Shown here one piece after another: positions 1-64,000 of a stretch of 64,000 nt of DNA (position 1 is the stretch's first letter; each line of letters opens with the position of its first letter). Under the pieces are notes generated by a model. It searched no databases and was not told the DNA's origin. It saw only the letters and a program-made list of their open reading frames with translations. Made by a program: the position numbers and the translations under genes. Origin of the DNA: Oceanispirochaeta sp. (lineage in GTDB: Bacteria > Spirochaetota > Spirochaetia > DSM-2461); contig CAXXXD010000003.1 of assembly GCA_963663385.2 (NCBI GenBank), positions 224,001 through 288,000 of the forward strand. The letters are read 5' to 3'.

Positions 1-36
1 AGTTTCGGGCGGAAGCATATCGAAAGAGGTTATTGT

Positions 37-633
37 GTGGAGAAACTTACCCCCAGACAGCGGCAGGGTATTGAAACCAAGCTCAAAATTACAAAGATAG
101 CAACAGATCTGTTCAAGAATAAGGGATTCAGCGATGTGACCATCAGGGATATCTGTGAAGAAGCCTCCATCTCTGTCGGGACATTCTACCATCACTTCGT
201 TTCAAAGGATGAGATTGTCAATACGGCCTATACGCAGATTGATATGCTATGGGACGAACGGATTTCAGATTACCGGAGTAAAAATTCCGAAGAAGATATT
301 CTGTTCCTTTTTGAGGAGGCGGCAGATCAGGTTGCGGGAATAGGCTGGGAGCTGGCTTCCCAGAGTTATCAGCAGCTTTTATCGGCTAAAAACAAATACA
401 CATTCAACCCGGAAAGACCCATTTATAAAAAAGTCCGGAAAGCCATTGAATCGGGGATTCAGGAAGGAACCTTTCACGCGGATACGGATGTACTGGATCT
501 GACGGATACCCTTATCCGCACATCCCGGAGCGCTATCTTTGACTGGTGCCTGAGGGAAGGAGAGCCCGATCTCAGAAGCTGCATGCGCCATGATATCTCC
601 CTGATATTATCCAATTTCTGTGACTGCCGGTGA
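37..633 (+). CDS. TetR/AcrR family transcriptional regulator
   Basis: N-terminal TetR HTH (GFSDVTIRDICEEASISVGTFYHHFVSKDEI); GTG start after GAGG RBS. Confidence 0.92.
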   Translation: MEKLTPRQRQGIETKLKITKIATDLFKNKGFSDVTIRDICEEASISVGTFYHHFVSKDEIVNTAYTQIDMLWDERISDYRSKNSEEDILFLFEEAADQVAGIGWELASQSYQQLLSAKNKYTFNPERPIYKKVRKAIESGIQEGTFHADTDVLDLTDTLIRTSRSAIFDWCLREGEPDLRSCMRHDISLILSNFCDCR

Positions 634-739
634 ATCCGGCGGCAGGTTCCCGAGGCCTGTTTCTCTCCTGGTCTGTTCTTCCATCAAGGTCTCCCTGAAG
701 ATTTTCGAAAGGTCCGTACAAAAAAAAATCCTGTTTCCG

Positions 740-768
740 TTGACAAAAAAAGGGGTCTTATATATTAT
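740..768 (+). promoter_or_regulatory. sigma70-type promoter of tRNA-Leu
   Basis: TTGACA (740-745), 17-nt spacer, TATTAT (763-768), A-tract upstream. Confidence 0.8.
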
Positions 769-783
769 CACGATTACCAATTC

Positions 784-867
784 GCGGTAGTGGTGGAATT
801 GGTAGACACGCCAGCTTGAGGGGCTGGTGGCCGCAAGGTCGTGGAGGTTCAAGTCCTCTCTACCGCA
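784..867 (+). tRNA. tRNA-Leu(GAG), CCA not encoded
   Basis: Acceptor stem GCGGTAG/CTACCGC+A; D-loop GGAATTGGTAGAC; anticodon arm CCAGC-TTGAGGG-GCTGG; long variable arm; T-arm GGAGG-TTCAAGT-CCTCT. Confidence 0.97.
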
Positions 868-871
868 TAAT

Positions 872-910
872 AAAAAAACCCGGAATACGAAAGTATTTTG
901 GGTTTTTTTT
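872..910 (+). terminator. Intrinsic terminator after tRNA-Leu
   Basis: AAAAAAACCCGGAATAC-GAAA-GTATTTTGGGTTTTTTTT hairpin with U-tract. Confidence 0.85.
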
Positions 911-1137
911 TATTAAATCCAAGAGAACTTGAAGCGGAAATACGGTCCGAAAGGGATTCGTACCGTGTCATCAATAGCCTTCATCCTCAGCCCTTGCACG
1001 ATTCAAGAAGACGGCAAGGGAGTCGTGGAGTGTAATTCCACTAATTGCTAAATTAATTCCATGTTTTTTATTGTTGGATATGATATATTGCTTTTTATAA
1101 TATCCGCTTATAACAACACAGGAGGTCTATCCAGAAT

Positions 1138-2214
1138 TTGAGCGCTTCTGTAATCATTGTCACAGTGAATATCTCTTTTATCGTATCTGTCATTTTTTTC
1201 TTTTTCTCACTGATTCAGTTAATACATAAAAAGATCCAAAGGTCACATTATTTACTTTCCATAACCTTTTTTGCAGTAGCTGTTCAGTATTTGTCTTTCT
1301 GGTTGTATTTCAGGGTCAGTCCGATTTTTGAAAAGTATTTCTACTTTTCCGACAGTGCCTTCCTTTTTCTGATCGGTCCTTTTCTATATATGTATTTTCT
1401 TGAAATTACCGCGGAGTCTCAAGTCTCACGAACAAGAACAGTGTTGAATGCGTCTCCTTTCTTCCTGGCTCTGATTCTCATAGAAGGGATCAATCTTGCT
1501 TACCCTTCTTTGGATGATAAGGCTGGTCTTGGTATTATCAACTTCCTGGAACCATTGTCTTATCTCTCTATGTCCTTATATATAGTAATGATATTCAGAA
1601 TCCTTTACTCTTATTACTGGAAGAAGAATAAATCAACTGAAATTAAAACGCTGCTTTATATTATTGTATGCTGTGTTATTTTTTCTTTCGTACTAATGCT
1701 TTCTGCCCTCTGGCGTGACTTGCAATTAGTAGGCCATATTGCTTTTTTCTGTATTCCTATGGTTTTTATCTTTTTCCTGATTCGTTACCCCGATTTCTTC
1801 GTTAATGCCCAAAAGGAGTCCCAAGAGTTAAGGTATCTTAATTCCCAGCTAGGGAGTATTAACAAGGAATCTGTTATTGCCCAACTGGATTCTCTTATGG
1901 ATCGGGAAAGAATATATCGGGACAGTACCCTCTGTTTGAAACAGTTAAGCAGCAAGCTTGGCATCACGTCTTCTCAGCTTTCGGAGCTGTTGAACAGCCA
2001 TTATAAGACTAGCTTTAATAACTATGTTAACTTCCACAGAGTCGAAGAAGTTAAAAAGGCTTTGAGAGAGTCTCCCGACATTAGTATCCTTCAAACAGCC
2101 TTCGATAACGGATTTAATTCAAAAACAACCTTCAACACGGCTTTTAAAAAGTTTTCCGGCCTTTCCCCCTCCCAATATCGTGGAAAAAAGCATAAAAAAC
2201 GTTCGGATTTATAA
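1138..2214 (+). CDS. Membrane-anchored AraC family regulator (multi-TM N-terminus, C-terminal HTH)
   Basis: About 6-7 hydrophobic helices then AraC motif AFDNGFNSKTTFNTAFKKFSGLSPSQYR; TTG start after AGGAGG. Confidence 0.88.
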   Translation: MSASVIIVTVNISFIVSVIFFFFSLIQLIHKKIQRSHYLLSITFFAVAVQYLSFWLYFRVSPIFEKYFYFSDSAFLFLIGPFLYMYFLEITAESQVSRTRTVLNASPFFLALILIEGINLAYPSLDDKAGLGIINFLEPLSYLSMSLYIVMIFRILYSYYWKKNKSTEIKTLLYIIVCCVIFSFVLMLSALWRDLQLVGHIAFFCIPMVFIFFLIRYPDFFVNAQKESQELRYLNSQLGSINKESVIAQLDSLMDRERIYRDSTLCLKQLSSKLGITSSQLSELLNSHYKTSFNNYVNFHRVEEVKKALRESPDISILQTAFDNGFNSKTTFNTAFKKFSGLSPSQYRGKKHKKRSDL

Positions 2215-2252
2215 ATCCGAACGCCTCTCTGTTCAATTGCGGGTACTATAAT
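2200..2252 (+). promoter_or_regulatory. 24-bp perfect palindrome abutting the -35 position of a TATAAT promoter
   Basis: CGTTCGGATTTATAAATCCGAACG (2200-2223); TATAAT at 2247-2252; no consensus -35. Confidence 0.65.
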
Positions 2253-2292
2253 GGCTGGTAGAATTCACAAATCCAGAAGAGGTTATTTATTT

Positions 2293-3954
2293 ATGAGAAA
2301 GTCTGCACCATTCATCCCTTTTTTTTGGGGCCTTATAGTCCTTTTTCTGTTAACCGCCTGTCCGTCGGCCAACGACTCGGTGGAAAACAGTGACAACGCA
2401 CTGACCTCCTTTGGTTTCAGCGCTGATTTAAATGAAGCTCTTTTCAGTGATGTCTCGGTAATTATTAGCGGACCGGATATTACCCTGACTGTACCTTTCG
2501 GGACGGATGTTACAGCCCTGATCGCAAGCTTTTCCATTTCCGGTGTTTCCTTAAGTGTAAATGATACGGAACAGATCAGCGGGTTAAGCGCCAATGATTT
2601 TTCAACCCCCGTAATCTACCAGGTAAGCGCCGAGGATGGCAGCTCACGGGATTATTCGGTTAGTGTAGAGATAGCTCCGCAGCAGGAAAGTAAAAAAGGG
2701 ATTATTGCCTTCAGTTTTACCTCAGCGGCGAATCCGGTGCTTTCAAGTGATGTCGCAGGCACGATCAGCGGTTCGTCTATTGCCGTTCTCCTTCCTAATG
2801 GTACGGATCTTACAAATCTGATAGCGAGTTTTACAATTACCGGTGAATATGTTTCTGTGGGAGAGACCATTCAGAACAGCGGAATAAGTGTAAATGACTT
2901 TTCAAGCCCCCTCAATTATCAGGTAAGCGGAGAGGACGGTAGTACTCAGGATTATACGGTAAGCCTGGCCTTTGCAACAGAGAACTCAGGGTTTGACAGT
3001 GCGACCGCTACAGGAGATACCGGTGTTTTAACACTGAATGAATCATCTCAAACCATTACCATGGTCTGCGCCAATAATTCTGACAGCATCACTTTTCCCA
3101 CAGGACTGGATGACAGCGGTACAGCGTCTATAACTACACGGTTCTGGATGGGAGAAACTGAAGTTACCAACGCTGTTATAGCTGCCGTACTTCAGTGGGC
3201 CTATGGATATGGCAGATTCAGTAATAATTTGACAGATCATAATGCCCTTGATGTCTCTACAGTAAAACAGGGCGGTCAGGAGCTACTAAATCTTGCTCAC
3301 GCAGACTGCCGTATTGATTATGACGGGAACGGCAATTTTACGGCCGAAAGCGGCTATGAGAATCACCCCATTACCAATGTTACATTGTACGGTGCGGTAA
3401 TGGTTTGCAATTGGCTAACCGAAATGCGGGATGGAAATAGCAATAATCTTGTTTATACAGGTATCGATACAACCTGGATAGGCAGCGAGACTTTAGAAGA
3501 CACAAGCAAAAACGGTTATCGCCTGCCCTCAATTGATGAATGGGAACTGGCCGCACGCTATATAAATGATATCAACAGTGATGGTGATATTTCAGATAGT
3601 GATGAATACTATCCCGGAAATTTTGCCAGCGGGGCAGATGCCAAATACGATACCATATCGGGAGCTGATGATTACGATGGTGATGGTGATATTGAATACA
3701 GCACTGATGTTGCGGTCTTTGATAGCTCATCTGCTGCTGCCGTAGCCGGTAAAAGTGCCAATGCTTTGGGGCTCTATGATATGAGTGGGAATGTTTGGGA
3801 GTGGTGTTTTTCTAATAATGGATCAATGTGGGATATTAAAAGCTGTGGTTGGGGGAGCCCTGCGGGAGGTATGCAAATTGGAGTCGGAGATAATGCTAAT
3901 CCGGATAATGAGTACTATAATCTGGGCTTCCGTTTTTGCAGGACCGCAGATTAG
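2293..3954 (+). CDS. Lipoprotein with two repeated beta-sandwich domains and a C-terminal FGE-sulfatase (SUMF1/CLec-fold) domain
   Basis: Lipobox LTAC; two repeats ending NDFS.P..YQVS.EDGS..DY.V; FGE motifs ETEVTN, GYRLPSIDEWELAAR, NALGLYDMSGNVWEWC, LGFR; start placed at ATG 2293 after AGAGG. Confidence 0.85.
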   Translation: MRKSAPFIPFFWGLIVLFLLTACPSANDSVENSDNALTSFGFSADLNEALFSDVSVIISGPDITLTVPFGTDVTALIASFSISGVSLSVNDTEQISGLSANDFSTPVIYQVSAEDGSSRDYSVSVEIAPQQESKKGIIAFSFTSAANPVLSSDVAGTISGSSIAVLLPNGTDLTNLIASFTITGEYVSVGETIQNSGISVNDFSSPLNYQVSGEDGSTQDYTVSLAFATENSGFDSATATGDTGVLTLNESSQTITMVCANNSDSITFPTGLDDSGTASITTRFWMGETEVTNAVIAAVLQWAYGYGRFSNNLTDHNALDVSTVKQGGQELLNLAHADCRIDYDGNGNFTAESGYENHPITNVTLYGAVMVCNWLTEMRDGNSNNLVYTGIDTTWIGSETLEDTSKNGYRLPSIDEWELAARYINDINSDGDISDSDEYYPGNFASGADAKYDTISGADDYDGDGDIEYSTDVAVFDSSSAAAVAGKSANALGLYDMSGNVWEWCFSNNGSMWDIKSCGWGSPAGGMQIGVGDNANPDNEYYNLGFRFCRTAD

Positions 3955-4190
3955 GGAAGAAGGGGACATCTGGTAAAAAAGAACAAGGAAAGGCATTAAT
4001 AAGGTAATCTTTTCTTGTATTTGAGCCTCCGTCCCCATACAACAGTTAAAACAGGATCTTATACAACCATGCATCTATTCCTGCATTTCCCAGTAGATTC
4101 TATTTCCGGGGACGCTAAATCGTTTTATTCTATGATAAAAGTCTGAACCCAAGTTGACAGAGAACCCCATAAATACTTGAATGAATTATA

Positions 4191-6023
4191 ATGAAATCCC
4201 GAATATATTTATTTTTAATACTGTCATCGATCAGTTTTCTTTTTGCAGAAGAGGTAAAGCCACGGATCCTCAGCCTCCCCATAGAGAATACGGTGAAAAA
4301 TGAATCCTATGATATCCTGGCCGGAACCATCCGGGATATTCTGCAGCTTTCCCTTAAACTGATTGGAAGGTACGACGTGATCAGTTCGGAACTTTCAGGT
4401 GAGGAACTTTTTGCCGGATCCACTGTTACTGAATATGCGAATACACATGCCGTCGATAATATCATCTGGGGTTCCCTCAGCCTGAATGAATCGGGAAAGC
4501 TGGTTATGAGCCTTTATCTCTTTGAGAGAGCTTCAGCCTCGGTCGTTTCATCTCCCGAGGAGACGGCCGAAAATGCCCTTGGGGTTTTTGATGCTACCGA
4601 TAATCTTGTTGTAAAAATCCTGGGATCTCTGAGTGATGAACACATTGCCTTCGGCTCACTGAATTTCCTGAACACAGGAGAAAAGGGGCGTTACCAAATC
4701 TATTTTGATAATACAGCGGTGGCTGAAAACAGTGAGAGAATCGACCGGGTATTAAATGGAAGTTATGATCTTGAAATCAGGCAGATCCGCTTCGGGCTTG
4801 AAACAGTTCTTTACAGGGAAAATATTCAGGTGCTGGAAGGCGAGGAGAAGGTCATTGAATTTGCTGTCCCCTACCTGACGGATAAAGAGAGGGAGCGTCT
4901 GGCAGCCCTGGCGCCGGCAATCGACACTGTTATCAGTACTGGCTCCTATACCGGCGACCTGCGGAAAGAAATCGACATCCTTCTCTCCGAATCGAAAGAT
5001 CTCTCCTTCTGTCCGGCTGTGGCATCCGAAATCCCTGTCATTTCTCTGGCCGACTATCGCCTCTCCCTGGAAGAGAATCTGAGAGAGGGGATAAAACGCT
5101 TTAATCTCAGGCTGCCTATGGATCCCTGCTGGTTTTCCCGGAAAATGGTTATTCCGGAAGAACTCAAAACGGCGGAACTGCAGGATGAAGCAGAGGGCGT
5201 TCTGGAATCCCTCTACCTTCTGCAGCGTTTGGAGGAGGTTTCATTTTTTGAAAAAAAATATTACACGCGCTATCCCCCATCCCGTATGGATATCACTCAG
5301 CTTGCTCAGCTGACAAGTAACAGATTCGCCGATTTATACAGCCGGGACAGGCACTACATTGACAGCCTCTATAAAGCTCATCTCGAAGAAGAGGCTGCCG
5401 GGGATCAGTACCAGTTCAATCGTATTATGGAGAAGTATTACAGGGTTTTCTGGAAGATCCTGGGGAAACATAATAAGGGCAGGCTGGAAATCAGCCGGGA
5501 GGATATTCCCGAGCTGATGGCAAAATATCAGACTCTTAAGCCCGCCTCCAATTATACCTATAAATATAATCGAAGGCGTACTCTGCTGGGGCGGGTGGAT
5601 CTTTTCGGCGGCACTCTTGTAACAGGCGGTTTTCAGTGGCGTCCGGGTAACAGCTGGTTTGCTCTGCGTTCGGGAGTCAGTACCTATTGGGACTTCTCAG
5701 ATACTGCTTTTTTCTCCATCCCTATTGAGCTGGATTTATGTCAGACAGTTGATATTGTTACCATGTATACCGGATTTGTACTTGATCTGCCTCTGTCCTA
5801 TTACGGCAATGGCATTGAAGAATTGAATAAATATCAGGCTGTAAGTGACGACAGTCTGCCAACGGCATTCGGATTTAATATCGGAATGGATCTGAATCTG
5901 GGCAGGATAAGTCTGACCCTGAATAACTACCTTTATATGATGGCCAGAGACCTGGCCGACAGTTATACCGACAGCAGCTCTCCGGCTTTTGTCTACTCTC
6001 CCTCCATAGGAGTCCTGTTTTGA
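4191..6023 (+). CDS. Secreted/outer-membrane hypothetical protein
   Basis: 610-aa ORF, signal peptide, C-terminal amphipathic beta-strands ending in Phe. Confidence 0.7.
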   Translation: MKSRIYLFLILSSISFLFAEEVKPRILSLPIENTVKNESYDILAGTIRDILQLSLKLIGRYDVISSELSGEELFAGSTVTEYANTHAVDNIIWGSLSLNESGKLVMSLYLFERASASVVSSPEETAENALGVFDATDNLVVKILGSLSDEHIAFGSLNFLNTGEKGRYQIYFDNTAVAENSERIDRVLNGSYDLEIRQIRFGLETVLYRENIQVLEGEEKVIEFAVPYLTDKERERLAALAPAIDTVISTGSYTGDLRKEIDILLSESKDLSFCPAVASEIPVISLADYRLSLEENLREGIKRFNLRLPMDPCWFSRKMVIPEELKTAELQDEAEGVLESLYLLQRLEEVSFFEKKYYTRYPPSRMDITQLAQLTSNRFADLYSRDRHYIDSLYKAHLEEEAAGDQYQFNRIMEKYYRVFWKILGKHNKGRLEISREDIPELMAKYQTLKPASNYTYKYNRRRTLLGRVDLFGGTLVTGGFQWRPGNSWFALRSGVSTYWDFSDTAFFSIPIELDLCQTVDIVTMYTGFVLDLPLSYYGNGIEELNKYQAVSDDSLPTAFGFNIGMDLNLGRISLTLNNYLYMMARDLADSYTDSSSPAFVYSPSIGVLF

Positions 6024-6526
6024 AAAGGAATATATTCATTCTATTAATAATATTAATATTAGCTTTGGCAACAGCATGCTCCGTCTATTTCGAACCTCTC
6101 AATAAATTTGACAGGAACGATCCTCTGGTGGATTTTGATATAAGTGATCCGGAGAGTGAAGGGGCATCCGATGAAATCGCCCTTGGTACGGTTACCCCTA
6201 ATTCCGGTTTAATAAATGGTGATACCTACACTTTTACTATAGAAGTTACCTATAATCTTACCAGTCTTGAGGACGGGGCCGTTCTGATTACTTTTAATTA
6301 TAGCGCTGTCAACTCCCGGGACAGTCCGGAATCCGGCAGTGCCGTACAGCTGGTTTCCAATGGAGCTGATACAATTACTTTTACTGTTGAACAGACAGCC
6401 AGAGACTGGGGAAACGACGGAGACTTTATGGTTGCGGCAACCCTGTCCTCTGCCGTATACGATGAAACAGAGGGTAGTTATTCCTATAACGGTATAATAA
6501 CGGACTATGAAATCCTTACCTTTTAA
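6020..6526 (+). CDS. Hypothetical lipoprotein
   Basis: Lipobox ATAC; overlaps upstream stop (TTGA coupling). Confidence 0.7.
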   Translation: MKRNIFILLIILILALATACSVYFEPLNKFDRNDPLVDFDISDPESEGASDEIALGTVTPNSGLINGDTYTFTIEVTYNLTSLEDGAVLITFNYSAVNSRDSPESGSAVQLVSNGADTITFTVEQTARDWGNDGDFMVAATLSSAVYDETEGSYSYNGIITDYEILTF

Positions 6527-6580
6527 AGCTTAAGGGCCTGGAATAAAATCAGGTAAATAACTCAAGGCCGATTCCTTGGA

Positions 6581-7741
6581 TTAGATTCTGTTGATAAACC
6601 TTTCAATCTGCACCAGCGCTGCCCCCAGTGCGGATGACTCCACATTGTAGGTACACACCGTTACATAGGAGGCGTCATTTTCAAAGGTATTCCTATGGGA
6701 TACTCTCTCCTTCAGCTGTTCCAGATAGGGACTGATAAAGCAGCCTACTTCTCCCCCGATTATTACCTTTGAATCGTACAGCATTCTCAGATTGTTTATA
6801 ACAATGGACAGGTTATTTAAATATTCCTCCCATATAGGCTGCATCTGGCTGTCTCCGGATGCCAGTTTTTTAAAGAAAGCTTCCAGATCTCCCTTTGTTT
6901 CCCGGGAAAGAACCTTGGAGGAGCAGTAGGAATCGGCGCAGCCGGATTTTCCGCAGTAACAATTCAGTCCTCCCGGGAAGAGGGTCATATGCCCGAACTC
7001 GCAGCTGCGGTTGTTATCTCCCATATATAGAGTATCTCCCAGCGGTTCATCGCTTAGAATTTCATTGTTTTCCCGGATAAAGGTTCCTCCCATGCTCTGG
7101 CTGAGAAGTAGGTAGATGGCATTCTCGAAATGGGATTCATGGTATATTTCGGCAAATCCCGCCGAATTGGCATCGTTTATAAACACGCAGGGATCCTGGA
7201 TGAACTGAGACACAGTTGAGCAGGGGAGGTTGCTGAGGTTAAGCGCATGAGAGTAAAGGATGGTTTTATTTTCCTTGTCGATAATACCGGGAACAGACAA
7301 GCCGTATCCCAGGAACCTGGTTCCTTCCGGAATATATTTAACTTTAAACTGCTGTACCCGCTGGGCCATCTCTTTATAATAGGTGCTGTGGTTTTCAAAC
7401 AGTTTGTAGAACCTTTCATGAATGAGGATCCTGCCGGAGAGATCCGTAAGGACCAGTCCTATATGATGCCTTGTTATATCTATGCCAATAGCCGTATAGG
7501 CATCTTTTACAATAGTGATGGCTGATGCTTTTCTTCCGCCAGTAGACTGGAATTCTCCCGCTTCCTGAACAAGACCGAGGGATATAAGGTCTTTTGTATT
7601 CTGGAGTACTGTGGGTAGGCTGATGCCGAGGGCTGCGGCAATCTCCGGTTTGGAGATCCTGTCGAATTTACTTATATAACGGAATGTTCTGTTCCTGTTT
7701 ATCTTTTTTACTTCAATATTACTGGCTCTCTTATTCTTCAC
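6581..7741 (-). CDS. ROK family transcriptional repressor
   Basis: N-terminal HTH, STGGRK, INDAN, EFGH and CYCGKSGC ROK motifs. Confidence 0.92.
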   Translation of the reverse strand: MKNKRASNIEVKKINRNRTFRYISKFDRISKPEIAAALGISLPTVLQNTKDLISLGLVQEAGEFQSTGGRKASAITIVKDAYTAIGIDITRHHIGLVLTDLSGRILIHERFYKLFENHSTYYKEMAQRVQQFKVKYIPEGTRFLGYGLSVPGIIDKENKTILYSHALNLSNLPCSTVSQFIQDPCVFINDANSAGFAEIYHESHFENAIYLLLSQSMGGTFIRENNEILSDEPLGDTLYMGDNNRSCEFGHMTLFPGGLNCYCGKSGCADSYCSSKVLSRETKGDLEAFFKKLASGDSQMQPIWEEYLNNLSIVINNLRMLYDSKVIIGGEVGCFISPYLEQLKERVSHRNTFENDASYVTVCTYNVESSALGAALVQIERFINRI

Positions 7742-7865
7742 TTTATTCCTTTATTACAGCGGGGGAATCCTCATAAAATTATATTCTTCCCGATTATATT
7801 TATCAAGCTGAGCCCCGCCATATCCTCCTGCCTATTAATGATCCATACAGTGCCGAAGAATTCAT

Positions 7866-7929
7866 TTGACAGCTGTCTGTATAGATGATATTGTATATTC
7901 ATTACTTTACTAAACTATTTAATAAAGTA
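7866..7929 (+). promoter_or_regulatory. Promoter plus probable ROK operator for the dehydrogenase-kinase operon
   Basis: TTGACA 7866-7871, TGn-TATTGT 7886-7894; palindrome TACTTTACTAAA-CTA-TTTAATAAAGTA 7903-7929 (1 mismatch). Confidence 0.7.
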
Positions 7930-7995
7930 TTTAATAAACTGTCAATGCCTTATGGGCAGATTGATTCTAAACTATAAAACAGTAAGGAAATAAAT

Positions 7996-9030
7996 ATGAG
8001 AAAAACCATGATACAGCAGGTAATGACAAGCCCCGGGATTATTGAATTCAGGGATATACCCGTTCCGGAGCCGAAAGAAAATGAAGTGCTTGTACAGATT
8101 CAGCGGATCGGAGTATGCGGCAGCGATATCCATGTTAATCACGGGAAACACCCTTATACTTCCTACCCTGTTACGCAGGGGCACGAAGTTTCTGCCCTTA
8201 TTGAAAAATGCGGCTCCCAAGTTCAGACATTTAAAGTCGGGGACCATGTAACCATTCAGCCTCAGGTTGTCTGCGGGAGATGCTACTCCTGTACACACGG
8301 GAAATATCATATTTGTGACAGCCTGAAGGTTATGGGGTTTCAGACAACGGGAATGGCTTCCGAGTATTTTTGCTGCGATGCGGACAGGGTTCTTAAACTG
8401 CCGGAAGGAATGACCCCTGATGAAGGCGCAATGATAGAGCCTGCTGCCGTTGCCTGCCATGCCCTCTCCCGGATTCCGGACCTTAAAGGAAAGAAGATTC
8501 TTGTCATAGGCGCCGGTCCCATCGGCAACCTGGTTGCCCAGACTGCAAAGGGAAAGGGCGCCGAATCCGTTATGATAACGGATCTGAGCGATTTCAGACT
8601 GAATATAGCCTCCCGAGTCGGTATAGACCATGCTGTTAATGCAGGCAGGGGAAACCTGAATGATGCGGTTATTAAGGCTTTCGGCAGGGATAAAGCGGAT
8701 GCCATTTTTGAATGCGTCGGAGCTCAGGGAACGATTGACAATGCCATTGGTTGTGCCAGGAAAGGTACTGATATTGTAATCGTCGGTGTTTTCGGGGATA
8801 AGCCTATGGTGGACCTGGGGCTTCTGCAGGACAGGGAGCTCAGGATTATCGGTACAGCTATGTATCAGACCGGGGATTACAGGGACGCCATTCGTCTTGT
8901 GCAGGAAAAAAAAGTACTGCTTGATCCTCTGATGACCGATCACTTTGCATTTGAAGAGTATGAAAAAGCTTACTCCTACATTGATGAGCGAAAAGACCGG
9001 GCTATGAAAGTTTTTATTGATATTAACTGA
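7996..9030 (+). CDS. Zn-dependent polyol/sugar-alcohol dehydrogenase (MDR family)
   Basis: GVCGSD, GHE, structural CxxCxxC...C, Rossmann GAGPIG. Confidence 0.92.
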   Translation: MRKTMIQQVMTSPGIIEFRDIPVPEPKENEVLVQIQRIGVCGSDIHVNHGKHPYTSYPVTQGHEVSALIEKCGSQVQTFKVGDHVTIQPQVVCGRCYSCTHGKYHICDSLKVMGFQTTGMASEYFCCDADRVLKLPEGMTPDEGAMIEPAAVACHALSRIPDLKGKKILVIGAGPIGNLVAQTAKGKGAESVMITDLSDFRLNIASRVGIDHAVNAGRGNLNDAVIKAFGRDKADAIFECVGAQGTIDNAIGCARKGTDIVIVGVFGDKPMVDLGLLQDRELRIIGTAMYQTGDYRDAIRLVQEKKVLLDPLMTDHFAFEEYEKAYSYIDERKDRAMKVFIDIN

Positions 9031-9037
9031 GGTGATA

Positions 9038-9940
9038 ATGGATAAACTGAAAACCCTCTGTTTCGGAGAGATTCTGTTTGATCGCATTGATGGGGATTAT
9101 CACTTTGGAGGGGCACCTGTCAATGTGGCTATTCATTTGGCCAGGCTGGGCGCCCGGAGCAGTATACTGAGCGCTGTCAGCAGGGATGAACTGGGTCTGA
9201 AGGCCCTGTCTGTTCTGGAGAAGGAGGGGGTTGTTACAAATTTCCTCCATACCGATTCTTCCAAACCCACAGGTACTGTAGATGCTGTTATCCGGGATGG
9301 TATGCCTTTTTATGATATAAAGGAAAATGTTGCCTGGGACTCTATCCAAATAGCGAATAAAGCGGCTATTGAGAATCACCAGTGGGATCTCCTGTATTGC
9401 GGCACCCTGGCACAGAGAACGGAAGAGAACAGGAATACCCTGAAATACCTTATGGAAAACCTGTGTTACAGGCAGCTTTTCTTTGATGTAAACCTGAGGC
9501 AGCACTATTTTTCAAGGGAAATTATCGAAGAAACCCTGGCCTATACCACGATTCTGAAGCTCAGCGTTCAGGAGCAGCCGGTTCTCAGTCGCCTGCTTTT
9601 TGAAAAGGAACTGGATGATATCTCCTTTTTTGCAGAGTTAATCGCCCTGTATCCTTTGGAACTGATGATCCTGACCAGGGGAGCCGAGGGTTCTGATTTC
9701 TACTTCCAGGCTATACCGGATGAAGTGTTCTCCTGTAAAACGGGGAGTGTGGACGTAGTTGATACAGTCGGGGCGGGAGACAGTTTTTCCGGAACTTTCC
9801 TGTACTTTTTTCTGAATGGGGATCGTCTGTATAAGGCTGCCGAAAAGGCTTCTTTAATGGCTGACTATATTGTCAGCCATTCCGGAGCGCTTCCGGTACT
9901 GGACTCCAGGATTAAAAGAGAACTGGGGCTATTGGCATAG
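9038..9940 (+). CDS. PfkB family carbohydrate kinase (fructokinase-like)
   Basis: GGAPVNVA, FDVNLR, DTVGAGDSF. Confidence 0.92.
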   Translation: MDKLKTLCFGEILFDRIDGDYHFGGAPVNVAIHLARLGARSSILSAVSRDELGLKALSVLEKEGVVTNFLHTDSSKPTGTVDAVIRDGMPFYDIKENVAWDSIQIANKAAIENHQWDLLYCGTLAQRTEENRNTLKYLMENLCYRQLFFDVNLRQHYFSREIIEETLAYTTILKLSVQEQPVLSRLLFEKELDDISFFAELIALYPLELMILTRGAEGSDFYFQAIPDEVFSCKTGSVDVVDTVGAGDSFSGTFLYFFLNGDRLYKAAEKASLMADYIVSHSGALPVLDSRIKRELGLLA

Positions 9941-9984
9941 GGGAGGAGTCAATACTGTTTCTGAATTTCGAAGGGGCTTCTCAT

Positions 9985-10926
9985 CTAAAAAAAGTGAAAC
10001 TCAGATGAATTGTGTCTCTCCGCTTCCATAAAATGTCCCTTTTTATTTCTGAATCTGTAAATCTCCTGGCTTTTAAAATGCCGTTTCCTTTCCAGTCTGT
10101 ATGCGGTGGGAGAGAGTCCGATATGAACCTTGAATGCTCTGCTGAGGGAAAAGACGTTTTCATATCCCACGAGTTCGGCAATTTCCGTAATGGATTTATC
10201 CGATGTGGACAAGTAGAACATGGCATCAGTCAGGCGAACTTCAATCATATACTGTCCCAGTGCAATTCCCATAACCTTCCTGAACGATTTTCGAAGGTAG
10301 CTTTCAGAATAACCGACTTCGCAGCTCAATTCCTTTATAGTTAATGATTTGTTTTTGTAAATGCGGCGGCAAAGGTCTCCGACCAGCTGGGAGCTCTTCA
10401 TTTTTTTATACAGATCATCCTCTATAATTCTCTTTTGTCCGGCCAGATTGGCCATTAACGCACCAACCTGGAAGGGGAGTTCCATTGTTCTGTTTTCCGT
10501 AAAGGCTGTATAGCAGGATTCCAGCAGTTTGATTGAACCGGAATCAAACTGACGCGCCATGTACCGGAAGGTTTCCCAGTACAGGTTATCAGTCATTTCA
10601 AATGTGATTAATGTCAGGGAGAGCCCCTTCTCCTGCTCTATAATAAAACGGTGATACTGATAGGGCAGTATCAGTATATAGCAGTGATGGTCCAGGTATA
10701 TATGTTTACTGTCCAGCTGCATCCTTATGGGAACCCCCGTATTCATAACAAGAACATTCCTGTAATGGAAATCCGTATACAGCTGAAGTTCTGTTGCCGA
10801 TACGGTGTCACGGTAAAACATCAGGATATTCCGGGGAGGGGAGAAATAGGGTTCTCCGTACCCCTGAAAATAATCTTCAGGATTTTTAAGTTCTCTGAAT
10901 TTTTCCAGCAGTTTTTCGTATGTCAT
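9985..10926 (-). CDS. AraC family transcriptional regulator
   Basis: Cupin-like N-terminus; SITEIAELVGYENVFSLSRAFK...SPTAYR. Confidence 0.9.
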   Translation of the reverse strand: MTYEKLLEKFRELKNPEDYFQGYGEPYFSPPRNILMFYRDTVSATELQLYTDFHYRNVLVMNTGVPIRMQLDSKHIYLDHHCYILILPYQYHRFIIEQEKGLSLTLITFEMTDNLYWETFRYMARQFDSGSIKLLESCYTAFTENRTMELPFQVGALMANLAGQKRIIEDDLYKKMKSSQLVGDLCRRIYKNKSLTIKELSCEVGYSESYLRKSFRKVMGIALGQYMIEVRLTDAMFYLSTSDKSITEIAELVGYENVFSLSRAFKVHIGLSPTAYRLERKRHFKSQEIYRFRNKKGHFMEAERHNSSEFHFF

Positions 10927-11041
10927 TCCTTATTTATGTCCCGGATTTGTTAAAAATACAAGTGTTTTTTGCTATTCCTTTTTCAAAAGAACAGCAAGAT
11001 AATACCTTCATAATCTATAAATAAAATAAGGATATAAAAAA

Positions 11042-12286
11042 ATGCAACCAATTACTGCAGTCATAATCGGAGCGGGTTCGCGTGGTAACGTCTATGCTTC
11101 CTATGCTGAAAAATATCCTCAGGAATTGAAAATTACAGCCCTGGCGGACAGGGATCCGCAAAGACGAAACAGTATGGCGGTAAAGCATGATATACCGGAA
11201 AACAGGTGCTTTGATTCATGGGAAAGCCTTCTGAAACAGGATAAAATGGCAGATGTAGCCTTTATCTGTACTCAGGATGCCATGCATGTGGAACCGGCTG
11301 CAGCCGCCATGAACAAAGGCTATGATCTGTTTCTGGAAAAACCGATCGCACCGGATGAAGAGGGTTGCAGAACCCTTTTCAGGGAATATCAGAAGCATGA
11401 CAGGGTTGTGGCAGTTGCCCATGTTCTCAGGTACACCCCTTTTTTTATGACATTGAAAGACTTAATCAACAAGGGTGTTCTAGGAAGAATCTGTGGTATT
11501 CAGCACAACGAAAATGTGGGACACATCCATTACTCCCACAGCTTTGTCAGGGGCAACTGGCGCCGGAGGGACGAATCCTCCCCCATGATTCTGGCCAAAA
11601 GCTGTCATGATATGGATATCCTCCTTTATCTGGCCGGATCGGACTGTCTCAAACTGTCATCCTATGGCGCCCGTAATATATTCCGCCCGGAAAACAGGCC
11701 GGAAGGTGCTCCCGACCGCTGTCTGCAGGGGTGTCCTCACCGTGTAAGCTGCCCTTATTTCGCACCCAAAATCTACCAGAGCGGATCAAAAAACTGGCCA
11801 GTTGACGTGATCACCGCGGATCTCAGTGCAGAGGGGATCAGCAAGGCTTTGAAAGAAGGGCCTTACGGACGCTGTGTCTATGCCTGTGACAACGATGTGA
11901 TAGAGCATCAGACTGTAAATCTGGAATTTGAAAACGGGATACCCGCCGTATTTACCATGAGCGCTTTTACGGGAGAAACCTGCCGTACCATTAAAATCCT
12001 GGGCGATAAAGCGGAGCTGCGGGGGCATATGGAAAAAAGGGAGATAGAGATCTTCGACTTCTCTACACGTCAGACCCGAAAAATAGAGCTGGGTGATTTT
12101 GCAGAAGGTCATGGCGGCGGTGATACGGGCATTGTCAGGGATTTTTTGATCCACTTGAATGACCGTTCGGTCGAACTTCCCAGCAGCCTGGACAAGGCAT
12201 TTCAGAGCCATATGATGGCGTTTGCTGCAGATCATTCCAGGCTGGAAGACCGGTCTGTGAGTATGAAGGATTTTAACAGGAATTGA
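11042..12286 (+). CDS. Gfo/Idh/MocA family oxidoreductase
   Basis: IIGAGSRG, EKP, LAKSCHDMD, GHGGGD. Confidence 0.92.
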   Translation: MQPITAVIIGAGSRGNVYASYAEKYPQELKITALADRDPQRRNSMAVKHDIPENRCFDSWESLLKQDKMADVAFICTQDAMHVEPAAAAMNKGYDLFLEKPIAPDEEGCRTLFREYQKHDRVVAVAHVLRYTPFFMTLKDLINKGVLGRICGIQHNENVGHIHYSHSFVRGNWRRRDESSPMILAKSCHDMDILLYLAGSDCLKLSSYGARNIFRPENRPEGAPDRCLQGCPHRVSCPYFAPKIYQSGSKNWPVDVITADLSAEGISKALKEGPYGRCVYACDNDVIEHQTVNLEFENGIPAVFTMSAFTGETCRTIKILGDKAELRGHMEKREIEIFDFSTRQTRKIELGDFAEGHGGGDTGIVRDFLIHLNDRSVELPSSLDKAFQSHMMAFAADHSRLEDRSVSMKDFNRN

Positions 12287-12321
12287 AAACTGCGGTTTTT
12301 AAAATAAAGAGGAGAACGGAT

Positions 12322-13587
12322 ATGAAAAGATTCTGTTGTGTGTTATTTATTGTGTCGGCCTGCTTTACCCTTGCGGCTAACGGGCAGGGGGAAGACGGAG
12401 GAAAGGATGTATCCCTGAATATGATGTATTGGGATAATGTGCAGAAACCGGTTATAGACAAAACTCTGGAAGAGTTTGAAGCGGCTAATCCGGGTGTAAC
12501 GGTTAATACGACCGTAGTTCCCTGGGGACAATACTGGGAGAAGCTTCAGACAACAGCTGTTGCCGGAACCGCTCCCGATGTATTCTGGATGAATGTGCCC
12601 AATTTTCCGAAATATTCATCCAATAAGCTGCTGCTTAACCTTCAGCCCTACCTGGATCAGGATGGAATCGACACTTCCGTTTATCCTCAGGCTCTTATTG
12701 AAAAATACTCATACAATGGTGATATCCAGGTTATTCCCGAGCAGTTCGACACAATCGCCCTGGCTTTCAATAAAGCTATGTTCGACCAAGCCGGAATGGC
12801 GTACCCCGATGATTCCTGGGACTGGGAAGACCTGAGAAATGCCGCTGTTCAGCTGACAAAAGAGACTCCCGACGGAAAACAGTTCGGTTTTGTTTCAACC
12901 CATGAGAGTCAGAGCGGCTATTATAACTTTATGGTCATGAACGACGGCGATATTATATCCGCTGACTGGAAAAAGTCCGGTTTTGACAGAAAAGGGAGTA
13001 TTGAAGCCATACAGTTTCTGGTGGATATGATGTATAAGGACAAGTGCGCTCCCGAAGGACAGCAGATTCTCGAACTGAATAATCCGGCAGATATGTTCAG
13101 CTCCGGAAAGGCTGCCATGATCACCATCGGTTCCTGGTATGTTCCCGTTGTCTATCAGGCTCTGGGGGACAAGGTCGATGTAGCGCCTCTGCCTATGAGT
13201 CCTTCAACAGGCGAGCGGAAAACCATTATTCACGGTCTGGGCTGGGCCGGTTACAGCAACAGCAAGGCAAAGGATACAACCTGGAAACTGCTGAAAGCAA
13301 TGACTTCGAGGGAATTCAGCGCCGATCTGGCGGAATCCGGTATTACCATTCCCAGTTATGAAGGGATGGCGGAAGACTGGGTACAGGCTATACCCTCCAT
13401 GAATCTGCAGATTTTTGTGGATGCTCAGTCCTACTCTCACCCCTATCCTGTATCCCATAAAACATCTGAATGGATGGCAGTGGAGACCAGAGAACTGAAG
13501 GACGTCTGGCTTGGATACAAATCACCGGAAGAAGCCATGATGACCATTGCCCGAGAGATGAATAAAATCCTGGAAACAGAAAAATAA
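12322..13587 (+). CDS. Sugar ABC transporter substrate-binding protein (CUT1)
   Basis: Signal peptide ending AANGQGE; AGTAPDVFW, FNKAMFD, WDWEDL motifs; start after AGAGGAG. Confidence 0.9.
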   Translation: MKRFCCVLFIVSACFTLAANGQGEDGGKDVSLNMMYWDNVQKPVIDKTLEEFEAANPGVTVNTTVVPWGQYWEKLQTTAVAGTAPDVFWMNVPNFPKYSSNKLLLNLQPYLDQDGIDTSVYPQALIEKYSYNGDIQVIPEQFDTIALAFNKAMFDQAGMAYPDDSWDWEDLRNAAVQLTKETPDGKQFGFVSTHESQSGYYNFMVMNDGDIISADWKKSGFDRKGSIEAIQFLVDMMYKDKCAPEGQQILELNNPADMFSSGKAAMITIGSWYVPVVYQALGDKVDVAPLPMSPSTGERKTIIHGLGWAGYSNSKAKDTTWKLLKAMTSREFSADLAESGITIPSYEGMAEDWVQAIPSMNLQIFVDAQSYSHPYPVSHKTSEWMAVETRELKDVWLGYKSPEEAMMTIAREMNKILETEK

Positions 13588-13657
13588 TCTAACATATTGT
13601 ATAAATACCAAGGGCCCCGCAGGGCCCTGTTTACTGCACGGGGGAGGAATGTAAATC

Positions 13658-14554
13658 ATGAATATCAAGTTTTGGCAGAAGGATTCGGTTCAGGGGTATC
13701 TGATGATTGCTCCCAACTCAATCGGTCTGATAGTTTTTTACATCTTTCCTATTCTGGTTTCCATATTCTTAGGGCTTTTTGAATGGAACGGCTTATCTTC
13801 TCCGGTCTGGACAGGTCTGGGTAACTACTCTGCCATATTCAGGGATGAATTGTTTTACCACTCCCTGAAGAATACCTTTATCTACACTGTTACGGTTGTA
13901 CCTGTTATTGTCGTTTTTACAATTCTTTTCGGTGTTCTGCTGGTCAGTGAAGAGAGTCGGAGCCGCGAATATATGCGTCTGCTATATCTGCTGCCTGTAA
14001 TGACAATGCCCGCTGCGGCGGCACTGATCTGGAAGTGGATGCTGAATCTTGAATTCGGTCTGGTGAATACAGTTATTAAAACTCTTGGCTTTCATGCGGT
14101 CCCCTGGCTGTCCAGTCCCGATTATGTCTTGATCTCCGTCATGTTTATCGGGATCTGGCTGGGTTTCGCTTTTAATCTGATTATTGTCATTTCCGGGTTG
14201 AGAGGGATTCCCGAAACCTACTATGAAGCGGCCAGGATAGACGGAGCTTCCATTTTCCGGCGCTTTTTCTCAATAACACTGCCCATGCTGACTCCGACGA
14301 TTTTCTTTGTGGTTGTAACCCAGCTGATTGCCTGTTTTCAGGTTTTTGATACAGCCTTCATTATTCTCGGCGCTTCTCCTTCGGGAGTGCTGAAAAACGC
14401 CGCCAATACACTGGTTATAAGTATCTATGAGAACGGATTCATTTTCTTTAAAATGGGATATTCCGCTGCTCAGGCATTTGTTCTTTTTCTGATTATCCTG
14501 ATTATTACGGTTATACAATTCAGAGGCCAGAAGAAATGGGTCCATTACAGTTAG
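13658..14554 (+). CDS. Sugar ABC transporter permease
   Basis: TM helices; EAA motif YEAARIDGAS. Confidence 0.93.
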   Translation: MNIKFWQKDSVQGYLMIAPNSIGLIVFYIFPILVSIFLGLFEWNGLSSPVWTGLGNYSAIFRDELFYHSLKNTFIYTVTVVPVIVVFTILFGVLLVSEESRSREYMRLLYLLPVMTMPAAAALIWKWMLNLEFGLVNTVIKTLGFHAVPWLSSPDYVLISVMFIGIWLGFAFNLIIVISGLRGIPETYYEAARIDGASIFRRFFSITLPMLTPTIFFVVVTQLIACFQVFDTAFIILGASPSGVLKNAANTLVISIYENGFIFFKMGYSAAQAFVLFLIILIITVIQFRGQKKWVHYS

Positions 14555-14566
14555 GAGTAATTCATT

Positions 14567-15388
14567 ATGAATAATACAAAGAAAAAATATATGCTCGATA
14601 CGATTATTCTGTTTTTCGGTTTGATAATGGCCATGCCCTTTATCTGGATGATTCTATCATCTTTTAAAACAGAAACGGAACTTATGCAGGTACCGCCCAG
14701 CTTTTTCCCCGAAATATTGAACTGGCAGAATTACGGGGATATTATGTATAACATCCCTTTTCTGCTGTTCTACCGGAATACAATCATCATTACCCTGATG
14801 AGAACGGCAGCACAGGTTCTGTTCTGTTCCATGGCGGCCTTCGCCTTTGCAAAAATCCCTTTCAAGGGGAAGGAGATCATCTTTCTGAGCCTTCTTTCGG
14901 TTCTTATGATACCGCCCCAGATGATCCTCGTTCCCAATTATATGATTATGAGAAATCTCGGACTGATTGATACCCTGACCGGGGTGGCTCTTCCTGGGAT
15001 GTTCAGCGCCTTCGGGATGTTTCTGCTCAGACAGTTCTATATGACCCTTCCGGATGAACTGATGGATGCAGGAAAGATTGACGGGTGTTCCTACTTTATG
15101 ATATTCAGAAAACTGCTTTTCCCCTTAACAAAGGCAGCTGTTATGGCTCTGGTTATTTTTACTGTCATGTACTCCTGGAATGATCTTCTGTGGCCTCTTA
15201 TTATCAGTTCCTCCGACGAAACCCGTGTCCTTTCCGTAGGGATTGCCCTGATGCAGGGACAGAACAGAATATTCTATAATCAGATTATGGCGGGGGCTGT
15301 TATGGCTACCCTTCCGGTACTTCTTATTTTTACGCTGTTACAGAAGTATTTTGTCGCCGGGATTGCCATGACCGGTCTGAAGGGGTAG
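14567..15388 (+). CDS. Sugar ABC transporter permease
   Basis: EAA-like DAGKIDGCS; WNDLLWP; ends GLKG. Confidence 0.93.
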   Translation: MNNTKKKYMLDTIILFFGLIMAMPFIWMILSSFKTETELMQVPPSFFPEILNWQNYGDIMYNIPFLLFYRNTIIITLMRTAAQVLFCSMAAFAFAKIPFKGKEIIFLSLLSVLMIPPQMILVPNYMIMRNLGLIDTLTGVALPGMFSAFGMFLLRQFYMTLPDELMDAGKIDGCSYFMIFRKLLFPLTKAAVMALVIFTVMYSWNDLLWPLIISSSDETRVLSVGIALMQGQNRIFYNQIMAGAVMATLPVLLIFTLLQKYFVAGIAMTGLKG

Positions 15389-15465
15389 TTCCTACTGAAA
15401 GAGGGCCGGTTTTCTAATGAGGGACATTGAAGGGAAGGATAAAAAAAATATACTATACTTTAACT

Positions 15466-16248
15466 ATGAATAAAGTCCTGTTTTTTCTATTAATTGCCCT
15501 GATATACGTTTCCTGTACCACCGGTTCCCCCCGCAACAGGGGAAGCCTCAGTGACGCCATGGATAAGTCCCGGGATGATTATGAGGATGAACGGACTGTG
15601 CCGGACGAGCAGGATGAGTGGTACTACGATGCGCCCGAAGAAGAACCGGAATATGAAGACTCTGAGGAAGGCGCTCCCGATTATTACTATTCATCCTATC
15701 CTACGGAAGCCCAGGATGTTTTTATCCTGCTGAGGGGCGGGGCTTCCCTGGTCAGCGATCCCTATTTTGATAATCCCCTGGATGGAGAAGTGCTGATCGG
15801 CAGCAGCAGCGAAGGCAACTTCGGATTTTTCCTTTTTGCCGGATTTAAAGCCCTGACAGTTCAAAAAGACGATGATATTTACGAGAGCATAGAGAATAAG
15901 CCTTTTATCCTTCATTGCGGTCTGGAAACCCGGTTCTATCCGCTGAAAGACTGGACCCTGTTTTCTCCCTATCTGACCGGGCGTGTCTCTGCATTTGTTC
16001 TGGCCTGGTCCTATAAGAACGCTTTGATCGCCGGTGATGATACCATCTACACAGACTTTCTCAGCGGATTCGGGTTCGATGCCGGTGCGGGGGTCGACCT
16101 GATTCAGACAGAACAGTTCCGGGCCGGAGTACTGCTCCTGCCTCAGGGGTTCCTGTTCGGTGTGGAAACGGCGGAAGGGTTTAATAACGATGTATTTGAT
16201 GCCTACGGAACCGTACGCTGGTCGGCAGAAGCCGGTTTCCGGATCTGA
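15466..16248 (+). CDS. Hypothetical lipoprotein with acidic linker and beta-strand C-terminus
   Basis: Lipobox YVSC; D/E/Y-rich stretch; start uncertain. Confidence 0.65.
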   Translation: MNKVLFFLLIALIYVSCTTGSPRNRGSLSDAMDKSRDDYEDERTVPDEQDEWYYDAPEEEPEYEDSEEGAPDYYYSSYPTEAQDVFILLRGGASLVSDPYFDNPLDGEVLIGSSSEGNFGFFLFAGFKALTVQKDDDIYESIENKPFILHCGLETRFYPLKDWTLFSPYLTGRVSAFVLAWSYKNALIAGDDTIYTDFLSGFGFDAGAGVDLIQTEQFRAGVLLLPQGFLFGVETAEGFNNDVFDAYGTVRWSAEAGFRI

Positions 16249-16387
16249 ATCCGAATGCTGTTCGGCGGGTTGTATTCTATCCTTTCCGTTCCCTGATTTT
16301 TATTGCAACTATGTCTCTGCGGGGGGGGAAAACCTGAAATCTCCCGAAATAATCCGAAAATGCCAAAACAGGCTCCTTTCAGTTAGT

Positions 16388-16418
16388 AATTTAACCGTAA
16401 TCTAACAATTCTTTTAAT
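16388..16418 (+). promoter_or_regulatory. Putative Pho box upstream of pstS
   Basis: TTTAAC-N5-TCTAAC-N6-TTTAAT tandem repeats; near-identical to the element before pstC. Confidence 0.7.
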
Positions 16419-16497
16419 AAATCCTGATGTTTAAACAGGATTATGAGCTCAACTTAAATAGCCTGATGTTAATGATTATTACAAGGAGTTTTAAATC

Positions 16498-17349
16498 ATG
16501 AAGAAAATTATTGCTGTACTTATGGTACTGTTTGTTGCTGCCTTCGCTTTTGCCGGAGGACAGCAGGAATCTGCTTCTCCCGCTGCAGAAGCTTCTTTTG
16601 CCGGAGATTACGCTTTCGGCGGATCAACCACTGTTGAGCCCATTGTCAGAGCGGCTGCCGAAGCTTTCCAGGAAATGTACCCCGATGTAAAGATTTCCTA
16701 CGATGCTCCCGGTTCTTCCGCCGGTGTTAAAGGCGCTCTTGCCGGAACATACTCCCTCGGAGCTGCCTCCCGTTCTCTGAAATCTTCCGAAGTGGAAGCC
16801 GGTGCTGTACCCTATGCTATCGCCAAAGACGGTGTGGCTGTTGTGGTAAACAAGAGCACTGTTCCCATGGATGATATTTCCAGAGACCAGATCATTGCCA
16901 TCTATTCCGGTGAAGTGACCAACTGGAGTGAAATCGGCGGACCCGATGCGGAAATCGTCGTATTCAACAGAGATGAAGCTTCCGGAACCAGATCCTGTTT
17001 TGCAGATGCCACTGTTAAAAAAGCTAAAAAAGATTTTACCGAAAAAGCTGCTATCGTAACCTCCAACGGAGACATGGTTGCCAAAGTCGGATCCACTCCC
17101 TATGCCATCGGTTACTGCGGATTCGGTTACATCGGAAAAGATGCCGGAACCAAGGCTACCACTGTGGACGGTGTTGTTCCCACAGCTGAGAATGTGCTTT
17201 CCGGTTCCTATCCTGTTATGAGAGACCTGATCCTGATCACCAGGGGGGAAGTCGTTGCCGGTTCTCTGGAAGAAGCTTTCATCGACTACATCCTATCTGA
17301 TGAAGGACAGGAAATTGTTGCTGAAGAGAAGTTCATTCCCATGAACTAG
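16498..17349 (+). CDS. pstS: Phosphate ABC transporter substrate-binding protein
   Basis: GSTTV, GSSAG, RDEASGTR motifs; first gene of the pst operon. Confidence 0.93.
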   Translation: MKKIIAVLMVLFVAAFAFAGGQQESASPAAEASFAGDYAFGGSTTVEPIVRAAAEAFQEMYPDVKISYDAPGSSAGVKGALAGTYSLGAASRSLKSSEVEAGAVPYAIAKDGVAVVVNKSTVPMDDISRDQIIAIYSGEVTNWSEIGGPDAEIVVFNRDEASGTRSCFADATVKKAKKDFTEKAAIVTSNGDMVAKVGSTPYAIGYCGFGYIGKDAGTKATTVDGVVPTAENVLSGSYPVMRDLILITRGEVVAGSLEEAFIDYILSDEGQEIVAEEKFIPMN

Positions 17350-17376
17350 TCCTTGCCTCCGGAGGTAAAAAAGATC

Positions 17377-17400
17377 AGGGCTGCCGAATGGCAGCCCTTT
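17377..17400 (+). terminator. Hairpin after pstS (terminator or mRNA stabiliser)
   Basis: AGGGCTGCC-GAAT-GGCAGCCCT-TT. Confidence 0.7.
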
Positions 17401-17413
17401 CTGTTGTGTTATG

Positions 17414-17444
17414 AATTTAACGGAACTCTAACATTTCTTTAACA
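17414..17444 (+). promoter_or_regulatory. Putative Pho box upstream of pstC
   Basis: TTTAAC at 17416, TCTAAC at 17427, TTTAAC at 17438: exact 11-bp period. Confidence 0.75.
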
Positions 17445-17502
17445 AAGTTACAGCTTTCTATCTTTAAATTGTGAGTAAATTAGTTTTCAGGAGATTAAAG
17501 AA

Positions 17503-18381
17503 TTGAAATCTTCCAAAAGTTTTATGGAGTCAACAGTGGAGAAAGTCCTTCTCATCAGCGCACTGCTTTCTGTTATCAGCGTTGTTTTTATCACTGTTTT
17601 TATCTTTAAGGAGGGATTGCCGCTGTTCAGAGCTGTAAACCCTCTGGAATTCCTTTTTTCCAGCAAATGGGCTCCTACGGGAGAGCCCCCTCAGTACGGT
17701 ATTCTTCCTTTTATCATGGGATCAATATGGATTACCATCGGCGCCCTGATCATTTCTGTTCCCATCGGGCTGGCCGTAGGTATTTTCATGGCCGAAATGG
17801 CCATTGGGAAAATGGCTGAAATCCTTCGTTCCGTTGTGGAACTGCTGGCCGGCATTCCTTCCGTAATCTACGGTTTGTTCGGATACATCGCAATCTCCCC
17901 TGTTGTAAGGAGACTGTTTGACAGCCCGACCGGTCTGGGGGTTTTAACGGCAAGTATCGTGCTGGCCATTATGACCCTGCCTACCATTATCAATATAACA
18001 GAGGTCTCACTGCGGGCGGTTCCCTATGAGCTGAAGGAAGCCTCTCTGGCTCTGGGAGCAACCCACTGGATGACAATTTACAGGGTGATGGTACCGGCCG
18101 CACGCTCAGGAATCCTGGCCGGTATCGTTCTTGGTATGGGGCGTGCCATCGGGGAAACAATGGCGGTCCTGATGGTTGCAGGAAATGCGGTTACCATGCC
18201 GAAAGGCCCCCTGTCTCTGGCAAGAACACTGACAATGAATATTGCAACCGATATGAAATATGCAGCGGATGACCATGCGGTCAGCCTTTTTACCACAGGT
18301 ATCGTTCTTTTTATCTTTATTCTGGGTATCAACATGCTGGTGCAGTATCTCATGAAAAAAGCTGTAAACGAAGGATCTTGA
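17503..18381 (+). CDS. pstC: Phosphate ABC transporter permease PstC
   Basis: LAGIPSVIYG, EASLALGAT, GRAIGETMAV. Confidence 0.95.
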   Translation: MKSSKSFMESTVEKVLLISALLSVISVVFITVFIFKEGLPLFRAVNPLEFLFSSKWAPTGEPPQYGILPFIMGSIWITIGALIISVPIGLAVGIFMAEMAIGKMAEILRSVVELLAGIPSVIYGLFGYIAISPVVRRLFDSPTGLGVLTASIVLAIMTLPTIINITEVSLRAVPYELKEASLALGATHWMTIYRVMVPAARSGILAGIVLGMGRAIGETMAVLMVAGNAVTMPKGPLSLARTLTMNIATDMKYAADDHAVSLFTTGIVLFIFILGINMLVQYLMKKAVNEGS

Positions 18382-18382
18382 G

Positions 18383-20047
18383 ATGACAGGAATTGAAACA
18401 TTGAAAAACAGGGGCTGTATTTCTGTAAAGACTTCTCCCCAATCGAGAAAGATTACAAGGCAGGAAACTGTTGCCAAGGCTGTCATCTGGTTTCTGGCCG
18501 GTTTAACCATTGCCATTCTGGCCTGGATTATCGGATACCTGATGATAAAAGGTCTCAGGTATAACAACGATGTTGTCTACGATGTAACCAATCAGGTGGA
18601 AAGGGAACTTTCCCTTCCGGACAGCGATGAAAGTGTTGTTTTTATCATAAACAGCAGGATCCGTTCGGAGGATATTCCTGTTGACGGTTTAAGAAAGCTC
18701 TATAATAAAGTGCGCAATGAAAACTGGGGATTCTATAACCAGCAGAATCTGAAAGTTCAGCCTTTTGCCTATGAGGGGGACGGTTCATTTTCCGATAGCA
18801 TTAAGGACTTTATTCTAACCGGAACGGATCTGGAAGACTACAGGAAGAATGTCAACAAGACCAGTTCCTGGGAAGATATGATTGCCAGGATAGGCAAGAC
18901 CCCCGGTGGACTCGGTTTCATCCCGGCCGACAGGGCGGATAACCTGCCCGGGAATGTTAAAGTGCTTGGAGTCCGGAGGATGTCTCTGGTCGTGAATCCC
19001 TCTGTTCTTGAAATACAGAACGGAAAGATGCTGCGGGAACTTGCCCAGGCTGATTCCGACAGACTTCTTGCCGGAGAGATTTCAAACTGGAAGGAAATAG
19101 GCGGTATTGATCTTCCGGTTACCCTGATTCAGTGGGATTCCGGTCAGTTGACAGGTTCCCTGAAAAAGGGGAGCGGTGCTCAAGCCGAAATCCTTACAGC
19201 CCGCAGCGAAGACGAGTTCTACAGTTTGATCAGGAACACCGAAGGGGCCGCCGCTCTAGGCAGCTATGGAAGCCTGGAAGCCGGCGCTCTTGATTATATT
19301 CCCGTGCTCCGGAATGAGAAAGGCTGGAATCTTACCTGGCACTTTATATTTGAAGCGCCTGCCCGGTCGGGGCAGTGGGGCGGTATTTCCTATATTATTA
19401 TCAATACCTTCTTTCTGATTCTTTTTACAATCCTCTTTTCCACGCCTGTGGGAATCATGGCGGCCATCTTTCTGGTGGAATATGCCAGACAGGGGCGGCT
19501 GATGCGGATCCTCCGTATGGGAACGGAAACCCTGGCAGGGATTCCTTCGATTGTATTCGGGCTTTTCGGTTTTATCTTCTTTGTTCAGATCTGCGGTTTC
19601 GGAATCGGATTTATATCCAGTACCCTTACTATAACCCTGATGGTTCTGCCCACGATTATCCGGACATCCGAAGAGGCCCTGAAATCTGTACCCCAGTCCT
19701 TCAGGGAAGGGAGCCTGGCTCTGGGCGCAACCAAACTGCAGACCATTCTCAAGGTTGTTCTCCCGGCTGCCTCCCCTGGTATCCTTACGGGAATCATCCT
19801 GGCAATAGGACGGACAGTCGGTGAAACAGCCGTTCTGATATACACCCTGGGATCAAACTATGATCTTGTAAGAGGGCCTACCTCTTCAGCCCGTGTACTG
19901 TCTCTGCATCTGTACATGCTGTTTTCCGAAGCCCTGTCCTTTGACCGGACCTTTGCCACGGGAGCGATCCTGGTCATCATCGTCCTTATTACAAACCTGT
20001 CCACCACGCGGATTATCAAGCGGGTGAATAAAAACACCGGCGCCTGA
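18383..20047 (+). CDS. pstA: Phosphate ABC transporter permease PstA with large extracytoplasmic insertion
   Basis: C-terminal [27 protein letters not shown]; about 260 soluble residues after the first TM helix. Confidence 0.92.
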
Positions 20048-20066
20048 GCCAAGGAGTTTAAGAAAA

Positions 20067-20822
20067 ATGGAAACAAATAAAATTACAGTCAATAACCTGA
20101 ACCTGTTTTATGGGGATTTTCAGGCGCTTCATGACATAAATATTGAAATAAAAGAGAAGGAAGTTACAGCCCTGATCGGGCCCTCGGGATGCGGAAAATC
20201 CACCTTTATCCGGACCCTGAACAGAATGAATGATCTGATTGATATCGTGCAAATTGACGGAGATATCCATTACGATGCGCGGAATATCTACAATGAGTGG
20301 GATCTGATTGAGCTGCGGAAAAAAGTGGGGATGGTATTTCAGAAACCGAACCCCTTTCCCATGTCAATCTTTGACAATATCGCCTACGGACCCCGGACTC
20401 ACGGGATTAAAAGCCGTCAGAAGCTGAATGACATTGTAGAAAAGAGCCTGTATCAGGCATCTCTTCTGGATGAGGTGAAAGACAGGCTTCACAAGCCTGC
20501 TCCGGGGCTTTCCGGAGGTCAGCAGCAGAGACTCTGCATTGCCCGGGTTCTGGCCGTAGAGCCCGATGTGGTACTGATGGATGAACCTACTTCCGCCCTG
20601 GATCCCATTTCGACTTCCAGAATAGAAGATTTGATTGATGAACTGAAAAAAAATTATACTATTGTTATTGTTACCCATAATATGCAGCAGGCCGGTCGTA
20701 TTTCAGATAAAACAGCATTTTTCCTCCATGGAAAGATTGAGGAGTTCGGTGCGACAGATCAGATCTTTTTCAATCCGGCCAGCAGCAAGACCGAAGCCTA
20801 TATTTCCGGAAAATTCGGTTGA
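20067..20822 (+). CDS. pstB: Phosphate ABC transporter ATP-binding protein
   Basis: [39 protein letters not shown]. Confidence 0.97.
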
Positions 20823-20871
20823 GCCGGAAAATAAAATGAAATCTATCCGATAAGAACTGAAGGAGAAAATA

Positions 20872-21522
20872 ATGATCAGACAGCACTTTGTAGATGACCT
20901 GGCCGAATTGAACAGAGCCATAATGAAAATGGGCCTTAAAGTGGAAGAGGCTATAACCCAATCCGTTGAAGCGTTAAAAAACAAAGATACGGATTTAGCC
21001 CGGAAAATTATTGAAGAAGATAGTATTATAGACGATATGGAGAAATCTCTGTGTGATCAGTGCGCCCTTATCATAGCAAGGGAACAGCCTGTCGCAGGAG
21101 ACCTGAGGCACCTGATAAGCGGAATCAAGATTATTACCGACCTTGAGAGAATCGGAGACCATGCTGTTCATATTGCCAAGGGTACCATTAATAATGCCGG
21201 AGAAGAGTATATCAAGCCTCTTATTGACATCCCCCGGATGGGAACTTTGAGCTGCAGTATGCTGTCCCGGGCTATCACCGCGTTTGTTGAGCAGGACGCT
21301 GATATTGCCGTTGCCATCGCAAAAGAGGATGAGGAGATTGATAATCTTCACAAACAGATTGTACGGGAACTGCTGACATACATGATGCAGGATCCAGGGA
21401 AAATCGAAGGGGGAATGTCCCTGATGTATATGAGCCGTTTCCTCGAAAGAACCGGTGATCATGTCAGGAACATCTGTGAATGGGTTGTATTCGATGAAAC
21501 CGGAGAACACGAAAACCTGTAA
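20872..21522 (+). CDS. phoU: Phosphate signalling complex protein PhoU
   Basis: QPVAGDLR, DLERIGDHA, LERTGDH. Confidence 0.96.
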   Translation: MIRQHFVDDLAELNRAIMKMGLKVEEAITQSVEALKNKDTDLARKIIEEDSIIDDMEKSLCDQCALIIAREQPVAGDLRHLISGIKIITDLERIGDHAVHIAKGTINNAGEEYIKPLIDIPRMGTLSCSMLSRAITAFVEQDADIAVAIAKEDEEIDNLHKQIVRELLTYMMQDPGKIEGGMSLMYMSRFLERTGDHVRNICEWVVFDETGEHENL

Positions 21523-21531
21523 GGACTGAAT

Positions 21532-22218
21532 ATGGCTAAATTACTGATTGTTGAAGATGAAGCTGATATTAGAGAACTAATCTCTTTTAACCTGGAAATG
21601 AGCGGGTATGAAGTGCTGAAAGCCCGGGACGGAGAAGAAGGACTGGCCATGGCCCGTTCAGAAATGCCCGATCTGATTATACTTGACCTGATGCTCCCCG
21701 GAATGGACGGTATCAAAGTCTGTTCCCATCTGAAAAAGGACCCTGAGGCGAAGAATATTCCCATCATAATGCTCACGGCCCGCTCGGAAGATGATGATAT
21801 TGTGAATGGGCTGGAAACCGGAGCGGATGATTATATAACCAAACCCTTCAGTCCCCGTATACTGATCGCCCGGGTAAAGGCCGCTCTCAGAAGGGTTAAG
21901 ACCGAATCCGGTGAAAAAACCTCCAGCAGGATAACCATTCATGATCTTGTGATTGATGTAGCCAGGCATGAGACCCTTCTGGAGGGAGAGCCTTTGAACC
22001 TTTCGGCCACAGAGTTCTCAATCCTGCGTTTCCTGGCGGAGAATCCCGGCTGGGTATTCTCACGGAATCAGATTATTGACTCCGTAAAAGGGGAGGACTA
22101 CCCCGTTACCGCCCGTTCTGTGGATGTTCAGATACTCGGCATACGGAAAAAGCTGGGGAATCAGGGGAATATTATCGAAACTGTGCGGGGAATCGGTTAC
22201 AGAATGAAAGGAGAGTAG
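21532..22218 (+). CDS. phoB: OmpR/PhoB family response regulator
   Basis: VEDE, LDLMLPGMDG, KPFS, ETVRGIGY; pst context. Confidence 0.88.
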   Translation: MAKLLIVEDEADIRELISFNLEMSGYEVLKARDGEEGLAMARSEMPDLIILDLMLPGMDGIKVCSHLKKDPEAKNIPIIMLTARSEDDDIVNGLETGADDYITKPFSPRILIARVKAALRRVKTESGEKTSSRITIHDLVIDVARHETLLEGEPLNLSATEFSILRFLAENPGWVFSRNQIIDSVKGEDYPVTARSVDVQILGIRKKLGNQGNIIETVRGIGYRMKGE

Positions 22219-22219
22219 A

Positions 22220-23980
22220 GTGAACCGTACATTTTTTCAGCAGCTCTTTTACACCATATTTTTACTGATGCTGCTTTCGGTCGTTCTGTATATAGCTTTG
22301 ACTGTAGGAATCGTTAAACAGGCTCTGAACCGGGAAACCCGGCAGCGGCAGATGGATATGACCTGTGCAGTGGCCAATATGGTGCCGGATGAAGGTTTTT
22401 TCAGTGATGAAGAAGCCCTGATTTTCAGTAACAGGATCGTATCCGATACGATTTCCCGTTTAACCCTGATTGACAGGAACGGAAGGGTTGTGGCGGATAC
22501 CTCCAAAGATAAGGACCTGCTCAGCGATCATTCGGACAGACCCGAGATCAGGCAGGCCTGGTTCCGCGGGACAGGAATGGCAACCCGTTTCAGCACAAGC
22601 GTATCCAAAATGATGCTTTACACGGCTGTTTACCGGGAGGATCTGGAGCTTGTAATCCGTCTGTCCCAGTCCGTGGAGGAAGTCCGTCAGGACCTGGATC
22701 GCATCTACATCCAGATCCTTGTAATTTTCCTTGTTATTCTGTGCCTCGGTACTGTCCTATCAGTGTTGATAGCCCGCAAGATGTCCGGTAATCTGACCGC
22801 GGTCCGGGAAGTTGCCGTTGAGTATGCCAAGGGGAATTTTGAAACTGAGCTGGATCTGTCCGGATCCCGCGAGGCTGTCATCCTCAGCCGTTCTGTCAAT
22901 GCCATGGGCAGGCAGCTTCAGGATAAGATCAGTACTGTCACCTATCAGAAGAATGAACTGCAGGGTATGCTCAACAGCATGCGGGAACCTGTTATCCTCC
23001 TGAATCACCGTCTTGAGGTCAGGGAGATGAACCCTGCAGCGATAAAGATGCTTATCCGTGATGACAGTACTCCCTTTATAGGCAAAGGGATTCTGCAGAT
23101 TATGCGGAGCGTCGAAGTGTGCGACCTGGCGGAACTGACCCTGAAGTCAGAAGAAGACCAGGAAGATCTTATCCGTTTTAAAGAGATGGATCTGTACCTT
23201 CAGGTGTACGGTAACTATCTCTTTCGTGACGAGGATACCCCTCCTTCAGTTTTACTGGTTATGAATGATATAACAAGGATCAAGAAACTGGAGGAGATGC
23301 GGAAGGATTTTGTGGCTAATGTTTCCCATGAGCTCAGAACGCCCGTTACCTCAATTATGGGGTATGTGGAAACCCTTAAGGCCGGTGCCCTGGATCATCG
23401 GGAGAAGGCGGAAGAGTTTGTGGATATTATTCTGCGTCAGACACGTAATCTGAATGCCCTTATTGCAGATCTGTTGACATTGTCCCGGATTGAAGACGGA
23501 AGAAGCCGTTTTAAAATGGAAGTGTTTCCCCTTGGGGATCTGCTGTCCAGTGCCATATCTGTCTGCCTGCATAAAGCGGAAAAGAAGGGAAGCTGTGTCG
23601 ATCTTTTCTGTGACAACGATGCCATGATCAAGGCTCATCCGGTCCTTCTGGAGCAGGCCGTGACGAACCTGATCGAAAATGCCGTAAAGTACTCGCCCGA
23701 AGGAGCCCGGATTTCCGTCAGAGGAATTCAGGAAGAGGACACTCTGCAGATCATAGTCCAGGATAATGGACCCGGGATCCCTCCCAAAGATCAGGAACGT
23801 ATCTTTGAGCGTTTCTATCGGGTAGACAAAGCCCGCAGCCGTGACATGGGGGGCACAGGACTGGGGCTGGCTATTGTTAAACACATAGCGCTAATCCATA
23901 ACGGTGCTGTTACGGTTCACAGCCGGGAAGGACAGGGGTGTGAGTTTACAATAATCCTTCCGGCCATGGCATCGGTTTAA
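22220..23980 (+). CDS. phoR: Sensor histidine kinase, PhoR-like (HAMP, PAS, HisKA, HATPase)
   Basis: FVANVSHELRTP, NAVKYS, FERFYRVDKARSR, GGTGLGLAIVKH. Confidence 0.88.
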   Translation: MNRTFFQQLFYTIFLLMLLSVVLYIALTVGIVKQALNRETRQRQMDMTCAVANMVPDEGFFSDEEALIFSNRIVSDTISRLTLIDRNGRVVADTSKDKDLLSDHSDRPEIRQAWFRGTGMATRFSTSVSKMMLYTAVYREDLELVIRLSQSVEEVRQDLDRIYIQILVIFLVILCLGTVLSVLIARKMSGNLTAVREVAVEYAKGNFETELDLSGSREAVILSRSVNAMGRQLQDKISTVTYQKNELQGMLNSMREPVILLNHRLEVREMNPAAIKMLIRDDSTPFIGKGILQIMRSVEVCDLAELTLKSEEDQEDLIRFKEMDLYLQVYGNYLFRDEDTPPSVLLVMNDITRIKKLEEMRKDFVANVSHELRTPVTSIMGYVETLKAGALDHREKAEEFVDIILRQTRNLNALIADLLTLSRIEDGRSRFKMEVFPLGDLLSSAISVCLHKAEKKGSCVDLFCDNDAMIKAHPVLLEQAVTNLIENAVKYSPEGARISVRGIQEEDTLQIIVQDNGPGIPPKDQERIFERFYRVDKARSRDMGGTGLGLAIVKHIALIHNGAVTVHSREGQGCEFTIILPAMASV

Positions 23981-24000
23981 ACCGGATTGTTCAATGAATA

Positions 24001-25044
24001 TCAAGCCTGTTTCGTTGAGAATCTGTAGACGCTGGTATGGGTGTAAACCTGACCCGGATTGATTACCGGCGAGGGAAAGTGGGGCTGATTCATACAGTCC
24101 GGAAAGAGCTGGGTTTCCAGACAGAAACCCCAGTTCTTAATGTACTTGACATTTTCCCTGCCCTGAACCCCGTCCAGAAAGTTCCCTGTATAAAACTGTA
24201 CCCCCGGCTGGTCGGTTTCCACTTCCATAACCCGGCCCGATACGGGTTCTTCCACGCGGGCAAAGAGGCGGAGCCCCTGAGCCGGAGTAAGAACATAACA
24301 GTGATCGTACCCGCCCCGGACTTCTTCTATCCTGCTGCCTATTCTCTGCCGTTTCGTAAAGTCCATCGGGGTTTCTTTTACAGACAGGATCTCTCCTGTG
24401 GGAATCTGGCTTTCATCGACCGGGAGGAACCAGGGACAGTCCATCTGTATCATATGATCAAGGATTGAGGCGTTTTTAACCCCGGCCAGGTTGAAGTAGG
24501 TATGGTTTGTCAGATTGACAGGTGTCGGTTTATCCGTTACGGCTTTATAGTCAAATTTCAGTTCGTTTTTATCTGTTACCGTATAGATCATGGTGACATT
24601 CAGGTTCCCCGGGTACCCCTCTTCTCCATCGGGGCTGAAAGCAGTCAGAACCAGGCCGGCTTCCCTGTCTGACTGAAAGGGGGTTACCATCCAGTTTTTA
24701 CGGTCAAAAGCCATTTCCTCTCCCCCGTGCAGATGATTGGGACCGTTATTAATAGCCAGGGTATATTTTTTGCCGTCCAGCTGAAACTGTCCTCCCTCAA
24801 TCCTGTTTCCGAAACGCCCGATAGCCGCACCGAAGTAGTAGCGGGAATGAACATACTCTTCGAGTGTTTCAAATCCCAGGGTTATCTCTTCGGATTTTCC
24901 GTTCCGGTCCGGTGCCTTTATGGATGTTACAATCCCCCCGAAACTGCTTGCCTGTACAGTAAAACCCTTATCTCCTTCTATTGTATAAAGATCTGCTGCT
25001 GTTCCGTTGGGAAGTGTTCCGTAATTCTCTTTACTTACCTTCAT
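24001..25044 (-). CDS. galM: Aldose 1-epimerase (mutarotase)
   Basis: GRFGNRI, HLHGG, NLTNHTYFNL, GYDHC, FCLETQ. Confidence 0.93.
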   Translation of the reverse strand: MKVSKENYGTLPNGTAADLYTIEGDKGFTVQASSFGGIVTSIKAPDRNGKSEEITLGFETLEEYVHSRYYFGAAIGRFGNRIEGGQFQLDGKKYTLAINNGPNHLHGGEEMAFDRKNWMVTPFQSDREAGLVLTAFSPDGEEGYPGNLNVTMIYTVTDKNELKFDYKAVTDKPTPVNLTNHTYFNLAGVKNASILDHMIQMDCPWFLPVDESQIPTGEILSVKETPMDFTKRQRIGSRIEEVRGGYDHCYVLTPAQGLRLFARVEEPVSGRVMEVETDQPGVQFYTGNFLDGVQGRENVKYIKNWGFCLETQLFPDCMNQPHFPSPVINPGQVYTHTSVYRFSTKQA

Positions 25045-25142
25045 TCTATCCTCCGACCTTTTCAAACTGAATCTCGATTAAAAAAATCCAGCCCGGAAGC
25101 TGGATCTTAATTTTAATCAATAAGTATTTTTTAGAACAGGGT

Positions 25143-25790
25143 CTAGGCGGTGCAAACCTCAAGGGCCCTGTCGGCTGCTGTCGCGGCATCAGGAGTATAA
25201 ATATCGGCTCCAATGGATTCACAGAAAGACTGGGTTACAGGGGCTCCGCCGATCATGATTGTTACTTTATCCCGGATTCCCGCATCCTGTGCTGCCTTAA
25301 CAACGTTTTCCATCTGAGTCATGGTTGTTGTCAGAAGAGCGGATACGGCAATGATGTTGGCATTATGCTCTTTGGCTGTTTCCACATACTTCTCGGGGGA
25401 TACGTCGGTACCCAGGTCGATAACTTCCAGCCCCTTTCCTTCCAGCATGATTTTTACCAGATTTTTACCGATATCGTGGAGGTCTCCTTTAACTGTGCCA
25501 ATTACAGCTGTACCTTTTCCTTCTGTACCCTCTGATTCCAGATGGGGTTTGAGAATCTCCAGACCGGCATTCATGGCACGGGCGGCAATCAGTACTTCCG
25601 GTACAAACACCTGATTGTTCTTGAATTTTTCTCCTACAATACTCATGGCGGCCAGCAGGGCATTGTCCAGTATGTTCTGTGCTTCGGCTCCCTTGTCGGA
25701 TGCGGCATCCACACTGGTTTGACACAGTTCTTTTACATCTGCTGCTTTACCCTTCTGCATCATTTCAGAAATTTTTTCCAGATCTGCCAT
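25143..25790 (-). CDS. Stand-alone methyltransferase corrinoid protein (MtaC/MtbC-like)
   Basis: Helical cap FVPEVLIAARAM; GDLHDIGKNLV (DxHxxG), SALLTTT, IGGAP; start at MADLEK after AAGGAG. Confidence 0.93.
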   Translation of the reverse strand: MADLEKISEMMQKGKAADVKELCQTSVDAASDKGAEAQNILDNALLAAMSIVGEKFKNNQVFVPEVLIAARAMNAGLEILKPHLESEGTEGKGTAVIGTVKGDLHDIGKNLVKIMLEGKGLEVIDLGTDVSPEKYVETAKEHNANIIAVSALLTTTMTQMENVVKAAQDAGIRDKVTIMIGGAPVTQSFCESIGADIYTPDAATAADRALEVCTA

Positions 25791-25880
25791 TTTTGTCTCC
25801 TTAAGTTTAAATCGTAATAGTTGCTGTATTACATTCGACTTAATCCTCGAAGTGCGAAATGCGATCCACCTGACAGTGGG

Positions 25881-26023
25881 GTTCAAGACGAGTATCCTGA
25901 CTTGCAGATCATTCTTGCCTGAGCCTTCCCGATGGTTTAGTATCAGTGGCATTTTCAGGTTTGTCCCTGCTCACAGTGACGGGTTCGTGGAGGAGTTTCA
26001 CCTCGCTTCCTCGCTTGTTGAAC
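25881..26023 (-). ncRNA. Cobalamin riboswitch
   Basis: Minus strand: GAGGAAGCGAGGTGAAACTCCTCCACGAACCCGTCACTGTGA...GCCACTG...CGGGAAGGC...AAGTCAGGATACTCGTC; closing helix GTTCAA..CGAG/CTCG..TTGAAC. Confidence 0.85.
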
Positions 26024-26160
26024 TGATAACAGTATCCCTCTGAAAATACCGGGTCGTATTGGAAAATCTTGTTTTATTATGTAAAAATAAGACCAATTTC
26101 AGGGGGAAAATACTAGTTTTTTTCTCATAAATACAGATTGTAACAGATCAGGCAGGATAA

Positions 26161-27474
26161 TCAGCTATGGATTTCAGAGTTCTCCCGGTCAATCCGGCCC
26201 CTTTTTTCCCTGTATTTTCCAGGGGAAAGTCCGGCAATTTTCTTGAATACCTTTGTAAAATAGCTCTGATCTTCATAACCGACCATACCCGCAATTTCAA
26301 CCAGAGAGAATTTGCTGTTTAACAGGAGGTTTTTGCTTTTCTCAATCCGAACCTGATTCAGGTAGGTATTGAAGTTGCATTTCATCTCCTCTTTAAAAAT
26401 TTTACTGAAGTAAGCGGGACTCAGGTAAACCGATGATGCCACTTCATCCAGAGAGACTTTTTCGGCGAAATTCCTGTTGATATACTGAATGGCCTGGAAG
26501 ATGGCATCCGCGTGTTTGACATCCCTTAAATCAAATACAAGGTCGGCAAAGCGGACAATCACTTTTGCCAGCCAGCCGGCAATCCCCTCGATGGATGTGT
26601 AATAATTAATCTCTTTAAGGTAGTTGAAGTTCATACCGAATATCTGTTCCGCATCGGCTCCGCCTTCAACAGCTGCCCTGGAAAGCAGGACAAGGAGTTC
26701 CAGAACCCGGGCTTTGACAACATCAAAATTCCCGCCGGAGGAGAAGAAAATAACTCCGAGAATTTCGTTCAGGATCCGTCTGGCATTCTGGGAATCACCA
26801 ATCTGAATCAGGTGAAGCAGTTCCCTTTCTTTTTCTACAGGGTACTGGGATATTTCAATCTCCGAATGTTCCATCCGTTTAATGTATTGGATATACTCGG
26901 ATATCTGGGCCTGCTGATCCATGGTATCTTTTTTGGAAACCAGTTCGGAGGTCTGCCCCTCCGTCAGATAGCTGGCGGATATAAGGAGCATTTCGGAGAG
27001 GGCCTTGGCCCTTTCCGTGGTAAGTGTCGGTATTCGGGACAGTTCCCGCCGGAAATCCTCTGAATCCGGCAGATCACGGCCGTATTTCATTCTGAGTTCA
27101 TCAACCAGTTCATCCGGCTCTATTATAAGGGCGGGACCGGCCACCAGGGCTCCGGACATCAGCCCCTCTTCCATCAGGGGCGAAGACCAGTGAAGCAGGG
27201 ATACCGGGCAGAAATACATATAGCTGCCCCCGAATCTTTCGGACTGATACCCGCCGTAAAGGTGTGACTGGCGGCAGTTCAGGCGGGTGCCGGTAATCTC
27301 TACCATACGGCTGCAGACAGGACAGAAGGAGTCAATGACACCCTCTCTGGAAAGGCGGTTTCCCTTGTTATTTATAACAAAACATTCTATCCCTGTTGCC
27401 CGGGTGTAGGTTTCAGCCATCTCTATGGCCTTTTCAAAAAAGGGAGAAATATAATCTCTTGCTTTGTTACTCAT
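26161..27474 (-). CDS. PocR-sensor AraC family regulator
   Basis: Cys-containing PocR-like N-terminus (FCPVC...YFCP); C-terminal AraC YLSPAYFSKIFK...GYEDQSYFTKVFKK. Confidence 0.88.
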   Translation of the reverse strand: MSNKARDYISPFFEKAIEMAETYTRATGIECFVINNKGNRLSREGVIDSFCPVCSRMVEITGTRLNCRQSHLYGGYQSERFGGSYMYFCPVSLLHWSSPLMEEGLMSGALVAGPALIIEPDELVDELRMKYGRDLPDSEDFRRELSRIPTLTTERAKALSEMLLISASYLTEGQTSELVSKKDTMDQQAQISEYIQYIKRMEHSEIEISQYPVEKERELLHLIQIGDSQNARRILNEILGVIFFSSGGNFDVVKARVLELLVLLSRAAVEGGADAEQIFGMNFNYLKEINYYTSIEGIAGWLAKVIVRFADLVFDLRDVKHADAIFQAIQYINRNFAEKVSLDEVASSVYLSPAYFSKIFKEEMKCNFNTYLNQVRIEKSKNLLLNSKFSLVEIAGMVGYEDQSYFTKVFKKIAGLSPGKYREKRGRIDRENSEIHS

Positions 27475-27478
27475 TAGT

Positions 27479-29320
27479 TCATTTTATACATAAAAGGGAT
27501 TCTGGAAAATACATATTCATAATATATTCGTCCTGGAAACCCTTGTGAGAGGATAATTCCAGGTATTCCGCGGTATTCTGGATCTCTTCACAATGTTTCA
27601 GGTCATCCCTGTTCAGCGCCGTGCAGATAACTCCGGAACCGCAGGAGTTCCCCACGGTCACAATCCTGTCTTTCAACTCTTCAGGGAGCAGCCCGATTTC
27701 AAGAGCGCTTTTCTTATTGATGAAGGATCCGAACCCGCCTGCAAGGAAAACATGTTTGATTTCATCCATGGAGTGGCCTGATTCCTTGATAAGGGTTTGT
27801 ATCCCCGCTGCAATGGAGCCTTTGGCCAGCTGCACTTCCCTCAGGTCCTTCTGACTGAAAAAGACTTCCTTATTATCCCTTGTTATTATAAAGCGGCTGT
27901 TATTCTCATCGGATTCAAGGAAACCCAGATTCTCCGGAGGAGTATCTCCCCAGTCCGATTCATCCTGAAACCGGCCTGTATAGTCGGCGATTCCTGTTCT
28001 GAGAAGATAGGCTGTCATATCGATGATACCGGATCCGCAGATGCCCGTTGCAGGCTGGTCCTGAATAGTCTCCCATTCCAGAACCCCGTCTTCTCCGCAG
28101 ACTTTGCTGATAGCCCCGGGGATGCCTCCGGTTCCGCACTGTATATTCGCTCCCTCGAAAGCCGGACCGGCTGCGGTAGAGCAGGTAAGGATACGGTCCC
28201 TGTTGCCGAGGGCTATCTCTCCATTGGTTCCGATATCCACCAGAAGAGATATATCGTCGGATACGCTCATGCCGGTTGAAAGTATACCGGCAACAATATC
28301 GGCGCCGATATAGGCCGACAGGGAGGGCAGCAGGATAAAACGGATCTGCCGGGGCAGCCGGGAACCCAGCTCTCCGGGAGTCAGTATCATTTTCTCTGTT
28401 GAAGCCGGGATAAAGGGTGCCACGGCCAGGTGCCGGGGATTCAGACCGCTGAAAATATGCATCATTGTGGTATTCCCCGCCAGAAAAATCCCCTGTATAT
28501 CATTTTCTTCCAGGTCCGCATCCATCAGGGCGTCCGTATAGAGTGTTTCTATCTGTTTGAGGATCCGGTCCTGCAGTTTTTTCAGTTTTTCAGGATCTTC
28601 ACCGATATAATCGATCCGGGAAATAACGTCTCCGCCAAAACTCTTCTGTCTGTTCAATCCGGATTCTGTAGCGGCAACTTCTCCTGTTTTTAAATTCAGC
28701 AAATAGGCAACAACCGTTGTTGTCCCTATATCTACAGCCAGGGCATATTGCTTTTCCGATGTATCTCCGGATTCCAGGGCTGTTATTTCACTGCCGCAGA
28801 GGGTTGCCGTAATCAGCTCACTTTCTCTGATTACAAAGGGCAGCTGTTTTCTGATACTATGATCTTGTATACGGGATCCTTCCGGGAGCTTTTCAAGAAG
28901 CCTCTGTTCATCCGGTCTCTGATCTTCCAGAGTCGGTTCTTCAGTCTGAAGGCATACTTTTTTTATAAGAGGATCGACGGGACCCTGATAAGCCCTGCCT
29001 TCGGTCTGAATATTCCCGGATTCCAGAGTGTTGATAAAGGCCAGTTCCACCGGTCCCATCGCTCTTGCCTGACAGGCCAGACGAACTCCCCTGCTGATTT
29101 CATTTTCATCCAGGAGTTTCTTCTCTTCCGGGGTGAGGGGAGAAATGTCTCCTCCTATGATTTTTATCCGGCACTTGCCGCAGGTCCCCTTTCCGCCGCA
29201 GGGCGCATCCAGGGTGATCTCCGGAATATGATTAAGCGCCTCTAGCAAATTCATATCTTTCCGAATCGTTTCATTGATAATACGGCTTCCATCATGTAAA
29301 GTTAAATGTACGGTTTCCAT
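27479..29320 (-). CDS. RACo-type ATP-dependent reductive activator of corrinoid proteins (2Fe-2S + ASKHA/DUF4445)
   Basis: CGGKGTCGKC...C ferredoxin; DIGTT, DIGTNGE, AGPAFEG, GICGSG, LAGGFG. Confidence 0.92.
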   Translation of the reverse strand: METVHLTLHDGSRIINETIRKDMNLLEALNHIPEITLDAPCGGKGTCGKCRIKIIGGDISPLTPEEKKLLDENEISRGVRLACQARAMGPVELAFINTLESGNIQTEGRAYQGPVDPLIKKVCLQTEEPTLEDQRPDEQRLLEKLPEGSRIQDHSIRKQLPFVIRESELITATLCGSEITALESGDTSEKQYALAVDIGTTTVVAYLLNLKTGEVAATESGLNRQKSFGGDVISRIDYIGEDPEKLKKLQDRILKQIETLYTDALMDADLEENDIQGIFLAGNTTMMHIFSGLNPRHLAVAPFIPASTEKMILTPGELGSRLPRQIRFILLPSLSAYIGADIVAGILSTGMSVSDDISLLVDIGTNGEIALGNRDRILTCSTAAGPAFEGANIQCGTGGIPGAISKVCGEDGVLEWETIQDQPATGICGSGIIDMTAYLLRTGIADYTGRFQDESDWGDTPPENLGFLESDENNSRFIITRDNKEVFFSQKDLREVQLAKGSIAAGIQTLIKESGHSMDEIKHVFLAGGFGSFINKKSALEIGLLPEELKDRIVTVGNSCGSGVICTALNRDDLKHCEEIQNTAEYLELSSHKGFQDEYIMNMYFPESLLCIK

Positions 29321-29432
29321 TTGCCGGGCTCCTATATTATGGTTTTTACTATATTAGAAAGTTAAACCTCACTGTAAGGGAAATCTTGTACAATTCTATA
29401 ATATTTTTGTATTTTTCTGTGACGGAGTTAAA

Positions 29433-30623
29433 ATGAAAAAGACAGCTCTTCTTACACTCTTCTTCCTTCTGCCTATGCTGTTGACAGCCACACCTCAGGA
29501 GGATTTTATGACAGCTCTGAGGGAATCCCGTCTGGCTGATGCGGGAGTGTATCTCCGAAACGGCGGCAATATTAATGAAGCCATAGAGAACGGTCGTACG
29601 GCTCTTCAGATAATGTGCGGCGAACAGCGCAGTTCTGTGGTCCGCTGGATTCTGGATCAGGGAGCCGATCCCGATCTGGTGGGATCTGACGGGAGGACGC
29701 CCCTTATGCAGGCTGCCCTCATCGGCAGCAGGGATATTGCGCAGATCCTTATTTTGAGGGGAGCAGAAATTAACTGGCAGGATTCCTTCGGGAATACCCC
29801 TCTTCAGATAGCTGTCAATTCGGGGCATTGGGAGCTTGCTTCCTACCTGGAAGACAAAGGCGGCCGTATCCTGGAAGGGTATTTTGAACACCCTGTCCTG
29901 AGTGAGATCTGGACGAGGAGGCAGCATTATAAAGAGGCACTCAGGCTTCCTGAAAAACGCTGGGAAGGCTATGCCTTTTTGTATGAGGTGCTGCAGGGGA
30001 ACTACAGGACGGTTAAATCCCTGCTTGATGGCGGGGTATCTCCGGATACCGCCGATACGGAAGGTGTTTCCGCCCTGATGATGGCTGCGTCGCTGCCGGA
30101 TCATTACCTTTCTGACCTGCTCCTGAACAGGGGAGCGGATTATAAACGCCGTGATTCCATGGGACTGGATTGTCTGTGGTATGCGTCCTTTGAGGGCAGG
30201 GCGGATCTGGTTGAGCGGTTGATTGAGTCTGGAGTATCCCTTCAGGGGAATTTTCTGGAAAACTCGCCGCTCTTTGCCGCTTTTGCAGGGGGACGGCATA
30301 AGGTTATGGAGACCCTTCTGAAAGCCGGGGCGGACCCGCGGCAGAGCGGGAGGCTCGGGGCCTGTCTGGTTCACTATGCCGCCTTTACGGGAGATATGAG
30401 AACCCTCCGTATTCTGGATGAGCACGGGGCGGATCCGGATTCATCCGACGGGGATGGGAAAAAAGCCCTGGATTACCTTGTCCTGGGATTTAATTTAAGC
30501 GAAAACGAAGGGCTTTACCTTGAGCCGGCCCGGTTTCTCAAGGAGAAAAAAGTCGGATATACCATTGACCCTTATATAAGCGGAAATGATAAACTCTCTA
30601 AAATAATAGCATCCAACTGGTAA
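29433..30623 (+). CDS. Secreted ankyrin-repeat protein
   Basis: Signal peptide; repeats GRTPLMQAA, GNTPLQIAV, LLxxGADxD. Confidence 0.88.
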   Translation: MKKTALLTLFFLLPMLLTATPQEDFMTALRESRLADAGVYLRNGGNINEAIENGRTALQIMCGEQRSSVVRWILDQGADPDLVGSDGRTPLMQAALIGSRDIAQILILRGAEINWQDSFGNTPLQIAVNSGHWELASYLEDKGGRILEGYFEHPVLSEIWTRRQHYKEALRLPEKRWEGYAFLYEVLQGNYRTVKSLLDGGVSPDTADTEGVSALMMAASLPDHYLSDLLLNRGADYKRRDSMGLDCLWYASFEGRADLVERLIESGVSLQGNFLENSPLFAAFAGGRHKVMETLLKAGADPRQSGRLGACLVHYAAFTGDMRTLRILDEHGADPDSSDGDGKKALDYLVLGFNLSENEGLYLEPARFLKEKKVGYTIDPYISGNDKLSKIIASNW

Positions 30624-30654
30624 TACTGTTCGAAAGCTTTTATGGGAGGATTTA

Positions 30655-31134
30655 ATGATCGATTTTATAGCAGATAATTTTTACTATGTTTTTCTGGCAT
30701 GGATTGTACTGAGCCTTATGCAGCGGCGGCATCGCGGCAGAGGGGATAAGAAAAGAACTGCGACACTTATTCAGAGTGTTATGATTTTTATTGTCTACAT
30801 AGGCGCCATGGTCATCCGGGAAGAGGGACTGGAGGAGAAGTGGATTGTGATTCCCCTTGCCATTGTGGCGGGTATCCTCTATTTTTTCCGTTCCAAAGTG
30901 CTGCCCTATGAACGCAGATGCCGTAACTGCGGTGCCAAACTTAATATGAATCAGATTTTTATGTTTGATGCCAACCTTTGCGCCGATTGTGATCCTGATG
31001 AAAAAGGGGAGGATCCCCAAACTGCCCCGGGAGAAGCTGAGGATACAGACGAGGATAGCTCAGACGAAACAGGGGAATCCGATTTGAATCTCCCGGAGGG
31101 GGATGTTAGAATTGAAGAGGAATCTGACAAGTAA
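30655..31134 (+). CDS. Hypothetical membrane protein with CxxC...CxxC and acidic tail
   Basis: Three TM segments, CRNC/CADC; RBS GGAGG. Confidence 0.7.
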   Translation: MIDFIADNFYYVFLAWIVLSLMQRRHRGRGDKKRTATLIQSVMIFIVYIGAMVIREEGLEEKWIVIPLAIVAGILYFFRSKVLPYERRCRNCGAKLNMNQIFMFDANLCADCDPDEKGEDPQTAPGEAEDTDEDSSDETGESDLNLPEGDVRIEEESDK

Positions 31135-31155
31135 CTGAATGAACAGGAGGGAGCT

Positions 31156-31494
31156 ATGGATTTACAGGAAAAACTTGCCGATCTGATTATTTTGGATGAC
31201 CCCGCTGTCATCAGCAAAACCGCAGAAGTGCTGGAAGGATTGAAATACTCACCTGTTCTCCTCAGTGATTTTCCGGATTTCCTCAGAGTAGACAGCAAAC
31301 GCTTCTTTTCTGAAGTGGAACGTATGATCCAGGGTGGCTCTTCCTTAACTGAACTTCCGGAAGGGGAAACAGCCGAATCCTTCCTGGAGAAACAGGTATC
31401 CCTCCTTGTTTACCATTATAAACTGCTGAACCGTCTGCGCCGTGATGATACGGCCGCCTGGGATGAAATCAACGAGCTGATGGAAGATGATTAA
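31156..31494 (+). CDS. Hypothetical protein
   Basis: Strong RBS AGGAGG; operon-like spacing. Confidence 0.7.
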   Translation: MDLQEKLADLIILDDPAVISKTAEVLEGLKYSPVLLSDFPDFLRVDSKRFFSEVERMIQGGSSLTELPEGETAESFLEKQVSLLVYHYKLLNRLRRDDTAAWDEINELMEDD

Positions 31495-33208
31495 AATCAG
31501 AAAACTGGCGGGGAAGCTTCTGCTTCCCCTCTATTTTTATTTCACACTGTCCCTTATCCTGAGCAGTATTGTATCGGGATTTTTCGAACATTTTTCCTTT
31601 ATGCCTTTTGCTGAGATTACTGAGCTGATAAAGGATAACAGGAGCAATATCGAAACCATATTCAAAGCCGGTGAAGAGATGGAAGATTCCCCGGAAGTTC
31701 TGCAGAGTGAAATGAAGCTGGAAGAGGAGATTGCAAGCCGTTTCGGCGAAGAGGGACGGATGTCGGTGGAACATATCCTTTATGATAAATATCCCCTTTA
31801 CAGGACAAAATCCCCTGTTTTTTTTCTTTATCTTCTGATCCTGATATGGTTGTGGCCTGTATACAGGCATATTTTCAGCAGGGATACGGATACCCCCGAT
31901 CGGGCGGCCCGACGGGTGCTTAACCTTTCCCTTGTCCTTTTTATTCTTCCCTGGATAAGTGGTTTATGGGGATTGTTTGTCAAACTCCATTTCCGTTCTC
32001 TGGAAGGGTACGACTCCTCGGGAGCTGTGCTGGGGAACTTTCTGGCATCCTATCTGATGTACGGCAGCCTGGCCGGTTTTTTTAACTCCTGGTATACCTC
32101 CCGTTACATTAATAACGGGATTGCCCGGAAAGTTTTCAGGGGGGAACATGTTTTTACCCTGAAAAAAGGCCGTTCCCTGAATCTGACGACCCGGATGCTG
32201 CTCCTGATTTTTTCCTTGGGAATGATACCCCTGATTTTGAGTGTATATATTCCAGTGGTTTTCAATTTCTGGCTGTTTGAAGCCCTTTCCTCCAATCAGC
32301 CGGTAGATGTCATGGATGTGGGACGGATTGTGGGACCCGTACTTATTGTTGCACTGGTAAACTCCTTTTTTCTGCTCTGTCTGATTGCAGCGGTTTTCTC
32401 TTTCAAAAAGAATATCCAGTGGCCTCTGAACATTCTTATAGAAAGGATGCAGCAGGTTGCGAAAGGGGATTTTTCCTGTCGTTCGTCCGTTCTCTCTTCA
32501 GATGAAATAGGGAATATGAAAGGGCACTTTAATAACATGGTGGAAGGACTGGAAGAGAGGGAGAAACTGAGGGATACATTCGGGAAGTTTGTTTCAATCG
32601 AGATCGCCAAAAAACTGACGGAAACCCAGGGGATTGATCTGGCGGGGGAGGAGATAGAGACCACCGTCATGTTTGCGGATATCCGCAGTTTTACCTCCTT
32701 AAGCGAGGGGTACTCTCCCAGGGAGCTTATCGAATTCCTCAATGAATATTTTTCCTTCATGGTGAAACCGATTATGGAGAATGAAGGGGTTATCAATAAG
32801 TTTATAGGGGATTGCATAATGGCCGTATTCTCTCCGGTTTTCGGGTTGGAGAATCATGCGGAAGCGGCTGTTAAGGCCTCTCTGGCCATGCGGGAAGTAT
32901 TAAAGGAGTTTAACCGCTCCGGGAAATACCCTGCCATCCGGCACGGCATCGGGATTCATACGGGTCTTCTGATAGCCGGGAATGTGGGCGCGGAAAGCCG
33001 GAAGGAATATACTGTTATTGGAGACACCGTTAATGTGGCTTCCCGTATAGAGAGTCAGACAAAGGTTTACAACACGGATATTCTAATCAGTGAATCCACC
33101 TGTGATCTGTTAAGTCCGGACTTTCTGGGAAATATAAAAACCATGCGGAACGAACCGGTTATCGTCAGGGGAAAATCCAGGCCGATCACCCTCTATTCTC
33201 TGGGGTGA
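31487..33208 (+). CDS. Membrane class III adenylate/guanylate cyclase with HAMP domain
   Basis: MFADIRSFT, KFIGDCIMA, YTVIGDTVNVASRIES. Confidence 0.93.
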   Translation: MIKIRKLAGKLLLPLYFYFTLSLILSSIVSGFFEHFSFMPFAEITELIKDNRSNIETIFKAGEEMEDSPEVLQSEMKLEEEIASRFGEEGRMSVEHILYDKYPLYRTKSPVFFLYLLILIWLWPVYRHIFSRDTDTPDRAARRVLNLSLVLFILPWISGLWGLFVKLHFRSLEGYDSSGAVLGNFLASYLMYGSLAGFFNSWYTSRYINNGIARKVFRGEHVFTLKKGRSLNLTTRMLLLIFSLGMIPLILSVYIPVVFNFWLFEALSSNQPVDVMDVGRIVGPVLIVALVNSFFLLCLIAAVFSFKKNIQWPLNILIERMQQVAKGDFSCRSSVLSSDEIGNMKGHFNNMVEGLEEREKLRDTFGKFVSIEIAKKLTETQGIDLAGEEIETTVMFADIRSFTSLSEGYSPRELIEFLNEYFSFMVKPIMENEGVINKFIGDCIMAVFSPVFGLENHAEAAVKASLAMREVLKEFNRSGKYPAIRHGIGIHTGLLIAGNVGAESRKEYTVIGDTVNVASRIESQTKVYNTDILISESTCDLLSPDFLGNIKTMRNEPVIVRGKSRPITLYSLG

Positions 33209-33226
33209 AAGGTCCGCCTTGTCACC

Positions 33227-34687
33227 ATGGACAAAGAATTATATGATCCTTCTATGACTCAGAATCCAACTCCAGTTATCAAAGCCGGTCAGAAGGTCTG
33301 GCTTATCGGAATAAAGGGCACCGGAATGTGCGCCCTGGCAGAAATCCTTCAGTCCCGGGGAGTGGAGGTGTCCGGTTCGGATGTCCCCGAAGAGTTTTAT
33401 ACGGACACCGTATTAAAAAGCCTCGGCATCCCCTATAAAACGGAATTCAAGGCCTCTCATATAACTGATGATCTGGACTTCGTGGTCCGTTCCGCCGCCT
33501 ACGGTGAGGGGCATCCCGAGGTGGACGCCGCCGGGAAACAGGGCCTTCCGCTTCTGCTCTATCCCGAAGCGCTGGGACTGCTTTCGGAAAATGTTCCGGC
33601 GGGAGCCGTAAGCGGCGTGCATGGCAAGACAACCACAACGGCCATAACCGGCTGCCTTGTTCAGGCCCTGAACCTGCCCGGTGAAGTGCTGGTGGGCAGC
33701 GCGGTTCCCTCCTTCGGGAACCGTTCCACCCTGATTCAGGGGGGCGATTTCTTTATTGCCGAAACCTGCGAGTACCGCCGCCATTTTATGCATTTTTTTC
33801 CGGACCGTATGATCCTTACCAGTGTGGAGCCGGATCATCTTGATTATTTTAAGGATATGGACGATATCAGCGAAGCCTTTGTCTCCTTTATAGAAAAACT
33901 ACCGCAGGGGGGCACTCTGATATATTGCGGGGATGATCCCGGGGCAGCGGCCGCTGCAGAAGAAGCCCGTGTGAAGCGGAAGGACCTGAACTGTATTCCC
34001 TACGGTTTTTCCGTTGACGGGGCATGGGGTATTTCAAAGGAAGAAGCCGGAGAAGGGGAAAACCGGTTCCGGATTAACGCTCTGGATAAAACCTTTCGTA
34101 TACGGATTCCGGGAGATCATGTGATTCAGGATGCCGCCGCCGCTCTGGCTTTGGTATGTGATCAACTCAAATCCATGGGTATGGAGATCAATTCAAATGT
34201 TGCGGATCAGCTGGCTGAAGGAATCTATAATTTTACAGGAAGCCGCCGCCGCAGCGAGATCGTGGGAGAAAGGAAGGGTATCCTGATAATGGACGATTAC
34301 GGGCATCACCCTTCGGCGGTGCGAAAAACCCTGGAAGGGATCCGGGAGTTTTATCCGGGCAGGCGGATTGTTGTGGATTTTATGTCCCATACCTATACCC
34401 GTACAGCAGCTCTTCTGGATGATTTTGCCGCCTCCTTCGGGGCTGCCGACCAGGTTATCCTTCATAAAATCTATGCTTCCGCCAGAGAGGAGTATAGTGG
34501 TGCCATAACAGGCAAAGATCTGTATAATAAAACCTGCGGGCACCACAGGAATGTCCGCTATTTTGATGAGCCGGAGGAAGCTCTGCCTTATCTGAAGAAG
34601 GAGCTCCGTCCGGGTGACCTTTTTATTACCATGGGAGCCGGTAACAACTGGCCCCTGGGACGCAGTTTGTATAATGCACTATCCTAG
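33227..34687 (+). CDS. murC: UDP-N-acetylmuramate--L-alanine ligase
   Basis: IGIKGTGM, GVHGKTTTT, DHLDY, DDYGHHP, MGAG; start may be 33254. Confidence 0.93.
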   Translation: MDKELYDPSMTQNPTPVIKAGQKVWLIGIKGTGMCALAEILQSRGVEVSGSDVPEEFYTDTVLKSLGIPYKTEFKASHITDDLDFVVRSAAYGEGHPEVDAAGKQGLPLLLYPEALGLLSENVPAGAVSGVHGKTTTTAITGCLVQALNLPGEVLVGSAVPSFGNRSTLIQGGDFFIAETCEYRRHFMHFFPDRMILTSVEPDHLDYFKDMDDISEAFVSFIEKLPQGGTLIYCGDDPGAAAAAEEARVKRKDLNCIPYGFSVDGAWGISKEEAGEGENRFRINALDKTFRIRIPGDHVIQDAAAALALVCDQLKSMGMEINSNVADQLAEGIYNFTGSRRRSEIVGERKGILIMDDYGHHPSAVRKTLEGIREFYPGRRIVVDFMSHTYTRTAALLDDFAASFGAADQVILHKIYASAREEYSGAITGKDLYNKTCGHHRNVRYFDEPEEALPYLKKELRPGDLFITMGAGNNWPLGRSLYNALS

Positions 34688-34698
34688 GAGAAGAATAT

Positions 34699-35565
34699 AT
34701 GATCAGCATGACCGGATACGGTTACAGGGAATTTCAGAATGAAAGAGTACGATTCACCCTTGAAATCAAGACCTATAACAACAGATACCTTGATCTGATA
34801 CTGAATATGCCTGCCCCCCTTTCTCCCCTGGAAGCCAGGGTACGGAGCCTGATGAATGAAACACTGAAGAGAGGGCGTGTGGAAGTTTATCTCCGGATGA
34901 AGGAACTGGAGGAGGATCTTTCTCTTATAGTTGATCCGGCTGCTGTAAAAAGCTATGCGGAAACTCTCAGAGAGATTCAGGGTATAGCCGGTATTGACGG
35001 GGCTCTTTCTCTGGGGCACATCCTTTCCATGGACGGCGTTATAAAAACGGAAAAGAACCGGGATCTGGAACTTTACTGGGAGATCCTGAAGCCCCTGTTT
35101 GAGGATGTTCTGGAGCAGCTGATGGAAGACCGCCGCAGGGAAGGCGCCAGCACGGAGAAGGATATAATGGGACAGGTCGCTTTTCTGGAGGACCGGGTAG
35201 GCAACATTGCTAAACTGGCACCGGAGATGGAAAAGAACATTGACAAGTCCCTGCGGGATAAATTTGCGGAACTGCTGGAGGGACAGGTGGATGAAACCCG
35301 TCTCCTCTCGGAGATTGCGGTTCAGCTGGTCCGCTTTGATATCAACGAAGAGGTTGTCCGGCTGAAGACACATTTCGCCAGCTTCCGGGAAGTGGCGGGG
35401 CTGGACGAACCAGTGGGGAAAAAACTGGATTTTCTGTGTCAGGAGATCAACCGGGAAATCAATACGATCGGATCAAAGAGTACCCTGGTGGAGATAAACC
35501 GCTATGTGGTGGATATGAAGGATTCTCTGGAAAAAGTAAGGGAGCAGCTGCGTAATGTCGAGTAA
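34699..35565 (+). CDS. yicC: YicC/YloC family endoribonuclease
   Basis: SMTGYG, NNRYLD, GKKLDFLCQEINREINTIGSK, EQLRNVE. Confidence 0.93.
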   Translation: MISMTGYGYREFQNERVRFTLEIKTYNNRYLDLILNMPAPLSPLEARVRSLMNETLKRGRVEVYLRMKELEEDLSLIVDPAAVKSYAETLREIQGIAGIDGALSLGHILSMDGVIKTEKNRDLELYWEILKPLFEDVLEQLMEDRRREGASTEKDIMGQVAFLEDRVGNIAKLAPEMEKNIDKSLRDKFAELLEGQVDETRLLSEIAVQLVRFDINEEVVRLKTHFASFREVAGLDEPVGKKLDFLCQEINREINTIGSKSTLVEINRYVVDMKDSLEKVREQLRNVE

Positions 35566-36106
35566 TAAACCATTCAGGATAGCCATCTCCGGTAAAAGCG
35601 GATGCGGGAATACGACAGTTACGGGTATTCTGGCCAAACGGCTGCAGATAAAGATGATTAATTACACCTTTCATAATATTGCGGAGGACCGGGGGATCGA
35701 CTTCAGGGAACTCTGCCGCATGGCCGAGGAGGATCCCCAGTGGGACTACTTTGTAGATGAAAACCAGGTGAAACTGGCTATGGAAGGCTCCTCCGTTCTG
35801 GGGTCCCGGCTGGCTATCTGGATGCTGAAAGAAGCGGATCTTAAGGTCTTTCTGACAGCTTCATCCGAAACAAGGGCCGCCCGGATCCAGCACAGGGAGG
35901 GTGGCACTCTGGAGCAGCGGGCGGAAGAAACGGCCCTGCGGGACAGGCGGGACAACGGCCGTTACAAAAAGCTGTACCATATCGATAATGACGATTACAG
36001 TTTTGCCGACCTGATTATCAATACGGACCGTCTGGATCAGTATCACGTGGCCGATATTATAGAGGCTGCGGCGCTGGCTCTGATGTCTGAACGGAAAGAG
36101 GAATAA
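35555..36106 (+). CDS. cmk: Cytidylate kinase, type 2 (archaeal-like)
   Basis: IAISGKSGCGNTTV P-loop variant; RL motif; RYKKLYHID. Confidence 0.75.
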   Translation: MSSNKPFRIAISGKSGCGNTTVTGILAKRLQIKMINYTFHNIAEDRGIDFRELCRMAEEDPQWDYFVDENQVKLAMEGSSVLGSRLAIWMLKEADLKVFLTASSETRAARIQHREGGTLEQRAEETALRDRRDNGRYKKLYHIDNDDYSFADLIINTDRLDQYHVADIIEAAALALMSERKEE

Positions 36107-36112
36107 TATATG

Positions 36113-36163
36113 AAAAGGGTTGTTGCAATGGGGGATTCCAGTTACTGTTGTAACAACCCTTTT
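36113..36163 (+). terminator. Long hairpin/terminator after cmk
   Basis: AAAAGGGTTGTTGCAAT ... GTTGTAACAACCCTTTT. Confidence 0.7.
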
Positions 36164-36413
36164 CTTGATAGATAAGTATATCTTCTGTTTAATAAACGTT
36201 TGAAAAATAATCAGTTTATATCTATTCCTGAATGGATTATATTCTTTTTGTGAAATTGTTAAGACCGTAAAATTATAATTAATTCATATAAATCCCGATA
36301 AATCAGATTTTTGATTCTATTCTCATTGATAAGAATAATTTAGCTAATATCTTTTAATATAATGATATAAGACTATTAAAAAGAGAATCCCGCTTTTTAG
36401 GCAAATTTATAAC

Positions 36414-36459
36414 TTTACAAACAGGGATTTGTGTGATCATAATATGCATACGTATGCAT
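36414..36459 (+). promoter_or_regulatory. Promoter and LacI-type operator O1
   Basis: TTTACA-N18-CATAAT immediately followed by perfect palindrome ATGCATACGTATGCAT (36444-36459). Confidence 0.8.
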
Positions 36460-36502
36460 GTAAATTGAATTGTTTAATTAAAGTATCAAGAGGAATCATG
36501 AA

Positions 36503-37558
36503 ATGAGTGAGCAGATCAGGTTTTCACCGCAAAAGATGGAAGCCTTTATCTTTGAAATTTATCAAAAGGCAGGTATGAGCGATGACGATGCCCATACCTG
36601 TGCGGAATGTACCGTAAAAACAAATTTGTGGGGAGTTGACTCCCATGGAGTGTTGAGGACTCCAGCCTATGTTGACCGGATCCTGAAAGGTGCTGTCAAT
36701 GCTAAAGCATCGGTTCGTTTTCTGAAGGGTGAAGACGGTCCGCTGTCCCTGATGGACGGCGATGCCGGCATGGGGTATGTGGTCGGACAGAAAGCCATGG
36801 AGACTGCCATCTCCAAGGCCAAGACGTTCGGAATCGGCATGGTTATCGTAAAAAACAGCAACCATTTCGGTGCCGCCTCCCTTTTTGCCAGACAGGCGGC
36901 GGAAGTCGGGATGCTTGGACTGGTAACTACCAATGTTATTCCCAATATCGGGATGCCCGGCAACAAAAAATCCGTTACCGGAAACAACCCGATTGCCATG
37001 GCGGCTCCCATGGGCAAAGAGTATCCCTTCTCTCTGGATATCTCCATGAGTGCTGTAGCTGGCGGGAAAATCCTTCTGGCCCAGAAAAAGAATGAGAAGA
37101 TTCCCACAACCTGGGCGATTGATAAGGAAGGAAACCCCACGGACGATCCCATTGCCGGATTTGCGGGAATTCTGCTTCCCGCGGGAATGCATAAAGGACT
37201 GGGGATGTCCCTGTTTATCGACATTCTCACTGGTGTTTTAAGCGGAGGCCCTTTTCTGCAGAACCTGAAGAGCATGTATAAAAACCCGGATGATCCCAGT
37301 GAAACATCCCACCTGTTTATGGTCATGGACCCCGGTTTTTTCCTGGAAAAGGAAGAATTCGATGTCAGGATGAAAGAGTGGGCCCGTATGATCAAGGCCA
37401 CTCCCATGGCCGAAGAAGGGGCGGAGCAGATTATCCCCGGAGAGATCGAATATAACTGCGAGCAGCAGAGAAGGAAAGAGGGACTCCCCATTCCGTCAGA
37501 ACTGGTAAAGGATCTGAATGAACTTTCAGAGAAATTGGGAATGACCGCAAAGCTCTAG
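36503..37558 (+). CDS. Ldh_2 family NAD(P)-dependent oxidoreductase (YiaK/AllD/ComC superfamily)
   Basis: GVDSHG, NSNHFG, GNNPIA, HKGLG, IPGE. Confidence 0.92.
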   Translation: MSEQIRFSPQKMEAFIFEIYQKAGMSDDDAHTCAECTVKTNLWGVDSHGVLRTPAYVDRILKGAVNAKASVRFLKGEDGPLSLMDGDAGMGYVVGQKAMETAISKAKTFGIGMVIVKNSNHFGAASLFARQAAEVGMLGLVTTNVIPNIGMPGNKKSVTGNNPIAMAAPMGKEYPFSLDISMSAVAGGKILLAQKKNEKIPTTWAIDKEGNPTDDPIAGFAGILLPAGMHKGLGMSLFIDILTGVLSGGPFLQNLKSMYKNPDDPSETSHLFMVMDPGFFLEKEEFDVRMKEWARMIKATPMAEEGAEQIIPGEIEYNCEQQRRKEGLPIPSELVKDLNELSEKLGMTAKL

Positions 37559-37612
37559 GAAGCTGAAGCGATCCAGATAGTAATTTTTTTACAAATAGTG
37601 AGGTTTATAAAA

Positions 37613-38527
37613 ATGAAAAAGCAGACTAAATTCAAGTTAGACAAAAGAGACTCCATCTGGTTTCACGAGAACAGTGCGCCTGTTTGTGTCAATTATGCAA
37701 AAGAAGTATGTGACGTGGCCATTCTGCCCATCGGTGCCATTGAACAGCACGCTATTCATGCTCCCACCGGTATGGATACCTTCAATGCTATCGGTATCGC
37801 CGAAAGGGTTGCCAAAAAAACAGGCGCCATGATTCTGCCTTGTCCCATGTACGGATCACACCCCCACCACCACTGGGGAATGCCCGGTACCATTCCCCTG
37901 ACATATGAAACACACATCGGCCTGCTGATGGATATTGTTCGCGGTGCTGCTGTTGCCGGTTACAACAAGTTTATCATCATTTCCGCTCACGGACAGGTTT
38001 CTTCCATGATCGTAGCAACCCACAAACTGGGCATTGAAGGTTTCTTTACCATCTCTTCCACCTGGTATGACTTTCTAAGAGATGACAAAACCGAACTGGA
38101 AGATTATATGTGGCACGCAGACGAAGCGGAAACTTCCGTTGGTCTTTACATGTACCCCGAATGGATCAATATGGATCTGGTAGAAGACGGCGGCGGAACA
38201 GCTCTGGTTGATTCCAAATGGAAAATCGCCCCCGGTCAGGCTGCCGGTGCCGGTATGATGTATCACTTCGAAGGAACCTTCGGTCTCCCCGAAAAAGATG
38301 ACCTGGCTACGGGTGTAATCGGTAATCCCACCAAAGCTACCTACGAAAAGGGAAAAGCCTGTATCGACAAGGTTGTTGATCATTACGCGGAATTCATTGA
38401 AGAAGTAAAATCCAAATACCCCTGTGGAATCAATCCTCTGGGATTCAGAAACCCTATGGGATCCAACAACTCTCATAACATTGTGTACGATAGTGACCAC
38501 GATAGCAAAGGACAGCTGAAAAAATGA
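37613..38527 (+). CDS. Creatininase-family metallohydrolase, resembling 3-dehydro-scyllo-inosose hydrolase (IolN)
   Basis: PIGAIEQH..APTG.DT, YGSHPHHHWGMPGT, HGQ, HADEAETS; IolN likeness is recalled, not searched. Confidence 0.8.
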   Translation: MKKQTKFKLDKRDSIWFHENSAPVCVNYAKEVCDVAILPIGAIEQHAIHAPTGMDTFNAIGIAERVAKKTGAMILPCPMYGSHPHHHWGMPGTIPLTYETHIGLLMDIVRGAAVAGYNKFIIISAHGQVSSMIVATHKLGIEGFFTISSTWYDFLRDDKTELEDYMWHADEAETSVGLYMYPEWINMDLVEDGGGTALVDSKWKIAPGQAAGAGMMYHFEGTFGLPEKDDLATGVIGNPTKATYEKGKACIDKVVDHYAEFIEEVKSKYPCGINPLGFRNPMGSNNSHNIVYDSDHDSKGQLKK

Positions 38528-39351
38528 AATTGAAGGGTAAAGTTGCCGTTATTACCGGCGGTACCAAAGGAATAGGCCTCGGGATAGCTGAGGAATTCAT
38601 TAAGGAAGGTGCCAAAGTATGTATCGGCGGACGGGACCCTGAAACCGGCGCGGAGGGACTGAAAATTCTTCAGGACCTCGGCGGCGAGGCCATGTTCGTA
38701 CCCTGTGACGTGGCTAAGGTCTCTGATCTGCAGAATATACTGGATAAAACAGTGGAAGCTTTCGGCCGGCTGGATATTTACGTGGCCAATGCGGGAATCA
38801 ACGATTCCAATAAAACACACTTTCTGGATATTACCGAAGAGTCCTATGACAGAATCATGGACGTAAACCTCCGGGGAATGTTTTTCGGCGGACAGAGAGC
38901 CGCCCGTATTATGAAAGCCCAGGGCGAGGGGGGGGCCATTATCAATATGTCCTCCGTTAACGCTCACCTGGCGCTCGATTCCCAGATGGTGTATACCGCC
39001 AGTAAGGGAGGCGTTCAGCAGCTTACAAAAGTACAGGCTGTTGCCCTGGCCCCCTACGGGATCAAGGTTAATGCTATGGCTCCCGGTCCAATCGAAACGG
39101 ATCTCATGAGACGGGTTGGTTCGGACAAGCAGCTGATGGATACGATTATTTCCCGGACCCCAATCGGTCGTATCGGCACCACCAAAGAGTGCGGAAGACT
39201 GGCTGTATTCCTGGCCTGTGAAGACTCGGATTTTATCTTTGGTCAGTCTATCTACAACGATGGCGGTCGCGGTTTTCAGGCTTTTCCTAATCCCGGGTAT
39301 AAGACAGTAACCGATGAAGACTATGAAATCCTGATGCAGGCCAAAGGCTGA
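38524..39351 (+). CDS. Short-chain dehydrogenase/reductase (sugar dehydrogenase-like)
   Basis: TGGTKGIG, ANAG, YTASKGG, PGPIET. Confidence 0.93.
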   Translation: MKLKGKVAVITGGTKGIGLGIAEEFIKEGAKVCIGGRDPETGAEGLKILQDLGGEAMFVPCDVAKVSDLQNILDKTVEAFGRLDIYVANAGINDSNKTHFLDITEESYDRIMDVNLRGMFFGGQRAARIMKAQGEGGAIINMSSVNAHLALDSQMVYTASKGGVQQLTKVQAVALAPYGIKVNAMAPGPIETDLMRRVGSDKQLMDTIISRTPIGRIGTTKECGRLAVFLACEDSDFIFGQSIYNDGGRGFQAFPNPGYKTVTDEDYEILMQAKG

Positions 39352-39361
39352 TTCTTATCTA

Positions 39362-39447
39362 ACCCTCACTCCCGGCCTCTCTCAATCTCCCCAAAAGGGG
39401 AGAAGGCAGTATTGATACCCCTCCCTTTGGAGGGGCCGGGAGAGGGG
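39362..39447. repeat. REP-like branched palindromic element
   Basis: Outer CTCCCGGCC/GGCCGGGAG enclosing TCTCCCC-AAAA-GGGGAGA and CCCCTCC-CTTT-GGAGGGG. Confidence 0.55.
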
Positions 39448-39616
39448 AGAATTGTTTTAATCAGATTTTTCTTCCCTTCGCCATCCGGGCTGGTCGGAAG
39501 CAGGTTTTCTGCTTTGGTCATAAACCCAGTTTATTGCTTGAGTATGCATAAGACTCGCCCTTGTATTCGGAGAAGAGGGGGGGAAGGGTATCAATTCAAA
39601 AAAAGGTGGTATTGTT

Positions 39617-40660
39617 ATGTCTACTTTAAGAGAGAGAAATTTCAGACGTCTCCAGGAAAGTATCGACGGAGTCAAGTCGGATGCCCACGCGGTATTCAAT
39701 TACTATACATTCCCGTTTTTTCAATCTGTTACAGGTGTTAACCTGGATGACTTTTTTCATAAACCCGAAGTAGCCCTGAAATGTCAGATAGAGGCGCTTG
39801 ACCAGCTTGAAGGAATCGGTAATCCTGTTCCGGATATGGGTTCGGTTGCCGTATCAAGCGGTTTGGGGGGTATCGTCGGATTTGATGATGCCGGGTTTAT
39901 TCATGTTCAGCCCAATCCGGAAATTGCCGCTGCAACAACGGTGGATGATCTGGACTGGCTGGAGCCGGGAGATCCCTATGCTGACAACTATATGACCAGG
40001 GCTCTTGAAACCCTGCAGTACATGGTGGATAACTGCCCCGATAGGTATAGAGTTAATGCCCATCCCATTATGGGGCCCTATACGGTTGGAGCCAATATCA
40101 GGGGAATAAGTGATTTCTGCGCGGATACCCTGGTAGAGCCGGATCTGGTTAAGAAAATTCTGGATGTGGTTATAGAAACAGAGATACGGTTTTTAAAGGC
40201 CCAGGAAAAAATTCTGGGTAAACTCCATCATGTTCTGGTGGGAGATGACCTCTCAGCTTTTCTGAGCGAACCTGTTTACAGGGAATTTATTCTTCCGGGA
40301 TATCAAAGGATTTTTGCGGAATTTCCTGATACCCAACCCTGGCTGCATAATGATTCTACAGCACGTCATGTGGCACCGGCTATCGGTGATTCCGGAATGG
40401 CAGTCTGGCAGTATCATCCCGGTATATCTCCCCGGGATGCCTTTGAATTAACCAAAGGAAATGTTACTCTGCTGGGTGGATTGAGTCCTCTGGATCTGCA
40501 GAAATGGACCGTAGAAGAGACTTATGATAAGTGTATCGAAGTGCTGAAATCTTTTAACGGAAACAGTAAGTTTGTGCTGGCTGCGGGCGGATCAGTCAAT
40601 CAGGTGCCCAATGCAAACCTGATGGCCATGTTTAAAGCAGCGGACGATTTTAAAATCTGA
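39617..40660 (+). CDS. Uroporphyrinogen decarboxylase/MtaA-CmuA superfamily TIM-barrel protein
   Basis: MGPYT...RG, GDD...LS...EFILP, LHND, LLGGLSP, FVLAAG. Confidence 0.82.
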   Translation: MSTLRERNFRRLQESIDGVKSDAHAVFNYYTFPFFQSVTGVNLDDFFHKPEVALKCQIEALDQLEGIGNPVPDMGSVAVSSGLGGIVGFDDAGFIHVQPNPEIAAATTVDDLDWLEPGDPYADNYMTRALETLQYMVDNCPDRYRVNAHPIMGPYTVGANIRGISDFCADTLVEPDLVKKILDVVIETEIRFLKAQEKILGKLHHVLVGDDLSAFLSEPVYREFILPGYQRIFAEFPDTQPWLHNDSTARHVAPAIGDSGMAVWQYHPGISPRDAFELTKGNVTLLGGLSPLDLQKWTVEETYDKCIEVLKSFNGNSKFVLAAGGSVNQVPNANLMAMFKAADDFKI

Positions 40661-40977
40661 CAGATATAGCAAACAGGAAGGACTCCGCCGGACCGTGATT
40701 GATCAAAGGTCTGGCGGTATTTTTGTGTCCGTAAAAAGGTCTCATATCATTTTGAGGGAAAAGGTGAGGCCTGAGATCATTCAGTGAAAATGGATTTTTT
40801 CCAAACAACAGTAATAAAAAAGCTGCCGTAACGGTCAAGGAGTTGAATACCGGTACAGCAGCCAGGTTGTTTTTTTCATGCAGAGGCCTGGGCCTCTCCC
40901 CGGATCGCCGAACCGGGATATGACCGGATGACAGCACCCCCTTCCGTCCGGGGGGGGGCGGGGGAGCTCAGGGGGGG

Positions 40978-41667
40978 TTAAAAAATAGTCATAAGATGAA
41001 GTACAGTGGTCAGGATATTCTGGAGATGATGAGTCATATAACCCTCCGCTTCCTCGACCTTGTTGTTCAATATCATCTCACCCAGAATAAGGTGTTCTTC
41101 CGCATTTTTCTGGGTTCTGTCGCCCATGGCGGTAACACCTGTCCGGATGCGGGTCCATTTTATATCAATGTCATCGATCAGTTTTTTAAGATAGGGAGAT
41201 TTTGTCATCTCACTGATTGTATTATGAAACCGGGTATCAAGGTTTTCCCAGATTCTGTTCAGTTCCGGATTGATGCCAAAACTGCTGAAGTCTGATTTCA
41301 GGAACAGCTCAATTTCCTCCAGAACCTTCCTGAACTCCTGCTCATCCCCTTCTGTTTTTCGTTCAATGGCCAGACGGACAGTGGTGCACTGCAGGCTGAT
41401 TTTTGCGTCAAAGTACTGAACCAGTTCTTCCGAAGTCGGGCGGTAAATCGTCTTTTTTCCATTATGGTTGATAATCAGACCTTCCTGTTCCAGGACATTG
41501 ATAGCCATGGTCACAGGCGTCCGGCTTACACGCAGTTCCTTCGCAATTTCAATTTCAGAAATTATTTCATCCGGTTTGTATTTGTTATCACAGAAATTCT
41601 GCCTGATCTTTCTGTAAACATGCTCCCATACTTTCTCTTTAACAGGAGTTAACATCTGTTCGTTCAT
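40978..41667 (-). CDS. GntR family regulator (FCD domain)
   Basis: EIEIAKELRVSRTPV wHTH; DTRFH and EEH FCD motifs. Confidence 0.9.
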   Translation of the reverse strand: MNEQMLTPVKEKVWEHVYRKIRQNFCDNKYKPDEIISEIEIAKELRVSRTPVTMAINVLEQEGLIINHNGKKTIYRPTSEELVQYFDAKISLQCTTVRLAIERKTEGDEQEFRKVLEEIELFLKSDFSSFGINPELNRIWENLDTRFHNTISEMTKSPYLKKLIDDIDIKWTRIRTGVTAMGDRTQKNAEEHLILGEMILNNKVEEAEGYMTHHLQNILTTVLHLMTIF

Positions 41668-41884
41668 AGTTACAGCATAATATGCTAAATAGAATTTGAC
41701 AACAGTAATTATGGAAATGTTTGATAATAATTATGATAGAATATTAAAATTATTATATAAGGCATTGCATAAAATCTTATTCAAGCAGTTTTTTTAAGTT
41801 GAATATCGATATAAGTCTGTTAGAACGATGTTAGAAGTCCTCATGTGCTGCATTAATAATAATTATATTAATGCAAAATATAAT

Positions 41885-41944
41885 TTGACACAGAGGATAT
41901 CTCATGCTACTATTTATTAAGCATTCAAATGCATACGTATTCAA
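41885..41944 (+). promoter_or_regulatory. TRAP operon promoter and operator O2
   Basis: TTGACA-N17-TACTAT (extended TG); ATGCATACGTATTCAA at 41929-41944. Confidence 0.8.
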
Positions 41945-41979
41945 GAAAGTTCCATAATTACAAATAGAGGAGGACGTAA

Positions 41980-42597
41980 TTGTTTAAAAAGATTTTTAAA
42001 TGGTTGGATATTAATTTTGAACCAACGGTTATGACGGTTCTTTTTTATGCTATTACCATGCTGATTACCCTTCAGGTTATTCTGAGATTTGTCTTTTCCA
42101 CCGGTTTTTCCTGGGGAGAGGAAGTGGCGCGATTTCTGTTCGTCTGGCTGATGAACTTCAGTATTGCCTATGCAACCCGGAATCAGCGGCATATAAAAAT
42201 TACATATATCATTAATATGTTCAGCGTAAAGGTTCAGAAGATTTTTCTGATACTGTCGGATATGGTATTTCTGATATTTTCCAGCCTGATATTTATGGCT
42301 GCCATAAGGGTCTGTCAGGCGGCAATCAAATATGCCGATATGGCAGTTACCATTGAGGTTTCTCTGAATGTTGTCTATGGCGCGGGAGTTGTCGGATACG
42401 CCCTGATTGTTATCCGCCTGATTCAGACTCTCATATGGAAAATCAGGAATTTTGATGCAGAGATGGACCGCTATGAGAATCGAGGCGGTTCCTATACCGG
42501 TGCAGATAAGATTTTCTTTCTGCCGGAATCAGAAAAAAAAGGCATTGAGAAAGCTGAAAATGCCTGTACGGCAGGAATAAAGGGGGCTGAGGCATGA
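41980..42597 (+). CDS. dctQ: TRAP transporter small permease
   Basis: QVILRFVF..SWGEEVARFLFVWL; 4 TM. Confidence 0.9.
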   Translation: MFKKIFKWLDINFEPTVMTVLFYAITMLITLQVILRFVFSTGFSWGEEVARFLFVWLMNFSIAYATRNQRHIKITYIINMFSVKVQKIFLILSDMVFLIFSSLIFMAAIRVCQAAIKYADMAVTIEVSLNVVYGAGVVGYALIVIRLIQTLIWKIRNFDAEMDRYENRGGSYTGADKIFFLPESEKKGIEKAENACTAGIKGAEA

Positions 42598-43880
42598 CAT
42601 TTGTATTATTCGGTTCTCTTGTGCTGTTGCTTCTGGCAGCGGTTCCCATTGGTATTGCTCTGGGAACCGCATCAATCCTTACGATTTTCACATCCGATCC
42701 CATCAGTATAGAGTCTTTTACGCAGACAATGATCCAGGGGTTGAATTCCTTCCCCCTGATGGCGGTTCCCCTTTTTACTTTTGCCGGTGATATTATGGGG
42801 CGGGGCGGAATATCCAAACGTCTGTTGAATGTTACCGGTGTAATGTTCGGCCGCTTTAAGGGCGGTTTGGGTGTTGTCTCTATTGTTGCCTGTCTGTTTT
42901 TTGCGGCCATTTCCGGAACCGGATCCGCAACTGTTGCGGCTATCGGTCTGATAATGATCCCCGAGATGGTCCGTATGGGATATAATAAAGACTTTTCCGG
43001 TGCTCTGGTGGCAACTGCCGGTACGGTTGGGGTTATCATTCCCCCCAGTATCTGCATGGTTATCTATGCGGTAGCTGCAGGAACTTCTGTAACCGGTATG
43101 TTTATGGCCGGAATAGGCCCCGGACTGCTGGTGGGACTGGCTCTATCCATCTATACAGTTTTCTATTCTGCAAAGAAAGGGTATGAAGGGGATCAGACCC
43201 GCTACACCATGAAAGAAGTAGGGGCTATCTTTCTGGATGCCATTCCAGCACTTCTGGTTCCCGTAATTATTCTGGGCGGAATCTACGGCGGTGTATTTAC
43301 CCCGACAGAAGCGGCAGCCGTTGCGGCGGTATATGGTATTTTTGTCAGTGTTTTTGTCTATAAAGAGGTAAAACTGTCGGAGCTGCCGTTTATCGGATTC
43401 AATTCGGCACTGCTTTGCGCCGCGGTACTGGTTATTATCGGTATTTCATCCGGTTTCGGCCGGATACTGACTATCGCCAATATCCCTACAGCCATAGCCA
43501 ATTTTATTCTGGATATTACAACCAGCAAGTTTCTGATCCTGCTGTTTATCAATATTCTGCTGCTGATTGTGGGAACTTTTATGGAAACAAATGCGTCCAT
43601 AATTATTCTGGTGCCGATTCTGCTGCCTGTTGTTACTTCCCTGGGAGTTAATCCGGTACACTTTGGTGTCATGATGGTATTGAACCTTGCTATCGGTTTT
43701 GTGACACCGCCACTGGGTGCCAACCTTTTTATGGCCTGTCAGATTAGCGATATCAGGTTTGATGACATTGCCAAGGCAATTGTACCCTGGATTCTGGTTA
43801 TGGTAATCGTTCTGATGCTTGTAACCTATATCCCGGCAATTACGATGTGGCTGCCCAAGGTTATGGGTATCCCTATTTAG
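42594..43880 (+). CDS. dctM: TRAP transporter large permease
   Basis: FAAISG, IIPPSI, FTPTEA, TPPLG. Confidence 0.94.
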   Translation: MTFVLFGSLVLLLLAAVPIGIALGTASILTIFTSDPISIESFTQTMIQGLNSFPLMAVPLFTFAGDIMGRGGISKRLLNVTGVMFGRFKGGLGVVSIVACLFFAAISGTGSATVAAIGLIMIPEMVRMGYNKDFSGALVATAGTVGVIIPPSICMVIYAVAAGTSVTGMFMAGIGPGLLVGLALSIYTVFYSAKKGYEGDQTRYTMKEVGAIFLDAIPALLVPVIILGGIYGGVFTPTEAAAVAAVYGIFVSVFVYKEVKLSELPFIGFNSALLCAAVLVIIGISSGFGRILTIANIPTAIANFILDITTSKFLILLFINILLLIVGTFMETNASIIILVPILLPVVTSLGVNPVHFGVMMVLNLAIGFVTPPLGANLFMACQISDIRFDDIAKAIVPWILVMVIVLMLVTYIPAITMWLPKVMGIPI

Positions 43881-43940
43881 ACTGAATGACGGCCGGCTCT
43901 TAAGGGGGGGCGGCTGTAAAAAAATTGTTATTTACCCGGC

Positions 43941-43956
43941 ATGCATACGTATTCAA
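43941..43956 (+). promoter_or_regulatory. Operator O3 upstream of dctP
   Basis: ATGCATACGTATTCAA, identical to O2. Confidence 0.75.
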
Positions 43957-44007
43957 GCCGGATGTAAATATGTTAAAGTAATTATTGAAGGAGAAATGGA
44001 GGAAATT

Positions 44008-45024
44008 ATGAAGAAAATGATGACAGTTATGATGGCATTACTGATGGTGATCGGGCTTTCGACAGCAGTTGCAGAAGGGCAGAAGGAAGGACCTGAAAAA
44101 GTAACAATCAAACTGGCGCATGATAATAATGTCCAGGCTGAAGGGCATCTGGCTTTTATGGAGTTCAAGAAAATCGTTGAAGCCGAATCCGATGGAAGAA
44201 TTGAAGTTCAGATCTACCCCGGCGGACAGCTCGGCAGTGTTCAGGATATGTTTGAACAGACAAGGCGCGGTGATATTCAGATGAGTGTCGGTGCAACAAC
44301 CCTGTTTACACAGACAATTCCCGAGTTTGCTGTATGGGACTCTTTCTATATGTTTGAAGATGCGGCTCATGCCCACAGAGTCCTTGATGGTAAAGCCGGT
44401 CAGGAGCTGATGAAACCCCTGGATAAAATGAATCTGGAAGGAATCGGTTATATGGAGATCGGTTTCAGAAACTTTTCCAACAGCAAAAGAGCCATTGTTG
44501 ATCCTTCGGATGTTGAGGGTCTTAAAATCAGAGGTTACAGCCCCATGCAGATCAAAGCCTGGGAATCAGTCGGATGTTCTCTGACAAACCTTTCCTGGTC
44601 TGAAGTATTTACATCCCTCCAGCAGAATCTGATTGATGGACAGGAATGTGCTACATCCAGTTTCTACAATGCCAAGTTCTACGAAGCTCAGAAATACTGG
44701 TCTTTAACAAGACACATCTATACCAACTGGCTGTGGTATGCCAATAAGGATTTTATGGCAGAACTGTCTGATACTGACAGAGCCCTTATTATGGATGCAG
44801 CCCAAAAGGCCATTGCTCTGGACAGAAAACTGGTTAGTGAAGCGGAAGAGAAAACTCTGGCCATGCTGCCCGGTAACGGTGTAGACGTTAACGAAGTTCC
44901 CCTTGAAACCCGTCTTGCCATGGGTGAAAGAATGAACGGTGCCGTAAGCGCTGAAATCATTGCCAAATGCGGTATTGAAATCTACGATATGGTTCAGGCC
45001 GAAATCGTAGCTGAAAGAAAATAG
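44008..45024 (+). CDS. dctP: TRAP transporter substrate-binding protein
   Basis: Signal peptide; YPGGQLG, GFRN, GLKIR (conserved Arg), LQQNLIDGQE. Confidence 0.93.
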   Translation: MKKMMTVMMALLMVIGLSTAVAEGQKEGPEKVTIKLAHDNNVQAEGHLAFMEFKKIVEAESDGRIEVQIYPGGQLGSVQDMFEQTRRGDIQMSVGATTLFTQTIPEFAVWDSFYMFEDAAHAHRVLDGKAGQELMKPLDKMNLEGIGYMEIGFRNFSNSKRAIVDPSDVEGLKIRGYSPMQIKAWESVGCSLTNLSWSEVFTSLQQNLIDGQECATSSFYNAKFYEAQKYWSLTRHIYTNWLWYANKDFMAELSDTDRALIMDAAQKAIALDRKLVSEAEEKTLAMLPGNGVDVNEVPLETRLAMGERMNGAVSAEIIAKCGIEIYDMVQAEIVAERK

Positions 45025-45031
45025 TAATAAA

Positions 45032-45240
45032 ACCCCTTTCCTCAGGGAGAGGGGTGGATTAAGGGAGAAGTGTTCTTACCAACCAGCTCTTCCGGGTGAT
45101 TGATTAAAAAACCTTCCCCCCGACCCCTCCAAAAAGGGGAAATTGTCCAGTTGCAGCGCTAACTGTAGGATTATATGCCCCAGCACTCCTTCGATGGGGG
45201 AGACTGGGAAAAAGGAATTAATAGAGAAGGGTTAGGGAAC
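45032..45240. repeat. Degenerate REP-like C/G-run palindromes
   Basis: ACCCCTTTCC-TCAG-GGAGAGGGGT and further CCCCTCC-AAAA-AGGGG type hairpins. Confidence 0.45.
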
Positions 45241-45305
45241 CGGTAATCTATGGAGTTAATAAGGGATATCTGATATTATTGTTATATCCCTCAATGGATG
45301 ATGTG

Positions 45306-46346
45306 ATGATGAAAAACCTTGATGTTAAACAGAAAAAGAAACGAATATCCTCCGTAGATGTCGCCAGAGAAGCCGGTGTTTCCCAGTCTACTGTTTCGAG
45401 GGTATTTAATAATTCCAAAGGGGTGAATGTTTCTCCAGATACATTTAAAAGGATTATGGCTGCTGCGGAAAAGCTGAATTATCGGCCCAGTATCCTGGCC
45501 CGGGGGCTGCAGCAGCAGGCTACCAACATTATTGGTATTGTTACTCATAACTTCGAAAGTCCATTTCAGACTGAATCACTTAACTGTTTTTCAAGGGAAT
45601 TGCAAAAAATCGGGTATACAACCCTGCTGCTGAACCTCTCTTCCGATGCTCATCTGGATGATGTGCTGCCCAGAGCTCTGGAATATCAGGTGGATGGCAT
45701 CGTGCTGACTTCTGTTTTTCTGACTTCCCATCTGGCTGATGACTGTCGGGATTATAATACACCGGTGATTCAGTATAACCGCTATTCAGAGAATCAGAAC
45801 GTAGATTCGGTTTGTCTGGATAACCGGATGGCTGGCGAGGATGTCGCCCGTTATCTTGTGGAAACAGGGCATCGGAGGATTGCCTATATATCCGGTTCCA
45901 ATGCATCTTCTACAAGCCGGGATCGGCGGGAAGGGCTGACCCTGGGACTGGAGAAAAATGGTCTTGTATTATTTGATGAGTTTGCCGGCGGTTTCGGGTA
46001 TGATACAGGTATGAAGGCGTCGGATAAGCTATTGGCCGGGAAGGAACAGATCCCCGATGCGGTTTTCTGCATTACAGATAAAGTGGCCGCGGGTTTTATT
46101 GACCGGGCACAGAGTGCTTATGGTATCCGGATTCCCGATGATATATCTGTTGTCGGATTTGATGACATTGAAATTGCGTCCTGGCCGCGCTATGACCTGA
46201 CAACAGTTGCCCAGCCGATAGAGAAGATGGTTAAAGAAACAATCGGAATTCTTATGGATTCCATTAAATATGAGAAGCGGAAGGTCTCCAGAAAACTGAT
46301 ACCCGGTCCGCTGGTAAAGAGATCTACAGTAAAAGACAGACGCTGA
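45306..46346 (+). CDS. LacI family transcriptional regulator
   Basis: DVAREAGVSQSTVSRV, LNYRP..ARGL, IPDDISVVGFDD; start uncertain. Confidence 0.93.
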   Translation: MMKNLDVKQKKKRISSVDVAREAGVSQSTVSRVFNNSKGVNVSPDTFKRIMAAAEKLNYRPSILARGLQQQATNIIGIVTHNFESPFQTESLNCFSRELQKIGYTTLLLNLSSDAHLDDVLPRALEYQVDGIVLTSVFLTSHLADDCRDYNTPVIQYNRYSENQNVDSVCLDNRMAGEDVARYLVETGHRRIAYISGSNASSTSRDRREGLTLGLEKNGLVLFDEFAGGFGYDTGMKASDKLLAGKEQIPDAVFCITDKVAAGFIDRAQSAYGIRIPDDISVVGFDDIEIASWPRYDLTTVAQPIEKMVKETIGILMDSIKYEKRKVSRKLIPGPLVKRSTVKDRR

Positions 46347-46386
46347 TACAGTATTTTTTACTGACTATGGAGTAGTTGAATACATA

Positions 46387-46406
46387 TTGTGCATACGTAT
46401 GCACAA
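46387..46406 (+). promoter_or_regulatory. Operator O4 upstream of the transaldolase-like operon
   Basis: Perfect 20-bp palindrome TTGTGCATACGTATGCACAA. Confidence 0.8.
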
Positions 46407-46479
46407 ATTAGTAAGTAAGGTAATAGGATTCGAAAACCGGATCATCAGATAGAAGAGATTAATTTAGGAGAGTAATACA

Positions 46480-47520
46480 ATGAAAAAAGGTTATTTTCAC
46501 AGAGTCAACAAGCAGACACCCACCCGTTTCTGGATAAATAATGTAACAAGAGAAGAAGCGGATATTGCATTGGAAGCCGGTGCAGTCGGCTGTACCCAGA
46601 ACCCTTCCTATGTTTACAAGATGCTGACCAATAATCAGGAGAAATCCTTCGCCTTTGAAAAACTGGATGCCATTCTGAAGGATAGACCCGGCGATGAGGA
46701 TATGGTTCAGGAGATCCTGCAGCAGCAGCTGGTCGGGAATATAGCCAAGCACTTTATGCCCCTGTATGAAGCCAGCCAGGGTAAAGCCGGTTACGTCAGT
46801 GTTCAGGGTAATCCCTTTAAGGAAGATATGGAAAATATCATCCGCAACGCCCGATTCAACCGGGAAGCCGGTCCCAACATTATGGCCAAGGTACCCGCTA
46901 CAGAAGAAGGTCTTGAAGCAATTGAAGTTCTTCTGGCAGAGGGAACCCCCATTAACGCTACAGAAGTTATGGGTGTAAGACAGGCCATGGATGTTTGTGA
47001 CGTATATGACCGGGTGGCTAAAAAAGTAAAAGATATGCCAGTTGTTTACTTCTCTCACATTACCGGTATTTACGATGAATACCTTCAGAACTATGTTAAA
47101 GAGAAGGGGATAGAAATCAGTCAGGATACACTCTGGCAGGCCGGTATGGTCATTGCCAAGAAAACGCATCGTCTGGTGAAAGAGCGGAACAGCGCTGTCG
47201 GATTTATCGGGGGCGGTGCCAGAGGGCTGCACCACTTTACCGAAATGGTTGGAGCTGATGCCTGCATCACAATCAACTGGACAGGTACTGCGGATAAGCT
47301 GATTGAACAGGATGCACCAGTAATAGACCGCTTCCATGCTCCTGTAGCGGAATCCGTTCTGGATGAATGTCTGGAGAAAATGGAAGATTTCAGCCGCGGC
47401 TGGTACGTTAACGGTCTGAAACCTGCCGAGTATGAAGAGTTCGGTCCGGTCGTCTTGTTCCGTGAATCCTTTGAAAAAGCCTGGGGCGAAGCCAGAAAGC
47501 TTATAAAGGACAGAATGTAA
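46480..47520 (+). CDS. Transaldolase/FSA family protein, divergent
   Basis: GCTQNPS, MAKVPATEEGLEAI (Schiff-base Lys), INAT. Confidence 0.85.
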   Translation: MKKGYFHRVNKQTPTRFWINNVTREEADIALEAGAVGCTQNPSYVYKMLTNNQEKSFAFEKLDAILKDRPGDEDMVQEILQQQLVGNIAKHFMPLYEASQGKAGYVSVQGNPFKEDMENIIRNARFNREAGPNIMAKVPATEEGLEAIEVLLAEGTPINATEVMGVRQAMDVCDVYDRVAKKVKDMPVVYFSHITGIYDEYLQNYVKEKGIEISQDTLWQAGMVIAKKTHRLVKERNSAVGFIGGGARGLHHFTEMVGADACITINWTGTADKLIEQDAPVIDRFHAPVAESVLDECLEKMEDFSRGWYVNGLKPAEYEEFGPVVLFRESFEKAWGEARKLIKDRM

Positions 47521-47585
47521 TTGTCAGGGGCCGGCCTGAAAGGCGCTGTATCAGGCCAGCCCATCTGAGGATTTAGGAAAATGCT

Positions 47586-48476
47586 GTGATGAGAAACAAA
47601 AGAAATCTGGAATGGGAAAGTTTTGATCCCCGCATGGATGAATATACGGGAAAGAGAGCCTCTCTGGAGACATTGGCGGATGGGTTCCGTTTTCTGGAAG
47701 GTCCCGCCTGGAACCGGAAAGAACAGAAGCTCTATTTCAGTGATATTCCGGGTAACGGAATCTATACCTGGTCCGAAAAGGCAGGTGTGGAGCTCTACAA
47801 GCCCAACAGCTATCTGGCCAACGGCAATACTCTGGTTAATGATCGCTATCTGCTGACTTGTGAACACGGGACAAGCCGTGTAACAAAGACGGATTTGACA
47901 GACGGAACCTATACGGTCCTGGCCGATCGTTACGAAGGAAAAGAGCTGAACAGCCCCAACGATGTAGTGGCTGATGCGGGGGGACATGTCTATTTCACCG
48001 ATCCCGAAGCCGGAAGGGCTCACCGGGTGGGGATTCCCCGCCCCAGGCCGCTGGATTTTATGGGTGTATTCAGGATTGACCGGTTGACAGGCGCGGTCAC
48101 CCTGCTGGAAAAAGAGATGGAATTTCCCAACGGTTTATGTTTTTCACCGGATGGAAAAACCCTCTATGTCAATGACAGCCGGAAAGCTAATATCCTGGCT
48201 TTTGATGTGGATGAAAAGGGCGGTTTGGAAAACCGGCGGATTTTTTCCGAGTTTCAGTATGACGGTCCCGGTTGTCTGGACGGTATGAAATGTATGAAGG
48301 ACGGAACAATCCTCTGTACAGCTCCGAAAGGGATCTATGTTCTGGATAAAACGGGTGTAAAACTGGGAAGAATGTTCGTCCCGGAGGTTGCTGCCAATTT
48401 CACATGCGGTGATTCAGAAGAAGAGCTGTATCTGACGGCGACATCCTCCGTATACAGGATTCTGTTAAAAAGTTAG
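47586..48476 (+). CDS. SMP-30/gluconolactonase family protein
   Basis: EGPAW, NSPNDV, YFTDP, PNGLCFSPD, DGM. Confidence 0.92.
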   Translation: MMRNKRNLEWESFDPRMDEYTGKRASLETLADGFRFLEGPAWNRKEQKLYFSDIPGNGIYTWSEKAGVELYKPNSYLANGNTLVNDRYLLTCEHGTSRVTKTDLTDGTYTVLADRYEGKELNSPNDVVADAGGHVYFTDPEAGRAHRVGIPRPRPLDFMGVFRIDRLTGAVTLLEKEMEFPNGLCFSPDGKTLYVNDSRKANILAFDVDEKGGLENRRIFSEFQYDGPGCLDGMKCMKDGTILCTAPKGIYVLDKTGVKLGRMFVPEVAANFTCGDSEEELYLTATSSVYRILLKS

Positions 48477-48504
48477 ACGAATTGATAATGATGGAGAAAG
48501 TAAA

Positions 48505-49932
48505 ATGATTAAATCAGAAAAACCGAGGGTTGGATTTATCACATTTGGTGACCACCGCCCTGATATGTGGGAGAAGGTCTTCTCTCATAAAACTATCCCC
48601 CTGCATACCAAAGCGCTGGAACTGATGGGGAAGATGGATATTGAACTGATTGTTGCCGAGGACTTTGTCAGAACCCGGGATCAGATTAATGAAGCCATTG
48701 ACGCCTTGAAGGGTAAGGATATTGATGTTCTTGTAGCTCATATTCCCTGCTGGACCAGTCCCAACCTGGTTGTACACGGTATTCAGAGAATGGGTATTTA
48801 TACCATCCTCCTGGGGAACCGGGATCCCGGTACTCACGGCTGTGTGGGACTGCTTGGTGCCGCCGGTGCTCTGGGACAGATTGACTTTCCCCACCGCTGT
48901 ATACGGGAAGAGTACGATGTAGACGTATACAATGAAAAAGTGCTGCCTCTTATTAAAGCAGTATCTGTTAAGGAAAAACTGAAAGGTTCCGTGATGGGGC
49001 TGTTCGGCGGCCGTTCCATCGGTATCGACACCAGTCAGTTTGACCCCATGCAGTGGAAGGCCAAATTCGGCATCGACAGCGAACACCTGGATCAGGTGGA
49101 AATTATCCGTCTGGCTAAAGAGATTCCCCGGGAAAGAATCGACAAAATGCGGACCTGGATCGAAAAGAGCGCCAAAGAGGTCCGGTACAATGATGATAAG
49201 CTGACAAAAGAAAAATTTGATTTTCAGCTCGCCTGCTACCTGGCCACCAAGGATATGGTAAAAGAGTGGGGCATGGACTATGTGTCCCTCAAATGTATGC
49301 ATGAACTGTCGAATTCCTATGTTCCCCAGTGTATGACCCAGGCATTCCTGGCCAACCACGAAGATGCGGAAGGACCGAAAACTCCCACACCCATCGCCTG
49401 TGAAGCCGATGCGGACGGAGCTCTTACACAACAGATACTGCGTATCCTTTCCGGCGGAAAACCCACTTTTTTTGCGGATGTCAGCCACATCGATAACGAA
49501 AAGAACATTATGTACTGTGTGAACTGCGGAGCCATCTGCGTCTACTATGCCGGCCGCAGTCAGAATACAGAAGAGAATCTGAAAAATATCGTTATCAATC
49601 AGTCTGTCCGTCCCGGCGGTGGAGGAATTACATACTTCAATGCTTCAACTGGTCCCATGCAGCTGGCCCGCCTCTACCGGAAGGGCGGAAAGTACAAAAT
49701 GGCCATTATCCCCTGTGATGCGGTACAGCCGACTCAGGAAATGCTGGATGAGTTTATAGAAGCCCGCGGTCCCCACCAGCTGCCGACCCTTTTTGCCAAG
49801 TGCAACCTGGATATAGAGAGGTTTATCAATGAGTATGGTTCCAATCATATTTCAGGTGTTGAAGGAATGTATCTGAACGAACTGCTGGAAGTTTGTAATG
49901 TTCTGGATATCGAAGCGGAAGTTTTTGCATAA
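48505..49932 (+). CDS. L-fucose/L-arabinose isomerase family protein
   Basis: ACEADADG (Mn-ligand E), FAD, NCG, GSNH. Confidence 0.85.
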   Translation: MIKSEKPRVGFITFGDHRPDMWEKVFSHKTIPLHTKALELMGKMDIELIVAEDFVRTRDQINEAIDALKGKDIDVLVAHIPCWTSPNLVVHGIQRMGIYTILLGNRDPGTHGCVGLLGAAGALGQIDFPHRCIREEYDVDVYNEKVLPLIKAVSVKEKLKGSVMGLFGGRSIGIDTSQFDPMQWKAKFGIDSEHLDQVEIIRLAKEIPRERIDKMRTWIEKSAKEVRYNDDKLTKEKFDFQLACYLATKDMVKEWGMDYVSLKCMHELSNSYVPQCMTQAFLANHEDAEGPKTPTPIACEADADGALTQQILRILSGGKPTFFADVSHIDNEKNIMYCVNCGAICVYYAGRSQNTEENLKNIVINQSVRPGGGGITYFNASTGPMQLARLYRKGGKYKMAIIPCDAVQPTQEMLDEFIEARGPHQLPTLFAKCNLDIERFINEYGSNHISGVEGMYLNELLEVCNVLDIEAEVFA

Positions 49933-49946
49933 AAAGAGGTAAACAA

Positions 49947-50726
49947 ATGTTAGACAAGAATAAAAACCGGGTAAAAGACATATTGAAAAAAGGCGGGAAA
50001 GTTTCATCAGGCTGGCTGCAGGCCGGCAGCCCTGTAACCGCTGAAGTTATGGCGGAAGCTGGATTTGATGTACTTATGATCGATCTGGAACACGGTCCGG
50101 GGAATATAATGACAACGATCAACCAGATTATGGCTATGAAAAACGAGAAAGCGGTCCCTTTCTGCCGGGCTCCCTGGAATGATTTTGTACAGTTGAAAAA
50201 AATCCTGGATGCCGGTGTATACGGCATGCTGGTTCCCTATGTTAACACTAAAGAAGAAGTGGAAGCGGCTGTTGCGGCTGTAACCTATCCCACGGAAGGA
50301 ATCCGCGGTGTCGCGGGAAGTCCCCGGGCCGCCCACTACGGCAATAATTCCATGGACTATCTGAAATCAGCCAACGATGAGGTATTCCTGATGACAGCGG
50401 TGGAAACACCGGAAGCGGTAAAAAATATTGATGAAATTCTGTCCGTTGACAGGCTGGACGGTATCTTTATCGGCCCCATGGACCTGGCCACCAATATGGG
50501 ATTTTTCGGTAATCCCAAAGCTCCCGAAGTACAGGAAGCGATTAAGAAAGTGGAAGAGAAGGTATTTGCCTCCGGTAAAATCCTGGCTACCGTTGCCGGA
50601 ACCTGGGATGATGCCAAAGCAAAGTATGAAAGGGGTTACAGTCTGATCAACTTCTTTTCCGATACGACCACCCTTGGAGCTGTCGCCCGGGAACGGGTTA
50701 AACTGTTTAACGAATTCAACAAATAA
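49947..50726 (+). CDS. HpcH/HpaI family 2-keto-3-deoxy-acid aldolase
   Basis: DLEHG, LDAG..G.LVP, VET, FIGPMDL. Confidence 0.92.
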   Translation: MLDKNKNRVKDILKKGGKVSSGWLQAGSPVTAEVMAEAGFDVLMIDLEHGPGNIMTTINQIMAMKNEKAVPFCRAPWNDFVQLKKILDAGVYGMLVPYVNTKEEVEAAVAAVTYPTEGIRGVAGSPRAAHYGNNSMDYLKSANDEVFLMTAVETPEAVKNIDEILSVDRLDGIFIGPMDLATNMGFFGNPKAPEVQEAIKKVEEKVFASGKILATVAGTWDDAKAKYERGYSLINFFSDTTTLGAVARERVKLFNEFNK

Positions 50727-50785
50727 GGATCCTCCTTTTCCGGGGGAGGTATTATAATCTGCCTCTCCCGGTTTTTTAATAAGCT

Positions 50786-51388
50786 ATGAATATAAAAGAT
50801 TTAAAAGAACAGGTACTGGAAGTGTGTCGGATGCTGCCTGAATGCCGTTTGGTTACCGGTATGGCCGGAGAGGTCAGCGCAAGGGATCCCTTCAGCGGCC
50901 GGATTATCATGCAGCCGGAGGGAGTTCCCTATCAAAATATGCGTGTTGAAGATATCCTTGTTCTCAATCCCGACGGGTCTGTTTTTGAAGGGGATCCCGA
51001 CAGATCTCCCCGTGTTGAAGCATCTACTCATCTTGAGCTGTACAAGTGCTATCCGTGTATTAATGGGATCGTCCATACTCATGCCAAATATGTCAATATT
51101 CTCTCAAGTCAAATGGCTGTCATTCCCTGCGGTATAACATCCCTGGGGCGGAAACTGCTTCTCAGAGGGGTGGAAGTTCTGGAATATGTGGATAACGGTA
51201 CCCGGGAACTGGCGGAAAACATCGTCCCCGCTTTTAAAAAAGGGGTAGCTGCCGCTGTTCGGAACCACGGTCCCTTTACAGCGGGGGAAACCCTCCAGCT
51301 GGCCCTGGACCGGGCCATTATTCTGGAGGAAATTTGCGAAATCTATTATAAATCCTCCCTGCTGGGGATACCTTCTCTTCTGGATTAG
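50786..51388 (+). CDS. Class II aldolase/adducin family protein, divergent
   Basis: E..TH, VHTH, RNHG Zn ligands, LEE. Confidence 0.88.
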   Translation: MNIKDLKEQVLEVCRMLPECRLVTGMAGEVSARDPFSGRIIMQPEGVPYQNMRVEDILVLNPDGSVFEGDPDRSPRVEASTHLELYKCYPCINGIVHTHAKYVNILSSQMAVIPCGITSLGRKLLLRGVEVLEYVDNGTRELAENIVPAFKKGVAAAVRNHGPFTAGETLQLALDRAIILEEICEIYYKSSLLGIPSLLD

Positions 51389-51445
51389 GAATACCCTCAG
51401 GTCGACTTATCTGCCTGAATCCTGGTTCTGAACCTGTATAAGAAG

Positions 51446-51520
51446 ATTACTCAAAAAACTCAATCAGATCACTCCCCGGAAAGGAGAATTCCGCCGCTTC
51501 CGGTTTCAGCTCGTAGGCTT
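51446..51520 (-). pseudogene. Remnant duplicate of the 3' end of the TPR gene (52359-54518)
   Basis: 31-bp identity 51446-51476 = 52358-52388, then after a ~40-bp deletion GAAAGGAGAATTCCGCCGCTTCCGGTTTCAGCTCGTAGGCTT matches ~52427-52471 with substitutions. Confidence 0.8.
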
Positions 51521-51622
51521 ACTACAAGCGCAATTCGGATTTTAAGAAACTCAATAAATAAGGAGGGGAACTAAGTTGCTATACGTGTGAAATGTGATAT
51601 AATTATACGTATAGGGGCGTGT

Positions 51623-51883
51623 ATGGAAACCAAATTAACATTAAGCCTTGATAAGGAAGTAATAAACAGGGCGAAAGACTATGCCAAAATCCGGAAAACC
51701 AGTCTTTCCCATCTGGTGGAGGATTATTTCTGCCTGCTTACGGCAGAATCCCCGGTAAATATTCAGGAAGATAACAGAAAATCTCCTATAACTGATAAAC
51801 TGCTCGGTTCTGTTAAAGTTGAAGACCCTGATGCGGAAAAACTGAAGAGTGACTACCTGATGGATAAATATATCAATGCATAA
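51623..51883 (+). CDS. Putative antitoxin (DUF6364/ribbon-helix-helix-like)
   Basis: METKLTLSLDKEVINRAKDYAK..SLSHLVEDYF; overlaps the PIN gene. Confidence 0.8.
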   Translation: METKLTLSLDKEVINRAKDYAKIRKTSLSHLVEDYFCLLTAESPVNIQEDNRKSPITDKLLGSVKVEDPDAEKLKSDYLMDKYINA

Positions 51884-52307
51884 GGTCTTTGTTGATACTG
51901 ATGTGATTCTGGATCTGCTTCTGGAGAGAGAGCCTTTTAAAGAGGCTGCCTATGAGCTGTTTCGCAGAATCGAACTGAAGAAGATCAAAGGCTATACCTC
52001 TCCCCTGGTTATGGCCAATCTGCACTATATACTTACAAAAATTCTGGGCAAATCAAAAAGTATTCAGCTTCTCAGGAATCTGCTGCAGATCCTTTCCATT
52101 ACGAAGATTGACTCGGATACAATTTTACAGGCATTTGCCGAAGAGAAGCTTAAAGACCTGGAAGACCTGATACAGCTGTATTCTGCTCTTGACTGGGAAA
52201 TTGACATATTAACCACCAGAAATATCAAAGATTATCCTGAAAAGGATGGTATCAGGGTTGTGATGCCGGGGCAGTTGATATCCATGATTGATGCGGTTGA
52301 GTTGTAG
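51876..52307 (+). CDS. PIN-domain (VapC-like) toxin
   Basis: VFVDTDVILD, DLED, TRNIKDY acidic PIN motifs. Confidence 0.88.
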   Translation: MHKVFVDTDVILDLLLEREPFKEAAYELFRRIELKKIKGYTSPLVMANLHYILTKILGKSKSIQLLRNLLQILSITKIDSDTILQAFAEEKLKDLEDLIQLYSALDWEIDILTTRNIKDYPEKDGIRVVMPGQLISMIDAVEL

Positions 52308-52358
52308 ATGGAAAAAATATGCCGGTTGTTGATACCGGCCCGGCATAAGAGAAGTTAA

Positions 52359-54518
52359 TTACTCAAAAAACTCAATCAGATCACTCCCGGCTTCCGCCGC
52401 CCTGACCTTGTCAGAACCGGTGCCGAGAAAGGCGAATTCCACCGCCGCATCCGGTTTCAGTTCATAGGCTTTCTGATAGTATACCTCTGCTTCCTCATGT
52501 TCTCCCAGGGCATGACCCGCTTTGCTGATATTCAGATAGAGGCTGAGCCGGCTGTTATCCCTGAGCTTATCCCCCTGTGACTTCTCTATTTTTTTGAACT
52601 GGGTTAAGGCGGCTCCGTATTTCTCCTGGGTGTAGTAGAGGGATCCCAGATTCAACTGGGCCCTGGCATTGTCAGGGCGCATCCGGATCATCTCCTTTAT
52701 GGCTTTTTCGGCAATATCATAGGCCCCTATTTTGGAAGCGGCCACAGCCAGCGCGTTCCAGCTCCCCAGGCTTCCCTTACTGTAGGCTTCCTGCTGAAAG
52801 GACTGGAGAATGGTGTTGTTCAGCCAACTCAGATCATCCCGGAAGGCCGACTGGATTTCCTCTGAATCGCCGTACTGCAGGCCAAGGTCCGTTTCCCGCA
52901 AAACTATGGAACGGTAGAGGGACTGGGACTCTCCTGTCCGGTAGACTCCGCGGACTTCAGGCTGCGCCTCCCATTTGCTGAATTCGGATATGCCGATCCG
53001 CCAGGCATCGGAAAATTTCTTCAATCCTATCAGGGTTATTTCAACGGGAACCCAGAGCTCCCCGTCCATAGCCAGGCTCATGGAGCGGTCGGGGTTGATC
53101 ATGGCGTAATCCCCTGAGGGGACCCCCGTGTTGAAGGCGCAGTAGATGTGGCCGGGGACCGTTACCAGAGCCGTTTCGATCCCCACTGATTCCAGGAGGG
53201 TACAGAACAGAACCGTCAGATCGTCGCAGTCGCCGGTTTTCCGGATCAGGGTTTCCCGGGGGAGGCTGATGGAGTCCACCAGCAGGGCATCTTCCTGGGC
53301 CTGCGTAAAGGGGGACCCGGGATCCACCTGGTACATCAATCCCAGTTCTCCCAGGGCGTTGAACACCTGCATGGCATACTGCAGGCTGCCGTTAAGGTAG
53401 GGATTCACCTCCTCCTTATGGATCTGCCGGATATGGCTGGCGTAATTTCTTAACGCGCTGTCCTGGGGTGTAATAAAGGCCGCTGCCTTGCGGTCGTCGT
53501 CCCAGGTCAGGGCATTCCTGTCGTACAGATCGTAGGAGACGGACTGACGCTGTTCCACTTCCCGGCCTTTTATGGTGTAAGTTGTAATAACTTCCCCTGT
53601 AAGAGGAGTGACTCCCTGGGTGGAAAAAACTTCATTGTTAAAAGTTATATAGAGGGGAATCTCAAGATTTCCTCCCCCTTCCAGATTAAGATTCTGGGCA
53701 ACCGGACTGGGAGAGTCCATAAATCCCGGCTGCAGAAAACTGACAGAGAGATCTTCCAGGGGAGCTTTCTCCTTGTTGCTGATATTGAGTGTTCCTGCAG
53801 GATTTTTCACATAGTAGCTCTGCATGGCAGAAAAGAGGGGGGGGACGCTTATATCCTCAAAGCGGATGGCCTTGATAGCGTTCTGCGTCCGGTCCGGGTC
53901 TTTTCCGAAGCGGTAGGCTGCTGAGAATCCGACACCGAAGGTAAACCCGTCATAGTCGTCCATTATCCCCAGGGCCCGGGAGTAGTTCAGGGCGGGGCTG
54001 ACGGAAATGCTGACATTATAGGAGGGGTTCAGGGCCAGGCGACCCGTAACACGTCCCATGGCTTCCAGCTGCCCCAGATCTTCATCCAATCCGTTTTCGC
54101 TGAGCTCCGTATAATAGCTCTGGGATACTCCTCCCACAAGATCCACTCCCAGCTCGAATTCCCCGGATATCCGGTTGATATAACCCAGGCCGGCTGCGGC
54201 AAAATAGTGCTGATGGGTCCAGTCCTGATGGAACTCATCCATATCCCCGTCAAAAATGTAGCTGGTCATTCCCAGGCGCAGCATGGGCTGCAGGGTGGGG
54301 GCATTCCGGAAGGGAATGCGGATATCTCCCGACACTTCGCTGATGGTAAAATCTGAGAGGGAGCTTTTACCTATGGTCCCCAGAGTCAGGTACTGAATGC
54401 CCATGGAGAAGGGGTAGGCGTAGTGGGTGTTGTAGTTGATTTTCTCTGATTCTCCAGGGAGATTCAGGCTCAGAGTCATCAGTGCAATAGTTGTCAGGAT
54501 GTATTTCATTTTTTTCAT
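52359..54518 (-). CDS. Secreted protein with transglutaminase-like core and C-terminal TPRs
   Basis: Signal peptide; GDCDD...PGH; TPR-like helices at C-terminus. Confidence 0.78.
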   Translation of the reverse strand: MKKMKYILTTIALMTLSLNLPGESEKINYNTHYAYPFSMGIQYLTLGTIGKSSLSDFTISEVSGDIRIPFRNAPTLQPMLRLGMTSYIFDGDMDEFHQDWTHQHYFAAAGLGYINRISGEFELGVDLVGGVSQSYYTELSENGLDEDLGQLEAMGRVTGRLALNPSYNVSISVSPALNYSRALGIMDDYDGFTFGVGFSAAYRFGKDPDRTQNAIKAIRFEDISVPPLFSAMQSYYVKNPAGTLNISNKEKAPLEDLSVSFLQPGFMDSPSPVAQNLNLEGGGNLEIPLYITFNNEVFSTQGVTPLTGEVITTYTIKGREVEQRQSVSYDLYDRNALTWDDDRKAAAFITPQDSALRNYASHIRQIHKEEVNPYLNGSLQYAMQVFNALGELGLMYQVDPGSPFTQAQEDALLVDSISLPRETLIRKTGDCDDLTVLFCTLLESVGIETALVTVPGHIYCAFNTGVPSGDYAMINPDRSMSLAMDGELWVPVEITLIGLKKFSDAWRIGISEFSKWEAQPEVRGVYRTGESQSLYRSIVLRETDLGLQYGDSEEIQSAFRDDLSWLNNTILQSFQQEAYSKGSLGSWNALAVAASKIGAYDIAEKAIKEMIRMRPDNARAQLNLGSLYYTQEKYGAALTQFKKIEKSQGDKLRDNSRLSLYLNISKAGHALGEHEEAEVYYQKAYELKPDAAVEFAFLGTGSDKVRAAEAGSDLIEFFE

Positions 54519-57500
54519 TATTCGTCTCCCAGGAGGGGGATGACAGCCAGTCCGGCTGTTCCGTCCGCCACATAGGCATAGCTGCCTGAAACAGCTACAT
54601 CATAACCATAGGAGGCCGTATCTCGGTAGATGGGTGTCCCGGGATTCTGAGGGTCTCGAATATCTACAATAGCGATACCGTCATTTTTTACAGAAATAAA
54701 AGCAAAATTACCCGAAATTTCTATATTGAAAGGAGGTTTGCTTAAAGGTATATAAACGGGGGATCCAAGAGATGTCGGATCGGATATGTCAACAATGGCA
54801 AATTCTGCTGTGGAAAAGGACAGATAGGCATAATTTCCGGAAACTGTTACGTTAGAGGGATGTTTGGATGGTGTATTTAAATGATCTAATAGCACGGGAT
54901 TCTCCGGATCGTATATATCGATACTGGCCATACCATCCCCATCGATAACGAAAGCATAATGATCTCCTATTGCAACATCAATCGTAGCTGCCCCGGTGTT
55001 GATGGATACAGGTACACCTGGATTCTCTGATTCTGTAAAATCGTAGATTATTAAATTGTTCGGCGCCGGGATATAAAGGTTGTTGCCAAAGACCTCATAA
55101 GAATTTTTAGATTCAGGTATTGTTATTAGTTCTATGGGGTGAGCGATATCGGAAATATTCAGGACTTTTATTCCTACTCCAGATTCATGAATAAAAGCAT
55201 AATTGGAATAAATCTTGACCATTTGTATGTTAGATGAGGTATAAAAGTAGTTTGGTGAACCTGGTTGCTTCGGGTTGGATATATCAATAGCTGCCAAACC
55301 ATCCTGGTAATCTAAAGCAATAACAGTGCTACCCAATATTTCAATATTAGTGAATTCCCCGCTGGTGGGGATATTGGTTGGCGATCCGGGATTGGTTGGA
55401 TTGGCAATATCGAATACGAACAGTCCATTGTAAGAATTTGATATAAAAGCGTATTTACCGTAAATAGCTATACCACTTAAGAGCGCAGCTGAAAATGCCA
55501 TAGTTTCTGAATATAATGGATTTGAAGGATCCGACAGATCTACGATAAAAACTTGATTAGAAGCAACAAGGTAGGCATAGCATCCAGAGAGAATCAATTT
55601 GTTTGTTGATTTAGGGGTCGCAGCATAAATGGGAACACCTGCATCTGTTGGATTGGTGATATCAATAAGGGCCAGGCCATATTTTGTGGTTAAATCGGCT
55701 TCAGTAAACTGACCTGCCAGATAGGCCGTGTTATCCTTAATTACAATGCTATTTATTATATCAAGTGATCCATGATCTTCTAACGATACAGTATCTTTCA
55801 GAATTGGGCTTCCTGGAGTAGTGGAAATATCCAGAATGTAAAAAGTTGTGTCGGATCCTAAATACAAATAATCATCAGTAGAAGCCAGGCATTTTACATA
55901 TCCATAGTGTGTTAAAAAACTTTCCGATCCCGGATTTGATTTATTTGTGATATCTATAATCCCCAAACCATCTCTATCAGCTGCAATATAAGCATAGTTT
56001 CCTGACACGGTTACACCTTTGGCGTAATCGCCCAATTCGACATAAACAGGATCCGCTGGATATTGAGGCGTAATCAATTGCATGATGGCCAGCTTTAAGT
56101 TGTTCAAGTCACCCAAAATAACAAAAGCATAATCGTCCGCTACCACACCATCATAAGTTTTCTCTCCTTCCAGTATTGTAATCGGAGAACTTATCTGTTC
56201 CGGATCCGTAATATCAAGTATATTCAACCCACCGTATGAACTCTGACAGAGATAGGCATAATTCCCGGATATGATAATATTGCTCGGGGCATGTGGTAAA
56301 TTGACAGAAGATACTTGTTTTGTTCCAAATCGTCCAGGTTTGGAAACTGCATAATTACTTGGGATCTCCGAACATTCTGCAGGAATAATACGGTAGTAGT
56401 AATCAGTGTCAAATTCTACATTGTAGTCAGTAAATTCTGTAGTTGCCAGATTCTGCCGTTTTCTCCAGGGACCGGAAGCAGAGATGCTCCGTTCTATCGT
56501 ATAATAGGTAACCTGTGACAAAGCTTGCCACTCCAGCGAAATCGACCCATACCCGGTCGCGCTTATCTGCGGTGTAAGAGTCAACGGACTCAACGGCATC
56601 TTGGAAATAGAACTTAAGTACGCATTCCCCCCGGAATCCGCTGGAATATTAGCCGTCAGGGTAAAATTGTATATTTCTCCATTATCCAGCCCGTCCCACA
56701 CATAGGGACTGGTCACATTCTCCCGGGTTACCCCGAAGTTTGTTTCGAAAAGGGTATAGGATTCCGCAAATAATACATCATCCCAGGAGATTGTTACCTG
56801 TTTATTCCCGGGTACAACGGAAAATCCGGAAATGTCCCCGCCTTCGGCCGGCTTGGTAATGGTACAGACAAGGGTTGTCTCATTTCCATTCAGGTCCAGT
56901 GCCGTTACCTCTATTGTTCTGGAACCTTCCAGCGCGGAAACATCCAGAACAGTAGAGAAGGTTCCGTTTTCTTCGCTCAGGGTCAGTTCCCCGCTGATAT
57001 CGGTTCCGGGAAGGGCATAGCTTATCTTTGTGTTCACCTCGGTAAATAATTCCGTTTCCAGTGAGTTTGTTACATACCCCGAAAGGATAACCGCTGTGGC
57101 GTATTCCGAGTAGTCCACAGGAGAAGTCAAAACAAGATTGGGGCCGTCCGTGTCTGGATCGACTATAACCGTTGCCTCCACTTCGTTATCGTTGATATCC
57201 ACCGCTGTAATCTGGATGGTTATCTGCTTATCGTATTCCGCTGTAGGAACGGAAAAGAAGAAGCTGCCGTCTGTTCCCACAGTAATGGCTGTGGAATTGC
57301 TTTCCTGGTTTTTAATAATAAAAGAGGCACTGCCAATATACTGGTCGGCGTCCTCCGCTCCACGGCTGTCTCCGTCGCTGTCCACATCAATAATCGTCCC
57401 GCTTACCGTTAGGGATGATTCAAATAGGGAACCCTGAGAAGGGGAGTTGATGGTGATAACCGGAGGGTTCAGGTCCTGCAGGGTCAGGAGCTTGTCTTTG

Positions 57501-57580
57501 TCAAAGGGGGTGGGACAGCTGATAAAGAGGCAAACGGTTATTATGGAAAGAATTAACGATCTAATGCGTCCTGGAGTCAT
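54518..57580 (-). CDS. Large lipoprotein with Ig-like/FnIII domains and LVIVD repeats
   Basis: Lipobox FISC after MTPGRIR; repeated V.VSGNYAY......GL.I.DISDP..P units. Confidence 0.85.
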   Translation of the reverse strand: MTPGRIRSLILSIITVCLFISCPTPFDKDKLLTLQDLNPPVITINSPSQGSLFESSLTVSGTIIDVDSDGDSRGAEDADQYIGSASFIIKNQESNSTAITVGTDGSFFFSVPTAEYDKQITIQITAVDINDNEVEATVIVDPDTDGPNLVLTSPVDYSEYATAVILSGYVTNSLETELFTEVNTKISYALPGTDISGELTLSEENGTFSTVLDVSALEGSRTIEVTALDLNGNETTLVCTITKPAEGGDISGFSVVPGNKQVTISWDDVLFAESYTLFETNFGVTRENVTSPYVWDGLDNGEIYNFTLTANIPADSGGNAYLSSISKMPLSPLTLTPQISATGYGSISLEWQALSQVTYYTIERSISASGPWRKRQNLATTEFTDYNVEFDTDYYYRIIPAECSEIPSNYAVSKPGRFGTKQVSSVNLPHAPSNIIISGNYAYLCQSSYGGLNILDITDPEQISSPITILEGEKTYDGVVADDYAFVILGDLNNLKLAIMQLITPQYPADPVYVELGDYAKGVTVSGNYAYIAADRDGLGIIDITNKSNPGSESFLTHYGYVKCLASTDDYLYLGSDTTFYILDISTTPGSPILKDTVSLEDHGSLDIINSIVIKDNTAYLAGQFTEADLTTKYGLALIDITNPTDAGVPIYAATPKSTNKLILSGCYAYLVASNQVFIVDLSDPSNPLYSETMAFSAALLSGIAIYGKYAFISNSYNGLFVFDIANPTNPGSPTNIPTSGEFTNIEILGSTVIALDYQDGLAAIDISNPKQPGSPNYFYTSSNIQMVKIYSNYAFIHESGVGIKVLNISDIAHPIELITIPESKNSYEVFGNNLYIPAPNNLIIYDFTESENPGVPVSINTGAATIDVAIGDHYAFVIDGDGMASIDIYDPENPVLLDHLNTPSKHPSNVTVSGNYAYLSFSTAEFAIVDISDPTSLGSPVYIPLSKPPFNIEISGNFAFISVKNDGIAIVDIRDPQNPGTPIYRDTASYGYDVAVSGSYAYVADGTAGLAVIPLLGDE

Positions 57581-57938
57581 ACCGCCGTCTCCTGTCTTAA
57601 TAGTGCGGACAGGTAAATCCGGAAGGAGTTCATAAATGTACCTCAAAAACTTATTGTAATTTAAATAATATATCACGGTTATTCTGCTATTTCCAGAAAG
57701 ATATAGGTATGTGGAAGCAGCATAATTGGGAGTCTCAATACCGGCAGGTCTTGTCGTGCTGCCGTTTTCCAATAGGCACTAGTCGGTTCAAGGAACTACG
57801 ATTTTGTTCAGGGGAGAGATGATAATACAGGGAAAACTTGACAATTCGCTCATTCCCCTTAATTATGAATGTATATATTGTCTGATTATCGGATTTAAGT
57901 AGAGATATATTCATACAAGCAATACAGGAGTGAAGCAT

Positions 57939-58958
57939 ATGGCAAAGGTAAAAGTAGGAGTAGCCGGTTATGGCGTAATCGGTCAGAGGTTGGCGGACGG
58001 TGTTGCACTGCAGGGGGATATGGAGCTGGTTGGAGTAGCCGATGTGGCTCCCACTCTTCCCGTAAGAGCCCTTTATGAAAAAGGCATGCCCTATAAGCTG
58101 TTTACAGCAGCACCGGAAAAGAAGAATCTGCTGACAGATCTGAACATTCCTGTTTCCGGTACTCTGGAAGAGATGGTGCAGGAGTGTGATCTGATTCTGG
58201 ACGCCACCAGCGCCGGTATCGGAGCTGAAAATAAGAAACTCTATAAAAAATACAATACCAAAGCTGTTTTTCAGGGCGGTGAAACGAACGATGTGGCCGA
58301 TGTTTTCTTTCATGGGTATGCCAACTACGAAAAAGGTGTCGGGGCGGATTACCTTAAGCTGACCAGCTGTAATACAACCGGTCTGATCCGGGCCATGGAC
58401 TGTATTGACAGAGCTGTGGGCGTGGTGAAAACAGCCATTACCATTATCCGTCGTGTGGCCGATCCCGGGGATTATCACAGAGGATTGACCAATGCCCTGC
58501 AGGTGGATAAGGCGCCCAGCCATCAGGCTCTGGACCTGATGACCATTATGCCCCATGTAAATGCAACAGGTATTCTTGTGCATACTCCAGTCACTCACGG
58601 ACATATTATTACCTCTGTGGTTTCCCCCGGGGCTAAAATCAGCAAAAAAGAGCTGCTGGACCTGTTTCATGCCCATCCCAGAATCCGGGTGGTAAGACTG
58701 GAAGACGGTTTCCTCGGAAACGCTTCCCTGTTTAAATATGCCAGAGACCTGGGTAATCCCAGAGGCGATATGTATGAAATCGCCGTTTGGGAAGAGTCCA
58801 TTGTAGAGTCCGGTGACGATGTCATGTTCGCCATCAATATCCCACAGGAAGCTGTTGTTATTCCCGAAAATATCGATGCTGTCAGAGCTGCCACCGGAAT
58901 GCAGACCACCCGGGAAGAAGGTACGGCCGCAACCAATAAATATCTGAATATGAAATAA
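57939..58958 (+). CDS. gap: Type II (archaeal-type) glyceraldehyde-3-phosphate dehydrogenase
   Basis: GYGVIGQRLAD, FQGGE, SCNTTGL, RRVADP, PSH, QEAVVIPENIDA. Confidence 0.88.
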   Translation: MAKVKVGVAGYGVIGQRLADGVALQGDMELVGVADVAPTLPVRALYEKGMPYKLFTAAPEKKNLLTDLNIPVSGTLEEMVQECDLILDATSAGIGAENKKLYKKYNTKAVFQGGETNDVADVFFHGYANYEKGVGADYLKLTSCNTTGLIRAMDCIDRAVGVVKTAITIIRRVADPGDYHRGLTNALQVDKAPSHQALDLMTIMPHVNATGILVHTPVTHGHIITSVVSPGAKISKKELLDLFHAHPRIRVVRLEDGFLGNASLFKYARDLGNPRGDMYEIAVWEESIVESGDDVMFAINIPQEAVVIPENIDAVRAATGMQTTREEGTAATNKYLNMK

Positions 58959-58994
58959 GCAAAGGGAGTTTTATGAATCTGAAGAGGAGTACAT

Positions 58995-60248
58995 ATGAGC
59001 AGGGGCAAACCCGGTTTTAAACCGATGGAAGATTTTGATGTAAAAGGGAAAAGGGTTCTTTTAAGGGTGGATATCAACTCTCCCTTAGATCCGGTTTCAA
59101 AAAAAATTGTAAACGAAAACAGGATAAACAAGAGTCTTCCTGCAGTGGAATGGCTGCTGGAACAGGGAGCCAGACTGGCCATTATCGCCCATCAGGGGGA
59201 TACCCTGGATTATCAGAATCTGATCCCTCTGGCGGAGCATGCCGGGAAACTGTCAGAAAAGCTGAACCGGACTGTATCCTATATTGACGATGTCTGCGGA
59301 CCCGCCGCTCAGGGTGCCGTGAAAAACCTTAAAGAGGGAGAAGCGGTTCTTCTGGGAAACCTGCGCTACCTCTGCGAAGAGATCTCCACCTTTGAGGATG
59401 CGGTAAAACTGACTGCTCCCGAAATGGTCAACACCTGGCTGGTCAGAAGCCTGGCCCCCCTGTTTGACCTCTATATTAACGATGCCTTTGCAGCGGCACA
59501 CAGGAACTGTCCCAGTATGGTGGCGTTTCAGGAACTTCTCCCCAGTGCTGCCGGTCCCCTGTTATTCAATGAAGTATCTGCTTTGACCAAAGTCCTGCAG
59601 GCGCCGGAACACCCTGCCGTCTTCCTCCTGGGAGGAGCCAAAATCTCCGATGCCTTTGGTATGATGGAGCAGGTTCTTGCCAGCGGTACAGCCGATAAAA
59701 TTCTCACCTCAGGTGTAACCGGGCAGGTATTCCGGATTGCCTCCGGTCTGGATCTGGGGCCTTCAATGGCGAAATTCCTGAAGGACCGTTCCCTGGATGT
59801 ATTTATTGAAGAGGCCGCCGGATACCTGAAAACCTACCCTGAAAAGATTCTGATGCCCGTCGATGCGGCTTATAAAAAGGAGGGCCGGCGCATGGAAGTT
59901 TCCATTGACAACCTTCCCGGGGATGAAATGTATATGGATATCGGCAAAAAAACCATCGCCATTTATCTGGAAGAGATTCAAAACGCGGGGACTGTTTTCG
60001 TCAACGGGCCCTCCGGTGTATTCGAAGAGGAGATTTTTGAAGACGGGACACGGGACCTCTGGAGGGGGATTGCCGAAGCGCCCGGTTATACCGTAATCGG
60101 CGGAGGGGACAGCGTCAGTGCGGCAGGCCGTTTTACGGATCCTGCCAGAATGAACTATATCTGCACAGCCGGAGGGGCTATGGTCAGGTTCCTGTCCGGC
60201 AGGAAACTGCCCCTGATTGAAGCGATGGAAAAGGCCGGCCGTAAATGA
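58995..60248 (+). CDS. pgk: Phosphoglycerate kinase, archaeal-like
   Basis: RVDINSP, AHQG, NDAFAAAHR, GGAKISD, NGPSGVFE, GGGDS. Confidence 0.9.
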   Translation: MSRGKPGFKPMEDFDVKGKRVLLRVDINSPLDPVSKKIVNENRINKSLPAVEWLLEQGARLAIIAHQGDTLDYQNLIPLAEHAGKLSEKLNRTVSYIDDVCGPAAQGAVKNLKEGEAVLLGNLRYLCEEISTFEDAVKLTAPEMVNTWLVRSLAPLFDLYINDAFAAAHRNCPSMVAFQELLPSAAGPLLFNEVSALTKVLQAPEHPAVFLLGGAKISDAFGMMEQVLASGTADKILTSGVTGQVFRIASGLDLGPSMAKFLKDRSLDVFIEEAAGYLKTYPEKILMPVDAAYKKEGRRMEVSIDNLPGDEMYMDIGKKTIAIYLEEIQNAGTVFVNGPSGVFEEEIFEDGTRDLWRGIAEAPGYTVIGGGDSVSAAGRFTDPARMNYICTAGGAMVRFLSGRKLPLIEAMEKAGRK

Positions 60249-60317
60249 CACCGAATCTTCCCTGTCAAACCTTCCTGATGCTTGTATTTTTCCCCGAATC
60301 ATAGAACTATTAATCCT

Positions 60318-60911
60318 ATGGCAAAAAGCAGAAAAAAGAAGACATCCCGGGATAAACAGGCGGAACTCTCAAAAAAACGAATTTATGAAACAGGTCTGGA
60401 CCTGTTTTCCCGGCAGGGGATCGATCAGACCAGCATCGCCGAAATCTGCCGGGAGGCGAATTGTTCGGTAGGCGCTTTCTATCATCATTTTTCTTCCAAA
60501 GAGAGTATATTGGAAGAAACGTTCCGTCTGGCCGATGACGATTTCAGCGTATGGAATATCGCGGAGGATCTGAATCTGAAAGGACGGGAAGTGGTTTTAA
60601 AATATATGCAGGTATACGCGGAGCTTGTTGAGAATACCGGTCTGGAATTCACCAAGCGGTTTTATACATGGAAGAATAAAATCTTTATTAAAAAAGGCCG
60701 TCCCATGCAGACCAGGCTGATTGATCTGATTCAGGCGGAGCTGGAAGCGGGGAATCTTGCATTGACTGTAACACCGGAAGAAGCCTGTGAATGGCTTTTC
60801 GTCTGTGCCCGGGGGGTAGTTTTCCACTGGTGCCTTTATGAGGGGGATTTTGATTTGAAAGAGAAAATGGTGGAATCCGCAGACCGGGCGTTGCGGGGGA
60901 TCGAACAATAA
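60318..60911 (+). CDS. TetR/AcrR family regulator
   Basis: SIAEICREANCSVGAFYHHFSSKE; C-terminus similar to the TetR at 37-633. Confidence 0.92.
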   Translation: MAKSRKKKTSRDKQAELSKKRIYETGLDLFSRQGIDQTSIAEICREANCSVGAFYHHFSSKESILEETFRLADDDFSVWNIAEDLNLKGREVVLKYMQVYAELVENTGLEFTKRFYTWKNKIFIKKGRPMQTRLIDLIQAELEAGNLALTVTPEEACEWLFVCARGVVFHWCLYEGDFDLKEKMVESADRALRGIEQ

Positions 60912-60942
60912 AAAGGCTGTCCGGAAAACCGGACAGCCTTTT
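60911..60942. terminator. Bidirectional intrinsic terminator
   Basis: AAAAGGCTGTCCGG-AAAA-CCGGACAGCCTTTT between convergent genes. Confidence 0.88.
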
Positions 60943-60962
60943 ACAGAAAGCAGATAGCCTGA

Positions 60963-62738
60963 TTACTCAGCTGCTGCATTTTCTCCGGCAATTTTACCGA
61001 ATACATTGATATCGGGAAGTGCATTTCCCCCAAGGCGGTTGGTACCGTGGATCCCGCCGGTAGTTTCTCCGGCTGCGTACAGACCGGGAATAACGTTTCC
61101 GTCTTTATCCAGGGCCTGGGCTTTTTCATTGATTCTGATACCGCCCATCGTGTGGTGTACCGTAGGCATTCTTGCTCCGGCGAAGTAGGGAGGTGTATCG
61201 ATTTTGTGCTGAAACAGGGTCCTGCCGAAAGCGTCGGGTCCTCCGTTTTCTACGGCAGTGTTGAATTCGTCTACAGCTGCCTTCAGGTTGGCGGGATCAA
61301 CGTTGATCTGGGCTGCCAGGTCTTCCAGGGTATCCGCCATAAACGCGCGATTCTGATCAACCAGTTCCTTAATGGACTCGTTAAAGTTGTTTTTCGTATC
61401 CATCGTCGGATAGTTGTGAGAATCCAGAACAATCCACATATAGGAATCTTCCTGTTCGAAAAGAGCTTTGGTCATAACATCGCGTCTTTCCCCTTCGTCA
61501 ACAAACCGGTTGCCGTCCTTGTTGACGAATATTCTGTTTTCTACACCCTGCTCAATATTTCCGGAGAGGCTTCCCGTGTCGGGGTCACCCATGGGCAGGA
61601 GCTGGATATACTCCATCCCGACAAGATCCGCGCCAATCTTTTCAGCCATTACAATACCGTCACCGGTAGCTCCCGGATGGTTGGTGGATTTGATGCTTTC
61701 ATCAAGGGTTCCCCATAGTTTGTCGTATTTCTGACGCATCTCAACATTGTTTCCAAATCCACCGGCAGCAATAATTACAGCCTTATGGCCCTGAGCAACA
61801 ACTGTTCCTTTTAAACCTTCGGCTTTTACAACACTGGCTCTTCCTTCTTCCAGGTAAATCTCAGTTGCCTTTGTATCTGTCAGAACAGTTATATCATCAT
61901 GAGAATTTATATAGTTCATATAGGTTTCGATAAAACCGGTTCCCAGAGGTTTCACAGGTTTGTGAGCACGGGGCCAGAGTCCTCCCAGAACGGTAAAGAT
62001 ATGATCTTTGAACTCCATTCCCATACCTTCCAGCCATTTGAGGGTGGGAAGGCCGTTTTCAACCAGGGTTCGGATCAGAACCGGATTTCCCATCTGATCA
62101 CCGCCGTTATAGGTCTGTTCATAATGCTTGTCAACAGAGTCTTCTACACCGAATTTTGCCTGGAATTCCGGGTCCGCACAGTTATAGGCCGCTCCGGAAA
62201 TTATGGTATTACCACCCACCTGGGGCATTTTTTCCAGTACGATGACAGAAGCGCCGTTCTGGTTGGCGGATACAGCGGCTGCCAGACCGGCTCCGCCGGC
62301 ACCTATCACAACAATATCCGCATTAAAGACTTCAGTTGCCGCCGAAACAGCATCAGCCTCTGTTTTTCCCTCCGAGAGGGCCGCTATGTCGGCTCCTGCC
62401 GCTGTCAGGGCTTCTGTAACAGCTCCGATAATAGCCCGGCTGGAGTAGGTTGCACCGGAAACCGTATCAACATTCAGAGTCTGACCTTCGATAATGGCTG
62501 CAGGGATTCTTTCGAATGCCACATCAGATACACCGGGTGTTTCATGGTTTTCAATGATTTTGATCTCTTTAATCTCTTTTTTGTCTACAGTAACTTCGAG
62601 AACAACATCCTCTCCATGGATACCGGGCGCTCCTCCCGTGTAGGTTCCAGGTTCGAAGACGGCTTTGCTGCCGCATCCGGAAATGAATACAGACAGTGCT
62701 GCAATCATGAGCATGGGTTTGAGTTTCTTCATGATCAT
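60963..62738 (-). CDS. Lipoprotein flavin reductase (FMN-binding domain + flavocytochrome c/fumarate reductase-like FAD domain)
   Basis: Lipobox ISGC; DTVSGAT flavinylation motif; IGAGGAG, TGDG, HHTMGG, RLGGN. Confidence 0.9.
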   Translation of the reverse strand: MIMKKLKPMLMIAALSVFISGCGSKAVFEPGTYTGGAPGIHGEDVVLEVTVDKKEIKEIKIIENHETPGVSDVAFERIPAAIIEGQTLNVDTVSGATYSSRAIIGAVTEALTAAGADIAALSEGKTEADAVSAATEVFNADIVVIGAGGAGLAAAVSANQNGASVIVLEKMPQVGGNTIISGAAYNCADPEFQAKFGVEDSVDKHYEQTYNGGDQMGNPVLIRTLVENGLPTLKWLEGMGMEFKDHIFTVLGGLWPRAHKPVKPLGTGFIETYMNYINSHDDITVLTDTKATEIYLEEGRASVVKAEGLKGTVVAQGHKAVIIAAGGFGNNVEMRQKYDKLWGTLDESIKSTNHPGATGDGIVMAEKIGADLVGMEYIQLLPMGDPDTGSLSGNIEQGVENRIFVNKDGNRFVDEGERRDVMTKALFEQEDSYMWIVLDSHNYPTMDTKNNFNESIKELVDQNRAFMADTLEDLAAQINVDPANLKAAVDEFNTAVENGGPDAFGRTLFQHKIDTPPYFAGARMPTVHHTMGGIRINEKAQALDKDGNVIPGLYAAGETTGGIHGTNRLGGNALPDINVFGKIAGENAAAE

Positions 62739-62764
62739 TCCTTTCCTATTATTGAATAAAATTG

Positions 62765-62801
62765 TTTTACCGAATATATTCGCAGAATGTATTCGGTAAA
62801 A
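62765..62801. promoter_or_regulatory. 37-bp inverted repeat, probable repressor operator
   Basis: TTTTACCGAATATATTC-GCA-GAATGTATTCGGTAAAA (1 mismatch) just upstream of the reductase RBS. Confidence 0.7.
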
Positions 62802-62942
62802 ATTGAAATCAGTATACAGCCGGATAAAAGGAAAATCAATTAAATCGATAAAAAAATCCTGAATTTCTCAGGGGAACAGATTTGAACCCGATGAAAGACG
62901 TCAGGACAGGAAATGAAATTCGAAAAGGGAGGGAAACGGGGA

Positions 62943-63620
62943 ATGAATATTCTAATTGCAGAAAGTAACCCGATAGATGGCATTCTCAATAGTTATTATG
63001 CTGAGCAGCTATCCTTTGTGGATACCGTTCAGGTTGTTAAATCATTGGAGTCTGCCAGGGAGAAACTGGAAAAGGAAAATTTTGATCTGCTTCTTCTTGG
63101 AATGAACTTCCCTTCCGGTCATGGACTGGATTTTATGCAGCAGATCAGAAACCATGCTCTGTCTCCGGATATCATCGTTATTTCGGCAGATAGCAGTTTT
63201 GATACTGTAGAGAGGGCGTTTCAAACGGGGGCGGCAGACTACCTTGTGAAACCCTGTATATTCCAGAGGTTTCAGTTTTCACTTAATACAATACATACAC
63301 GTCTTGTCTCCCGTAAAAGTAAAAATATTCTGGATCAGGAGTCTCTGGATGCCCTGTTCGGGAAGCAGGATCTGCCAAAGCCTGTTTTCTTTGCAGAAAA
63401 TCTGGATAAGGGTTTAAGTTCTATTACCTACAGCAGGGTTTATAAAGAAGTCATGAAGTCAAAAGATGCCTTTACGGCCGGACACCTGGGGGACCAATTG
63501 GGTATTGCAAGAATTACTATCCGCCGGTATCTGGATTTTATGGAGAAACAGGGTTTTCTGAAAGTTGAACAGGTGTATGGAAAAGTCGGCCGGCCCCGGC
63601 ATTATTACCGGCTCAGGTGA
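62943..63620 (+). CDS. CitB/DcuR-like response regulator with degenerate receiver
   Basis: REC fold with DYLVKP; wHTH ITIRRYL...YGKVGRP; phosphoacceptor position is Gly. Confidence 0.85.
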   Translation: MNILIAESNPIDGILNSYYAEQLSFVDTVQVVKSLESAREKLEKENFDLLLLGMNFPSGHGLDFMQQIRNHALSPDIIVISADSSFDTVERAFQTGAADYLVKPCIFQRFQFSLNTIHTRLVSRKSKNILDQESLDALFGKQDLPKPVFFAENLDKGLSSITYSRVYKEVMKSKDAFTAGHLGDQLGIARITIRRYLDFMEKQGFLKVEQVYGKVGRPRHYYRLR

Positions 63621-63669
63621 GACATAATTTAAAATCCGCTTATGTGTCTGGATAGATTATGAGGATGTT

Positions 63670-64000
63670 GAGACTGTAGAAAAAGTCACCTTTTCTACAG
63701 CTCTCAGCCAAAACATGGTAAAATTCTATAAAAGTGAGGTTTTCAATAATGGCCAGATATAAAGAGTATTCTTATACCCAGACAATGATGATCCCCGTAA
63801 GCTTTAAAAAACAGATTTTACCTGGAACATTCGAATATACATTATGCCATCTGATAGACAATCAAATTGATATGTCAGTTTTTGAAAACCACTACGAAAA
63901 TGATGAAACCGGAGCTCCCGCCTACGACCCTGCCATCCTCTTAAAAATAGTTCTTTACGCCTATTCAAAAGGCATAAACAGCAGCAGAAAAATTGAACAG
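63670..64000 (+). mobile_element. IS1182-family insertion sequence, left end (truncated by window)
   Basis: Terminal GAGACTGTAGAAAA motif followed by transposase ORF. Confidence 0.8.
63749..64000 (+). CDS. IS1182-family transposase N-terminus (DUF772), partial; absent from ORF track
   Basis: MARYKEYSYTQTMMIPVSFKKQILPGTFEY...GAPAYDPAILLKIVLYAYSKGINSSRKIEQ, open to window end. Confidence 0.88.
   Translation, partial: MARYKEYSYTQTMMIPVSFKKQILPGTFEYTLCHLIDNQIDMSVFENHYENDETGAPAYDPAILLKIVLYAYSKGINSSRKIEQ

Follow-up and report, generated by a model that had tools for sequence, protein, structure and literature searches.

The gene cluster analysed here (positions 36414-51388) raises the question of which compound can be broken down by a 15-kb catabolic gene set that encodes no kinase, and by what chemistry. 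It lies in the window, i.e. the whole stretch of 64,000 nucleotides of Oceanispirochaeta sp. DNA, and had been predicted to form a single regulon for a new non-phosphorylative route.

Gene content and regulation

Pfam and NCBIfam searches recovered all 14 ORFs with the family assignments predicted for them (Table 1); equivalog-level NCBIfam cut-offs were reached by none of the 14 proteins. The claim that kinases, PTS components, glycosidases and dehydratases are missing holds for the same 14 proteins, in which Pfam and NCBIfam detected none of these families.

The four shared operators of the original prediction were recovered as well. The palindromic 14-mer TGCATACGTATGCA, with up to 2 mismatches allowed, has four sites (36445, 41930, 43942 and 46390) against 0.05 expected; none of 100 shuffles yielded four or more, and the 5.3-Mb genome contains no further copies. 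The sites head four transcription units (Ldh_2-IolN-SDR(-URO-D), DctQM, DctP and TAL-SGL-isomerase-HpcH), with promoter-like sites abutting operator 1 (36414-36443) and operator 2 (41885-41913). The single regulon is supported for these units but not for the LacI, GntR and class II aldolase genes, none of which is preceded by an operator, the aldolase gene being moreover separated from HpcH by a terminator-like hairpin. The LacI-family protein presumably binds the four predicted sites. The same 14-mer precedes cluster genes elsewhere, namely in the related locus L005, in five loci from Desulfobacterota and in one from Chloroflexota, and the predicted operator is conserved in three phyla. Judged by these sequence features, the cluster is a predicted LacI-repressed, TRAP-fed accessory catabolic unit.

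DctP retains the equivalents of Arg152 and Arg173, with Cys at the equivalent of Asn213; of these positions, the arginines are the carboxylate-binding ones according to PMC11668362. Since both are kept, an anionic substrate is likely, in line with the original prediction.

Table 1. Features of the cluster and of the neighbouring corrinoid genes
Feature	Positions	Strand	Remarks
Corrinoid (B12-binding) protein, outside cluster	25143-25952	-	genome's best B12-binding match
RACo-type reductive activator of corrinoid proteins, outside cluster	27479-29320	-	genome's only one
Operator 1, LacI-type	36445-36458		perfect palindrome; 45 bp upstream of Ldh_2
Ldh_2-family 2-hydroxyacid dehydrogenase	36503-37558	+	Pfam, 380.7 bits
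Creatininase-family hydrolase, nearest IolN	37598-38527	+	Pfam; NCBIfam 156.6 bits, cut-off 245
Classical SDR, glucose-1-dehydrogenase-like	38524-39351	+	Pfam, NCBIfam
URO-D-fold protein	39617-40660	+	H244-N-D246 at MtaA zinc position
GntR/FCD regulator, divergent from DctQ	40978-41667	-	Pfam; 62% orthologue in L005
Operator 2	41930-41943		37 bp upstream of DctQ
TRAP membrane subunit DctQ	41980-42597	+	Pfam, NCBIfam
TRAP membrane subunit DctM	42594-43880	+	Pfam, NCBIfam
Operator 3	43942-43955		41 bp upstream of DctP
TRAP solute-binding protein DctP	43996-45024	+	both carboxylate-binding arginines present
LacI-family repressor	45279-46346	+	Pfam, NCBIfam; homologue in 37/80 related loci
Operator 4	46390-46403		perfect palindrome; 77 bp upstream of TAL-like gene
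Divergent transaldolase/FSA-fold (TAL_FSA) enzyme	46480-47520	+	Pfam; 11/80 loci
SMP-30/gluconolactonase-family (SGL) lactonase	47586-48476	+	Pfam
Short fucose/arabinose-isomerase-family aldose-ketose isomerase	48505-49932	+	Pfam, NCBIfam
HpcH/HpaI class II pyruvate aldolase	49947-50726	+	Pfam, NCBIfam; nearest GarL and HpaI
Terminator-like hairpin, end of TAL-to-HpcH operon	50740-50771	+	12-bp stem, 8 GC pairs, T-run
Class II aldolase/AraD-like protein	50786-51388	+	metal histidines kept, phosphate pocket replaced

Conservation of the cluster

The comparison set comprised 80 related loci from several phyla (43 of them at least 15 kb long), the fucose-isomerase-like gene serving as the marker of the cluster family. 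IolN-like genes were found in 61 loci, Ldh_2 in 60, SDR in 55, HpcH in 50, a URO-D clade designated MT1 in 48, the lactonase in 36, the TAL-like gene in 11 and the class II aldolase in 3. The family core, as it emerges from these comparisons, is composed of Ldh_2, IolN-like, SDR, fucose-isomerase-like, URO-D-fold and HpcH enzymes, often with the lactonase, and its commonest block order is Ldh_2-IolN-SDR-isomerase-URO-D-HpcH; the TAL-like enzyme and the class II aldolase appear as lineage add-ons outside it. One might suppose that the genes fall into at least two unrelated modules (e.g. Ldh_2/IolN/SDR versus TAL/lactonase/isomerase/HpcH) that share one repressor but serve different compounds, with no single pathway: gene order is shuffled among the spirochaete loci, loci differ in transporter type and in whether they have the TAL-like gene and the class II aldolase, and a second regulator (GntR) is present. 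We regard this as improbable, because Ldh_2, IolN-like and isomerase genes occur together in 55 of the 80 loci, across phyla and usually in one block, and because operators of one type control all four units. The cluster is very probably a real, conserved and co-regulated unit.

FGGY or DUF1537 kinases were found in 6 of the 80 loci and are thus not routine in homologous clusters, the PGK genes of 4 further loci being part of housekeeping gap-pgk synteny. No sugar-acid dehydratase family was detected among the 72 neighbour-family representatives scanned from the 80 loci. The family appears to be widespread among anaerobes of several phyla, uncharacterised and essentially kinase-free. We consider it likely that its core is phosphate-free.

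The class II aldolase and the TAL-like enzyme had been proposed to have lost the phosphate-pocket residues typical of their families. For the class II aldolase this is correct (N28 to E, K42 to Q, S44 to E and S74/S75 to P/R-V relative to AraD), but the altered pocket is confined to the window copy and a 99% twin, all close homologues having it intact. All three related copies among the 80 loci accompany a rhamnulokinase-like FGGY gene, which is adjacent in L008 and L037 and fused or truncated in L013. Because its orthologues retain phosphate pockets and rhamnulokinase-like neighbours, the window copy, which lies beyond the operon, is probably a degenerate remnant or has been repurposed; it is poor evidence for a designed phosphate-free route, given also the terminator ahead of it and the lack of an operator. 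For the TAL-like enzyme the claim holds in part: one canonical Arg is replaced in the family (GIFDE versus GRLDD in a paralogue), but the second (R248) is nearly invariant. The Schiff-base Lys137 is kept, the catalytic Asp is replaced by Asn20/21 and the Glu by Gln109; the enzyme cannot be placed with confidence in the pathway proposed below.

Link to corrinoid methyl-transfer genes

The structure model of the URO-D-fold protein (pLDDT 95.6) has MtaA (4ay7) as its best fold match, with TM-scores of 0.81/0.83 and HemE a close second. The window-type protein forms a separate small clade (96 homologues) that never shares a locus with MT1 (0/80). The cluster operator precedes two of its orthologues, one in L005 and a stand-alone one in L145, and in L074 a 31%-identical URO-D domain, fused to B12-binding domains, occupies the slot after the isomerase. 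The cluster family is linked to corrinoid methyl-transfer genes: a corrinoid protein is encoded in 17 of the 80 loci, all 17 of which also possess MT1, and further partners include a pterin-binding methyltransferase (14 loci), RACo (7) and MTHFR (3). In the window, the sole RACo of the genome and its best corrinoid protein, 46% identical to that of related loci, are encoded 7-11 kb upstream of the cluster. The B12-fused relative, the fold match and the nearby RACo and corrinoid genes make a corrinoid-dependent methyltransferase the probable identity of the URO-D-fold protein, with the corrinoid protein as the candidate methyl carrier; if so, the substrate is probably methylated. That methyl removal belongs to the pathway we hold to be somewhat more probable than not. 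Two observations count against it: 7 of the 12 places of window-type URO-D genes are housekeeping contexts without corrinoid genes, and no cluster-linked pterin methyltransferase (MT II) was found in this genome, where the only pterin domains are MetH-like and FolP-like.

Proposed pathway and alternatives

Arguing from family precedents, we propose tentatively, and with somewhat less than even confidence, that the cluster converts a methylated ring acid to pyruvate and a C4 keto acid without phosphorylation. The imported compound would be a cyclic polyol or ketone, anionic and methylated, from whose methyl (enol) ether the URO-D methyltransferase would move the methyl group to the corrinoid protein, the gene of which lies 11 kb upstream. 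The IolN-like enzyme would then hydrolytically open a C7 ring 2-hydroxy-1,3-diketone (3,5-didehydroquinate type), and the fucose-isomerase-like enzyme would turn the new HOCH2-CO- end into an aldehyde. The SDR followed by the lactonase would oxidise this, through a lactone, to a 2-hydroxy acid, from which Ldh_2 would make a 4-hydroxy-2-oxo acid of the CHA (4-carboxy-4-hydroxy-2-oxoadipate) type; HpcH would cleave the latter to pyruvate and a C4 keto acid, either oxaloacetate or a close relative. No step would require ATP, and no dehydratase would be needed because the proposed C7 carbocycle contains two ring CH2 groups.

IolN, a 3-dehydro-scyllo-inosose hydrolase, is the precedent for the putative ring 1,3-diketone C-C hydrolase, and ring cleavage is drawn by analogy only, since the score of the window protein stays below the cut-off. 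The SDR is proposed, likewise by analogy, to be a lactol/aldehyde (or ring) dehydrogenase. Ring opening leading to a CHA-type acid is a possibility that we rate slightly below an even chance. It draws on two related Desulfobacterales loci, the sole basis of the aldolase replacement: the RraA-like proteins of L074 and L065 exceed the cut-off of the NCBIfam CHA aldolase model NF006731 (203.1 and 223.7 bits versus 179), but not that of the stricter TIGR02798 (208 and 183 bits versus 304.5). The enzymes nearest to the window HpcH, GarL and HpaI, have dicarboxylates as substrates, in line with such an end product. In L074, where HpcH is absent within 10 kb, the RraA-like gene adjoins Ldh_2, after the URO-D gene, and fills the slot; the absence is demonstrated for this locus only because L065 is truncated downstream. 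A LigK-type CHA aldolase stands in for HpcH in one locus, possibly in two. This replacement, the methyl-transfer role of the URO-D-fold protein and the position of the class II aldolase behind a terminator had been overlooked in the original prediction.

Candidate substrates are quinate/dehydroquinate-like acids or methoxy-cyclohexenones of the 4-deoxygadusol/gadusol/mycosporine type, each single name being at best unlikely. A start from quinate would require two extra ring oxidations, with one SDR present, which counts against the model; no quinate/shikimate dehydrogenase or dehydroquinase genes were found near any related locus.

Sugar loci typically have LacI regulators and a fucose-isomerase fold, and these features, like the nearest solved relatives of DctP, count against a ring acid. 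The relatives in question bind sugar acids (pantoate, erythronate, KDG) and not ring acids. A linear sugar acid (a hexuronate, an aldarate or a keto-deoxy acid, e.g. from unsaturated uronates) could be degraded non-phosphorylatively if the isomerase acted on uronates or in a KduI-like manner, the SDR and lactonase yielded an aldarate, a GarL-like HpcH released pyruvate and tartronate semialdehyde, and Ldh_2 handled the C3 product. The SDR indeed exceeds the NCBIfam subfamily cut-off for glucose-1-dehydrogenase (231.1 versus 215 bits), and HpcH scores 221 bits against GarL. Nonetheless, this scheme is unlikely: dehydratases are lacking both in the window and among the 72 representatives, the scheme accounts neither for the near-universal pairing of Ldh_2 with the IolN-like gene nor for the URO-D/corrinoid link, and the aldolase in the HpcH slot of L074 is of the LigK type, specialised for tertiary-alcohol substrates.

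A sulfonate (sulfoquinovose, DHPS or sulfolactate) is suggested by the best NCBIfam matches of the isomerase (sulfoquinovose isomerase SftI, 65.6 bits, cut-off 700) and of Ldh_2 (L-sulfolactate dehydrogenase, 269 bits, cut-off 500), although both scores are far under the cut-offs. The nearest relatives of Ldh_2 are sulfolactate/malate dehydrogenases, with the sulfolactate dehydrogenase 2x06 as the top PDB match (234.7 bits). Together with the TAL-like enzyme, SDR, lactonase and HpcH-type aldolase these could form a route akin to sulfo-TAL/sulfo-ED, and 13 of the 80 loci contain histidinol-dehydrogenase-family genes, which presumably resemble HpsN. TRAP carriers of sulfonates exist (IseP). We consider a sulfonate very improbable: neither the window nor the scanned neighbours encode a sulfogluconate dehydratase, a desulfonating enzyme or a sulfite exporter, the TAL-like gene is restricted to 11 loci, and the corrinoid link would have no explanation.

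The corrinoid link would also fit anaerobic growth on methoxylated aromatic acids, with syringate or 3-O-methylgallate being turned into gallate: after corrinoid O-demethylation, the keto tautomer of gallate (3,5-didehydroshikimate) would be hydrated and then taken to CHA by the hydrolytic steps proposed above. Aryl methyl ether demethylases combine a URO-D-family MT1, a corrinoid protein, a pterin methyltransferase and RACo, and genes matching this design are present in related loci. The aerobic gallate pathway yields CHA, a start from gallate would need only two dehydrogenases, as in the core, SnoaL/NTF2-fold proteins are encoded in 22 of the 80 loci, and L035 is from Eubacterium aggregans, an O-demethylating acetogen. 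This alternative is nevertheless improbable, as hydration of gallate without reduction forfeits aromaticity and is by our estimate probably far uphill, no gene for a gallate decarboxylase, reductase or transhydroxylase was seen, the window has no SnoaL-like genes, and the isomerase and LacI suggest sugar-like intermediates. A literature search for a gallate-hydration/hydrolytic route found no published description.

Comparison with known systems

By sequence comparison, no described pathway seems to match the route of the cluster. The original prediction that the Thermotoga inositol, yiaK-S and sulfoquinovose routes are unmatched is upheld, as no enzyme reaches their equivalog cut-offs. The oxidative-hydrolytic inositol pathway of Thermotoga maritima (IolG, IolM, IolN, IolO), reportedly described by Rodionova et al. 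in 2013, resembles the proposed one in its kinase-free upper part and in a creatininase-family hydrolase that cleaves the ring of a cyclic 2-hydroxy-1,3-diketone, giving a HOCH2-CO- keto acid, which is then isomerised/epimerised; among NCBIfam models, IolN matches the window hydrolase best. However, the window lacks IolG/IolM-type dehydrogenases and IolO, adds the fucose-isomerase-fold enzyme, Ldh_2, lactonase, pyruvate aldolase and the corrinoid methyltransferase link, and its end products would probably be pyruvate and a C4 acid instead of tagaturonate.

Corrinoid O-demethylases of anaerobes (e.g. Odm/Vdm, Mtv, Mto) consist of MT I, a corrinoid protein, MT II and an activating enzyme. The window likewise encodes a probable methyltransferase of the URO-D fold along with a B12-binding protein and RACo, and its relatives add a pterin methyltransferase and MTHFR; in contrast, the window methyltransferase gene sits in a sugar-like catabolic regulon, its product belongs to a separate clade with an H-N-D motif, and a cluster-linked MT II is missing. 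The protocatechuate 4,5-cleavage/gallate lower pathway (LigK/GalC) shares the proposed cleavage of CHA (or a hydroxymethyl analogue) to pyruvate and oxaloacetate and the LigK-type aldolase of L065 and L074, but the cluster has no dioxygenase, tautomerase or hydratase genes, its hosts are strict anaerobes, and the window aldolase has the HpcH fold and is not RraA-like.

Sulfo-TAL and sulfo-ED have in common with the window a fucose-isomerase-like isomerase, a transaldolase-fold enzyme, SDR, lactonase and HpcH-type aldolase, acting on non-phosphorylated sugars; the window differs in lacking dehydratase, sulfolactaldehyde dehydrogenase/reductase and desulfonation genes and in the Asn/Gln at the catalytic Asp/Glu positions of its TAL-like enzyme. 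The Escherichia coli yiaK-S system for 2,3-diketo-L-gulonate also combines a TRAP transporter with an Ldh_2 reductase and with an AraD-like member of the class II aldolase family, but the window proteins score under the equivalog cut-offs (YiaK 163.2/316, YiaN 271.2/800, YiaM 34.9/260 bits), LyxK, SgbH and SgbU are missing, and the AraD-like gene lies outside the operon, its phosphate pocket gone. Locus L008 recalls yiaK-S further, with a kinase beside its AraD-like gene.

Enzyme content and comparison with known pathways

The cluster is a real, conserved, kinase-free regulon. The core of the original prediction, a kinase-free catabolic regulon, stands; the earlier reading is corrected by the addition of a probable B12-dependent demethylation, the removal of the class II aldolase and the proposal of a concrete chemistry.

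Pfam and NCBIfam scans assigned all 14 ORFs of the 15-kb stretch to the families previously named from the sequence, i.e. Ldh_2, an IolN-like protein of the creatininase family, SDR, URO-D, GntR/FCD, DctQ, DctM, DctP, LacI, a transaldolase (TAL)-like protein, SGL lactonase, a fucose-isomerase-like isomerase, HpcH and class II aldolase. All 14 proteins scored below the NCBIfam equivalog cut-offs; the models that came closest were L-sulfolactate dehydrogenase for Ldh_2 (269 bits, cut-off 500), IolN (NF041098) for the creatininase-family protein (156.6 bits, cut-off 245), SftI for the isomerase (65.6 bits, cut-off 700), GarL for HpcH (221 bits, cut-off 393) and AraD-type epimerases for the class II aldolase. 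The same scans found no kinase, PTS, glycosidase or dehydratase family among the cluster proteins, as had been claimed; the nearby CMP kinase is a housekeeping gene.

The cluster was said to overlap with three known routes without matching any, and all scores indeed remain below the equivalog cut-offs. Unlike the Thermotoga inositol pathway, it lacks, in addition to an IolN equivalog, the IolG/IolM ring dehydrogenases and the IolO epimerase (no GFO_IDH_MocA, Zn-ADH or AP_endonuc_2 domain among the 14 ORFs). The yiaK-S diketogulonate system differs in its LyxK kinase and SgbH decarboxylase, whereas the cluster has neither a kinase nor an OMPDC-like gene, and its scores are low (YiaK: 163.2, cut-off 316; YiaM: 34.9, cut-off 260; YiaN: 271.2 bits, cut-off 800). 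Sulfo-TAL and sulfo-ED differ by the SftI score and by the sulfogluconate dehydratase and the sulfolactaldehyde-processing enzyme, since the cluster has no dehydratase or aldehyde dehydrogenase. A sequence search of the PDB with the isomerase and the URO-D protein returned nothing at E <=0.01, and the IolN-like protein fell only into generic creatininase clusters of the ESM Atlas. A phloroglucinol-type route was discarded, as dihydrophloroglucinol cyclohydrolase belongs to the 'cyclase' family and not to the creatininase family (PMC10470551). The ORF cluster labelled 'unk354' is an artefact, read antisense to the IolN gene.

Operators and limits of the regulon

The palindrome TGCATACGTATGCA (with at most 2 mismatches) occurs at 4 sites against 0.05 expected, and 0 of 100 shuffles contained 4 or more. 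All 4 sites lie inside the cluster, with no copy elsewhere in the 5.3-Mb genome, which bears out the four shared operators described earlier. They are located 37-77 bp 5' of their genes (see table), the first two adjoining promoter-like sites. A repeated palindromic operator together with a LacI-family repressor gene is the arrangement of a LacI-type regulon, the repressor-operator pairing being putative. The motif also precedes cluster genes in 7 other loci; five Desulfobacterota loci have the operator 14-mer 5' of the lactonase operon, and one Chloroflexota locus has it 5' of LacI and IolN, and therefore the repressor-operator pair appears to travel with the cluster.

The view of the cluster as one regulon holds in part. 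It applies to the four operator-led units and to the URO-D gene, while the LacI, GntR and class II aldolase genes have no operator. The URO-D gene, 3' of the SDR gene, is separated from it by 265 bp of GC-rich sequence and is not directly preceded by an operator. We count it as a regulon member because the operator precedes its orthologues in other genomes: in the nearest relative (L005, Oceanispirochaeta sp.) the orthologue is 4.6 kb away on the opposite strand and bears this operator, and in another genome (L145) it stands alone with a perfect palindrome 36 bp ahead of it. The class II aldolase is counted outside, because it lacks an operator and a strong terminator-like hairpin precedes it.

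The intergenic regions contain further repeats. The GntR/FCD regulator may bind a 26-nt AT-rich direct repeat (73-77% identical between copies) that lies upstream of the operators of both Ldh_2 and DctQ. GC-rich inverted-repeat elements in the inter-operon gaps, with runs such as CTCCCGGCC...GGCCGGGAG and GGGGAGAGGGG, are possibly REP-like repeats or terminators.

Coordinates of features in the window and, in the last three lines, in other loci
Feature	Position	Strand	Remark
FGE-sulfatase-domain protein	2251-3954
Aldose 1-epimerase, corrinoid protein, PocR/AraC regulator, RACo (consecutive)	24001-29320	-
Corrinoid protein	25143-25952	-	best B12-binding match of the genome; ~11 kb upstream of the cluster, not adjacent, no operator
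RACo (reductive activator of corrinoid proteins)	27479-29320	-	only copy in the genome; ~7 kb upstream of the cluster, not adjacent, no operator
CMP kinase	35555-36106
AT-rich direct repeat, three copies	36359-36384, 41727-41752, 41803-41828
Operator 1	36445		5' of Ldh_2
Operator 2	41930		5' of DctQ
Operator 3	43942		5' of DctP
Operator 4	46390		5' of TAL-like gene
GC-rich inverted-repeat gaps	39352-39600, 40880-40975, 45030-45135
Strong terminator-like hairpin	50740-50771		between HpcH and class II aldolase; 12-bp stem, 8 GC pairs, T-run
DUF6364 protein and PIN-domain protein	51587-52307		after class II aldolase
LVIVD-repeat protein	54518-57772
GAPDH	57948-58955
Split transketolase genes, locus L009	12474-15614		after HpcH
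Split transketolase genes, locus L015	17580-19333		after HpcH
Locus L124, with the second divergent TAL-fold gene	G000:C3:431711-435508		same genome as the cluster

Spread and composition of the related loci

The isomerase, used as a marker, has 480 relatives at E <=1e-10 among 8000 candidates scored; the best named ones are from Marispirochaeta and Spirochaetia, and that of L005 is 88% identical. Among sampled relatives of the host it was present in 1 of 10 other genomes of the genus, none of 26 others of the family and 1 of 24 from other families; this patchy occurrence indicates that the cluster is accessory. In GC content it does not stand out.

A scan of one genome per species yielded 149 relatives, of which the best 80 loci were kept (43 of them at least 15 kb long) and their ORFs called, clustered and labelled by family. 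Going by record titles, they come from Spirochaetia, Anaerolineae/Chloroflexota, Desulfobacterota, Actinomycetota, Planctomycetota, Gammaproteobacteria and two Clostridia. Within these best 80 of 149 loci, genes were found for the IolN-like protein in 61, Ldh_2 in 60, SDR in 55, HpcH in 50, the URO-D-family methyltransferase clade 'MT1' in 48, the LacI homologue in 37, the lactonase in 36, the TAL-like protein in 11 and the class II aldolase in 3; TRAP transporters occur in 16 and SBP_bac_1 ABC systems in 15, with one locus having both. The commonest gene order is Ldh_2-IolN-SDR-isomerase-MT1-HpcH.

Kinases are rare in these homologous clusters too, FGGY or DUF1537 kinases being found in just 6 of the best 80 of 149 loci. 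GAPDH-like and PGK genes next to clusters of spirochaetes (PGK in 4 more loci) were dismissed as pathway genes; they reflect gap-pgk housekeeping synteny, because the GAPDH in the window is 85% identical to the neighbour in locus L026. An extended SDR from the epimerase/dehydratase family is encoded in two related loci. In two spirochaete loci HpcH is followed by split transketolase genes, in one of them (L009) beside a RuBisCO-like protein.

The class II aldolase and the TAL-like protein

Loss of phosphate-pocket residues had been claimed for both enzymes whose families normally take sugar phosphates; the claim holds for the class II aldolase and partly for the TAL-like protein. In alignments the class II aldolase keeps the metal ligands, i.e. 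the His triad H97, H99 and H161 with the acidic E78. At the positions of AraD/FucA that we take to bind phosphate (Asn, Lys, Ser-Gly and Ser-Ser), it has E, Q, E and P-R/V. This change is limited to the window protein and its 99% identical twin, as N, K and S are retained in all of the 9 other homologues aligned. Among these are the only four close homologues in a set of 5.8 billion proteins (49-54% identity) and the copy of locus L037. In L037 and L008 the aldolase gene is directly followed by a rhamnulokinase-like FGGY gene (322 and 365 bits, respectively), and L013 has an aldolase-kinase ORF, either fused or truncated. Together, the pocket-keeping homologues and their rhamnulokinase-like neighbours indicate that the ancestral aldolase module was phosphorylative. 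The window aldolase appears to have lost its kinase and to be now either decaying or repurposed. The place of the rhamnulokinase-like gene in orthologous loci is occupied here exactly by the DUF6364 and PIN-domain genes, likely a toxin-antitoxin pair.

The TAL-like protein belongs to a family of its own, with 103 representative clusters at E <=1e-30, and scores below the cut-off of all NCBIfam TAL/FSA models. K137, invariant in 42 family members together with Q109, N41 and T161, aligns with the KVPAT lysine of PDB transaldolases, as expected of a Schiff-base lysine. Taking the roles of the catalytic Asp, the Glu (Gln in FSA) and the two phosphate-binding Arg residues to be as in E. coli TalB, both catalytic acids are replaced family-wide (Asp by Asn20/21, Glu by Gln109), and one canonical Arg is replaced (GIFDE, where a paralogue has GRLDD), with R248 kept. 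We speculate that the protein might cleave a ring-opened 3-deoxy-ketose or serve as a Schiff-base hydratase. A SnoaL-like gene accompanies it in 1 of 11 TAL-like loci. The second divergent TAL-fold gene of the genome has Gln at the Glu position and keeps both Arg residues; it is flanked by an AraC regulator and an aldehyde dehydrogenase whose nearest model is SauS, the acylating sulfoacetaldehyde dehydrogenase (429 bits, cut-off 600).

The URO-D protein and methyl transfer

Core neighbours in the best 80 of 149 loci include a corrinoid protein (17 loci, all 17 with MT1), a dedicated pterin-binding methyltransferase (14), RACo (7), a MetE-like protein (6), and MTHFR with its C-terminal domain and DUF1638 (2-3 loci each). 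The window has no MT1-clade gene, and genome-wide the closest match reaches 34-35% identity. Its URO-D protein belongs to a small clade (96 homologues; 8 of 300 other genomes of the class) placed apart from MT1 in the tree, and the two types never occur together in the best 80 of 149 loci. It matches Pfam URO-D (81.3 bits), and its predicted structure (pLDDT 95.6) has MtaA (4ay7; TM 0.81/0.83) as the top Foldseek match, with HemE narrowly behind, consistent with a URO-D/MtaA fold. In place of the zinc-binding motif of MtaA, which we take to be H-x-C, it has H-N-D. In locus L074 a 31%-identical URO-D domain, likewise with H-N-D, forms a fusion protein with B12-binding_2 and B12-binding domains and occupies the slot after the isomerase.

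Upstream of the cluster, the consecutive minus-strand genes for an aldose 1-epimerase, a corrinoid protein, a PocR/AraC regulator and RACo tie a B12 methyl-carrier module to sugar metabolism. Pterin_bind has two matches in the genome, one in an open frame of 311 aa and one in a MetH-like frame of 858 aa, and a dedicated pterin methyltransferase is absent. This absence counts against a methyltransferase function, as does the location of 7 of 12 orthologues of the window URO-D gene in housekeeping contexts without corrinoid genes. Altogether, a B12-dependent demethylation step probably belongs to the pathway of the cluster.

Against 29 URO-D-family matches, the genome has a single RACo and a single corrinoid protein that clearly stands alone. 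Of 20 paralogue regions that were scanned (examples are L104-L123), at least 12 have sugar-type ABC transporter parts within three genes of the paralogue; AraC regulators are common there, and rhamnose isomerase, alpha-L-fucosidase, GH130, ROK and FGGY were each seen in single regions. This suggests many substrate-specific methyltransferases served by one common B12 carrier. In the accessible part of the report by Kountz and Balskus (PMC10418091), we found no link of the mlp methyltransferase clusters to PocR, RACo, sugars, carbohydrates or spirochaetes.

Proposed pathway

The end of the pathway is suggested by two related loci. L074 has no HpcH gene within 10 kb, and a 223-aa RraA-like protein is encoded after its URO-D gene, adjoining Ldh_2; the same protein adjoins Ldh_2 in L065, a locus truncated downstream. 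The two proteins pass NF006731 (4-carboxy-4-hydroxy-2-oxoadipate (CHA) aldolase/oxaloacetate decarboxylase; 203.1 and 223.7 bits for L074 and L065, cut-off 179) and remain below TIGR02798 (183 and 208 bits, cut-off 304.5). No other protein passes NF006731: the window has the HpcH-fold aldolase and no RraA-fold CHA aldolase, and HpcH and the RraA-like protein never occur together in the best 80 of 149 loci. In these two loci the RraA-like protein would be a non-orthologous replacement of HpcH, pointing to a CHA-type last intermediate.

Working backwards, Ldh_2, as a 2-hydroxyacid dehydrogenase, would form the 2-oxo group of CHA; the 2-hydroxy acid would arise by oxidation of an aldehyde through a lactone (SDR, then lactonase), and the aldehyde by aldose-ketose isomerisation of a HOCH2-CO- end. 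Such an end would be what remains after an IolN-type retro-Claisen opening of a ring 2-hydroxy-1,3-diketone, by analogy with IolN. Taken through these steps, 3,5-didehydroquinate would give CHA, atom for atom, with no dehydratase needed because the ring has two CH2 groups, and with no ATP used along the whole route. 4-Deoxygadusol has this ring as its 4-O-methyl enol ether, CH2OH taking the place of COOH, so that one corrinoid-dependent demethylation would yield the hydrolase substrate, and the two core dehydrogenases would suffice; histidinol-dehydrogenase-family genes (13 loci) could oxidise its CH2OH. A start from quinate would require two extra ring oxidations, and one from gallate an uphill hydration.

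On these grounds we put forward, as a speculative proposal that we consider rather unlikely to be correct as it stands, that the cluster family may encode an oxygen-free route, the first to be known, for C7 carbocycles that arise from cyclases of the dehydroquinate-synthase type. Its substrates would include the methoxy-cyclohexenone core present in marine 'sunscreens' (4-deoxygadusol, gadusol and mycosporine-like amino acids) or, if unmethylated, quinate-like hydroaromatic acids. An enzyme working with a B12 protein would remove the methyl enol ether, the IolN-like hydrolase would open the ring, and five further enzymes would lead to CHA or its hydroxymethyl analogue and on to pyruvate and a C4 keto acid, with no ATP, oxygen or aromatic intermediate. 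To our knowledge, the non-aromatising fermentation of quinate-like acids has been known physiologically for decades, without genes.

The main competing explanation is a route for a linear sugar acid. Against the C7-ring chemistry counts that the solved TRAP binding-protein relatives of DctP bind sugar acids (PMC11668362), though DctP does retain both carboxylate arginines, and that quinate dehydrogenase or dehydroquinase is linked to none of the related loci. A sugar-acid dehydratase family was found in none of the 72 neighbour representatives scanned (32 + 40). The C7-carbocycle proposal gives each core gene one job and explains the absence of both kinase and dehydratase. Within the limited collection of papers searched, those on IolN relatives, on corrinoid methyltransferases with methylated sugars and on the anaerobic gallate/CHA route contain no account of the cluster or the route; the same is true of those on mycosporine and gadusol catabolism (including the accessible part of PMC12904256) and on genes of anaerobic quinate/shikimate fermentation.

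If the C7-carbocycle proposal were true, it would assign a function to a cluster spread in Spirochaetia, Chloroflexota, Desulfobacterota, Actinomycetota and others of anoxic sediments and mats, and a hydrolytic, ATP-free opening of six-membered carbon rings would join anaerobic carbon cycling. It would also provide a first physiological context for orphan URO-D-fold enzymes, whose copies in this genome are mostly near sugar transporters and which could be B12-dependent demethylases acting on non-aromatic substrates. Whatever the substrate, the unique operator, the LacI repressor and the TRAP binding protein are handles for ligand screening. The region is flanked by genes for an FGE-sulfatase-domain protein and a 1084-aa LVIVD-repeat protein, both seemingly unrelated to the cluster.
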